From NCBI RefSeq assembly GCF_030684315.1, contig NC_081365.1, positions 47,849,205 to 47,913,204 on the forward strand: a stretch of 64,000 nt of DNA, in the 5' to 3' direction. The stretch comes from Stegostoma tigrinum (taxonomy: Eukaryota). Positions 1 through 64,000 of the stretch are shown piece after piece. The position numbers and the translations under genes are program-made. Below the pieces are notes generated by a model that saw only the letters and a program-made list of their open reading frames with translations, did not search any database and had not been told where the DNA came from. Position 1 is the stretch's first letter. Each line of letters opens with the position of its first letter.

Positions 1-906
1 CAAAGTGGATAGCCTCACAGTTTTCTATATTACATTCGATCTGCTTTGTTGTAGCACATTGTCTGAGTATTTCCATAACCTCCTCAGACCAAACAGCAAA
101 GCAAAAAAAAAAGGCTCTGACTTGTATAAATCTCAAATCTATGTGATATAATGTGCATGCATGCTGAAAAATGTCAAGTGAAATATTTAACAAGCAACTT
201 TATTATGATAGTGTGAAGAATTTAACATATGCTATATTCATATGAAATTCAGCAGCTTTGTTATTTTGCTGTTGTATTAATTTAAAATGATCTCTATTGA
301 ACATAAGACCAGATGTGGTGGAGGGAGCATTTTCTTGCAGGTTCGGCTCTGTTTGGAGAGATGTGGCGGCTCTGAAAAGAACCTATGGATTCAGATTTTT
401 ACATTTCCAAACCTTTATTTCTTGGCAGCTGTTTTCTTTACTAATCATTTCTTGCTTCTTTGTTTCTTCACTTTTAATCAGTTGCTCTGAATTTCCTTCT
501 TTGCAATTGAGCCTTTCTCTACATTTCTTTTGACAGTGAACCTAAACTGTTACTGGAATGTGTCTACCTGGACCCTATTGTCAGCCAAGCTTATCTTAAT
601 TGAGAACACGAACAGTCCCTTACACTTGCTGCAACCTTGTTCCTGTTTCACAGCCCAGCTAAAAGCTGCAAATGACAAGAGTCATCACAGCAGTATGCAT
701 GCTTAGCAGGCACTGGCGATTCTGCATTTGTATCATACATACCAAAACAAAGGTACCAGAACAGATATCACAATGACTCAGAGAGATTGACCATGCTAAG
801 GTAACTTCTAAAGAAGAAGGGTTGCTGTTGTGAGAAAATTCCAAAACTAGAGACTATATATTTAATAATTTGGACATACAGATCAAAAAGCAATGGTATA
901 ATACTA

Positions 907-1114
907 GAGATAACAAAGCGTGGAGCTGGAGGAACACAGCAGGCTAGGCAGCATCACAGGAGCAGGAAAGTTGACATTTTGCATTGGGACCCTTCTTCCT
1001 TTCCGACCCAAAATGTCAACTTTCCCGCTCTTTTGATACGGCCTGGCATGCTGTGTTCCTCCAGTACCACGCTTTGTTATCTCTGACTCCAGCATCTGCA
1101 GTTCTTGCTATTTC
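907..1114. mobile_element. Palindromic PLE family-A-like derivative
   Basis: Inverted arms; TSD-like ggtataata(a)ctag. Confidence 0.8.
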
Positions 1115-1194
1115 GGTATAATAACTAGTTTTACTGTTGCTGAGATTCATTTGGCTCGGATATCAAGGCCACCTTCCCTACTCTTCTTCACTCT

Positions 1195-1300
1195 TCGTTC
1201 TGAGGAAGGGTCACCGGACCCAAAACGTTAACTGTTTTTTTCCTTCACAGATGCTGCCAGACCTGCTGAGCTTTTCGAATAACTTTGTTCTTGTTTTTTT
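1195..1300 (+). mobile_element. PLE family-B terminal arm with hammerhead-like core
   Basis: GTT-CTGAGGA-A-GGGTC-ACCG-GACCC-AAAACGTT-AAC (GAAA box mutated). Confidence 0.75.
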
Positions 1301-2129
1301 TCTTCACTATAGTCTTGTATAGCCACCCAAGAAAAAGGCAATTTGTCAACGCTTTTCCACGTGCATTCATCAGGACAATTTGCCAGAAATAACAATATAA
1401 AGGGAAGCAACATTTATACGGTTATAAAAGCGTTGGTTGTTTGACAAGCATAGTCCAATTGTTGAGGTTTTCAGCAAAACATGTCATTTTGCAGCAAGAC
1501 TGTATAGTTATTATTAAAATCAAAATGAAAATAACAAGAAATTGTTCTACTTAGGGAGCGCAACTCATTACCACAAGAAATGGTTAAGGCAAACAGATTG
1601 GATGCTTTCAAATAAATACGTTGAAAGGCTGAGATTTTCGATATATAAAATGAGAGGAGACGGGAATGTGAATAGTAGCACAGGCTATTTGAGCAGCTTA
1701 TCCTACTGGTATAAGGTTTGTTGTATATTTCATAGGATTGCCAACGTCAATTTCGGGCAAATATTTGTTTTGAAAATACAGTGGCATAGCGCTGTCACAA
1801 ATCAATGGGCTGGTTGTACTAAACAGACAAGTCAGAACGTGCAAGGAAAGGTGGGACACAAGGAGTCGCTGAAGAATCAGCTTTAAAAATGATAATAATT
1901 AATTATATTACTTAAAAAAAAACTTTTTGCCCATGCGCAACGTGGAAGGAATCCAGACAACTACAGTGGTGAAAATAATGGCACGGCTTTCTTTGATTCC
2001 CAACACATCGGCCCACCTTAGAAACCCTAAGACAATGACATTAATTTCTTCAGAATGAGACATATTTAAAGAGCCTGCACTTTTTGCCCACTTTCCAACA
2101 TCAGAGGGTGAAAAATCCAGGATTCTTCT

Positions 2130-2700
2130 TTCCAGTTCGGGGCTAGCTGCGAAGGGGGCACTGCAGGTTTAACTGTGCCAAACCAAGCGGCGCCGATCTT
2201 AACCTTTCTCAGTCTCTCCATGAGCACTGCGGGGCTGGATGGGGAAAGGGAAAACAACACAAAAGAAAAACCGCTCGCTTGCCTCCCTCCCGTCTTTCCT
2301 TTTGGCTGCGGCCCAGCTCCGTGCGGATTTACCCCCTCCCTAACTCTGGCTCCCCCGCCCCGGACAAACATCACTTACCACCCAGTCTCGGCCATGGATC
2401 CCGCTCACAGTAGTATATCCGGGTATTCTCACTTCTCCGTTACCTTGGTGTCCGTTACTAAGGGGATTGCTAAATTCCTCTCCGTCGCCGTGGTGACGGT
2501 GGAACCGCCTCGCGCTGTGACGTCACTGCCCGCCGCGCGCGTGCTCGTGCTGGTGACCGTTGCAGCATTGTTTTTTACCCCCGACCCGAGACTGAGTGTA
2601 CGGCGATGTTGCAACTGTTTTTGCATTTACACGAATCAAGACGAACACTAGTTTGCAGCCCCGCGGCGTGGTTATAATCCACAGTAAATCTAACAACGTT
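2130..2700. promoter_or_regulatory. CpG-island promoter with three RFX X-box-like motifs and a palindromic CRE
   Basis: Dense CpG in an otherwise CpG-poor window. GTTACCTTGGTGTC 2439-2452, GTTACTAAGG 2454-2463, GTCGCCGTGGTGAC 2484-2497, GTGACGTCAC 2517-2526. Confidence 0.75.
2379..2395 (-). CDS. Probable first coding exon (MAETG + 2 nt) of an unidentified gene running out of the window to the left
   Basis: ccATGG followed by a consensus donor TG|gtaagt inside the CpG island. No downstream exon was confidently found in 1-2378. Confidence 0.5.
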
Positions 2701-2784
2701 GCTCAACGCTGTTAAGAGGGGCACAATGTGTAGAACCCTGAATCGCAGAGAATAATGGCGAAACCGAGCAGACTAGGTCAGGAC

Positions 2785-2917
2785 ATTTTCTGAAGAAGTA
2801 TCCAGACCCGAAACGTCAGCTTTCCTGCTCCTATGATGCTGCTTGCCCTGCTGTATTCATCCAGCTCCACACCTTGTTATCTCAGATTCGCCAGCATCTG
2901 CAGTCCTCACTATCTCT
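2785..2917 (+). mobile_element. Solo PLE family-A arm beginning at the hammerhead core, 14-bp TSD
   Basis: TSD agactaggtcagga; CTGAAGA...GAAACGTC at 2790-2817. Confidence 0.8.
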
Positions 2918-3163
2918 AAGACTAGGTCAGGATACCTGGCACTTGGCAATCACCCGCTCTCCAAATGAAAGAGCTCGCGCATTTCTGACGAGAAATTCCC
3001 TGAAATGTGCAAGTGTTGCCATTCCTGGTAACAGAACAGCCAGGGGAAGGCAAAACCGGGCCGTGTCCCCTTCCTCACAGCAGTCCGTTGCCCTAGTCTG
3101 TGAACTGAAGGTCTCGAACCAGAGACAGGCATTTGACAGCTGCTGTGAAATTCGTAGACATCG

Positions 3164-3456
3164 TAGAATCCCTACAGCGTGGAAACAAGCCCTTTGATCC
3201 AACAAGTCCACACCGACCCTCAGAGCATCCCACCCAAACCCACCTAATGTACCCTTAACACTATAGGCAATTTAGTATGACCAGTCCACCTAACCTGCAT
3301 GGCTTTGGACTGTGGAAGGAAACCGGAGCACCTGGAGGAAACCCACGCAGACACGGGGAGAATGTGCAAACTGCATACAGACAGTTGCCCGAGGCTGGAA
3401 TTGACCCTGGGTTCCTGTGAGGCAGCAGTGCTAGCCATTGTGCCACTGTGTCACCC
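3164..3456 (-). mobile_element. HE1-type V-SINE
   Basis: tRNA-like head (tggctagcactgctgcctcacag), V-domain core tttgcacattctccccgtgtctgcgtgggtttcctcc, HER1-like tail. Confidence 0.88.
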
Positions 3457-5155
3457 TAAGTAAGGTCTGTACCTAAGCTAAGTGTGAGCATAGTGTGCCA
3501 GGCCATTTGAAGGTAGGAGTGCCATGGTGCTACGTGGTAAGTGGGACCTTGGTAAGTGATGAAATGTTCATGGAATGTTAGGGTGGTTGGGAGATATCAA
3601 GTCTGGCAGACAGTGCTGATGTTGGATCTTAGGGGTCAGTGAGTTGTTGGGTCTGGGGTTATGGAGTCACGTGTCGGGGGGTCAGGAATGATTATTGGAT
3701 CCAGCAGAAATCCTATCATGGGTCATATCAAGCGGCAAGGGAATGGGAAGGTTGGGTCTGAAGACAGGAGAAGAAGGTCTTGGCTGAGTGGAAGGGAGCT
3801 TGGGTTTGGAGTTGAGGGAAGAAGGTTCATGTTTTTGAATGGCGGAAAGGAGAAAGTTCAAGTCTTTGGGGAGGGGTCCCCTTGCACAACTCTCTGCTGC
3901 ACTTCAGAAATGATTATGAGGTCAACAGAAAGTCCTGATCATTATTTCCACTATACAATCTAGTCTCTGCCTTGTTGTTTGGCTGCAGAAGACCTCACGT
4001 GTTTTTATAGAGCCACAATAGCACACCTAAAACTGCAGAGTGAAGAGACAGGCATCCAAAACAACCACACCCTGAAGTACTTGGAAAATATAAAGAAGTG
4101 ACGTTTCTGTCTTAAATATTAGGGAATTCTGTCTCTATAAGCTTACAGACCTGTGCTCGTGGCTCTGACCTCATATATGTATTAATGCAGTGACTTTTCT
4201 GATGTTGTCAGTGGGAGCCTAGAATGATATGATCTCATCGTACTCCAGGATAGTTGAGATCTGCTAGCAGTATCATGTTTGCGATGGGGATGCACTGTAA
4301 GTCATATTGTGGTTTCATTCAATAATAAGTTTCACCAATGAGATCCTGATTAAAATGGAGACGGGAGCATCTTTACAATATAATTTAGTGGGGAAACCTA
4401 CAGATGGATAGCGAATGCCTCTTACATCAACTGACTAAGATGATACTGCCTCCCTCCCTCTTTCCCCCATAGTTGCTGCTTCTTAAACTTTTTATAACTA
4501 GGTGGGGTGGGGGGGCGTCATTTAATTTCCATTGCTTCAGACTCCTCAGTTGGCTGCAAGTTTTGTTATCCTTAGGATGAGTTGGTATATCTCCCTAATA
4601 ACAATGTAATTACCCAGTGTCTATTGTATCAGTAAGGAACAGTCACAAACATTTCTTGAGTAGAAATGAAGAACAGTTTTGTTGTCTGCTAACTGAACAA
4701 AACAATAAAAATGTGACCATGAATACATAAAGGCAGGTACATAGCTAAAAAGGGATAATCTCTATTGTAAGGGGAAGATAAAAGGAGTATAAAGTTTAAA
4801 GCCCTTTTGGTGTTCTTAAGGTGCAAAATTACAGCCAAGACCATGGCTGTTCAATTAATGTCTTGTATCCTCAGCAGGGAGTGTTAATATTTCAGATTTG
4901 CTTTGAACAAATAGAAGTTAAATAATTAGTTCTATCACCAGAAACTTTTTGAAACAGCAAGTGGTCCAGCTAGTTCCAACTTGAAAATCTAATTCCTCTG
5001 CTCTGCCAGAAGCAGTTTCCACAATTACAAGCTAATTTGTGTATTTCCGTATCTGAGTTTATTGTTCCTGAGCTTGATAATTTAAGATGGTGTCTCCCAT
5101 CTCCAATATGTGAAACTTATCATAGAGGTATAAATCAAAAAAAGTATAATGTGGG

Positions 5156-5698
5156 GTTAAAATTGTGATTAGAGATAATGAGAACTGCAGATGCTGGAGA
5201 ATCCGAGATAACAAAGTGTGGAGCTGGATGAACACAGCAGGCCAAGCAGCATCTTAGGAGCACAACAGCTGATGTTTCAGGCCTAGACCCTTCTTCAGAA
5301 GAGGGGGATGGGGAGAAGATTCTGAAATAAATAAACGGACAGGTCAAGGGGGCCCAGCTTGTCTCCGCCTCCCTCATCTGTTCTTCCTCTTACCTATCCC
5401 CTTCTCCTATCTCAAGCTGCACCTCCATTTCCTACCTACTAACTTCATCCCACCCCCTTGATCTGTCCATCCTCCCCAGACTGACCTATCCCCTCCTTAC
5501 CTCCCCACCTATACTTTCGTCTCCATCTATCTTCTCCTCTATCCATCCTCGGTGCGCCTCCCCCTCTCTCCCTATTTATTTCAGAATCCTCTCCCCATCC
5601 CTCTTTTCTGATGAAGGGTCTAGGCCTGAAACGTCAGCTTTTGTGCTCCTAGGATGCTGCTTGGCCTGCTGTGTTCAAACAGCTCCACACTTAGTTAT
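5156..5698. mobile_element. PLE family-A inverted terminal-repeat pair
   Basis: Left arm is the reverse complement of the right arm; TSD aaag(t/g)ataatgtggg. Confidence 0.85.
5606..5637 (+). ncRNA. Minimal hammerhead ribozyme motif (family A)
   Basis: CTGATGA-A-GGGTCTAGGCCT-GAAACGTC at 5608-5635. Confidence 0.62.
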
Positions 5699-5772
5699 AA
5701 AGGATAATGTGGGCCTTTTGAGATCTGACTGTATGGACTGATTTCAGTGTCTTTTGATAAAATGCCAGTTCA

Positions 5773-5837
5773 TTTGAGATTATTTTGTTTATTCCATGTT
5801 ATTTTGAGATTATTTTGTTTATTCCATGTTATTTTGA
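5773..5837. repeat. Perfect 30-bp tandem duplication
   Basis: (ttgagattattttgtttattccatgttatt)x2. Confidence 0.9.
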
Positions 5838-5905
5838 TAAAGCTTGCCTAACTGTGTGGTCAGATGATTGCCATGGACATTTTAAATCAATACTTTCCCA
5901 TTTTA

Positions 5906-6034
5906 AGATAAAGTGTTGAGCTGGATGAACGCAGAAAAGCTGATGCTCTTAAGATGCCGCTTGGCCTGCTGTGTTCATCCAGCTCAACACTTTGTTGTCT
6001 TGGATTCTCCAGAGTCTGTAGTTCCTATTATCTC
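5906..6034. mobile_element. Short PLE family-A palindrome
   Basis: Inverted arms; TSD-like tttcc(c)attttaa. Confidence 0.75.
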
Positions 6035-6259
6035 TTTTTCCATTTTAAACTATTTCAGTCTATGAAAGTACCAGATATTAAAATAATATGATCGAATTTG
6101 AAAATCAGAAGTTCATTTTTTAATCATTATTGTTGCACACCCCAAAGAACAAGATGAAGGTGTAATGATATTGGGAAATGGATCGTCACAGCTTGAAAAA
6201 TTGAGCAGGATAAATGGCATACCCACAGCTGATGACACAAAGGTATGTTATAAAATCAA

Positions 6260-6570
6260 AGATGACATTCCAGTGCAAAACCGAAGGAGTACTGAACTGT
6301 CAGACATGCTATCTTTGGATGAGATGTTGAACCAGTGTGCCATTGATACTCAAACAGATGTAACATATTCCACTGAGCTATTTCAAAAAAGAGTGTGGAA
6401 GATAAGCAGATTCTTGGACATTACCATGCTTTTATTTGTGAGATTTTGCTGTAGACAGTTGATCTGCTGTGTTTCTCATATTTCAAGAGTACCTCACTTC
6501 TGAAGTACTTAATGGGCCAAAAATCACTTTGGATGACCTGTGAATATGAAATGCACTGTATAAATACAAT
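6260..6570 (+). mobile_element. Ancient DeuSINE (SacSINE1/AmnSINE1-like) relic; related copies at about 31505-31700, 53040-53310 and 55290-56020
   Basis: Recognisable core (ctttggatgagatgttgaacc...) and tail (tttgtg..attttgctgt...aagtacttaatggg...tataaat). Family name assigned from memory. Confidence 0.55.
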
Positions 6571-8340
6571 TTCCAGAAGTTTTTAACGGTATTGGATATT
6601 CTTTACCTACAGCCTTTATTTACATTCTACATTAGTTTCAAGGTAGGCTTGACATGCATTATCTTGAAGTGATTGAGGGCGCAAAAATAAAGTGAACCAG
6701 GGTCTTTCTTGAACTTAGGCTAAAATTTTGGATTGCATCTTGAATGAAAATTAAAATGAAATCAATCTTGTCTGTAATTAAACCAACCCACAGTCTACTC
6801 CACAGACAGTAGCCTACTAAAAACACAGAGAAAGGAAGTTACATGTTATTTATGAGCCCTGGTTGCTGGCAGGATCTCAACATTTCTCCCTGTTGCTCTC
6901 TCAAGAAAATCTGACACATCCGTCAGGTCCAAGGGCCAGGACATAATGAATTTATTACAATATTTCATTCTGCATCAAAAAAAATTATTTAAAAAGACAG
7001 TATTGACAACATCAAAGGTACTGAATTTTCAGGTGATGCTGTGAGTATAATATTACATGATGGAGCTGTCTGAAATAAAAGGTAACATAAGAAAAATTAA
7101 AGTTTTAAAAAGGGACATTAGAAATCATGAGACACAGAATTTAAAATCAAAACATTAATGACAAACATGTTGAGGAATGAACTTAATGTGATCTGCATCC
7201 CTGAATTTCTGAAATTGCAACTGAACTGGCAAAGTAGTCAGAAAGAGCGCCTGTTTGGTAATAAACGAATCTGTCTCTTCACTCAGGTTTTCTTTAAATG
7301 TCCCCTTACACCCTTAGAACCAACAGACAAGTTTCTCATTAGTACTTGCATCTTATTGAGAGAAAATTTTCACTGCGAGCTGTTGTCTTGCAGCTGACAC
7401 AGGAGATGCATCCCTATAACATTGTGGTGTTCACTGAGGCATAAAAAATTCAAATCCTAGCAATCTTACATCGCTAAAGCAAAAATGAAACCACAACAAT
7501 CCCCCATCATCAAGGAATCAAATCCTTAGCTCTTTGCCCTCCTTTTCCCTTTGTTCTCCTCACCTTTTAAAGAAGATCACGAGAGAGAATAGTTGGTAAT
7601 GATCCAAACAAAGAGTCAGTATTGTATGCTATTGTTGTGAATAGACAAAGTATTCATAACCAAGTAAGGGATTAGAAGTATTAGAAAATATAAGAATGAG
7701 TAAGAAATACAAAATGAATGAATTCAATATCAAATCAAAAGAAGTAGAAAATAAAGGGGGAAAAAAGAAAGGAAATGAATAAATGTATATTTTATACAAG
7801 GTTCAGAATTCAGAAATTTGTACCCAAAATATAACCACAATTTGTCTGGTTAGTTTATGGTTGAAGCTTCCTCTAAAATGTATTTGCAGAATGAACACAA
7901 TTTGCATTAAAAATACTCATATAGTAACCTGATATATTTTTCCTTAATGATAACCTGATACATTTTCCAGCCGAAAATGGGTGGGTCATAAAACATTGTC
8001 ATCTTTAACTAGTGTCTGGTCTATTATCTTTGAGTGGTCTTGTCCGAAATCACAGAAAATTACTGTATTAAATAATTTAGGATGTTTGTCACTGTGGATA
8101 GGTCATTTAATTTGCAAATCTAATATGTTTTTATAGATTTTTTAAAAAATGTAGTCGTGTGCATATGAAAATAGCCACAATTTGAAGATCTATTCTGAAC
8201 TAGTTCCATTGTGGAAGGTTGCAACATGCACCGAGGAGGCATGGTTAGTTTGCTTGTTTGTGACTTAATTTGAACAAATTAAGTTTTAAATCATTGTGAT
8301 AGATTGCAGAAAATCCTAAAATAAATGGTTTTAAATTTTG

Positions 8341-8547
8341 ATCAGAGATAATGGTAACTGCAGATGCTGGAGAATCCAAGTTAACAAAGCGTGGGGCTGG
8401 ATGAACACAGCAGGCCAAGCAGCATCTTAGGAGCACAAAAGCTGACGTTTTGGGCCTAGACCCTTCTAGCCCCGAAATGTCAGCTCTTGTGCTCCTAAGA
8501 TGCTGCTTGGCCTGCTGTGTTTATTCAGCCCCACACTTTGTTATCTT
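8341..8547. mobile_element. Short PLE family-A palindrome
   Basis: Inverted arms; TSD ggttttaaattttg. Confidence 0.85.
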
Positions 8548-8861
8548 GGTTTTAAATTTTGTAAGCTTTTCTGATGAATTGGTTAATTGTGCTTTTTTTC
8601 TGCCAATAAAACTAACAGAAAGAAATATAAATTCTAAACCATCATTTTTTTAAAATTTCCAAAACCAGAGGAATGAGAGACCAAATTTGTAATAATTGTG
8701 TTACCATAAGTTAGTGTGGCAGCAATTGACTCTTACATTGTTAAAGGGTACTTAAGACAAAGTTGGCATGCTTTAGGTTTCTGTGGTGACTTTGTGTTTA
8801 TGTTTAGGCCAATTTTAAACCATTCAATGCATTTTAATGCTCTGAATCCATCGTTGATCTG

Positions 8862-10460
8862 ATTTATTATTGTCCCATGTACCTAAATACAGTGAAAAGT
8901 TTTGTGTACAGTTCAGGCAGATCAAACCACACAAAATGCATTTGGGTAATAGAACAGAGCCACGAATACAATGTTATGGCTGCAGAGGAGTTGCACAAAC
9001 AGTGAGGTCAGCATTAAGTTTAGAATTTGAGACGCCTATTCAGAAGTCTAATAACGACAGAGAAGAATCTATTCATGAACCTGTTGTACATGTTTTCAAG
9101 CTTTTATATCTTCTGCCAGATGGAAGAGGTTGGGATAGATTATCTCTGAGTGGTAAGGGTCTTTGATTATGTTCACTGCCTTCCTGAGGCAGCAAGAAGT
9201 ATAAATGGAGTCAGTAGTTGGAAGGTTGGCTTGCATGATGGACTAGGCTATGTTCACAACTCTGTGGTTTCTTACAGTTCTGGGCAGAGCAGTTGCCATA
9301 CCAAGCCGTGATGCATCTGAATAGAATGCTTCCTGTGGTGTGTCTATAAAAATTGGTCAGCGTCTTTACAGAAATGCCAAATTTCTTTAGCCTTCTGAGG
9401 AAATAGAGGCATTGTTGTTTTTTCTTGACTATCGCATGGGTGGTCCAGGACAGATTGTTGGTGATCATCACTCCTAGGAATCTGATGCTGTTAACAATCT
9501 GCACCTCAGCTCCATTCATGTAAATGGAGTTGTGCCCTCCCCTTTGCTTCCTGAAGTTAACGATAAGCTCTTTTGTTTTGCTGACATTGAGGGAGAGATT
9601 GTTGTCTTTACATCACGCCACCAAGCACTCGATACCTTTTTGTCTGACCATTGTTTGAGATCCAGCCTACAACGGTAATTTCGTCACCAAACTTGTAGAT
9701 GGAATTAGGATGAAATTTGTTGACACAATCATGAGCGTATGGGAATATAGTAAGGTGCTGAATATGCTGCCAGCTGGTGTACGTAGGAGCCAAGTGCACA
9801 ACCGGGACACCATCTGGTCCAGTCGCTTTCATTGGGCTCACTGTCAAAAGGTCGGATCTGATGTCTACAGCATTGACTGAGGGAACAGGTGTGTCTAAGG
9901 CTATAGGGCAGGTTACCTCCATTTCACTGACCTTCTGTTGGAACTGAACGTGAAATGCATTGAGCACATCATGGAGGAATCCATCTTGGTCCTCTGTTCT
10001 GCTTTGCTTTGGAGCCTGTTATGTCATGTTAGCCTTGTCACAAATGGCGGGTGTCTGTATGATTAGTTCTGTAGCTTAGTCTGATATTGCCTCTTGGCTT
10101 CTGTAATGGACTTAAGGAGGTCATATCTGGATTTCTTGTAAAGGTCAGGGTCATCTGACTTGAACGCCAGGACTTCAATAGGGAGTGGATCTTCTGGTTC
10201 ATCCCTGGTTTAGGTTGGGGAACATTTGGATTAACTTCTTTGGTATGCAGTCTTCTACACGTCTTATCATGAAGCCTGTTAATGGTAGTGGCACACTCAT
10301 TTAGGTTGGCAGCTGAGTTCTTGAATGTGGACCTGTCCACCAATTCCAGGCAGGAGCTCTTCCGCTGCCTTAGACCAGCACTGTAATACTTCATATATTG
10401 GGTTCTCGTGTTTCTGTCTGTTAAGCCAGGAAGAGGAACACAGCGTTGTGATTTCATTTT
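8862..10460 (-). mobile_element. Rex1/Babar-clade non-LTR retrotransposon, degenerate and internally deleted
   Basis: FLGVMITNNLSW..VKK.QQ.LYFLRRLKKFG..TLTNFYR..CITAWYGNC and KATGPDGVP motifs, with frameshifts. Confidence 0.82.
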
Positions 10461-10649
10461 CCAAAATGTAGACAGGGTATAGAGGATAGGCATCTTTGAT
10501 GTTTGTACAAGGTTAATGGAGGAAAGACATCAGTTAGAGTAAAAAATTTGGATTTCTGCATTCCTTTAACTGAGATTTCTCTACTACTTTGAAAATGATG
10601 GCCTGTTAAAAGCAATACTGAAATAATAGAAACATATATGATCAAAATC

Positions 10650-11280
10650 TCAAGATTATCTCAAGAGGGTTGGAATATAAAAGCAGTGATGTGCTTCTGA
10701 GACTTTAGGAAGCTGTAGTTAGGCCCCATTTAGAATACTGTGTCCAGTTTTGGGCCCCACACCTCAGGAAGGACATACCGGCACTGGAGCACGTCCAGCA
10801 GAGATTCTCACGGATGATCCCTGGAATGGTAGGTTTAACGTATAATGAACGGCCAAGGATCCTGGGATTGTATTCATTAGAGTTTAAAAGGTTGAGGGGA
10901 GACCTAATAGAAACTTACAAGATAATATATGGCTTAGAAAGGGTGGACACTGGGAAGTTGTTTCCGTTAGGTGGGAAGACTAGGACCTGTGGGCACAGCC
11001 TTAGAATTAGAGGGGCAAATTTAAAACGGAAATGAGGAGACATTTCTTCAGCCCGAGAGTGGTGGGCCTGTGGAATTCATTGCCACGGAGTGCAATGGAG
11101 GCCGGGACGTTAAATGCCTTCAAGGCAGGGATCAATAAATTCTTGTTCTCACAAGGAATCAAGGGCTATGGGGAGAGTGCAGGGAAGTGGAGTTGAAACG
11201 CCCATCAGCCATGATTTAAATGGCGGAATGGACTCAATGGGCTGAATGGCCTTACTTCCACTCCTATGTCTTATGGTCTT
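10650..11280 (+). mobile_element. CR1/HER1-type LINE 3' end (relatively young)
   Basis: LGLYSLEFKRLRGDLIETYKI motif; tail ...cctatgtcttatggtctt. Confidence 0.88.
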
Positions 11281-11414
11281 AAAATGAGCAAAGTATTTTT
11301 ACAATACAGCAGAATGACTCTCTGCATTGCTGTGCTTCCTTATTTAATGAAGAAAGAAGTAATGCTTGACTTAGTTCTGAGACATGAAATAATAATTAAT
11401 AATAAGTAAATAAT

Positions 11415-11678
11415 TCATGTGGAAGAGGGATAATAGGGGCGAAAGATATAGGACAGATGTCAGAGGTAGTTTCTTTACTCAGAGAGTAGTAAGGGAATGG
11501 AACGCTTTGCCTGCAACGGTAGTAGATTTGCCAACTTTAGGTACATTTAAGTCGTCATTGGACAAGCATATGGACGTACTTGGAATAGTGTAGGTTAGAT
11601 GGGCTTGAGATCGGTATGACAGGTTGGCACAACATCGAGGGCCGAAGGGCCTGTACTGTGCTGTAATGGTCTATGTAT
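11415..11678 (+). mobile_element. CR1/HER1-type LINE 3' end
   Basis: YRTDVRG.FFTQRVV..WN remnant; tail gggccgaagggcctgtactgtgctgtaa; same subfamily as 41710-42100. Confidence 0.82.
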
Positions 11679-12497
11679 GTTAAAACCAAATGCAGATAGT
11701 TTAAATTTGATAAACAAAAGTAGGTAGGACCTAGGGATAAGTGATTCATACTGCATCGAGGTGAGTAAGGGCTGTGGCTCAAATAAACTGGTAGGTAATG
11801 GAGGGTGAATAACTGTATTCTGGTGAGATGCAGAGTGTATAATTGAACAGGATTTATTGATCTCTGCCTTGAAGGCATTTAACGTCCCGGCCTCCACTGC
11901 ACTCCGTGGCAATGAATTAAACTTCAACTTAAGCTGGGTAAATGTTAGATGTGACAGTGTAAAAGACAACATTTGCAGTGGTGAGGTAAAAGGGGAAGTA
12001 AAATGTCTAAATGGAGATATGAGGAAATTCTGGCCAAGATAATGCAAGAAAATAGCGAGGGTTTTTATCAATAAATAGAACGTAAAAATAGTATTTGGTG
12101 AGGGCAGGACTGTTGAGTTGTTAAATTAGGAACCTAGTTGTAGAGGATGAAAGATGTAGCATATAAGTATATTGCATTGCAAATTATAGTGTAACTGAGA
12201 ATGTAGAATAATAGGACTTGATAGGAATCATGTATTACTGGTAAATATAGAAAATAAATTTACTCTAAAGATAATTGATGGAATTCAAGTTGTTGAAATT
12301 ATTGAATCCAAACTGAATGTACTTCAGGCTGCTGAAAATAATCTGTCAGGACATAACAGAGGCTGAGAAGTTGAAGTGTAACACTTATTTATGAGATAAA
12401 TAAAGTAAACATTTTTGAACTAATTTTACCTGGATAGTAAATCACTCTATTTGATTATTTTCTCCACTCTCTTCAGTTCCACTTCCAACACTTATTC

Positions 12498-12722
12498 CTA
12501 CCGGGTGCTCTGGTTTCCTCCTACAGTACAAAGATGTGCAGGCTAGGTGGATTGGCTATGCTAAATTGCCCGTAGTGTCCCATGATGTTTACATTAGGTG
12601 GATTAGGCATGGGGAAATGTGGGGTTAAAGGAATGAGTTGGGACAGGATGCTCTTCGGAGGGGTGGTGTGGACTTGTTGGGTCCAGTGGCCTGTTTCCAC
12701 ACTGTGGAGATTCAGTCATTCT
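12498..12722 (+). mobile_element. HE1-type V-SINE, 5'-truncated
   Basis: gggtgctctggtttcctcc...ggcctgtttccacactg. Confidence 0.8.
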
Positions 12723-13159
12723 AAGCTTTTTTAACTCTAAAATCAAGTCAATCTTGTTTCCACAACCTCTTCCACTTACCGTATTCACAAACATGTATCA
12801 CCCTGCAAAATGCAAGATCAGTTAATTTAAATATTTCAGTGGCATTACCGGTATCTTACTAATGTTATGTTCTGGGAGCAGCACAGAATTTAAAACTGGA
12901 ACATTGGGAGGCAACAGTGTGAAATGAATTGCTGTTGGTCTTCAAAATTCTGCCATAATTTTTTAAATGTAAAATATTTAATTTTTAAAGGTGAAGTCTT
13001 GCTTCAGTTGTATAAGGGTTGGACAGGTATATACAGTGATGATGTTGTTTGGTGTCTTGCAAGGCCAACAGGGCTAGGTTTGCAATTATCGTTTCTGCCG
13101 CATCACTTAATGCCAGGCAGTCCTCTGGTTTCATTTCTATTTTGAAGTGTTTTAGTAGT

Positions 13160-13470
13160 TTCATGCAACTGAATGAGTTGTAGGCCATTGCAAAGAGCAG
13201 TTAAGGTTCAAGCAGATTGCTGTGTGTTTGGAATCACATGTAGGCCAGACAAGGTAAGGCAGCGGTTTCTCTTCCTGAAAGGACGCTAACAAACCAGATA
13301 GGTTTTGACAACAATCAACAACGGTTTCATGAGCATAATTAGACTTTAATTTCATATTTTATTGAATTCAAATTCCACTATCTGCTATGATGTGATTCAA
13401 ACCCAGGATAAGTTCCTGGGTTTCGGGATTATTAGTCCAATGACATTCCCACTATGCCTTCATGTCCCCT
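13160..13470 (-). mobile_element. tRNA-derived SINE; copies at about 27665-27930 (+) and 30730-30970 (-)
   Basis: Mutual similarity between copies; B-box-like ggtt(t/c)(g/a)aatc in the head. Confidence 0.6.
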
Positions 13471-15739
13471 GGAGAGAGCAGAACGTAGTGGAAGCACACA
13501 GCTTCTAGAAGAACCTGTTGACAATTTTATTAGTGATCCTTATACATAGTCAGAATTTTGTGATTGTGGTGATTCATTACATTTAGACAGAATTGTCGTC
13601 AGAATCTTTGATGTAATATACTGTTTGATTGCAATATATTCCACACTGGAAAACGATTTCCAAGATGGTGTTAGAAGCTAAACTCCAAAACAAAACAAGA
13701 GATTGATGGAAACAGAAAACCACCGAGTTGAAGAATATCGTCAGATATTGTCAACTTTCTAAGTTACAGAAATACCAAAACGTCACATGATGGATTAACA
13801 CAGTGTGTTCTGATAATGGAAGTAACTGTTACAAATGTTGATTTAAATCAAAATCACGTCCATACAATATCCAGCTTTGGTATGACATTGCATCTTTTTT
13901 TGAAGAACCTGGGACATTCCCAGAGAACTTGGAAAAGGTCAAAAACAACATTTGACCCATAAAACTGATCATACTTATTTCCACAAGGAAGTTAATACCC
14001 TACAGCCAGCACCATTGGAAGAAAGAGCAGCCTGCTAAGAGATATTTGGCAGTCATAAACTCAAGTAAAAACTTTTAAGCCATTATTACCATGGGACTTC
14101 TCCCAGGTACCAGAATATCGTCAGATTCTTTTTCTTCTTTCTCTCCAGCTGTGTCCACAGGCAGCTCCAGAGGATGGGATACCCCCATACTGATGGGCAA
14201 AAGTCTGTCTCTCCACCATTTTTTTTTAACATAATGATTGTGGGATGGGCTTTATCTGTTATTTGCTGACTAATTTTCATTCTGGGGGAGCAAACAGTCT
14301 CACTCTTTCTCCAAGGTAGTATGCAGCCCCAAACATGGAGGCATGAAGCAAAGTAGGTTAACTGTTCCTATTTGATTGATGGTGTGCTATGGATGGGACA
14401 TGGAATCAGCATGCTTTCCTTTACACTCACAGTACAACTTTCCACCAGCAGATGGCAGTGAGTTTCAATATCCTATACAATGTATTGTTCTGGTTCTACA
14501 CTTAAGGGGCTGCATTTTATGGCAATGGATCATGTGACCTTTCTGTGTGTTCCTCCATTCTTGGGATTGGCAAGCAAATGTCATGATGCTTTTCTGTCCA
14601 ATAATATGCAAGTAGAGATGAAATCAGAAGCATGTCTGATGCCAAAAAAATGAGCAATTATTAGATTGTTAAGCCCAATAAATAAGGAATGAAATTTTAC
14701 ACAACCCATGCAATTTTACATTCTAGTACTTGGGTGGAGTGAATCTTGGTAGGTTTTAATAGTTAAAAACTGGAACTGTGTAGGAACTGGAGGGGGACTT
14801 GCACTGAAAAACTAGCTGATATTGCTGCTAGAGGACAGAGATTTATATTTTTGCATTTTGGTGACATATTTTCAAGGTGATACATTGTGAAGGAGTATTT
14901 TCTTTTCAACTCTTTGATGAGGACATGAAATTATGGACACACCATTTCTCAAGTTTTCATTCACCAGTCAAAGATTCACCCTTTCAGAGTCTCTGACGAT
15001 GATTTCCCCATTCTTTTTTTAAAATGGCGGTTGCAAAGAGAGAGAAAGGACTGGCTTTTACTTCTCTGCTTACAGTTGGGAGACAGGGAGAGATGTTTTC
15101 TCCTTCACAAGCTGAATGCTTTTACTGTGCTATTTAAACACAAAGCTATAACTACTGACGGAGGAACACGTCCAAAAGTTGTTAGTATGCTGAGTACTCT
15201 TCAACACATACAATTGGAACTTGTTGCACGACCATTTCATGCCCTAAATACACGTCCAAAACACAAGAGTGTGTAGCATTTCCATTCCCCTGCCATTCCG
15301 TTCCATCATTTCTGTAAAGCAGCATTACAGATATAACACACAATCGGTTCTGGCATCTCATCCTCTTCTAAAATTGAAACATCTTCTTCCACAGATGATC
15401 AATTTAAAATAGAAGTACCTTTTCTATGTTTAAGCCCACCTTCCAAATCTGTATAAAATGTTGTAATTATTTAAGGCCCATGAACGGACCTCTACAGGAC
15501 TCTGCTTGCCGCAGTCTGCAAAACAGAAAATTATCAGCTTATCCCAAAGTTCTGCTTTCTGTAAGTTAGCCAATCCTGAATGTACATGAATAAATCACCC
15601 CAAAACCATGAGTTCACCTTGTGCATTAACCATACCACATCAAATTATTTTTGAAAATCCAAATATGCTATATGCATTCATTCTCTTTTGTACACTTTGG
15701 GAGTTATATCCTCAAAAAAATCCAATAAATTTGTCAAAT

Positions 15740-16709
15740 ATTATGCATGTGTGTGTGGGGTGCAAGAACATGTATGTTGGAGGGCAGAGCGCGTGTTTGT
15801 AGGGTCGGAGAGCTTGTGTGTCGGAGGGAAGAGCGAATGTGTGTCAGAGGGTAGAATGCGTGTGTGTGGGGGTGGTGGTGAGCATGTGTGCATGAGGGGG
15901 AGCGAGAGCGTGTGTGTGTAGGGGTGGAGAGTGTGTGTGCATGGGGTACGGAGAACATATGCGTGTGTCTGAGGGGGGAGTTTGTGTATGTCGGGGGGAG
16001 AGTGTGTGAACATTTGTGTGAGACATGGGGGGAGCACGCATGTGAGAGAGGGGAGAGAGTGTGCCTGTGGGGGGGGGGGGGGGTGGGGGGGTGGGGGAGG
16101 TGGTGAGCGTGTGGGGATGTGGAGACCGTGTGTGTGAGACAGGGAGTGAGAGTGCGTGTGTGGGATGGAGAGCATGTTTGTGCGAGTGAGTGGGGGGAGA
16201 GTGTGTGTGTGTGAGGGGGGGAGCGTGTGTGTCGGGGGTGTAGAGTGTATGTGTATGCGGAGGTGAGTGTGTGTGTATGGGGAGTGTAAGCGCATGTGCA
16301 TAAGGTGGGAGAGCGTGTGTGCGTGGGGTTGGATACCGCCAATGTGTGGGGTGGGAGAGCGAAATGTGTGTCAGAGGGAAGAGCAAATGTGTGTTGGAGG
16401 GCAGAGCCCGTGAGTGTGAGGTGGGAGAACATGTATGTCGGAGGGCAGAACGCGTGTGTGTGGGGTAGGAGAGCGCGAGTGTGGGGTGGGAGAGCGTGAT
16501 GTGTTGGAGGGAAGAGCAAATGTCTGTCGGAGGGTAGAGTGCGTGTGTGTGTGGGGGGGGGGTGAGCATGTGTGTGTGTGTCGGGGTGAAGAGTGTGTGT
16601 GCATGGGGTACGGAGAGCATGTGTGTGTGTCAGGGTGGAGTGTTTGTGTGTGTGTTTGTGTGAGAAAGTGAGAGAGAGTGGGGGGCTTCCCCGCACGCAC
16701 ACGCACACG

Positions 16710-16753
<44 letters not shown>

Positions 16754-16830
16754 CTCTCTCTCCCTCGCCCCTCTCTCTCCCCTCTCACTCTCACTCTGTC
16801 TCTGACACACATACATACACTCACATACAT
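15740..16830. repeat. Degenerate GT/G-rich minisatellite followed by (CGCA)n(CA)n(CT)n microsatellites
   Basis: Directly visible; accounts for the overlapping low-complexity HT/CV ORFs. Confidence 0.92.
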
Positions 16831-17409
16831 GTGAATCAATAGGGTGAATTTATATTTGCAGGTGCATTTTATTTTGTTCAAAAGGCACAAAATTTATAGA
16901 CAAGTCAGTCATATGGTGTTTTATAAATGCCTACTTTAGAAATAAACCCAGTCTGACTCCAAACTAAAACACAAACAGATTCTAAACAAGGTCAAACACA
17001 TACACACACACACTTAACCTACATTGTCTGACCTAAAATATCACCTCTTCTTCACATTGATAAAACCTTTAGTTCTCTTCGGGCCAATACTTGAAAGGAA
17101 TTTGGGGGATTTACATATACATATTAATCAAGTAAAACCTTATAACTGATTAAAAATTTAACAGCACCTGAGGTTTGTTTAGTACATCCTCATCAATGGT
17201 GTGAACCTTTGATGTTTTACTTATAAATTCTGTGTCTGATACCACCTCACTAACACCTGAAGAAGGACTGAGGCTCCAAACGTTTGTTGGGAAAATAAGT
17301 TGAAGTGAAGAGATAAGAACTTTACAAATTGATTTGGCGGGTTTGGTGAATGGTCCAGAACTCAATGCTCAACCTATCAGTTTAGGCAAAATGTTGAAGA
17401 TCACCTAGA

Positions 17410-19790
17410 CTATCTCTAACACATGCCTCACATTCCTGGACCTCTCTGTCTCCATCTCGGGCAACCACCTAGAAACCAATATCCATTTCAAGCCCACCGA
17501 CTCCCACAGCTACCTAGAATACACCTCCCCCCCACCCACCCTCCTGCAAAAATGCCATTCCCAATCTCTGCGTCTCCGAAGCATCTGCTTCCAGGATGAG
17601 GCATTCCACTCCCGGACATCTCAGATGTCCTCGTTTTTCAAAATCTGCAATTTCCCCCTCACCGTGGTCGAGAACACCCTCAACCGTGTCTCCTGCATTT
17701 CCCGCAACTCATTCTTCACACCCCATCCCTGCAATAACAACTGAAACAGAATCCCCCTTGTCCTCACGTTCCACCCCACCAACCTCTGACTCCCATGCAT
17801 CATCCTCCAACACTTCCGCCATCTGCAATCCGACCCCACAACTAAAGACATTTTCCCCTCCCCACCCTTGTCTGCTTTCCAGAGGCACCACTCTCTCCGT
17901 GACTCCCTTGTCAGCTTCCCACTCCCATCCAGCCCCACCACAACTGGCATTTTTCCCTGCAACTGCAGGAAGTGCTATACCTACCTCCACACCACCTCCA
18001 TCACCTGCATCCTAGGCCCCAAGAAGACTTTCCACATCAAGCTGATGTTCACCTGCATATCTGCTGATGTGGTATACTGCATCCACTGTACCCATCTACA
18101 GTCTTGAGGACTGCTTTGCAGAACACCTATTCTTAGTTCGCAATAAACAGCTGCACCTCCCAGCTGCGAACCGTTTCAACTCCCCCTCCCATTCCTCAGA
18201 CGACGTGTCCATCCTGGGCCTCCTGCAGTGCCACAGCGATGCAGGAACACAAACTCATATTCTGCTTGGGAACCCTGCAGCCATAAGACCATAAAACATA
18301 GGAGTGGAGGTAAGGCCATTCAGCCCAACGAGTTGACTCCGCCATTTAAATCATGGCTGATGGGCCTTTCAACTCCACTTCCGTGCACTCTCCCCGTAGC
18401 CCTTGGTTCCTTGTGAGATTAAGAATTTATCGATCTCTGCCTTGAAGGCATCTAACGTCCCAGCCTCCACCGCACTCTATGCCACATGGTATCAATGTGG
18501 ATTTCACAAGCTTAAAAATCTCCCCCCACCGCACCCCAAGACCAGCCAAGCTCGTCCCCGCCTCCCTAACCTGTTCATCCTCTCGTCCCACTTCAAGCCG
18601 CACCCCCATTTCCTACCTGCTAAACTCATCCCGCCCTCTTGACCTATCTGTCCTCCCTGGACTGACCTATCCCCTCCCTACCTCCCCACCTACACTCACC
18701 TTTACTGGCTCCATCCCCGCCTCTTTAACTTGGCTGTCTCCTCTCCACCTATCTTCTCCTTTATCGGTCTTCAATCCGCATCCCCCTCTATCCCTGATAA
18801 CAAAGTGTCGAGCTGGTTGAACACAGCAGGCCAAGCACCATCTCAGGAGCACAAAAGCTGACGTTTTGGGCCTCGACCCTTCATCAGAGAGGGGGATGGG
18901 GAGAGGGTTCTGGAATAAATAGGGAGAGAGGGGGAGGCGGACCAAAGATGGAGAGGAAAGAAGATAGGTGGAGAGGAGAGTGTAGGTGGGGAAGTAGGGA
19001 GGGGGATAGGTCAGTCCAGGGAGGAAGGACTTTAGGATGCAGTGGGGGAGGGGGAGATTTTGAAGCTTGTGAAAGGAAAGGTTGCAGGAACAGCAACTCA
19101 TATTCTGCTTGGGAACCCTGCAGCCCAATGGTATCAATGTGGATTTCACAAGCTTCAAAATCTCCCCTTCCCCCACTGCACCCCAAAACCAGCCCAGCTT
19201 GTCCCCTCCCCCCACTGCATCCCAAAGCCAGCCCAGCTTGTCCCCGCCTCCCTAACCTGTTCTTCCTCTCACCTATCCCTTCCTCCCACCTCAAGCCGCA
19301 CCTCAATTTCCTAGCTACTAACCTCATCCCGCCTCCTTGACCTGTCCGACTTCTCTGGACTGACCTATCCCCTCCCTACCTCCCCACCTATACTCTCCTC
19401 TCCACCTATCTTCTTTTCTCTCCATCTTCGGTCCGCCTCCCCCTCTGTCCCTATTTATTCCAGAACCCTCTCCCCATCCCCCTCTCTGATGAATTGTCTC
19501 GGCCCGAAACATCAGCTTTTGTGCTCCTGAGATGCTGCTGGGCCTGCTGTGTTCATCCAGCTCCACACTTTGTTATCTTGGATTCTCTAGCATGTGCAGT
19601 TCCCATTATCTCCCCCTCTCTCCCTATTTATTTCAGAACCCTCTTCCCCTCCCATATTTCTGAAGAGGGGTCTAGGCCCGAAATGCCTGTTTTCCTGCTA
19701 CTAAGAAGCTGCTTGGCCTGCTGTGTTATCCAGCTTTACACCTTGTTATCTTGGATTCTCCAGCATCTGCCGTTCCTATTATCTCTGCAG
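17410..19790 (+). mobile_element. Nested Penelope-like (family A) cluster: RT-tail/GIY-YIG fragment plus tandem and inverted terminal repeats, interrupted by a CR1 3' end
   Basis: High similarity to 43200-44550. Inverted arm at about 18795-19075, repeated 3' ends at 19078-19612 and 19612-19787. Confidence 0.9.
18284..18480 (-). mobile_element. CR1 3' end inserted into a Penelope-like element
   Basis: Reverse complement of about 11085-11280. Confidence 0.85.
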
Positions 19791-22700
19791 CTAAAATGCA
19801 TGCCTGATCCAAGCAGTAGGCCTCTTACAGTTTCAATATTGGCAGGAATTATCCTTTATAGGCCTCCTGCACAATTTTTTTCTGATTGAAAGTGGTGTTG
19901 TAAGTCACTAAATAATACAGAAATTAACTTGTATAATTTCCTCAATATTTTATTGGCTGTTGTCTCAAATACATCAGCAAACAATAAGAAAAATAATTCA
20001 CAAAATTATCCTTGTTTAATTTGCCATTGTTGCTTCCTTGAAAAACAAATTGAGAACCTAAGGTCAGCAGGTAAGGAAAAATGGAATAACCACCTGTAAA
20101 TGTTATGTGCGGAAGATGGTCTGCAAGGTGCACTCTAAGATTTAGAAATCTGACGTGGATCCCAATCACCATGATTTATAATGTCAAACTATAACTTCTG
20201 CTGACCCTCTTTGCTTTTAGATTTTTCTTTGTTTAAAAATTAAGCATGTTGTAAACTGGATGCATAGGCTAATCTGAACCATTACATCTCCAATGGAGGT
20301 TCACAGTTATGCTGGCAGATTATTGTAAAAGCATACCTGGTTTATTAACTCTCTTTAAAATGATGGAATCTGCCATCTTTTCTCTGATTTGGCCCCTAAT
20401 TGACTTCAGTTCTATACCAGTGTGGAAAACTTTTAACTGCCCTCTAAAATGGGCTCAGAAGGCCCGCTAGGAAGCAGCAATATATTCTGCCATTGCTAAC
20501 AATGCCACCCTCCTGGGAATGGATGTAACAGATTGAGGACAGTGAGTAACCTCACAGGGAGACAAGTGAATTATAGAACATAGGAAATAGGTTTCTCAGC
20601 AATACGTTAAAAAATGGCTTATGCGTAGGAATGTGGAAGACTGTCTTCTTAACATCCAAGTTGGTACTTACTATGTATCCTGGCAGAATGCACAAACTAG
20701 GACTGGGTACTATTTAATGTTATTTTTATTTTGTTGGGCTAATATGCACATTCCTCACTGGAAGCACTGCTTACCACATTTGGAAATCACAGGTAGGCTA
20801 ATATCCCATGATTTTCCATCTTGCATATGCAAATCACTGTATAAAAGTAAAGTATCTGAACCTATGGCGCATGGCCAGCAGTGATTCAAGAAGGCAGCTC
20901 ACAACCACCTTCTCAAGGGCAACTAGGGCAGACAATAAAGGCTGACCATCCAATGACACAAAGGTCCCACAAGTGAATTTAAAAAAGCCTTAGTATTAAA
21001 AACTCGAAGTCCAGTAATGATTCATCGCTCTTCTTTTGTATCAAAACAACAAGTAAAAAAGCTCGAAACAGGTAAACAATATTTTAGTTATTTATGTCAA
21101 AAAAGGAACAGTTTATCTCTCCTGCACTACCTTGTATGTATATTCCAATTGGCCAGTTTATAGAAGTCTCACATTTTAGCTTACTGAATAAAACGCAACA
21201 AAACACGATCACATGAATAGCCATGACATTATGTAAATCAGCACATGAAATTAAAGCCACCATATTTTTATTGAAGTAAATTCAAAACTGTTCAAATATA
21301 TATTTCCAGCATTTAATCAATTTAACTTTAATCAATTTTACATTTTTGAGGCAGATATATTTTCAATGATAATGATACTATATATTAACATATAAACGTA
21401 ACATTGCTTTGCCCATTATTTTGTATGAGGTTCAACCACTTAAAATTGATGGATATTAAAATAATTTTTAAAAATATATCGTACGAATGGTGTAACCCTT
21501 TGTTTATGCTAATGGCAAAGTGCAATGTATAATTTGAACCAATTTATAATCTTGCCAAGGAATGTTATCAATGTATGGCTGTAGCCTTGTTTCTTTTTAT
21601 TTGTAATCCTAGTTTTAGGTTAAATTGCTTGTAGTTAGAAGTTAAAAATGGAAAGTCCCCCTGAATTGTCAACTAATCTACGACCCTCAAGGGAATTTAA
21701 TTGCAATCAATCCAAAACAAAAATGAATTACCTATCAGAAAATGAGTAAATTCAAGAGCAAGAAACCAAAATGCAGTAAATTAAAGCCATAACTTAATAA
21801 GCAACCTGTGAAAGCACATGACTGTGGTTATGTGTGGGATACCCGTTACCCAAAGGAGCTCCTGCAGTGTTAAAAATTTTTATGATCTCACCAGGTCACA
21901 AAGCCATTCACTCTGAAATTGTTATCCTCACTCTGGTCAGAAGGTACAGGTTCAACTCCCCCTGAAAATTAATTTGTATAGTTATTCAACCATGAGGTGT
22001 ATGCTCTGAAGTGTTTAAAAGATGATACAATTGTTCAGAGGGAAAACTGTAAAATTTGGCCTAAAAGGAGGAAGGGGGAATGCCCAATACAGGCCCTAAA
22101 GCTCCAAAACATTTTCATGCCTTCCAGTGCAGATCCTGAGCCTGTCAGAAATGCATGATTCTGCCACTATTGCTACTCAGCCACCTCTTTTCAAAATTGA
22201 GCAAATTTGACAAGATATTTGATGTTAAATTCATTCTTTAAAGTGTCAAATATGTAATCTGCAGTTGGTAATTCTGCTTCCAAATGTTATAGCTGTAGTA
22301 ATTAGTAAACTTGGCGCCGTTAAACTGTTAAAGAATTTATTGTACAATACCCCTCTGTGTCAATCCCTAATTTTCCCTGAATGGCAAGTCCCAGACTGCA
22401 ATTTAAATTAGTAATCAAGGATGCTTAATATGTGGAATAAACACATCAACGCATCAGATTGTTGGTTCTAACTGACTGACCAGGATCATATTGTTCTGGC
22501 AGAGCTCATATCCTTCTGATAATTTCTTTGGCTTTCCAAGGTAAGGAATTGACTACCTTTCTGTAGCAATGGTTGAGAGTTCCTTAATCCCTCATGGCAG
22601 CTGATAGATGAGTTAGATGGAAGTCATCGACCAGTGTGGTAATTCCACAGTCTATCCCAGCACCCCCCCAAATGTGGCCACTTCATTGATATATTACTGA

Positions 22701-22889
22701 AGATGCATCCATAGTAAAGGATTAGGTTGAAGGAATAATGCCCAATCCAGTTGATGGTATTAGTTTGAGCTTCAAATTTAGCCACAAACAACCCACCTGA
22801 TCTCTATCATGAAATAGAATTTCAGGACAAGCTAAAAAGGGAAGCTGAAGATAGTTGACCAATCAAAATTAACTGGAAGACTGCTAAAA

Positions 22890-24200
22890 ATTGCACTTTT
22901 GTTTAAAATAGAGCGAGGGGTGGACTGAATAGTTACAGGCCAGTTAGTCTAATGTCAGTTTTGTGCAAATTGGTGGATTGAGAGGGGCAGGACAATCTGC
23001 CAGCTAGGCATGAAATAATCAAGAGTTGTTGGCATGAATTTCATAGGACGATCATGCTTGACTAACTTGATTGAATTTTTTTAGGACCTAACAAAGAAGA
23101 TTTTTGGGGGTCATGCAGTTGATGTGATATACAGTGATTTTAGTAAGGCTCTCAACAGGGTTCCATACAACACAGATTAAAAGTAATGGGAATGTGGCAA
23201 ACTTGATATAAAATTGGTTCAGTGATGGAAGCAATAGATAATTGCTAACCAGTGTTTTTGCAACATGAAGGCTATTTCCAGTGAGGTTTTGCAGGGTGCA
23301 GAATTAGGTCTCCCTGCCTTTTGAGGTACATATTAATGATTTAGACTGAAATGTAGCAGCATGATCAAGACTTTTGCAAATGACAGAAAAATTGGCCACA
23401 GGGTTGATAGCAAGGAGGGAAGCTTAGATTATAAGATATAAACAATGTAACAAATGGAATTCAACTTGAAGAAGTAGAAGGTAAATCATTTGAGTAAAAC
23501 AAATTAGGCAAAGGAAGATGTAGAGGAACCACAGGGTGAATTTCCACAGATTCCCAAAAATAGTAGAACAGATCAGTAATGTGGTTAAAAAATACATATT
23601 GAATATTATTAGCCAAGGCATAGAATGAAGGCAGGGAGGTTATGCTGGAGCTATTTAAAACACTTGAGTACTGTGTATAGTTCTGGTCAGCTTGTTCTGA
23701 AAAGGGCAGAGGGCACTGAGGGGATTTGCAAGGATGTTTCCAGGACTGGAGAAGTGCAGCTATGAAGAAGGATTGGATATGTTGAGGTTTTTCTTGGAAT
23801 ACAAGACTTAGGGGAGACTTGTTGGAGTGCACAAGGTTGAAATCAGGTGGAACAAAGTGGATAGGAAGTGCTTTGTAACCTTAGCAAACCAGCCAGTGAC
23901 AAAGGAAAGGTTTGGTGGGGCGGCGGGGTGCATAGACTGAAAGTGACTGATAGAAGGATTGGGAGGAGATGACATTTTGTTTCACCTAGCTGATGGAGTC
24001 TGAAACACACGGCCTGAAAAGTTTGTAGAGGCAGGTCCCCTTGACTCATTTAAAGGTATCCAGATTTGCTGCTGAAGTTCCGTTACATCAAGGGTCACAG
24101 CCCACGCACTAGAAAATGGGATTAGACTGGTTAGGTTGTTTTTGTTTCAGCAGTTGCAGACACAATAAACAGAGTGGACTCTTTCTGAGATACATATTTT
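22890..24200 (+). mobile_element. Degenerate CR1 RT-to-3' fragment
   Basis: YRPVSL.S, SCLTNLIEFF and D.IY.DFSKA remnants, plus a CR1-like tail. Confidence 0.75.
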
Positions 24201-24404
24201 TCTATATTTTCTGCATATAAAGTTCCGAAGAGATGTGCAGGGTACAGTTTAGGGACACGTAGTGGGGAAGCATGTGCATAGTTCCTAAGGAAGGCCAGCA
24301 CAGACACATTGCGTCGAAATGCCCTCTACTGTGCTGTAATGATTGTAAATATTTTGCACCAAATCATTATCTTTATGTGGAGTTACTGGTGTTGGACTGT
24401 GGTG

Positions 24405-24545
24405 GAAAAAGTCAGAAGTCACAGGATACCAGGTTACAGTCCAGGTTTATTTGAAATCACAAGTTTTCAGGGCATTGCTCCTTCGTTAGGTGAAGGAAAT
24501 TAACCTGTTGGACTATAGCCTGGTGTCATGTGACTTCTAATTTCA
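24405..24545. mobile_element. Short palindromic family-C element (probably PLE-derived)
   Basis: Inverted ends agaagtcaca...tgtgacttct; minus strand CAC-CTAACGA-A-GGAGCAATGCCCT-GAAAACTT-GTG. Confidence 0.65.
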
Positions 24546-26750
24546 TTACATTTAGCGTGTACACATCAGATGACTTTTCATAAGAAGTGTGCAACGCTGC
24601 CCTTGTCTAAAAACGGATCTAGCCGGTGAGTTATTTCCCTTCTGTTGTTTTTTGCGGATTTAAGATCAGTGCTTGCTGTGTGCAATCATGATTTAGGACA
24701 TTGTAACTAACAGGAAAATAGTCAGCTTCCCGTTTGAGGTGTGATAAAGGTTGGTGGGAATTCCAAAGAAAATTCAGACTGACATTACCAAACTGTACAG
24801 GTTCCTTCACTTTGACAGGATCAAGACTGAAGCAAGTTAATCCGCAGACTACAATAATTATTTGTTTCCTTAAACATGGCAAATTTGTAATTTTTTAAAT
24901 TCCTACATACAATACTGAGAAACACTAGTTGTGAAACATATTAGGCTCAAAAATATTGTTAAGGAATAACATTGTGTGATTAACCCACACCTATTGCTTC
25001 TGAAACAGGTAAAATGTAAATGCGATGCTATTAACTGATTTGTGATTTCTGCATGTAGCCAATGTTAAGGATGCTTTTGAATGGCCGCATGCCTGAGCAC
25101 TGGAACAAAGTCAGGTGTCACTGAGGCCATGGTCAGCAATGGGGCTGAAACCATGTAAAGATGACAGTATCCACAGACTTCATTTTCCTTCTCACACTCA
25201 ACTTCCTCCTTATCCAGAATCACTAATTATTTGAAAGTTGCAGATGATGTAGGCATACAATACTGTTGCCCCACCTCAAGCAGACCCTTGTGCCCGTCTC
25301 TATTCAGAAACACAGAAGCTATCATCTGATAAATCAGTGGTGAAAAAGGAGAGAGTAAGAGCAAAGAAAAGCAGGAAGAAAGTGAAAGTAGGGAGCTCTG
25401 AGGATGGAACAATGTCACACACTCCCACAATTGCCGTTGTCAGCTCAACAACTATGCCAATGCACACTTTCGGGGCAGCACAGGGGTGGAATCTTTATGC
25501 GGACACAAAGAGCCTGGGCAGTAAGAAGTGCCAGCTCTCAAAGGACAAGGCTGTTCTGGAGCTTACTGCAGAAATTTTAATTGAGGATGTCAGTGACGTA
25601 GCCTACAACAAAGGGATGCTCAATTAACTGACGCACCTCCGAGAAAGCCTGCGCTCATGTCAGAGAGCAAGGATCTGTGTCAGGGCTTTGCAGAACTTGT
25701 ACCATCCTTTCCAGCAAGGAAATGGTTACTAACCCTATTAGAACACTTGCAAAGCCCAGTAAGTTGTATGATGTTTCAGCTTCATTTGCAGAGTTAGCAC
25801 AAAGCACCCAACCTCTTGAGTACCGTGGTGAAAGCTCAGACGGAAGTCCCCGAAACGCAGATATGAATGCTCAAAAGGCATAGTGGGGTTTCACAGTATT
25901 CTGCAGGTTTGTTCTCTCACTTATTGTTTTCATTATTGACATGCTAAAATGTAAAAGTACCAGTGGTTCCTTGGGAGCTTGCCTTCTCTTTGTCCTCTGT
26001 CCAATGCTATACCCTTTGCTGTTGCCAGTCAGTTAGCCAATCCGTGCTTCTGCACCACTGTTGAACTGCTTTTTCATAATTTGGGTCATCCAGGGCCAAA
26101 TCTTTGAAATCAGACCAAAATTCCTCACTATGTGCCAAACTACTTTATGTGTGTTGACTTCAGCAACATTCAATAACAGTGTAATTCACTGGGCACTCCT
26201 TCTGATTAAGTACCAACCACTAAAAACTAATAAGCAACTTTGCTGATGATTTCTCAAATTTTGTTATTTTTATTCATTTGTGTAGTGTAAGTATTGCTTA
26301 GCAGGCCAGCATTTATTGCCTATTGCTAATATATTTGATGGGAGCTTCTATCCATTGCTCAACACATATTCAACATTGCCTTGTTAAGACAGGGTGTTGT
26401 CTGGAATGCTCAGGTCAAAATGCCACAATTGATGCCAAATTTCCCTTACATGTTGGCTTGCAATACTGTCTACCTTCATTCCATAATTTTGATGCACACC
26501 CATTGGGCCCACACAAATTGTCTTACCAAAATGATGGTCAGTGTAAGTAGCAACTGAACAAATGATGCTCATCATATGAGAAATAGAGTGCCTGTGGAAA
26601 AATCATTCAGCTGGTCATAATTTGTCAAATAAACTTCTGTTGGAACTGCTGCAAATCCACATAATGCTTTATATGTACTGGTTTCTAAATAGAATTTAGG
26701 TATTTCACATTTGGCCTGGAACAAGACACAAAAAAAATTCCTATACTAGG

Positions 26751-26992
26751 TTAAAATTGTAATCAGAGATAATGGGAACTGCAGATGCTGGAGAATCCAA
26801 GATAACAAAGTGTGGATCTGGATGAACACAGCAGGCCAAGCAGCATTTTAGGATCACAAAAGCTGACATTTCGGGCCTAGACCCTTCAGAAAAACTTTTT
26901 CTGATGAAGGGTCTAGGCCCGAAACATCAGCTTTTGTGCTCCTAAGATGCTGCTTGGCCTGCTGTGTTCATCCAGCTCCACACTTTGTTATC
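26751..26992. mobile_element. Short PLE family-A palindrome with hammerhead core at 26901-26928
   Basis: Inverted arms; TSD tcctatactaggt. Confidence 0.88.
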
Positions 26993-29049
26993 CTATACTA
27001 GGTGTTGCCATTCCACCAAAACTGCTAAGAATAAGTCTGGGCATGTACATTCTTTGACATCAGATATGCCAATTTGCATCAGGGAATAAGTGGGCACCAT
27101 TGGGATCGTGGATTATATGAGGACTGGGGAGGGTTAGACCATATTGCAGCCTGGATCAATGAGCAAAGAGCCAGTGCTTTCAAGTTGTAAATCAGGAAGG
27201 AGGAAAGGTAAAACACAATCAAGGAATGTCAAGAAGTGAATGGGCCATGGTCTACCGTTAGCAAGCAGGCACTGGAATATCCAGCACCGTAGGCCTATGG
27301 GTCCCAAGCAGTGACATAGGAACTGCTAGCATCATACAAACCAGGTATCTTCTTACCACCACCATAATCTGGCCTAATGATACTAACGCACATTATTAGT
27401 GGCAGATCCGGCTGCATGGGCAGGACCACGATACATAATTCTAAACTATTACATTGCATAATTATTACAACAGTACTATATCAGCAGTACTTTCATTTAC
27501 TGTCAACTTTAGAAGAAACTGCAGATTCCACCCCCCCCGGCTAAAAATTGGTTAAGCTTTGTTGTCAATATCATCACCATTGTAGTTCCATTAATGAAGT
27601 AAAATCATAATATCTGATTAAAATTAATTCCAACAGATTCACACTGGATTGAGGCTGCTTAGCTGGGAGACAATGACATGGTAATATTGTCACTGACTTA
27701 ATAATCATAGAGCCAATACTTACAGGTTCAAATCCCACCACAGAAGCTGGTGGGATTTAAGTTCAATCAATAAAGCTGGAATTGAAGCCAATCTTAGTAA
27801 TTGTGACAATGAAACTTCAAACAATTGCCAAGAAAAGGTACCATCTATGCATTAATGTTTTTTAGTAAATGAAATTTGCCATCCTTACTGGGTCTGGGCT
27901 GCATACAATTCCAGACCTACAGTAATGTGGGCAGGATTTCCCTGAAATGTGGCTGAGTGCTAATTTCAGGGAATTTCATTGAGAGTTTCACTCTGAGCCC
28001 TAGCAAACATTCCCATAGTTTTATGCTGTTCACTTCATTAGGTACACACTCACATTTCTATTCGTGCACATAGATGCACGTGTAGTGCTCAGACCTATAT
28101 CATTCACACCACAACCACCATATATAAACCGCAGTTGCACACAATGTCAAATGCTACCAGCCTGGTCTAAAGTAGCAGCCCAGTTCAATGTGGTGTTCAG
28201 TCTGGGGAAATTATAACCATGCTGTAAGAAGGTTAACTTCACTCTAACTCTACCACTACACCCCTCCCACCTAGTCTCTTGATGGGTGCCTGTTCCTACA
28301 TGCAAAGCAAACTGTCATCAGAGGGGTCAATGAGCTCCCGTACTGAAATACAAGATTGCACTATGTCTGAACTATGCCATGATGATGTGGTGAGACTGGT
28401 GCTTTGCAGATATCAGATTCTGTGGACAGAGGCTGCATGCAGGTCATTACCCTTGGAACATGTCTTGAGATGTTGAAGAATACGGGTTGAGATAGATGCT
28501 CAGAGAAGATCCAGTCAACACCTGTTGACAGGTATCTGCTCAGACATTCATGGCATGAATTGCTCTACATAGTTTCTCTCCAATAACTGGGAAGACAGCA
28601 TCCTGCACTTTTTTTAACCATCACTAATAGCAACTTGCTATGAAAAAGGTGAGATTACATAAGCAAAAGATGCTAATGCATGCAAAAAGTTCCCTTGATG
28701 CTGTAACAATGGCTCTAGCCATTGAAACCTTAAATAGAAAGTTGGATTTTAATTTCTTTACATGGAGAATCTAATTATTTTTCATTTTGTCATATTTTCC
28801 ACGTGTCTCACCATTGTCCACATCATTCAAAGGCTGGGAAATGCATCCCATGGTTAACTTTGAAATGGCCAGATTAGCCACTGAGTTCAAGGACAATTCG
28901 AGATGAGCCACAAATGTTGGCCTTGCCAATCATATCTACAGCCTGTGAAAAAGCAAGAAAAATCTCACTACATCGTAGAAATAAACTCTCAACTGAGACA
29001 GATGGACCTGTTGGGGAGTCTTTAGCTTATCCAAAAGAAGCAAAATAGG

Positions 29050-29700
29050 TTTTGGTAGCCAGGAGGCAAGTTATTTTCCACAGAGTTCCCAGCCTCTGAC
29101 CTGCTCTTTGTGCAGGCTGGTGCAATTAGGTTCTGATCAATGGTGACATCCAAAATGTTGATGGTAGAGAATTGAGCAATGGTAGCAACATTGAATGCGG
29201 AGGGGAGATGATTGGATTCTTTGTTGTTACAGATGATAATTACTTGACACTTGTTTAGGGCAAATATCATTTGACAGTTCTCAGACCAAGTCTGAATATT
29301 GTCCAGATTTTGCTTCATGTGGGCACGAACTGCTTCATTATCTGAGGAGTTATGAAGATCATCAGCAAATATTCTCAATTCTGACTTTATGATAGAGTGA
29401 AGATCATTGACGAAGCAGCTGAAGATGTCACAGGTCATTGGGAAATTCCCACAGTAATGTCTGGTCTAAGATAATTGTCAAGATTGTAAGATAACATTCA
29501 AAATCATTTTTCTTTGCTCTTTGTGTGACTCTAACCAGTGCAAGTTCTCCGTCCGCTCCTTGATGTAACAATTAGTCAAATGCGACTTTCATGTCAAGGG
29601 TAGCCACTCATCTCGTCTCTGGAATTCCTATTTTTTATTCATGTTTGAATCAAGGCTGTGGTAGGCACATAAGCTGGATGATCCTGATTTGGCAGTCAGT
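29050..29700 (-). mobile_element. Old non-LTR (CR1/L2-superfamily) RT fragment; same family at about 38880-39990
   Basis: IFSCFVNDL...IFADD and INILGV.IDQKLNW motifs. Confidence 0.72.
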
Positions 29701-32700
29701 GTGCTGATAGCGACTCCTGTAATACTAGAAATTTAAATTTTTTGCAAGTAAAAAGGTTCCCTACTTCCTCTCAGAAAATGTTTGGTATTTTAAATACTGG
29801 TGGAAGTTTAGCATGAAAAACATATTACAATGTCAATTTTTGGCTACTTTTACTTGAGATTTAAATGGCTTTTGATGGTATCATAGATATATTCTAATTA
29901 ATCTGCTTAGATATTATTACACATTGGAGCAGGTGGGACTTGAACCCTACCTTTTGACTCAGAGATAAACAAACATATCTTATAGTCTTAAATTTGCTTT
30001 TTAATTCACAGAATTATTGGAAAAACACAACCATCAACTAGCAGGCCCATCAAGTTTGCTCCAGTATTTTTCTTCATGTGAATTTTTTTGTAACTTGCCA
30101 TTTTCTGGTGGCATCTATAATATTTAATATTCATATTTAAGTCACCATCTTACTTCCCATCAAAATAATCAGTATAGACTTTTCTGGAACAATGACATCA
30201 TATTTTAGTACTAATAGAAAACGGACTAGAGGGTGGAATAGATCCAACTGGGGCGTGGTTAATTGCTACAATGCTAAAATGTTGCGAATTAAAAACACAT
30301 CAAATAATTACACCTATATGCTGTTCATCATATGAGCATTAGCACTTCTTGTTCGTTCATTTGTACATATGATCAAGAATTGTGAGTAAAAGAAAAGTTC
30401 TGCTTTCTGAAAATAATTTTGGATTTGCATTTAGGGTTTTAACCATCTGCAGTTATTCAAATCTAACACATGAAGCCACAAGAGGATTGCAGTAAGACTG
30501 GAACTAGGTTTTTAAAATGTGGAACAAAGGTACTGAGTGTCACAGATGAACAGTATCAAGTCTCTATATTAAAACAGAGGACACCAGTTTCTTCCCAAGA
30601 GTGTCATCAGAGTGTGGAATTCTCATTCCAAGAAGGTAATAGAGGCTGTGTGTTTAAATTGATTCAAGGCTGAATTAGGTATATTTTTGATTGGCAATGG
30701 AGTTAAGAATCATTTCAGAAAGCAGTTAGGAGTCAACTGCATTTCTGTGGTCTTGAGTCACATGTAAATCAGATGGGTATGGATGGCTGATTTCCTTCTT
30801 AAAGAACATCAGTAAATCGGGTTTTAAAGACAATCAATGAAAGTTTCATGATCACCACTGAGACTAACTTTCAATTTCAGATTTTATTAATTTGTATTTA
30901 AATTACATGAGATGCTGTGGTGGGACTTGAATGCATGTCTCCAGAGTATTAGCCTGGACTTCCCAATTACTTGCCGGTCTAGGCCTGAGATGTTAGCTTT
31001 TCTGCTCCCGAGATGCTGCTTGGCCTGCTGTGTTCATCCGGCTCCACACCTTGTTATCTACAGAGTCTTAGAGTTGCATAGTAAGGAAACAGACCCTTCA
31101 ATCCAACTCATCCATGTCGACCAGATTCTTAAACTGATCTAGTCCCATTTGTCAGCATTTGGCCCATATACCCATCCAGGTGCCTTTTTAAATGTTGTGA
31201 TTGTACCATCCTCTACCACTTCCTCTGGCAGCTCATTTCCATACATGGACCACCCTCTGTGTGGGGAAAAAAAAGAATTCCACTACTCCACCATCTGCCC
31301 CATGAGTCTTCTTGGAATATCAATTTTTCTGAAATAAGAGTACTACTAAAACCCAGTCATTATTGACATGTAGAGATGACATATGCTTACTAACTAATCA
31401 CCAGGACACCACGCTCAAAGCTATCCTGCATAACCTCCATCAATGGTCTGCTGTGGTTTTGCTATTCTATTACCAGAAATGTAGAAATTACTGAACCTGG
31501 TCATGTCAGCTGTGGCTCAGTGGTTGAGTTTCATCTCAGAATTCAGAGATTGTCATCTTTTTTTAACTCTATACTCGAACCCATAGAGCCGCCTGACATG
31601 TTCAGTGCAGTATCACAGTACTGTTCTTTCAGATAAAAGGTCAAAGTGTATTTCTGTCTGTTTTTTCATGAGGGTATCAAAGATCCCAGAATGACAGAGA
31701 AGTGGCCCTAAGATTTTGCTTAGACAGTTTTGGGAAATAAGAAGCCGTTGTGTTCAGTACTAATTCCAAAATCCACTCCCGAGCTATGAAGTCTATCCTT
31801 TTTCCTAGCAGCGATCTGAGATTAAGCCATCCTGTTCATTACCTCAAGTGTCACATTTACTCCAAAAATGAGCCTCAGACATCAGATTCACACCATCGCT
31901 AAGACTGCCTTCTTCTAACATGTGTTGTGTCCCACAGCCCTCCTTCAATTCTGGTGTGTCAAGCATCCTTCATTTTAATCACTCCACCATTGGTGACTAG
32001 AACATCAGCTGTCAAGGCCCTTGGCTCTGTAAAATCCTCCCTGAATGTCTCTACCTTCTTGCCCCCATCATGATGACCCTTAAAAGCTACCTCTTGGACC
32101 AAGGTTTAGCACATCAAATTGTCCTTACTGCTTCAGTAAGGCACTTCTTTGTAAGTTATGCATCAAAACAATTTGTTGTATTCTGGCCAATACTTTTCCC
32201 TCAACCAACATCATCAAGATGGATTATGCAATCTTATCTGATTAGTTAGATCTTTCTGTTATTAGAAACTTATTTGACCCATTATGTAGTTTTGGATTTT
32301 CTATTTTTGTTTCAAATTTCAACATCTGCAGTATTTTGCATTTGATCGATGTTGTTTGTGAGAGCCTGCTTGGTGCAAATTCTGTTGTACTTTCTACATG
32401 GCAACAGTAACTAACTTGATCCAACAGATCATTTGTTGGATTATACCTGGAATGAGTGGATTGTTTTATGAGGATAAATTGGACAGGCTGGGCTGATTTC
32501 CCCTGGAGTTTAAAAGAGTGAGAGGTGACTTGAATGTTACATCTGAGATCTCGAATGTCCTTCACGAAGTCAACATAGAAAGCATGTCTTCTCTTGTAGG
32601 TCAGTTCAGAACTTTGGCGGTGGGGTAGGGTGGGGGAATACCGCTTTAAAATTAGATGTCTTGCTTTCAGGAAAAAGATAAGGAGATTTCGTTTTTCTCT

Positions 32701-34571
32701 CTCAGAGGGTTGTGGAACTTCAGAAAGCAGTGGAGGTTTGTTCATTACATAATTTTAAGAGAAAATGTGGATAGATTCTTGTTAGACAAGGAAATAAGAA
32801 GTTATTGGGGATACTAGGCACATGGAATTAAAAACAACACACCTTGTTGAATGGTGGTGCAGCCTTAATGGGCTGAATGGTCTACTTCTGCTCCTATTTC
32901 ATACGTTTGGATGTTTCATGTGATGTTTCTAGTGTTTGGATGAAGGAAATTAGCATGTTTTATCTTTATGCATGCAGTCGTCACACCCCATTAGTACACT
33001 GTCTCTCCATTCAGATCGTCTTCTCTGCATTCGCCTCTCAACTCAAAACAGGAAAATACATGGGTTCAGGGTGCCTCAAAGCCCTAGGCGAAAATCTCAC
33101 AGTAAAACGCAGCAGGGTTTGCCCACAGACATGCAATGTGCATGCTCACTAACACAGACATATTTTGATACTCGTGAATAAACTCCCAGCTATGAACAAA
33201 CAGTACCATTGCCATGTCAGTACCTTAGTAGGCTGGAGGGATAAAGAACATACCTTGACTTAAAAAATCTGGAGTGGAGTCAAAAGCCAGACTGATGTCT
33301 AAATGTGTCAAAGTTCTGTAAATCCTGCATGTAAGTTAACGTAAAGAGTAATTTTTTTTGTGAAAACAGCAATGGCAGTATTTTATTTACAATGCTTTAC
33401 ATTCCTTTGGACTCAACTGGAAGGTCAAGAGGATATTGTGATGTGTGGGCAGTTAAGGATTTCCATAAACTTGCAAATAAAATCAAAATACTGCGGATGC
33501 TGGAGCCTGAAATAAAATCCAGAAGTTCTGGAAAAGATCAGCAGTTCTGGCAGCATCTGTTGAGAGACAGAAATTGAGAATTAATGTTTTAATTTAATGC
33601 TTCTTTGCAACTGAAGCAAGGTGAAAAATTTATGGTTTCTATATTGTACTGGGTGGTGGGGAGGAGGTGGGGTGGGGTTGAGGAGCAAATGAAACAAAAA
33701 AGGAAAGCCAGGGAAAGATGTCACAGATGTTAAGGAATTTCCAATTGGAGGTCCATGTTCGATGGGCCTTCACCTGTAATTGGGCCTCACAAAGTTCGTA
33801 GCTAAGTACAATTATTCAATCTAATGCTTGCACGAAACAGATCATTTTGTACTCATACATTCTTTGAAAGAAATCAAGTTGAAGAATAATTTAAATTTCT
33901 GTTTGAATAGCAGAATTCTTTGAAAGCATATCAGAAAATCTGCAGCCTTTAATAGAAACCCTTTAATACTATACTTTCATATTTCTTCCAAAGTGTTTTT
34001 GTTAAATATGCAGTGATATAATTGGCTTATTCCTTTTTCACTCAACTTCCCCCACACACTGCTGAAACACATTTAGGGGAAACCAAGGGATTTTATTATA
34101 TTAAGATGTTTTCAATGTTACTAAATGGTAAGGCTTTCAGTAATAGTAGTTACTGAGCCTACACAATAATTACGACATTTTGAAAGATACTTCTCTTCAC
34201 AAAATAATAGCTAAAAACTGGACAGAGTCCATAGGCAATTCGCATCCTGACTTTTTCTTCCAGCCACTTTAGACTTACTACATAATTTTCCCCAGCATGT
34301 CCATCCACCTAAAGAAAGTTCCCCAGTTTCAGTGGAAGACAATAGCTCATTTAAACTTGGTGCTGTTTCTGTACTGGGGCTTATGGAACTTTAAGCAGGA
34401 TTAAAAGTGAGCCATTAGTGTACCTGACTTTCACCCTCTGTACATTTCACTTCTATTGTTTCAGAAATTTAGTGACCATATTCACCTCATGCTGATTTTC
34501 CTCTGAAGTTCAGAATGTTAATAAAACTCAAGGCTGTCTTAATAAATACAATGGGAGTTGATCTATTGGTA

Positions 34572-34795
34572 AATAAAAACCGAAAGAATTATGGGTGCTG
34601 TAAATCAGGAACAAGAACAAAGTTGCTGGAAAACTCAGCAGGTCTGGCAGCATCTGTGCAGGAAAAAACAGAGTTAACTTTTCAGGTCTGGTGAACTGAG
34701 GAAGGGTCACCAGACTTGAAATGTTAACTCTGTTTTTTCCTCCACAGATACTGCCAGACCTGCTAAGCTTTTCCAGCAACTTTGTTCTTGTTCTT
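34572..34795. mobile_element. Short PLE family-B palindrome
   Basis: About 85-bp inverted arms centred on CTGAGGAAGGGTCACCAGACTTGAAATGTT. Confidence 0.82.
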
Positions 34796-35369
34796 AATCT
34801 ATTTGTTACTGATTCCTTTCTTCTGCTTCTATATCTATTCTGCAGTTGCCTAAACACTGTGCCTAAGCTAATTCTTTCTAATAAATTTAAACTAGTATAG
34901 GTGTGGTGTTAAGGGTGTGTTTAATTTTTGCTGACTAATTCATGTTGAACAAGGAAGTTAATTCAGTAATAATTTAATTGTCACAATGTGTTCATTCTCC
35001 AATTTAAAGCTGTTGTTAAACATCAAGCAGAGCCAGAGTTAATGACCAGCACAGCATATATTACCTTAAGAAAGTGAATTTTGGCAAATTCTGAAGCAGA
35101 GCTATTCCATCACGTCTGGTGATTTCTAGCAAGAAGAAGAAAAACAACAAAAGAAAATCATAACCTAGATGATCTCCCTTCATGAGAGGCAAATGGTCAT
35201 TGTCCTATACCAAGAAGAAGCACATAGATCATTCTGCACTGAGGAAGTCATTTGACTCATTGTATCTGCGTCAGCTGTCTAGAACAACTCCAATTCCACT
35301 GGTCCCACTCCTGCCATATTCTTACAATCCTATGACTTTTTAGTCTTATTAAAATTAGTGCTTATACAG

Positions 35370-35528
35370 TTCCAGTTAGTTCAGTAGGATGGACAGCTGG
35401 TGTGCATTTGAGCGATGCCAACAGCATAGGTTCAGTATCTGTTCGGGCTGAGGTTACCATCAACGAATCCCCTTCTCAAACTCTCCCCTTGCCTGAGTGT
35501 GGTGACCCTTAGGTTAAACCAGCACCAC

Positions 35529-35569
<41 letters not shown>

Positions 35570-35615
35570 GAGAGAGTAGCCCTATGGTATAGTAGGACTA
35601 TGATGGCTTTACATT
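35370..35615 (+). mobile_element. tRNA-derived SINE with internal (CT)n; second copy at about 63315-63515
   Basis: Shared gttag.tcag..g...agctgg...gaggttaccat...ccccttgcct...ggttaaac...actatg..g.tttac. Confidence 0.6.
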
Positions 35616-36194
35616 TTGCTTTATCCAACTACCTTTTGATTAAACCTGCCTCCACACCACACTTTTACCATGTGAATTTCTGATCCTACGTACTCTTAGT
35701 TGAAAAAGCTTTCACTCATCTTGCTACTGCTTCTTTTTAGCATTAATTGCAAATCGGTGTCCTCTGGTTCAACTCCTTCCTGAGCAGGACGGTTTCTCCT
35801 TTTCCATTCTATCTAGTCCTCTCATGGTTTTGAATAGGTTTATCAAATATTTTCTCAAAACTTCCCTTCTTGACAGGGAACACCCCTAGCATCTCCAATC
35901 TCGCTTCATAATTTTAATCCTTCTTAACATCATGTTCACAAATTATACATGGATGCTCTCTAATGCTCTCGCATCTTTCCTAAAGTGCACTGTCCAAAAA
36001 CTGACACAATATTCTCATTGAAGTCAAAACCGTTGTTATGACTCACTGGTCAAGCTCTGCTGTTCTCAGAGTCAAGTTAAAGATTTTTATAAAGTTCACA
36101 AAGTTCCTCAATTTACCCGATTTTTAGATCCAGGTTAATAAAAATCATGGACTAAGTTTCTGTGCTGAACAAGAATAACTACCCGTTACAGGTT

Positions 36195-36650
36195 GCTCGG
36201 ACGAAGGGATTGAGTTATAAGGAGACGCTGGATAGGCTGGGACTATTTTCAATGGAGCGAAGGAGGCTAGGGGGTGATCTTATAGAGATTAATAAAATCA
36301 TGAGAGACATAGATAAGGTGAATGACAAAGGTCTTTTCCCTAAAGTGGTGCAGTTAAAACTCAAGGGCATATTTTTAAGGTGACAGGAGAAAGTTTTAAA
36401 GAAGACATGGGGACAATGTTTATACACAGAGAGTGATTTGTGTGTGGAATGAACTGCCAGAGGAAGTTGGAATGCAGGTACAGTTGCTACATTTAAAAGA
36501 CATTTGAATAAGTGAATGAATAGGAAAGGTTTAGAGGGATACGGGCCAAATGCAGGTAACTGAGACTAATTTAATTTGGGAACATAGTCAGCGTGGACTG
36601 GTTAGACTGAAAGGTCTATTTCCATGAGTACAACTCTACGTCTCCAAGTA
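36195..36650 (+). mobile_element. CR1/HER1 3' end
   Basis: GLSYKETLDRLGLFSMERRRLGGDLIE. Confidence 0.85.
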
Positions 36651-37404
36651 TTAGACTCTAGCTACAGTTATAAACCATTGACAATTAACACCACCAATTA
36701 AAACATTCATCCCCTTATAAACTCCACTTTGCACACACACATACAGATGACAGAAAACCAAATGAGGTAAATAGCTTATGGGTAGATCAGGAATAATGTA
36801 AAGACAGTGCAGTAGATTTTGTTCCTGAACTTATGGCTGAGATGATTTTCTTGATTCATCTGCTGTCCAGCACATTGCCTCAGTTGTGTATCTTTAATGC
36901 TTCCACTTGATGGTAACAGACACAAGCTGGCTGACTTATCAGTTAAAAGTCACAACTTACAATTACTGCGGGAAAGAGTAACTGGTTTTCTTCAGGTTTA
37001 TGCATATTTTGACTGCACAACCTGGAGAGACAGCTCCTGAACTGGGGAAGAACTGACTGTGTCTCTTTCTCCATAACTTGCTCCCAGGTCCAAGCTGTCA
37101 GTTACCTGAGAACCAATCGTATAGTTGTTGGCAGGCAAAAATATCTCTGTTAATGATAATTAGACACTAGTCCACAGACTAATCAACTTGTTGTTGCCTG
37201 CAAAAGCTGCATCTGTACAATCCCTCAGTTGTAATTTAAACTTCAATTACTGCTTGTTCAAACAATTATTTACATAATGCTTGACATTGGTGTCAGATTA
37301 GTTGTTTCCAAAACATACAGCTATATCCTTAAACACCAATTTTAGAAACACTTTTTCTCATTTCAGTCCACAAGTTCTAAAAGCACAAATTAAAAAAGAC
37401 ATAG

Positions 37405-37612
37405 AACAAAAAAAACCCAAAGACTGCAAATGCTAGAAATCAGAAACAAAACCAGAAATCGCTAGAAACACTTTGTAGGTCTGGCAGTATCTGTGGAGAA
37501 AAAATTTCGGGTGTTCTGAAGAAGGGTCACTGGACCCAAAACATTAACTCTACTTTCTATCCACAGATGCTGCCAGACCTACAGCATGTTTCCAGCAATT
37601 TCTGACTTTGTT
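37405..37612. mobile_element. Short PLE family-B palindrome
   Basis: Inverted arms, centre CTGAAGAAGGGTCACTGGACCC; TSD-like ttaaaaaaga(ga)cat. Confidence 0.78.
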
Positions 37613-40094
37613 AAAAAAGAGACATGGTTCTTACACAATGCTGTATAAAGATTAACATAATTTTCTTCCTCTTTTAAAGCCTTGAAACCACTCCGCCACT
37701 TTTTAAGCAATTTCTCAAAATGCTTTGGTGCATTCAATGATTACTGTTCATATACACTCAGGTCTCTCTGTTCCTGCATCCCTGCTAGAATTGTAGCCTT
37801 AGTTTATTTTATATTCCCTTGTTCATCCTACCAAAATTAATCACTTTACATTTCTCTGCGTTAAATCTTGTCTATTGTATGTTCACTTATTCCACAAGTC
37901 CTATCTTCTTGAGGTTCACTTCTGTTTTCTTCACAATTCACAATACTCCAAAGTTTTTTGTAAGCTATACGTTTTGAAATTGTGACCTGTAACCAAAGTC
38001 TAGGCCATTAATATAACATTACTATGTTAACTGCGATTCTTTTACTGACTCCTGGGGAACTCCATTGTTCATTACCTCAATTCAAAAAAAAATGAACTAA
38101 GAAAAGATTAAAAATAACTGAGTCTCATGCTGTTCATTTCCTCTTTCTTTTGACAATAATAAAACATATTTTTCAATAATCACCTGAGACATTGACTTGC
38201 TGGAAGTCAGCAGACAGTCACACACTAATGCCTTTCTGCATGTCAGAGACTGAGAAAAAAGGAATCATTAGACTTTTGCCTAATTTCTCAAAATGCTCTT
38301 CACAGGCCACATTTCTAAAGTCCAACTTTCTAATTTTGCAGACAGGTCTCATGCCAAGATTTCAGTGACAAATTGTGCGAAAGTAAGTCTTGGCTCAACA
38401 GGAATATGAGCGCAGGTTTGTGACACTTCCTAAAAATGGATCTACAGTCAAGGAAAATATCTATGTACTATTGTCATGTGAAAACAAAACTCAATTCTTT
38501 GACAATGGATTTTTTCAGAGAAGATGTCATTCAGATTATAGTAAAGTGAAATTGTACATCACTTCTGGAGTAGCTGCTGTATGCCGACGTATGTATCAAA
38601 TTTAACAGGAGCTTGAATTGAGACACACCTAATTTTGTCAGTCATGGCGACTGGTGAGCACAGGGTGACTTTGGAGGACTGAAAGTATGGCTGCTGAATT
38701 TGCAGATGATCAAGATACAGAGGAAAGTAAGCTGTGTTCAGGGCATAAGGAGACTACAAAGAAACATACACAGGTTAAATGATTGTGAAAGAATTCAGAA
38801 AAGACAATAAAATGTGAAAAAATGTGAAATTGTTGGCATGTTGAATACAAAAGCTTTTCATAAAACGTGTTCATGTGTTGCGGGTGTTGCTGGCTAAGCC
38901 GGCATTTATCAACATCCCTGTTCACCCTAGAGAAGGTGTCAGTCAGTTGTTTTCTTGAATCAGTGCAGTCTTTGAGTTGTAAGAACACTTAAAGTGTTAT
39001 TTCAGGACTTTTACTCAGCAACTGTAAAGGAACAATGGTAAGGTTCCAAGTCAGGATGGCTTGTCTGTGAGGAGAACTTGCTAGTACTCCTGAGTTTCTT
39101 CTGCCTTAACCTTTTAGTTTGGAAAAGTCACAGGTATGGAAATAGGTGTGGAAGGACTCTTGGTGAGATGCTTCCATGAGCTTAATAGATGGTATAGACT
39201 GCTATCACTGCACATTGATGGTGAAAGGAAAGAATGTCGAACGTGATGGATGGCATGCCAATCAAGTCCAGAGTAATGCAACCCACTCCTGACTTGTGCC
39301 TTATAGATGTTAGACAGGTATGTGAGTTACTTACTGTAGAATTCTTAGGCTGTGACCTGCTCTTGTAGCTACAGTATTCATATGGCTGATCCAGTTTAGT
39401 TTCTGGTCAATGGAAACTCCCAGGATGTTGATCGTATGGGATTGATTGATGGTAATGCCATTGAATGTCAAAAGACAATGGATAGATTCTCTTTTGCTAG
39501 AGATGCCCATTGCTTGGCACTCAGGAGGCACAGAAGTTACTTTCTACTTATTAGCTCAAGGCTGGATATTGTCCAGATCTTACTGCATGCAGACATAGGC
39601 TGCTTCACTATTTGAGAAATCACAAATGAAGGTGAACATTGTGCAATCACCAGTGAACATCCGACTGCTGACTTTATGATGGAGGGAAGGTTATTGACAA
39701 AGCAACTGAAGATGGTTGGTCTTAGGACACTACCCTGAGGAACTCTTGCAGAGATGATCTGTTGGCTGTGGGAATCACCTAACCATTACCATTATGCACT
39801 GCTTCCACTTTTGGTATGAAAGTAGTGCTGTGTTGTATATTTAATAGGTTGACGCTTCTTTTTTAGGTATGCCTGCTGCTACTTGCATACCGTCCTGCAT
39901 ACTTCATTTGGCCACTGTTGATATCCTGGCTTGGTAGTAATGGTACAATTGGAGATCTGAGGCTATGAAGCTAAAGATTTTGACTGAATTATCTAAAATA
40001 GTGAGAGACTGCAAAGCTCAGATATAGATGGATTCAGTATGGTGCTGCATGTATCATGAAAGGTTAGCATTTATGTACAGCAAGTAATTAGCAA

Positions 40095-40193
40095 CTAAAA
40101 CAGAAATTGCTGGAAAAGCTTAGCAGGCCTGACAGCATCTGTGGACAGAAATCAGAATTAACGTTTCAGATCGAGTGGCCCTTCCTCAGAACT
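40095..40193 (-). mobile_element. PLE family-B arm inserted in a CR1 fragment, 13-bp TSD
   Basis: TSD aagtaattagcaa on both sides. Confidence 0.8.
40157..40193 (-). ncRNA. Minimal hammerhead motif (family B)
   Basis: AGTT-CTGAGGA-A-GGGCCACTCGATCT-GAA-ACGT-T-AATT; stem I AGTT/AATT, stem II partly decayed. Confidence 0.5.
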
Positions 40194-41709
40194 GAAGTAA
40201 TTAGCAATGCTAATTGAATGTTTTAATTTATTGCAATGAGAATTGAATACAAAAGTGAGGAGATTATCCTTCAGTTCGGAAAGGCATTTCTGAGACCACA
40301 TCTGAAGTAAATGAATGCAGTATTGGTCTCCTTATTTAGAAAATCAGTTGAAATATGTTTGGAAGCAGTTCAGCAAAGGTTTACGGGACTAAAACCTGGA
40401 TGGTAGGTATTTCTTGAATAGACTTGTATCCACTGGAGTTCAGAAGAATAAGAGGTGATCTGATTGCAACATATAAGACCTTGATGGGTCTTGACACAGT
40501 GAATATTGAAAGGATGTTCACTCTTGTGGGAGAATCTGGAAGGAGGGGGTCATCGTTTAAAAAGAAGGGATTGTACTTTCAAAACAGACATGAGGTAAAT
40601 TGTTTTTCCTCAGAGGATCCTGAGTCTGGAACTTTCTTCCTCAAGAGGCATTGCAAGTAGATGCCTTTGAATACTTTTAATGCAGACTAGATAGACTGTT
40701 AACAAGCAAAGGGCTGAAAGATTATTGCGGGTAAGCAAGAATATGGAGTAATCAGCCAAGATCTTACTCAATGGTGGAGCTGGTTTGAGAGAAGGAAGAA
40801 CAAACAAGGAGTATGACCTTCCAGAGACTACGGCAGAATGCCAAGGTAAAGACAGATTTAGGTACAAGAGTGAATGGGTCACAAATAATTGGTAAGCAGG
40901 GACCACACATAATTAGTGGAATTCTATACCTTTATCATGAGAGGAACTGAACATATATGTAAGGCTGTTATGCTTCAGTAATACAGGGCTTTGGTGACAA
41001 CACATTGCAAATACTGACTGCAGTTGTCGTCTCCTTTCAGGATGGATTTAAATGCATTGGAGGTACAGTGGTGACTTACTAGATTGATTCCTGAGCTGAG
41101 TGGGTTATGTAATGAGGCTCAGTTGGACAGGCTGCACTTATTTCAACTGGGGTTTAGAAGAATGAGGAGTGACCCCTCTCTCAAACAGTTTAGAGCTTAT
41201 GGGCACTGTTTTAAAATAAGGGGTGACTAAGGAGAGAGATGAGGATTTTATTTTCCTCAAAGACTTGTGATAATTTGGAATCCTCTGCCTTAGAAGGTGG
41301 CAGATGTGCTGTCAATGAATATTTTTTAGTACAGAGTCAGATATACTTTTGTTAGGGAGGGGAATCATGGGTTCTCGGGGTGATTCGGAATGTGGAATTC
41401 CAAAAATGATCAGATCAGCCATGGTTTTATTGAGTTGTAGAGCTGGGACTCAATGGCCTGCTTCTGTTCCTATTTCTTATGTTTTTGCATCTGTAACAAG
41501 GGTATAGTAAATCTAATACAAAAATGTGGATTACTACATCAAATAAATTTTACATTACGAATTTCCAGACCAACTAAAGTAACTTCGTAGTGAAATGCAG
41601 AGCACTGCTATTCATTAAACAATGGTCTGGTTTCTGCTGCTTTGATTTATGAAATGCTCCCATAACACAAATCATTTGTATGAATAAATGAATAACAGAG
41701 ATTCCCCAA

Positions 41710-42100
41710 AACATAGAACATAGAACATTACAGCACAGTACAGGCCCTTCGGACCTCAATGTTGTGCGGACTTGTGAAACCAATCTGAAACCCATCTAAC
41801 CTACACTATTCCATTATCATCCATGTGTTTTTCAAATGACCATTTAAATGCCTTTAAAGGTGGCGAGTCTACTACTGTTGCAGGCAGGGCATTCCATGCC
41901 CTTACTACTCTCTGAGTAAAGAATTGACCTCTGACACCTGTCCTATATCTATCAGCCCTCAATTTGTAGCTATGCACCCTTGTGCTAGCCATCATCATTC
42001 AAGGAAAAAGGCTCTCACTGTCCCTAACCCTATCTAATCCTCTGATCATCTTGTATGTCTCTGTTAAGTCACCTCTTAACCTTCTTCTCTCTAACGAAAA
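41710..42100 (-). mobile_element. CR1/HER1 3' end, target of the Penelope insertion
   Basis: LFSLERRRLRGDL and FFTQRVVRAWNALP; (catagaa)n tail. Confidence 0.88.
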
Positions 42101-44557
42101 TAAGATAACAAAGTGTGTAGCTGGATGAACACAGCAGGCCAAGCAGCATCTCAGGAGCACAAAAGCTGACGTTTTGGGCCTAGACCCTTCATCAGAGAGG
42201 GGGTTGGGGAGAGGGTTCTGAAATAAATAGGGAGAGAGGGGGAGGCAGACCAAAGATGGATAGAGGAGAAGATAGGTGGAGAGGAGAGTATAGGTGGGAA
42301 GGTAGGGAGGGGATAGGTCAGTCCGGGGAGAACGGACAGGTCAAGGAGGTGGGATGAGGTTGGTAGGTGGGAAATGGAGGTGCGCTTGAGGTGGGAGGAG
42401 GGGATAGGTGAGAGGAAGAACAGGTTAGGGAGGCGGGGACGAGCTGGGCTGGTTTTGTGATGCAGCGGGGGGAGGGGACGAGCTGTGCTGGTTTTGGGAT
42501 GCAGTGTGGGAGGGAGATTTTGAAGCTAGTGAAGTCCACATTGATACCATTGGGCTGCAGGGTTCCCAAGAGGAATATGAGTTGCTGTTCCTGCATCATT
42601 GTGGCACTGCAGGAGGCCCATGATGGACAAGTCATCTAAGGAATGGGAGGGGGAGTTAAAATGGTATGCGACTGGGAGTGTAATTGTTTGTCTGGACTCC
42701 ATTTTCTCCCCATTGATCCAGGAACTCCCCACCTATGTCCGTGACACCACCCACGCCCTCCACCTCCTCCAGAAATTCCAATTCCCTGGCCCCCAACACC
42801 TCATTTTCACAATGGACGTCCAGTCCCTATACACCTGCATTCCTCATGCAGATGGCCTTAAGGCCCTCCACTTCTTCCTGTCCCGCAGGCCCGACCAGTC
42901 CCCCTCCGACACCCTCATCCACCTAGCCGAACTCACCCTCACCCTCAACAATATCTCTTTCGATTCCTCCCACTTCCTACAGACAAAGGGGATGGCCATG
43001 GGTACCCGCATGGGCCCAAGCTATGCCTGCCTCTTTGTAGGTTACGTGGAACAGTCCCTCTTCCGCACCTACACTGGCCCCAAACCCCACCTCTTAATCT
43101 GTTACATTGATGACTGTATCGGCGGCGCCTCTTGCTCCCAAGAGGAGCTCGAACAGTTCATCCACTTCACCAACACCTTCCACTCCAACCTCAAGTTCAC
43201 CTGGGCCATCTCCAACACATCCCTCACCTTCCTGGACCTCTCTGTCTCCATCTCAGGCAACTAGCTAGAAGCCGATGTCCACTTCAAGCCCACCAACTCC
43301 CACAGCTACCTAGATTACACCTCCTCCCACCCACCCTCCTGCAAAAATTCCATCCCCTATTCCCAATTCCTTTGCCTCCGCCGCATCTGCTCCCAGGATG
43401 AGGCATTCCACTCCCGCATATCCCAGATGTCCACGTTCTTCAAGGACCGCAACATCCCCCCCGCAGTGGTCGAGAACGCCCTTGACCGTGTCTCCCGCAT
43501 TTCCCACAACACATCCCTCACACCCCGCCCCCGCGATAGCCACCCTAAGAGAATCCCCCTCGTCCTCACATACCTCCGCACCAACCTCCGCGTATGACGC
43601 ATCATCCTCCGACACTTACGCCACCCACAATCCGACCCCATCACCCAAGACATTTTTCCATCCCCACCCTTGTCTGCCTTCCGGAGAGACAACTCTCTCT
43701 GTGACTCCCTTCCACACTCCACCACTCCGAGCACCTTCCCCTGCAACTGCAGGAAGTGCTACACTTGCCCCCACACTTCCTCGCTCACCCCCATCCCAGG
43801 CCCCAAGATGACTTTCCATATTAAGCAGATGTTCACCTGCACATCTGCCAATGTAGTATACTGTATCCACTGTACCCGGTGTGGCTTCCTCTACACTGGG
43901 GAAACCAAGCGAAGGCTTGGGGACCGCTTTGCAGAACACCTCCGCTCAGTTCGCAACAAACAACTGCACCTCCCAGTTGCGAACCATTTTAACTCCCCCT
44001 CCCATTCCTTAGACGACTTGTCCATCATGGGCCTCCTGCAGTGCCACAATGATGCCACCCGAAGGTTGCAGGAACAGCAACTCACATTCTGCTTGGGAAC
44101 CCTGCAGCCCAATGGTATCGATGTGGACTTCACTAACTTCAAAATCTCCCCCTCCCACACTGCATCACAAAACCAGCCTAGCTCATCCCTGCCTCCCTAA
44201 CTTGTTCTTCCTTTCACCTATCCCCTCCTCCCACCTCAAGCCGCACCTCCATTTCCCACCTACTAACCTCATCCCGCCTCCTTGACCTGTCCGTCCTCCC
44301 CAGACTGACCTAACCCCTCCCCACCTCCCCACCTATGCTCTCCTCTCCACCTATCTTCTCCTCTATCCATCTTCGGTCCGCCTGCCCCTCTCTCCCTATT
44401 TATTTCAGAACCGTCTTCCCAGTCCCCTCTCTGATGAAGGGTCTAGGCCCGAAACATCCGCTTTTGTGCTCCTGAGTTGCTGCTTGGCCTGCTGTGTTCA
44501 TCCAGCTTCACACTTTTTTATCTTGGATTCTCCAGCATCTGCAGTTCCCATTATCTC
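42101..44557 (+). mobile_element. Penelope-like retroelement (family A), 5'-truncated and degenerate, RT + GIY-YIG endonuclease, with inverted copy of its 3' end on the left
   Basis: RT motifs MDVQSLYT, GMAMGTRMGPSYA and YIDD; GIY-YIG/Zn region VVYCIHCTRCGFLYTGETKR...EH; in-frame stops. 42103-42677 is the reverse complement of about 43972-44525. Flanking direct repeat tctctctaacgaaa at 42086-42099 and 44556-44569. Confidence 0.93.
44429..44458 (+). ncRNA. Hammerhead motif in the 3' terminal repeat of the Penelope-like element
   Basis: CTGATGA-A-GGGTCTAGGCCC-GAAACATC (CpG-type G>A change in helix III). Confidence 0.55.
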
Positions 44558-44729
44558 TCTCTAACGAAAGTTCAGTTATTCACATCCTTTGAAAAATCGA
44601 GCTATTTTGTTTAGTTTTGGGAATTGTTCCATTGCAGCTTTTGAAGTTCGAGATTGCAAAATAAAGTCTATCTGACCATAATGAGGTGTTGCATTTTGTT
44701 CAACAAATAAGGGTAGGTCTTATGCTATT

Positions 44730-45320
44730 AAAGATAGGGCCTTAGGTAGTGTTGTAGAACGGAGGGACCTGAGGGTGCAGGTACATAATTTTTTGAAGTT
44801 TGCATCACATATAGACAGAGTGGTTATAAAGGAGTTTGGCGCTTCATTTCTCAGCCCTTTGAGTACTGGAATTGGGAAGTCATGTTAAAATTGTACAGGA
44901 CGTTGGTATTGCGTCCACTTCTGGTCACTCAGTTACAAGAAGAATGTTAAAAGCTGGAGAGGGTTCAGAAGAGATTTACCAGGATGTTGCTGGGTATGGA
45001 AGGTGTGTATTATAAAGAATGGCTGGATAGGCTGGGACATTTTTCACTGGTGCATAGGAGGTTAAGAGACAACCTGACAGACATTTATAAAATAATAAAA
45101 GGTGTAGACCGAGTTAATGGTAGTTGTCTTTCTCTTAGGATGGCGTATTTCAAGATTATAGGAAGCACATTTTTAAGGTGAAATGAGAGAGATTTAAAAA
45201 TGACATAACAGGCAAATTTTTTACAGAGTGTGGAATTAACTTCCTGAGGAAGTGGTGGATGCGGGTACAGTTACAATATTGAAAAGACTGAAGGGTCTGT
45301 TTCTGTGCTATATGACTTTA
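44730..45320 (+). mobile_element. CR1 3' fragment
   Basis: LDRLGHFSL..RRLR..L..IYKI motif. Confidence 0.78.
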
Positions 45321-46369
45321 TAATGATTAACTATCAGGAATCAAATATTCTGAATCATTAAAACGCACTGTTGCAGTGTTGTACAATTGTTATAAAAACA
45401 TTTCCTTGAAATATGGCTCTGATTTACTTGGAATATGCCAGAAGATGTGAATGTACTGGCAAATTATATTTTACAGTCTAAATATGTGAGGGATTTGGAA
45501 GAAAAAATAATCAATCAAATAGTATCCCACCTTAAATTCCAGAATCTACACACTTGGATTATTGGCATACACAAAATAATTAATTTAAATTCAAAAGAAA
45601 CTAATGAGCTTTTTACACTCTCTGTTACACTTTGCCTTCCCAGGGCTATGTTGCGTAACCAGACTTTTAGCATTTTCACCCCCACAGCAAATCTGCAACC
45701 ACCTGTGCCAACCCAATCAATTCTGGGAGAGTGTTCGATTGATGCAACCGGACCAATGAAATGCTGACACCTGATAGCATTCAAGTGCATCTGTTCAGCC
45801 TTCTCTAGGACATTCTGCACCACACGCCCACTTGCCACTAGCAATGAAAATAAGCAGCAGGTGGTAGGAAATAAGAGTTGGCTTATCTACAAAACTGTTT
45901 ACTATTGATTTTCAGAATTGCCTTTTATATTAAAAAAGTTGGACTTGACTCCAAACCCCTAACCCAGTACCAATCACCACCCCCTGCCCTGAAAAACCCC
46001 GATGTTTTGCATCTTGTGCACCATCTTCTCTTAGGACCTAGCATGGAGGAGGAAATTCAGAGATTGTGGGATAAATTAAGCAGAAGACCTCCAAAGGAAA
46101 GAGCAAATGAAGTGGAATGATATATGGTACTTAAATCAATCAAGTATAAAGCACTACATATAGGAAAAGAATAAAGGGGCCCACATATGGATTCAATGAA
46201 AGTTGTTGCAATGGCTTTAAGAATAGCTGCCTATCACTGTATAATTCCACCACAATAGGCTTAAAACCTCCAAACCTAAGGAAAGCTTGAGCCAATTCTA
46301 CCACAGAGTCCTCCCCAGTTTCCCAATAAGAGAAATCCACAAAACAAACTGACCAAATGATGAGACAGC

Positions 46370-47685
46370 AAGAATGGCAGATGCTGGAGTCAGAGACAAC
46401 AAAGTGTGGAACAAAAACAGAGTTGCTAGAAAAGCTCAGAAGGAAAAGCTCTGTGAAGGAAAAAACAGAGTTAATGTTTCAGGTCCAGTGACCCTTCCTC
46501 AGAACTTAGGAAGCTGAACTCTGTTTTTTTCCTTCACAGATGCTGCCAGACCTGCTGAGCTTTTCCAGCAACTTTGTTCTTGTTCCTGATTTACAGCATT
46601 CACAGTTCTTTTGGTTTTTATAACAAAGCATGGAGCTGGGGGAACAGTGCAGGAAAACTGATGTTTTGGATTGGAACTCTTCTTCAGAAGTAGGGAAGGG
46701 AGTTCAGAAATAGAGAGGAGGGGTGGGGCTGGAGAAGGTAGGTGGGGTGGTGACAGGTGGGTGCAGGTAGGGAGTGGTTAGGATTGGTCAATGATGTGGG
46801 AATGGCGGATAGGTGGGAGAGAGGACAGGTGAGGGGAGTTAAAATGGTGTTTAAAAGGGAGTTAAAAGTTGAGGGGAGAGAGGTAGACAGGTTGTGTCAG
46901 GTCGGGGGGTGGGTTGGACATGGGATGAAGCCGGGGTGGGGAAATTTTGAAACTGGTAAAATACACATTCAGGCCATTGGGCTGTAGGCTCTCGAGGCGG
47001 AATATGAGGTGCTGATCCTTCAATGCGTGTGGTGTTATTGTGACACTGGAGGAGGCCCAAGATGGATATGTCACCTAGGGAGTGGGAGGGGTGTTAAAAT
47101 GTTTTGTGACTTGTTGTTTGTCACATACAGAGCACAGATGTTCTACAAACAGTCAGTGAGTCTTTGTTTGGTCTCACCGATGTAGACGAGGCCACATTGG
47201 GAGCAGAGGATGCAGTCGACCAAATTGATGACCATGCAGGTGAACCATGTCTGATGTCGAAGGTTTTTTTTCTTGAATGGAGTTGAGGGTGGAGGTGTAG
47301 GGGCAGGTGTAGCACTTCCTGCGGTTATGGGGAAAGTGCCAGGGGTGTTGGGGCTAGTGGGAAGTGTGGGGTGGATGAGGGAGCCGTGGACAGACCAGTC
47401 CCTACAAAAGGCATATAGTGGCGGGGAGGGAAATATATCTTTGGTTGTGGGGTCAGATTGTAGGTGGCAGAAGTGGTGGAGAACGATACATTGGATGCGG
47501 AGGTTGGTGGGATGATATGTGAGGACAAGGGGGATTCTGTCTTTATTTTCGTTATTGTTTGGGGAGGTGATGTGAGAGCAGAGGTGTGGGAAATGCAAGA
47601 GATGCGTTTGGGGGCATTTTCAATCACTGGAGGGGGGACGTTACACTCCTTCAAATGGGGGGACATCTGGGATGTGTGGGAGTAG
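46370..47685 (-). mobile_element. Older Penelope-like element fragment (GIY-YIG region + terminal repeat) with a nested family-B palindrome
   Basis: ORF 47143-47598 RIPLVLTYHP...CILCSQCGLVYIGETKQRL; terminal repeat related to family A. Confidence 0.85.
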
Positions 47686-48233
47686 ATTGTGGTTTATTCC
47701 CCAACAGCTACATGCATAAATTTGTCTGGTGGGATTTCAGAGAGACCTTGGAGTTGAAATATCTCTAGCCACGTTTCTGAAGCATTGAGATAGTTTTCTA
47801 ATTCACCTTGTTACCTAGGATAAAACTCAGCAACTCTAATTTTCTTAAATTTAGAATTGATTTTAGCATGCATTCAAACAACATTAAGATTGTAAGATAC
47901 TAGCCCTGAATTTGCTAGAAGAGTGACTGCAAGTTTAATGTGCAATCATTCTTAGTGCAAAAACAACCCAACAAATTAGAATGCAGAAGATTTGCCTTGA
48001 TCTGCAAATTGCCAGGATGATTTGTGCCAGTCAGCATTAGTCTTGTGAAATGGAACAATTTGTTAGTGATCTATGGTTGCAGATAATTAAGGGTGATACA
48101 TAACAGTAAGACCATTTTTAATAATGATATTTCTGTTACTGCATTGTCATTTAATCTCAACCCAGAAAGGAACAACTGAAATTGAGTTTCATTCTTGCAG
48201 GTTGTTGTTCTTGTCTGACCTGTTTTCACTCAA

Positions 48234-48239
48234 TTTATT
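48234..48239 (-). terminator. Candidate polyadenylation signal AATAAA of the CD200-like gene
   Basis: Plus-strand tttatt, about 93 nt after the stop codon. Confidence 0.4.
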
Positions 48240-48331
48240 TCTGTCATTTGTTTCTTTTCTTATCCTTACATTTCACCAAAGAGATACACTGTTGGTTCTG
48301 TCATACATGAAGATCACCAGATGCCCATTTA

Positions 48332-48383
48332 CTAGTGACAGATCACGCTTTCACCAATTCTTGGGTAAAACAAATGTTTTGAG
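48332..48383 (-). CDS. Exon 5, cytoplasmic tail (S)SKHLFYPRIGESVICH* with ITIM-like LFYPRI
   Basis: Acceptor ttttttccccttggacctcag after a 92-nt intron. Phase 2 fits, TAG at 48334-48332, AATAAA about 93 nt downstream. Confidence 0.72.
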
Positions 48384-51300
48384 CTGAGGTCCAAGGGGAA
48401 AAAATAATCTAACAAACTGCACAACAGTTGATTTTCATTTCCAGAAAATTGTGTAAATTAATGAAGTTCACTTACCTTAGCTGGCATCTCTTTTTGTAGC
48501 ACTGTTGGCTGGACATTAGTATAACTATCAGAATTGCTACCAGTACTAAAACAATCCAAGTATGGTGCTGCGTGTTATTTGGTGATGTGTGCGCTGCAAA
48601 GAGGTAAAAGGGAAATATAAGTATCCTAGCTGAAAATTGGAATTAAATACACAGTGAATGGAGACCAGTAAAATATCTTGCATTCTCTTGCATACTTCAC
48701 CAATCTGAAATTTTACAGGGAGTGGGTGTTTTCAGCTCATTTGGAATATTGAGGCTGCTGGGAGCAAATTACAGATGAGGGGGAAGTTTCTTGTGTCACC
48801 TGACATGGGCCTCAGATGAGGTTTCTCCACCCTGGGTGCTCCCTCTATGCCTGATATTGCCATTGTGACCCCCTCACTCCTCATCATGCCCAGGTTTCCC
48901 ATTCTGTTTGCCGCTTTATGTTTCATGGTCAGTGTACGTTTAAGAGACATGCATGATATCATCATGAGTGCATGATAGCATCCAAGCATGTGACCCAAGT
49001 TATAAGAATCTCAGACTCCCTATTATCCTGGAAATCATTTAAAACATAGCATGATAACATGTATGTTGTTCTATTTTTAACTTAATAGCTCAATATGAGC
49101 CCAAACACTGATGTGCCTGTGAATGTAATATTTGTAGATGTTAGTGACCTGTAATGATCATTGTTGGATTCTTCAAAAACACAGTATCTCTGTCTATTTT
49201 GAAGTTAACATTAACATTCCCACATTCCTGCACCCTTTCCAATTTAATAACATCATTCCTATAGCAGAACACCCGAAATGCATACAGTAGCCTGGAAGTG
49301 GCCTCATCAATATCCTGCTCGGCCACAACATTACATCCCAACTCAAAGCTCTGACCAATGAAGGTAAGCATGGCGAATACCTTCTTCACCACCCTGTCCT
49401 CCTGTGGCACCACTTTCAAGGAAGTATGTGCCTGAACCCCTAGGTCTCTCTGTCTGGCAACACTGCCCAGGGCCTTACAATTAACCATATAAGTTCTGCC
49501 CTGATTTGCCTTACCAAATGCAACATCTCACATGTATCTGAACTCCATTTGCCACTCCTTGGTCTAGTGGTCCAGCTGATCAAGATCTTGTTGTCCTTGT
49601 AGATAATCTTCCCTACTGCCCACTGTAACACCAATTTTGGTGTCTTCTGCAAACTTACTAACGATGCTTCTTATATTCTCTTCCAAATTGTTTATATAAA
49701 TGAAAAACAACAGTGGACCCACCATTGATCCATGCAGAACACCACAGGTTGCAGCCTTCCAGTCAAAAAACCAACCTTCTACCCTCTGTCTCCTATCAAA
49801 GTCCCAGAAATGTTTTATATGTATCAAATTGTAAACAGTTGTGCTATAAACTCTCTTTCTCCTTCTGAGATGCAAGTGAATTGGGATCAATGATAGGTAA
49901 TTAACATTTACTAGATATAAGGATAAGGTGTCTCACAGTTGCTTCCACTGCCGCCTTTCCCATGGCAGTCTTGAGATCATAAGTTATAGGCTTCCCTAGC
50001 TATCGAAGTCTATCTCAGACAGAGAGCATCATTAGATTTGCAGGGAGAAGCAGATGCTGTGTTTTGTCAGCCACCAAAGTTGGATACAGGAGGGGAAAGT
50101 CTCTAGTTAGAGTAAGGACCATGTGAGGATAGCACCCTAAGACAGGGAGTTAACATTACCAAGAGCAGCAGTCAAGAAACAGGCAGTCAGAGATGGAGCT
50201 AGATTCACTAGGGGTGATTGTTAGCAGAGTTGCAATAGGGAAAGGTTGCTCTCTAAGGATTTTTAACTACAGTTTACTGATGACTAGAAAGTATAATACC
50301 CCGGCACTTAGTGCCTCACAAATAATGTATGGAGTAAATCAAGAGCATTGGAAATGTACTGAAGCACTTCAGTGTAAAACATATAGAGCACTTTCTGGAA
50401 GAAATACTTTCACCAAGCTGTATAGCTGCATGCGCTCCAATGTCCCACTCATGACGACTGGTGTGCTGACGCTATTTGCAGCATTGACTTCTGGTTGACT
50501 TAGAAGTCACTATTGCACATGGGCCCAAGGTGTTCACAAAAGAAGAAAAAGGAAATTAGGAGGAACACTGTCTGTAAGTTGTAATTTGAAATGTTTTGCC
50601 CTTGGGCTGCACATCTGATTCCTATTTGGATGAGTGCTGTCTGAAGGCGAATGAGCGCTGTCTGAGGGTGGATGAGCTGACCATGGTATTGTGACAGACA
50701 GTCATTCAATTGGGTGAGCAATACAGATGTAGCAATACGTGATTGAGTAGTGAGGTGGATTGAAACTGTTCTCTGTCACAAAGAGGACCACATCAGACAG
50801 CAGTGTTGCATGCTCAGCATCATGATTCAGGACATCTACTCAGGGCTGAAGAGAAACTTGTAGTGAGACGAGCGGAGGATCCAGTGGACGTGGTGCATGT
50901 AGGTACCAATGAGAAGGATTGATTGAGGGAAAAAGCTGCATTCCTGATGAGGAATGTGTTTGCAAAAATAGGTGAATGCAAACAATTGTACTTGCATTTT
51001 CTTGAAAAGGGCCGTAATATTTAAATTGAAATGTTCATGCAATACTTTTGTTTACAGATTTTATGACTAAAGTATATTTTTGCATAACATAGTTCTACAG
51101 AGAAAAGAGCAAGCTGTTTGGTGAGTCTCTGGTACCTGGTTAAGCTATTTTCTATTCTTAAGCTTTAGCATTGTATACAAATTGATGGTAAAGTTAATAC
51201 AATATACAAAACGCAAGAGAAATTCATGAATATTTAATTAAATTAATTGAATTCATTAATGATGTCAGTTAATGTGCAAAGTTTATCATGCAGGAGCTCC

Positions 51301-54300
51301 TGGATACCATTTATGATCCAGGGCAGACACCTCTTCGGTAAGTGTTTATTGTTCGAGCAGTTTCGACTCAGAGTTTATTGAATGGAGACTGAATTACAAA
51401 CACTACATACCAGAGACAGAGATAGTCACTTGGATTCTTTCCACCAGAAAGCAGTCACACTAATAAGGATAGGGTATTGTAATTTGATCAGTGCTCAGGG
51501 ACAGGAAAACTAGACGGTGAGTGACGGAGTTATGGAATGAAGTCAGAGTGGCAGTCTCTGCAATTGTCCATTGAGTTTTCTCAGGGTGTTTGGATAAGGC
51601 TGTGGGCTGCAGGGTGAATATGCAAACTGACCATGGTATTGGAAGCCATTCAAATCGGGGAGCAGAAAGAAAGATAGTCATAGTAGGTGATACTATAATG
51701 AGGGCATTGACACAGATCACAGAAGGAGTGGGAGTCTAACAATAATGTTTCCTGCCCAGGTCAATGGTTCGGGAAATCTATTTAGAGTTGAAAAGGCACT
51801 TGCAGTTGGAAGGGGAGGATACAGTGATCGAAATCTATGTTGGCACCAATGACACAGAGAATGGTGGCACGGTGGCTCAATGGTTAGCACTGCTGCCTCA
51901 CAGTGCCAGGGGCCTAGGTTCGATTCCAACCTTGTGCAAACTCCACACAGTTGTCCATTCTCCCTGTGTCTGTGTGGGTTTCCTCCACGTGCTCTGGTTT
52001 CCTCCCACAGCCCAAAGATGTGCAGGCTAAGTGGATTGGCCATGCTAAATTGCCCATAGTGTTCAGGGATGTGTAGATTAGGTGGTTATGGAGGGATGAT
52101 TCTGGGTGGGATCCACTGAGGGTCAGTGTGGACATGTTGGGCCAAAGGGCCTATTTCCACACTATAGGGATACTAAGGAAAGAAACTAAGACTAAAAAGA
52201 TCCAGGAAAGAGGTGCAGCATAGAGAATATGAGAAGCTGGGCGTTAAATTAAAATGCAAAACCTTGAAGTTTATAAACTCTGGGCTATTACCTGAGCTTC
52301 CTGTAAATTAGCATAGAGTACATGAAATTAAAGAAGTGAATATGTGGTTCAAAGACTGGCACAGAGGAGAAGTCATTAAATATTTTTATGGCAGAATGGA
52401 TAATAGAGATGTGGTGGAAGGTCAGCAATGTGAATTGAAAACTCTAAATCTCTCTCTTCACAGCTAATTACTGATCTGCTAAATATTTACAGTAATTTTG
52501 TTTTATTGTTTAACTTAATGGTACTGTAATGAGGTTCACTTTCCTGGTTTCAAGTATTTTTATATACATATTTATAGTCAGTCTTACCATATACGGTGAG
52601 GCATGTCTTCCCGATGTTCTGGCCAGTTCTCGATGTATTAAAGACACAGTGATAACATCCTTCATCTTCAAGCCTTACTCCAGACAGTACAATAGTAGAT
52701 ACTTGTACCCTTGACGGTTTGAAAGCTGCTCTACCACTAAATGACACCGAAAAACTGCCTCCGGTTTTTTCACTAAATGTAGCAATATTATCCTCAGATT
52801 GACCATTTAACTTTTGCCAAGTGACGTCTAGAATATCTTTTAAATAAGACGTGCAGCTGAAGGTTACATTTCCACCTAAAACTGCTGTGATATTCTCCTG
52901 TGTCTCCACGTTTACATCCTTTGCTGTGGAATTAAAAAAAACTGTATCAATTGTTACATTAATAATTTACAGCAAAGTATTTTGAGGTTTACATACTGGA
53001 CAAATTAGTATGTTCAAATAATGGACACTTTATATCAATGGGTCTCAGCGGTAGCACACTCACCTCTGAGTCAGAGTTGGTTCAAGTTACATTCCAGAGA
53101 ATGACTTTACACTGACCCTATCAGTGCTGAGAGACTTCTGGACTATTGGAGGTGCTCTCTTTCAGCTGAGATGCTACACACAAGCCCCATCTACCTTTTT
53201 GGTAGAAAGTAACAGATAGCATGACCGTCCTTGGTGAAGAATGGGGAAGTTTACCTTAGTGTCTTGTCAATATTAATGCCTCTGCCAACTGTATTTAAAC
53301 AGATTATTTGTCCCTCGATTTTGTCAGTTCATTACAGGCAAATCAATAGTTGTCACATTCTGTTAGATGCTGTTACCTTTTTGCTTATTTTTAGGAATAT
53401 AGTCAGAAGGAGTAGAAGCACTGAACATTATCTTCAGAGAGAAGATTGCCATCTCCACTATGCTATTGGCCATATTTTAATTAAAAATAATGCCCAGTTC
53501 CACCTGGACTTATCTTAGAATCCCTACAGTGTGGAAACAGGCCCTTTGGCCCATCAAGTCCACACTGACCCTCAGAGAATCTCACCCAGAACCATCCCCC
53601 TACTCTTTCCCTGTAACCCACCTAATCTACACATCTCTGAGCAATATGGGCAATTTAGCATGGCCAATCCACCCAGCCTGCACTTCTTTGGACTGTTGGA
53701 GGAAACCGGAGCACCCAGAAGAAACCCATACCGACACAGGGAGAATGTGCAAACTCCACACAGTGGTCCAGGGCTGGAATCAAACCCAGGTTCCTGGTGC
53801 AGTGAGACAGCATTGCTAACCACTGTGCCACCATCCCATGCCCTTCTTGTGCAAGAATTAACTGTAAGGCCCATGTGCTTTAAATAACACCCACTGCCCT
53901 AAGTTCTGTGCATATTTCAGTATGTCTTTGGTCCCTTGTTACTGTATTATAACTAATCCAATTTTTTAAAATTCAAACTATAATACTTAAGATCGATCAT
54001 ATTATTTCTGGCCAGATTTAGCAGCAATAATGGCAGAGAAAACTGATAGAAAATTAGATAATAAGTTTAATACGTTTCCCCTCACTTTCTGTGGTACTTT
54101 CCATTTCCTATTAAAAAATTTCAGGAAAAATATTGGGACTGATTTTTGTGGAAATTTGGCTGTTGCTTATTAGTTAGTGAGCTGTGAGAGAAATATCTGG
54201 CATTCTGATGCTCTTAAAATGTATGTTTCCTAACATGTTCTCTAGGACAGAGGTGCACAACAGTTTACCTATAATCCGCTTACACTGATAAGCAGTAAAT

Positions 54301-57300
54301 TGTGATGAACCTCTGATTCACTGCTCAGATATATTCTTTCCTTATTGCAAATGAGATATTTCACCTTCTAAATAATAAATCATTGCATTTAGGCTGGAAT
54401 CAAGGTATTACCTTTCATACAGCTTTCATTGGAAACAGACAACATATGCAACTTTCAAGACTTATAACAGTTCAAACCTAGCAATTTATAGCATTTCAAG
54501 GCAAAAGTAAGATAGGCATAAGAAGATTACCTAATTCAAACAGGAAGCAACTTTCATGCAATTTTACAATGTCCAAATGAGATAATGGATATGTGGGATA
54601 AAGAAATTAAGAATTTCAGGTCAATTATTGCAATTATAAAGAAATTGAATCAATTAAATGTTGAAAGAGTTAAAGAGACAGTAATACATCTATTCAATTC
54701 ACATTGAGAAAAGAGAGTGATCTTGGCTGTTGAATGAGAAATTCCTGACTGAAGTAGACACGTGTGGACTTTGGAAGGAGATGGTTTGCAGTATGGACCA
54801 CCATTTTTGATTCCAAGGTTTTTCATTTGTTATCTGTATTAGTCTTACCATGTACAATCAGGCAGGTCTTCCCAATCTTATTGCCATCTAGGAATGTAGT
54901 AAAAACACAATGATAACATCCTTCATCTTCAAACATTACTCCAGATACTACAAGGGTGGACATTTGCAGCTTTGATTGTACGAAAGTAGCTCTACCACCA
55001 AATGACTCAAGAATATGGGCTCCATTTTTTTCACTAAATGTAGCAATATTATCCTCAGATTGACCATGTAACTTTTGCCAAGTGACTTGTACAATGTCTT
55101 TAAAAGGTAAAGCGCAGCTGAAGGTAACGTTTCCACCTAAAGATGCTGTAACAGTCTCCTCCGTTTCCACATTCAGAGAAATTCCTGTGAATACAAGAAA
55201 ATTATAGTAAAACACATTAATATTTCCACACTATCTGCGGAGTTTCATCACCAATAAATTATTCATAGTTTGTTCAAATTATAGTGGACTAACCATTACT
55301 CAGTAATCTTCTGTTAGAGTCAGAAGATTGTAAATCAGATTCCTAAAGATTTGACTGCAAACTCTAGCATGATACTACCAATTCAGTGGAGAGAGAGTAC
55401 TGCATTACTGGACACTAGAAATTAATGCAAGCTCCCATCTGCCCTCAGGTAATACAAGAGATATCAGAGCACTATTTGTAAAAGATCAAAGAAGTTTCCC
55501 TATCTCCATTACAATATTGGCTTTTCAAATAATATAGAATCCCTACGGTGCACAAAGAGGTCATTCGGCCCATCAGGTTTGCGCCAACCCTTCAAAGAGC
55601 ATCCCACCCCATCCCTGTATTTACTATTCCTAACCCAACTTGTCTATACATTTCAAGACACCACTGGGCAATTTAGCATGGCCAATCCACCTAACATGCA
55701 TATCTTTGGACTGTGGAAGAAAACCAGAGCGCCCAGAGGAAACTCACTGGGAGGACATTGCAAACTCCAGATAGAAAGTCACCCAAGGCTGGAACTGAAA
55801 CCAAGTCCCTAGTGATGTGAGGTAGCAGTACTAGGCACTGAGTCACCATGCCACCTCCACAGTGCTGAAACAGATTATCTAACCATTATTGAATTACTGT
55901 TTCTAGGATATTTGTTTGCTTAAATTGACTGATGCAATTCCTATTTTACAAATAGTAAGTACGTTTAAATATACTTAACTGGCTGTGAAGCACTTGGGAA
56001 ATTCTGAAATACTGAATTAGTTTATATTAGTGACAATGTATATTAAAATTTTACTCAAATAAATAAATCTAAACAAACTCTGTTTCTTCAAACATTTTTA
56101 GATTCTGCTAAATCAGCTGCAAAATATTTGCTTTTTATTTACAAATTAGCTTGAAAAAATTGCACATGGTTGTTTGGATAATTCACTGTCATTCGCAATT
56201 AATGATGTTGGAAGTTGTTTAATTCATGCAAGCACAGTCCATATTCTGAGCTCAACTAGTTGTGCAGAAACCATGTAGAAGGTTTCTGATTCAAGTTAAC
56301 AACTTTGATTGATACCTTCACTGGACGTCCCCATGCACAAGCAGGCACAAATAAATCAGAAATAATGAGAATTGCAGAAGTTTTTGTGCTCCTGAGATGC
56401 CGCTTGGCCTGCTGTGTTCATCCAGCTTCACACTTTGTTATCAACAAATAAATCATAGTTCAAGTATTAACATCTTGTCCAGTTAGGATTACCTTCCAGC
56501 ACCATTGTTGCAGCAGCTCACTTGACACTCTGGCATTAGCAGAAACTGAACAGTTTGGGGTTCACTCCACATGCACAAAAGACTTACAGCAAAATTAACG
56601 CAATTTAGGAAGGAGTCTACCAGTAGCTGGCCTTGAAATTTCAGGTACAGTGGAATAGCTGGGTTGTTATTGCAACATAAATGTTTTACAAATTAAGGAA
56701 AGTAGGAAGAGCCAAATAGCGTCCTTAATAACATTGTCTATGTTCCCAGTGGTTCCATCACATGATCTCCCATTCCAAAAACCATGCCCAATCAAATGGC
56801 CCATTTTCCCTGTTGCAAATAATTTTGGAACTAGTACATCAATGGTCTCAGGACAGTTTGTTTTACATTTGCGATTAACAACCCATGCTTCCAACACTCA
56901 AAGTTTCTCTGAGCAATGTTATGCAATTATTTTTCATTTCCAGAAACTCTAGATCAATCCGGATTGGTGTTATGTTCTTTTTCTTACTGTAAATATCCAA
57001 ACTATATACAAACACGTTTTAATTTGATGATAATACTATATCGAAGTACATTTAACTTGAGAGTGTAAAGCATAGCTTATCTAATCTGTATTCCTGTGGC
57101 TTGCAGACTGATTACAAAATTATGTGACAAACATACCTTGTCTCAAGATTGTAGTGATTGACAGTAGTATATTATTAAACTGGAGAGGTTGCAGAGTATT
57201 TGAGTTATAAAAAGGTGCTTTTAATTTGGGACTTTTTTCACTGGAGCCCAGGAGATTGGTGCTGACCTAATAGGGGTTTGTAAAATCATGAGGGGCATAG

Positions 57301-60196
57301 ATAAGGTGAATAAGCCATTTCCTAAGAGTAGGGGATTTCAAAACTACAGGAAATAATTTTAAGGTGAGAGGGGAAAGATTTAATAGGGACCTGAGGAGCA
57401 ACTTTTTCACACAGAGGGCGATACATATGCAGAATAAATTGCAGAGGAAGTGGTAGATGCACTTTGAACATTTAAAGGCATTTGGCCAGGTACATGAATG
57501 GGAGAGGTTTAGAGAGATATGGGCCAAACACAGGAATATCTGACTAGTTTAGTTTGGGAAGCTTGGCCAGTATGAACAAATTAGACCAAAGAGTCTGTTT
57601 CTAGCTGTATGACTCTATAACTCTACAATCTTACATTTCAAGGAAACATATACCATTAGACCAGTCAGATCTCACACGACGGCAGGTTATAGCTCAGCAG
57701 CTTTATTTGAAATCACAAGCTTTTGGGGCTGTGGTCCTTCATCAGACAATCAGGTATTGAAGTGGAATTAGGACATTTGGCTCATTGAGTCTGCACAACA
57801 ATTCAATCATAGCTGATGTGTTTCTTAACCTCATTCTCCAACCCTCTCCTGAGTAACCCTTGATCTCCTTATTAATCAAGAACCTATCTATCTCTGTCTT
57901 GAAGGCACTCAATGACTTAGCCTCCACGGCTTTCTGTGGCAATATGTTCCAAAGATTCACAAGCCACTGGCTGAAGAAATTCCTTTTTATCTTTCACTGT
58001 GATGGTGTGCCCTCAGATCTTAGTCTCACCTATCAGTGAAAACATCTTTTCCACACGCACCCTGTCCAGGCCTCTCAGTAATTTGTCTCAATGAAATTCT
58101 GCCTCATCCTTCTGAACTCCTTCAAACACAGACCCAGAGTCCTCAAATGTTCTTCATATCACAAACCATTCATCTCAGGATCATTCTTTTGAACCTCCTC
58201 TCAACCTCTCCAAGGCCAGCACATCCATTTTTATATATGGGGCCCAAAATTACTCAGAATGTTCCAACTGCAGCCTTATACAGTCTCAGCAGTACACCCC
58301 TGCTTTTGCATTCTATCCTAAGTGCCTTTATGCTTCAGATTTCCGAAGTGCTTCTTCATTTAGAAAACAGTCTACATCTCTATTCCCACCAAAGCGCATG
58401 ATCTCACACATTTCTCACATTATATTCCAATGAATGTGTAATGTTCCAGAGTATTTCTTTCCATCTGAGCTTGTATCCTGAGATAGTAAGAACTACTGAT
58501 GCTGGAGTCTGAGATAACACGGTGTGGAGCTGGATGAACACAAGGGTCCCGACTCGAAACATCCACTTTCCTGCTTCTCTGATGCTGCCTGGCCGAATGT
58601 GTTCCTCCAGCTCCATGCTGTGTTATCCCAGTTGCATCCTGTTCTGTGAATAGAAAAAGCTGAAAGCATGGGATTTTTCAGTGTATAGGATAGGATCTTA
58701 AGGAATCTCTTCAAATTAACTTTCTTTTGGACACATATGCCAATAGATACATTTTTAAAATGTTTGATTTTTATAAAGTTTTGTAAGGAATCATGCACTA
58801 AGCTATAACCTCATTATAACATTCATATATCTTTCAAAGATAATTCACCATTGAGTTGTATACAGTTGATAGATTTGACACATGATTGAAAGTGTTTTTA
58901 AATGACATTATAAAGAACTTCCTAATGACAGTTGTTTCTGACATGTTGCATTTGATGATAGCCAAGCAAATGAGCAGGAGCCGTAAAATAATTCTCAAAA
59001 CAGACAGAAATGGCTCTCTGCATCATCTATTGCAAGGGTATAATTCAGTAAGGAGTGCTAATGGGACACCATCAGCATACAGCAACTCTCTGATTACCTC
59101 ACAGCAGACCAATCTTGCATCCTAGGTGAATATGGCTGGACAATTTTCTGTCATTCTGGTATCTATATAGACACTCTCTGCAGATGATGGCATATGACAA
59201 CAGAATAATATACTAAAGATCGTTGGCATCGGACCTTAGCTTTGTTTGACCCCATTTCAGATTTCAAAGGTTTCTGATATTATCCTGACTAAACTGGCCA
59301 TACTACTCACATTTTCATAAAATAACAGTGAGCAGCTTCAGCAGGCAAAACATTTTGTTCAGCAGCTTATATAGACCTCCTTTGCTCACATGGTCAAATA
59401 ATGACATGACAAGAGACGAACCAGGGATGGTCAAGAGAGTAGCATTAGCCTCTCTGAATGCGCTGTTTCTGAAAGAACATTTGCAGCCATGGACTTCTGT
59501 TCTGGTACGCTTCTGCACCGCAGGGTACAATGATTGTATTTACTGTATTCTGCAGCTGACTGGGAATCTTACTTGATTCTTCCCGCCTGCGACTGGCATG
59601 TGTTGTAAGCATTAACAAGCTAAAACTCAACCTGGTTGGAAAACTTATGGACACACCTTCCCTATCAATCAAGTAGGATTTGAACCTGAAGCTTCAGACT
59701 CCTAAGTAGGCAAATCACAGAATAAGACCTGTTTGAACACACAGTGTTCGTGCAATAGGAGTGTGGGCTTGGGCAAGAACAACCGCTAATACAGCGAAGG
59801 GATAGATTGCAATGTACTGCTCGTCCTACTCTAATGTTGAAATGCTTCACTTTAAAATAAGCTCAGGTCTTTATGACAATATCCATACGTACATTCTCCT
59901 AATTTTAATGTAACTATTCATCCTCATTATTGCAGCAATTTTTATTATCTGATTCATGTTAATTTATCAAATACTATCTTTTGTTTTTACTCTCTAGAAG
60001 CATTTGCTTCAACAGAACAAAGTTTTCTACATTTTTTTCTCAATAAGGTCTCATTCAATTACCAGAATCTGACTTTTTTAAGAGTTCGAAGATATAAAGT
60101 GTCGTTCTGAACTGTTTAAAAATATACATATCTGTTTAAAACAACAGTCTCACCGTCTACTGCAGTGACCAATAGCCCGAAGATAAAAAGTTTCAT
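48332..60196 (-). CDS. CD200 (OX-2)/nectin-receptor-family Ig superfamily type I membrane protein: leader-IgV-IgV-TM-ITIM tail, 5 exons, 294 aa
   Basis: Hand-spliced exons 60196-60154, 55184-54849, 52923-52588, 48593-48476 and 48383-48332 give a continuous 885-nt frame with GT-AG introns (phases 1,1,1,2). The IgV motifs VTWQK, ATFSE and EDEGCYHCVF..GKTCL resemble the CD200 V domain, including its extra F-G cysteine pair. Confidence 0.85.
48476..48593 (-). CDS. Exon 4, stalk + transmembrane segment (AHTSPNNTQHHTWIVLVLVAILIVILMSSQQCYKKRCQL)
   Basis: Strong acceptor cccttttacctctttgcag, donor AG|gtaagt. A hydrophobic run followed by KKR is in frame with exon 3. Confidence 0.88.
49225..49800 (-). 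mobile_element. CR1 RT fragment in intron 3
   Basis: GV..GS..GPLLF.IYIN.L...SKFA(E)DTK; RDLGV. Confidence 0.8.
50627..50677. repeat. 21-bp tandem repeat, about 2.4 copies
   Basis: ggatgagtgctgtctgaaggc / gaatgagcgctgtctgagggt / ggatgagc. Confidence 0.75.
50780..52390 (+). mobile_element. Degenerate CR1 ORF1 SGNH/GDSL-esterase remnants (at least two), one split by a SINE
   Basis: VIVGDTIMR at about 51676, VVHVGTN at about 50890, IYVGTND at about 51833, SGLLP at about 52278. Confidence 0.6.
51862..52171 (+). mobile_element. HE1-type V-SINE, full length, with a 25-nt internal inversion
   Basis: A-box tggctcaatgg, B-box ggttcgattcc, V domain, tail. Confidence 0.9.
52588..52923 (-). CDS. Exon 3, IgV domain 2 (tandem duplicate of exon 2)
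   Basis: Acceptor ttttttaattccacag, donor gtaaga, 336 nt, phase 1-1. Hand alignment gives 72/112 aa identical to IgV1. Confidence 0.93.
53516..53835 (-). mobile_element. HE1-type V-SINE
   Basis: Homologous to 3164-3456. Confidence 0.88.
54849..55184 (-). CDS. Exon 2, IgV domain 1
   Basis: Acceptor ttcttgtattcacag, donor gtaaga, 336 nt, phase 1-1. B-strand Cys, C-strand Trp and a DxGxYxC motif are present. Confidence 0.93.
55535..55856 (-). mobile_element. HE1-type V-SINE (older), inserted in a DeuSINE-like relic
   Basis: Homologous to 53516-53835. Confidence 0.8.
56359..56442. mobile_element. Deleted PLE family-A palindrome in intron 1, 12-bp TSD
   Basis: TSD acaaataaatca. Confidence 0.75.
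57175..58450. mobile_element. Two convergent CR1 3' fragments in intron 1 separated by a family-C arm
   Basis: Plus-strand CR1 tail at 57175-57630; minus-strand LWN.LPQKAVEA...FK.EIDRFL at 57745-58450. Confidence 0.75.
57662..57744 (-). mobile_element. Family-C arm with hammerhead-like core
   Basis: Minus strand CTGATGA-A-GGACCACAGCCCC-AAAAGCTT-GTG; homologous to 24410-24495. Confidence 0.6.
58479..58628. mobile_element. PLE family-A-like palindrome in intron 1
   Basis: Inverted arms gataacac.gtgtggagctgga / tccagctccatgctgtgttatc. Confidence 0.72.
59311..59353 (-). pseudogene. Possible disabled alternative leader exon MFCLLKLLTVIL*K
   Basis: 43 nt like the real leader exon, ATG with A at -3, hydrophobic, phase-1 gtgagt donor, in-frame TGA at codon 13, TATATAAG just upstream. 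Confidence 0.35.
60154..60196 (-). CDS. Exon 1, signal peptide MKLFIFGLLVTAVD(G)
   Basis: ATG at 60196, hydrophobic core, phase-1 donor G|gtgaga at 60153, in frame with the IgV1 exon. Confidence 0.8.
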
Positions 60197-60249
60197 CTGC
60201 GAATCTTCGCGCAGCTCCAGCGAGGAGCTTTCAGGGTGCAGCAACAACA

Positions 60250-60385
60250 AACATTAATAAACCTGGTCTTCGATGCCGGAGAGTCCCAAATTTGTTGAAA
60301 TCAATGACAAAGGCGGTCTTTCTGTTTCATATACTCTTATTTTTTGACGCTCCAGTAAGCCCGTCTGCTTTGGAGGAAATAACGC
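60250..60385 (-). promoter_or_regulatory. Proximal promoter of the CD200-like gene: TATA-like, NF-kB, ISRE/IRF and ETS motifs
   Basis: Minus strand TTTATTAAT (about 60253-60261), GGGACTCTCC (60278-60287) and GAAACAGAAA (60319-60328); GGAGGAAAT at about 60372-60380; local CpG enrichment. Confidence 0.55.
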
Positions 60386-61249
60386 CATCATGTGTCACAT
60401 TATTTCGTTCAAATTGCTGCAGATGGATTAAACGAAATAGTTTACGTCTTCAGGTAGGACAGCTCCTGAATCAGAAAAAAATTCTGCGTCCTTGTTAGAC
60501 CGCAAGTTCACCGAGAAAAAGCTAAGCAATTCAATAACATACTGAAAATAAACAGCTTTTGCCAGCCTCAGGCAGTTTCCATGGAGAGGAGTAGAGCCAG
60601 CGGAGAAATTGGCTGAGCTTGTGTCATGGGCCAAAGATGCTGGTTTCAATCTTCCCCCTATTTAATTAGGGATGTTTTGGCTTATCCAGGACTGAAATAC
60701 AGATAATATTTCCACTGAGTTGGAAACAGTGCAGGGGTTCAGAAGGTGGCGGTGAGGTACAGCCGGCTGCCACATCTGTGATAATGTTGTAATTTTGGGT
60801 GAACGTGGAAAAGTACAGCACAGGAACAGGTCTTTAGGCCCACAATGTTGTGCCAAGCATGACACCGAATTAAACTAATCTCTTCTGCCCGCTTTTAGTC
60901 CTTATCTATTCCTTAAATATTCATGTGTCTATCTAGAAGTCCTTTCAACATCCCGATGGTATTTGCATGATTGGCACATTGGTGAGAAACAGATGGAGAT
61001 AAAGGGTAATTTTTTGTTGAACAGCAGAGGAAATTGTGTGGGGAGGATGAAAGGTTTTATTAAACAAGAATATTAAGGGATTTGGACCCAAGGTAGGCAT
61101 CTGGAGTTGGGCCACAGATCAACCTCGATCTTATTGGATGGCAAGGGACTGAATGACTTACTTTTGTTCCTAAGAAAGACAAGCCTCTTCTGGATACCCT
61201 GGAAATGATTAGGTAGCCTCTGAGAATAAAACCAGGTGAGAGTAGTTCC

Positions 61250-61461
61250 AGAGATAATGGGAACTGCAGATGCTGGAGATTCCAAGATAATAAAATGTGA
61301 GGCTGGACGAACACAGCAGGCCAAGCAGCATCTCAGGAGCACAAAAGCTGACGTTTCGGGCCTAGACCCTTCATCAGAGAGCTAGGCCCGAAACGTCAGC
61401 TTTTGTGCTCCTGAGATGCTGCTTGGCCTGCTGTGTTTGTCCAGCCTCACATTTTATTATC
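61250..61461. mobile_element. Short palindromic PLE family-A derivative, 14-bp TSD
   Basis: Near-perfect inverted arms matching the terminal repeat of the 42.1-44.6 kb element; TSD tgagagtagttcca on both sides. Confidence 0.9.
61347..61380 (-). ncRNA. Minimal type I hammerhead ribozyme motif (family A), intact core
   Basis: CT-CTGATGA-A-GGGT(CTAG)GCCC-GAA-ACGT-C-AG: conserved CUGANGA and GAAA boxes, stem II, palindromic ACGU helix III, GUC cleavage triplet. Fits PLE-associated minimal hammerheads. Confidence 0.7.
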
Positions 61462-61934
61462 TGAGAGTAGTTCCATCTGGCTGCACAGCAATGCAAAGGC
61501 ATTAGAGGATTTGATCATCCACGTCAAGAATTTCAAGAAGGATCATACAAGTCTGAAGAGAGAGCTTAGATGATTTTACATTAGTTCAAATCAGTTGAAC
61601 TCAATTAAAAATCTTAACCACTTCAAACAAAACAGTCCAAATGTTACATATTCAACAAAGATGTGCAATCAGGCAACACAAAGACACAGGGTTAATGAAT
61701 TATATCCTATTTTCTTTGATATAATAATATTTAACAACTAAAAATCTACTTGTGTGACAAAGAAAAGAAGAAATGTTCTACTTGTCAGAAATCCATGCCA
61801 TCTTTCCAACTGGACCTAAAACTCCGCTCTTGGACATAAAATTTCTTCCTTCTTGAAGAGTAAACATCCCGTTGTTTGTAAACTGACAAAAGTCCCAAAC
61901 AAATTGTCCTAACCTTAAGTTTCCACATATACGG

Positions 61935-63065
61935 AAAGTCCCACAAAGAAAATTGTTAACTAAGGTGGATGCCCATGGAATTGAGACCGAATTACTCATG
62001 TGGCTGGGAAATCAGTTGAGTGGCAGGTGACAGAAAGTTAGGATTATGGGTAGGTACTCAAATTTGCAGGATGTGACAAGTGACGTCCAATGTGGATCCA
62101 TGTTAGGGCCTCAATTATTGACATTATTTATGAATGACTTGGGTCATGACAGAGAAAGCCATAATTCCAAATATGCTCATCACACAAAGTTAGGCAGCAT
62201 TTTGGCAGTGTAGATGATAGCATAAAATTACATAGGGATATTGACAGACAAAGTGAATGTGCAGAGCCATGGCAGATGGAGTCCAATAGAAGTAAATGTG
62301 ATGTTATCTGTTTTGGACTGAAAATGCATTAATCAGGATACTGTATAGAATGTAAATACAGTGAATGTCCATGGAAACTTTAGGGTTCAGCTGCACTGAT
62401 CTGTAAAGTCTCATGAACATGTGCAGGCAAGAAAACTAATGGAATGCTGACATTTATGTCTGGAGGACTGGATTACAAGGTTGCAGAAGTTATGCTGCAG
62501 TTTTACAAAACGCTGATCAGACACCACTTTGAGTGTTGTGAGTAGATTTGAGCACCATGCCTTGGGAAGGACATATTGGCCTTGGAAGGTGTGCAATATA
62601 GATTCATAAAAATGATACTTGACCTTCAAAGGTTATGAGGAGAGAAATATGGCCTATTTTCTCTTGAATTTAGAAGTTTGAGGGTGATCTGATTGCCGTC
62701 TTCAAGATATTAACAGGAAAAGACAGGATATATAAAGATAAATTATTTCCACGAGCTGAAGCATCTAGAGTTAGGGGGCATTGTCTAAGAGTTAGGTCCA
62801 GACCATTGAGGGGAGATGTTAGAAAGCACTTCTATACACAAAAGGGGATAGATGTTTGGAACTCCCTTTCTCAAATGAAAATGGGTGCTGGATCAATTGT
62901 TAATTTTAAATCTGAGATGGATGAACTTTATAAAGAAAGGGTATTATGGGATATGGACCATAGGCAGGTATATGGATTTAGGCCACAGATCATCCATGAT
63001 CTCACTCAATAGTGGGATAGGTTTGCAGAACTGCATAGCCTGCTACTGTTCCCATGTTCCTATAT
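61935..63065 (+). mobile_element. CR1 RT-to-3' fragment
   Basis: KVPH, GS.LGPQL..LF.NDL and RGDVRKHFYTQ...WNSL remnants. Confidence 0.8.
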
Positions 63066-64000
63066 TCCATTCCCTGCTCTTCAGCATATATCACAACTGT
63101 TTTTCCTGCTCCAGTTATGCAGAGCACAGCATGCTTGGATTATGTAGCACATTATACTGAGGGTATTGCAAGATCTCCCAGGCCAGTTGAAGCATCAAAA
63201 CCCCATCTTCAGCATGCTCATCATTTACCACACCATGGCTCTGGTAGAAGAATGAGCTGCATAGTATCTGCACTTAGCTTCAGTCAGGGCTTGAGTTATG
63301 GAACCATTGGTCATGGGGGTTGGTTAGCTCAGTTGAATTGATAGCTGGTTTCTGATATAGAGTGACACCAGCAGCATGGGTTTAATTCCTGCATCAGTTG
63401 AGGTTACCATGAAAAGTCTCAACCCCTCCCCTTGCCTTAGGTCTGTTGACTGTCTGGTTAAACTCATTGCTAGTCATCTCTCTCTGAAATTGAACTATGG
63501 CGAATTTACTTACTTTACATCAGCCATGGTCTCCTGATGACAATCCTTGAAAGGCATCCAGCCCTTGACAGTTTAGCATATCTCTCCATACAATGGAATA
63601 TAGAGGACTCCAACAAGCAGAGCCAAGGAATGACTCTCAATGAGCTTTTGGCATTCAGGCCCTCTTCCGATGAATGTAGCACAAGCCACACCAAATAACA
63701 GATGTGAGATATGGTAAGTGCTGCATGATTTCTGATATCCTGACCCCTGACATCTATGAAGAAAGGCAGCATCACATATAGAGCTTTCTGGTGAATACGT
63801 AGGTGAGATGATATGATTTCTGTTCCCCTGATGAGCATAGGAGACTTTGGATTGTCTTAGTGAAATATGGCCTGTGAGTATAACCTCCAAGATCACTTGT
63901 GATTACTTTTTCTTCACAGAGATAACAATGCTCAATCCACAATGACCAGTCCCTTCTGGTTCTTGACTCTCCAACCAGCATAAACATCTTGCCGGCATCT

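Follow-up and report, generated by a model that had tools for sequence, protein, structure and literature searches.

The window (the whole 64-kb stretch of Stegostoma tigrinum DNA under study) contains 32 copies of the ends of Penelope-like elements (PLEs) of three families, A, B, and C, whose terminal repeats carry predicted minimal hammerhead ribozymes (HHRs). A single-strand-oriented copy of a repeat end is called an arm, and positions are counted from C3 of the HHR core, which is position 0. The features are as follows.

907..1104: older family A foldback, 5' half of the HHR missing
1197..1296, plus strand: family B short arm starting at -3, G12 lost
2786..2917, plus strand: older, tailed family A short arm starting at -2 to -4, core intact
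5168..5698: family A foldback with two longer arms (starting at -34 and -253), HHRs at 5298 (minus) and 5608 (plus, intact)
5944..6035, plus strand: family A arm without HHR, starting at +36
8342..8547: family A foldback, both arms beginning within the HHR (+5 and +11), flanking duplication of 14 bp
16710..17290, plus strand: family C long pLTR with CA repeat, ~520-bp body, TATA-like box (17222-17227), and degenerate HHR (17257)
17397..19787: family A PLE fragments, an inverted arm (HHR 18887, minus) and two tandem pLTRs (HHRs 19486 and 19660)
24375..24536: family C foldback, HHR 24489 (minus), G5 lost
26763..26992: family A foldback, HHR 26901, flanking duplication of 11 bp
30976..31059, plus strand: family A arm starting at +9
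33490..33564, minus strand: family B fragment without HHR
34571..34792: family B foldback, HHR 34696
37412..37612: family B foldback, HHR 37516
40086..40195, minus strand: family B short arm starting at -6, core and helix III intact (C3 40189)
42102..44558, plus strand: 5'-truncated, stop-interrupted family A PLE, with an inverted 5' arm without tail (42102-42691) and a sense body (~42700-44558) comprising RT, CX4CxxC linker, GIY-YIG-type endonuclease, pLTR, and tail
44397..44403, plus strand: TATA-like box, predicted promoter, 34 nt upstream of HHR C3
44431..44458, plus strand: family A HHR inside the pLTR, helix III mutated at CpG
46408..46621: family B foldback, HHR 46502 (minus)
46620..46688, minus strand: old family A-like HHR arm, adjoining a minus-strand endonuclease-like fragment at ~46.9-47.7 kb
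56379..56442, plus strand: family A arm starting at +28, the predicted first post-cleavage base
57663..57745, minus strand: family C short arm, G12 lost
58480..58627: old family A foldback
61243..61462: family A foldback, minus arm from -4 to +128 with intact HHR (C3 61377), plus arm from +12 to +92

An HHR core was present in 19 arms (11 A, 5 B, and 3 C), and CUGANGA, GAAA, and a palindromic helix III were all intact in 4 of them (2790, 5608, 40189, and 61377). The three-family division of PLE terminal-repeat minimal hammerheads proposed in a preliminary description of this DNA was confirmed. All 12 HHR sites named there were recovered, 4 of them shifted by 1 to 2 bases, with C3 actually lying at 40189, 46502, 24489, and 57745. 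Of the 19 core-bearing arms, 9 (5298, 5608, 17257, 18887, 19486, 19660, 42195, 44431, and 46687) are the ends of longer Penelope fragments and are not short. The degenerate HHR at 17257 was assigned to family C through 520 bp of homology upstream.

Parent elements and genome-wide abundance

Family A had been described as the terminal-repeat type of the element at 42.1-44.6 kb, and the sequence match was verified. This element scored above the Pfam cutoff for RVT_1 (E value of 1.3e-7) and below it for GIY-YIG (19.4 versus 22.6 bits); CxxC and His motifs are visible in the endonuclease, along with a GIY-YIG-type motif. Long family B copies have up to 1,064 bp in common upstream of the repeat and include RT, linker, and endonuclease pieces ~50% identical to those of family A (tblastn). 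For family C, coding sequence was located in a single locus, L271, with weak linker and endonuclease matches only (E values of 6e-5 and 0.004), the inverted layout of the family A element, and the same cysteine linker. A tblastn search upstream of 9 long C copies found no family C coding sequence and one unrelated A fragment. Because longer copies carry Penelope-like coding sequence, weak in the case of C, each of the three families is, judged from these matches, the end of its own PLE, C least firmly. The CX4CxxC linker preceding the endonuclease in A and C conforms to CX2-5CxxC, a feature of the Neptune clade according to the available text of Craig et al. (2021; PMC8557442).

The genome comprises 3.2 Gb in 835 contigs, and its repeats may be akin to those of cartilaginous fishes. 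A family-independent descriptor matched 105 times across 1.2 Mb taken at even spacing from the genome, while three Markov controls gave 0, 3, and 2 matches. The genome-wide count called for in the preliminary description found 171,719 intact cores by exact matching, compared with 141 in a reversed control. Since both searches exceeded their controls, chance matching is excluded. Exact family-specific cores numbered 94,491 (A), 1,258 (B), and 48 (C), with 0 in the reversed controls; these counts understate B and C because their copies are more diverged. In 120 stretches of 10 kb, we found 387 arms (271 A, 100 B, and 16 C), or one per 3.1 kb, close to the one motif per ~3 kb estimated earlier, and extrapolation from these stretches, which lie on large contigs only, gives a genome total of about 1 million arms. 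The arm density of the window is unexceptional for the genome. No Rfam family exceeded its threshold in the window (only Hammerhead_3, at 26.7 bits versus 48.5 required). MicroRNA-like Rfam matches were rejected, their positions falling on inverted or simple repeats, as was a type III hammerhead reading of the 61.3-kb foldback, because it is produced by the inverted arm.

Ribozyme anatomy, folding, and decay

CUGANGA and GAAA boxes with an NUH site were found, and an extra base between 9 and 10.1, a G10.1-C11.1 pair, and a palindromic 15.2-16.2 occur in all three families. As a check suggested by the preliminary description, seven copies from the three families were aligned; the core columns were invariant while the helices differed, so that, between families, the core passes the conservation test set there. 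Helix I is CU/AG in A (2 bp only), GUU/AAC in B, and CAC/GUG in C, and a fourth HHR family elsewhere in the genome has UCA/UGA. Across the four families, helices I and II stay paired though their sequences differ, as judged by inspection and not by a covariation statistic. By these features, the copies are PLE minimal type I hammerheads, a known kind of predicted self-cleaving RNA. In the lowest-energy fold of the copy at 61377, the two core strands pair together, in monomer and dimer alike, and the fold is not that of the active dimer. This modeled fold lends activity no support and would fit protein-assisted HHR cleavage, which is reported for the green anole element in the available text of Frangieh et al. 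(2024; PMC11167929).

Decay was assessed in 72 A1 and 12 A2 long copies, after 13 of 97 anchored copies had been excluded as out of register. At non-CpG sites, divergence was 21/720 in the core and 115/2,952 downstream (p = 0.23); purifying selection on inserted copies was not found in this set, and the inserted copies decay neutrally. The earlier statement that many copies are mutated stands, with the correction that the changes described as G>A decay sit at two CpGs: among the 72 long A1 copies, 8 are mutated at G12 and 16 at G16.2, and core and helix III are intact in 39.

Ends, joints, and origin of the copies

The 5' ends of arms accumulate 4 to 7 nt upstream of the core. In family A (324 arms), 75 ends lie at -10 to -1 and 23 at -100 to -11 (7.5 versus 0.26 per base); the corresponding numbers are 53 and 6 in family B (133 arms) and 8 and 2 in family C (20 arms), with the qualification that alignment ends carry an uncertainty of a few bases and that some of the counts in the -1 bin may come from an older A subfamily. 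In long copies of all three families, a TATA-like box stands ~30 nt upstream of the pile-up, at -34/-33 in A, -33 in B, and ~-37 to -35 in C, and long B and C copies have an initiator-like sequence at the pile-up point itself; both motifs are predicted from their consensus sequences. Short copies have no TATA-like box.

Genome-wide, there are 5,919 family A copies whose base before the -4 start is non-template, and this base is G in 4,723 of them, compared with 4 of 107 long copies at the same position. With T two bases out, so that palindromes are absent, G still accounts for ~77% (roughly 800 copies with G to 240 with A or T, as estimated from the first 100 matches of each list), and at a control junction, +12, G was found in 23 of 81 copies. 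Joining may account for part of this signal: AG was the dinucleotide in 67 of the first 100 family A matches with G, and a palindromic joint can template AG, while G was directly templated by the other arm in 6 of 22 such copies inspected. In family C, G, A, and T precede the start in 56, 24, and 20, respectively, of the first 100 of 119 matches, with G expected at 26%. A palindromic joint in family C predicts T, not G. In family B, G was not enriched ahead of the predicted start (30 G, 51 A, and 19 T in the first 100 of 979 matches; p = 0.36). Untemplated 5' G in L1 and SVA insertions has been ascribed to the cap (PMC3287187, in its available text).

A foldback census of 1.46 Mb yielded 102 distinct junctions among 103 foldbacks, and two short arms are joined at 97 of the 102. 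In 60 of 66 family A foldbacks, one arm but not the other has the 35-nt Penelope tail, and target duplications of 7 to 14 bp flank 24 of 43 well-kept A foldbacks versus a mean of 1.0 after partner shuffling. Outer 3' ends fall mostly at +88 to +96 or +124 to +129 in family A and at +95 or +132 in family B; contigs from four other runs stop at the identical two points, 44523 and 44558. This pair of ends matches the two RT start sites that bound the tail in the anole element (available text of PMC11167929). The features of an EN+ PLE were found: an inverted 5' copy, a one-sided tail of 30 to 40 bp, a variable target duplication, and, ahead of the pLTR, an RT with a GIY-YIG endonuclease after it, the last two weakly in C, where the linker and endonuclease alone were matched. 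Each short copy looks like a separately made dead-end insertion.

In family A, 2,687 copies start at +28, the base that directly follows the predicted cut, versus 249 at +23, 199 at +27 (six of nine letter pairs), 529 at +29, and 459 at +30. About 62 of the first 100 matches at +28 are AGCT-centered palindromes. Perfect foldbacks on other palindromes (~110 on ACGT and 103 on CTAG, with search patterns handicapped by 1 and 3 CpGs, respectively) are roughly 15-fold fewer than the ~1,670 AGCT matches, and without palindromes and microhomology the +28 excess is ~1.5- to 2-fold. Family B has 69 cut-site starts versus 10, 13, and 36, and microhomology or a short deletion fits 49 of the 69; family C has no cut-site peak (36 starts against 70 one base further on, the latter falling to 34 when 36 CA matches are set aside). 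As a sign of HHR cleavage, the +28 peak is therefore suggestive in family A only, and confounded there.

We consider it probable that the short copies are separate, decaying terminal-repeat insertions of three PLE families and that most of them are run-off cDNAs from a capped 5' end. Random 5' truncation of insertions primed in the 3' pLTR, with RT stalling at the folded hammerhead, is an unlikely alternative. It would accord with the 140 of 324 family A arms that start at 0 to +60, in or just past the HHR, and PLE copies are typically 5'-truncated and accompanied by an inverted copy (available text of PMC8557442); a stall, however, is expected at the 3' foot of helix II (~+20), and the peak lies on the far 5' side, with a 29-fold drop directly upstream of it. 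Truncation also leaves the extra G of A and C and the constant spacing of the TATA-like box unexplained. We find it barely credible that a splice acceptor at helix I forms the boundary and that the short copies were made from spliced RNA. The precedent is D. virilis Penelope, where the HHR begins at the end of an intron, not at a start site (PMC4209133), which also speaks against the start site proposed here. In keeping with that precedent, the upstream sequence is pyrimidine-rich in A and B, and AG stands just before helix I in B, but many B copies retain this AG, A has none at the boundary, and upstream sequence differs from copy to copy where a common upstream exon would be expected.

MITEs are short, noncoding, high-copy elements of inverted-repeat appearance, with equal terminal repeats and a fixed short duplication. 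The preliminary description had the motifs spread by nonautonomous, MITE-like elements, a claim that was not supported: the structure is not fixed and master-copied, the junctions being almost all unique; the arms are unequal, differing by the tail; and the duplications are long and variable. A self-propagating MITE- or SINE-like family with its own short masters would account for the joining of two short arms at most junctions, promoter-keeping solo pLTRs could template in trans, and nonautonomous PLE derivatives do exist (available text of Li et al. 2026, bioRxiv 10.64898/2026.07.22.740005, and PMC8557442). We nevertheless regard it as very unlikely, since junctions are unshared, outer ends are unequal, duplications vary, and short copies lack the TATA-like box; junction diversity largely refutes a master-copy reading. 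Highly improbable, too, is a retrozyme-like spread in which HHR cleavage and circular RNA make the templates and the ribozyme drives copy number. The +28 peak in family A and a few tandem arrays speak for it, although the majority of short copies include sequence upstream of the cut and therefore derive from uncut RNA. The copies are, moreover, dispersed monomers or foldbacks, tandem HHR arrays being rare (the pair 19486/19660 and a handful of loci outside the window); the +28 starts are largely palindromic in A, fit microhomology for the most part in B, and form no peak in C; and insertion in vitro is independent of HHR activity (available text of PMC11167929).

The run-off origin could work as follows. 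A TATA-like pLTR promoter would start transcription 4 to 7 nt ahead of the HHR core, and the PLE protein would nick both target strands, 7 to 14 nt apart. Reverse transcription would begin within the RNA, at ~+127 and ~+92; as the first pLTR of the transcript has just 100 to 130 nt upstream, RT would run off the end, often copying the cap as an extra G. The cDNA ends would be trimmed and joined head to head, or a single cDNA would fold back, and either route would give a MITE-looking foldback with the tail on one arm. The product would have no promoter and hence would decay. Either a full element or any solo pLTR with a promoter might serve as the template, and the 140 family A arms mentioned above may represent trimmed or early-stopped ends. 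Both the transcription start at helix I and the internal priming at the first pLTR are what we infer from the copy ends. Such an origin would explain the huge copy number as well as the hairpin shape.

More tentatively, and with considerable doubt, the ~1 million insertions may record two 5' ends of PLE RNA, mainly the cap run-off and, as a minor class in family A, the cleavage end at +28, with an asymmetric RT dimer (+127/+92) building the inversion. If true, this would be genomic evidence both for germ-line cleavage by a minimal PLE hammerhead, through which the transcript would remove its own cap, and for the asymmetric dimer.

Comparison with known systems

The ribozyme type, its occurrence as solo motifs by the thousand, and the inverted layout have been published before. 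Published PLE minimal type I HHRs have the same core, extra 9/10.1 base, G10.1-C11.1 pair, and palindromic 15.2-16.2 (PMC4209133); they likewise occur as several families per genome, and most stand singly and are described as "probably related to truncated PLEs," with some lying 100 to 700 bp apart on opposite strands. The survey left copy ends unmapped, whereas they are mapped here. Helix II is 7 to 8 bp and helix I 4 to 5 bp in the Schistosoma HHR, compared with 4 to 5 and 2 to 3 bp here. Published counts, obtained with a descriptor of their own, are ~4,000 for coelacanth and ~9,000 for Xenopus, far below the 171,719 exact cores (~172,000 in one genome) counted here with a different pattern.

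The closest experimental parallel is with Poseidon PAc of the green anole. In the available text on PAc (PMC11167929), two internal RT start sites bound the tail, both strands are cut and extended, the HHR lies close upstream of the start sites, and a protein dimer is predicted; that text contains neither a mapped transcription start nor a run-off or cap-G analysis, nor does it show reads at the HHR cut site. The elements here differ from PAc in their CX4CxxC linker, which makes Neptune their candidate clade. The available text of PMC8557442 describes the same insertion architecture, with an inverted 5'-truncated copy, a variable target duplication, and a 30- to 40-bp tail often at one end only, and places a start site within the pLTR in D. 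virilis Penelope and Chlamys-3. It differs in giving an internal promoter that overlaps an intron, where an upstream TATA-like box and a helix I start are proposed here, and contains no mention of TATA. Non-LTR retrozymes, in the available text of Li et al. (2026), are also PLE derived and noncoding with a type I HHR, and dispersed monomers were seen among them, with one chondrichthyan sampled. They are defined as tandem repeats with an HHR per unit, in contrast to the mostly dispersed arms and head-to-head foldbacks found here.

The new findings are the pile-up of copy ends before the core, ~30 nt behind a TATA-like box, and the accompanying extra G in A and C. In a literature search of incomplete coverage, we found no description of run-off insertions, cap-G, or a helix I start site in PLEs. 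The PLE transposition cycle and the role of the PLE hammerhead are open questions in the available texts of PMC8557442 and PMC11167929, and the copy ends predict the exact transcription start, the cap-copying step, and possibly the cleavage product at single-base resolution.

The copies resemble MITEs in size, copy number, and inverted look and differ from them in an unfixed structure and a retrotransposon origin. Caution is thus warranted, as PLE foldbacks of this kind can pass for MITEs.

Family A in related organisms and a possible upstream boundary

Thousands of contigs from two other organisms (contig sets X1-X3 and X6) carry the family A repeat with two 3' ends identical to those of the family A element in the window (44523 and 44558), and the repeat is therefore common to relatives. 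Among 324 family A arms (single copies of the repeat end on one strand), 11 start at -284/-283, counted from C3 of the hammerhead core; either a genuine boundary or a break in the alignment where two subfamilies meet could account for this start.

Possible preferred targets, a fourth hammerhead family, and other repeats

Arms of one family often lie within or adjoin the tail of another family's copy (sample stretch L183, the L217 region, and window positions 46408-46688), which suggests that tails of Penelope-like elements are preferred targets. At evenly spaced sample loci outside the window, a family-independent descriptor detected a fourth hammerhead family (extra base T, 6-bp helix II, and helix I UCA/UGA), with at least 10 copies among the matches listed.

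The window also holds three further dispersed repeat families. Spurious ORFs and microRNA-like Rfam matches arise from a GT-rich degenerate tandem region.

Additional repeats in the window
15740-16750, GT-rich degenerate tandem region; its 3' part is the CA repeat that opens the family C pLTR (terminal repeat)
11042-11281, 18284-18477, 57744-57980, first dispersed family
3160-3455, 12495-12713, 51853-52177, 53512-53853, 55535-55855, second dispersed family
36210-36638, 45010-45288, 57200-57617, third dispersed family

Tandem family A arrangements

Several family A pLTRs, both tandem and inverted, occur at L080:4977-6183 and L074:6765-8434 (sample stretches of the same genome), with a common 5' start at -59 or about -126. 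Nine tandem family A pieces, spaced at 208 bp and each starting with helix III, were found at G000:C2:58043051-58044747, an array that is retrozyme- or satellite-like.
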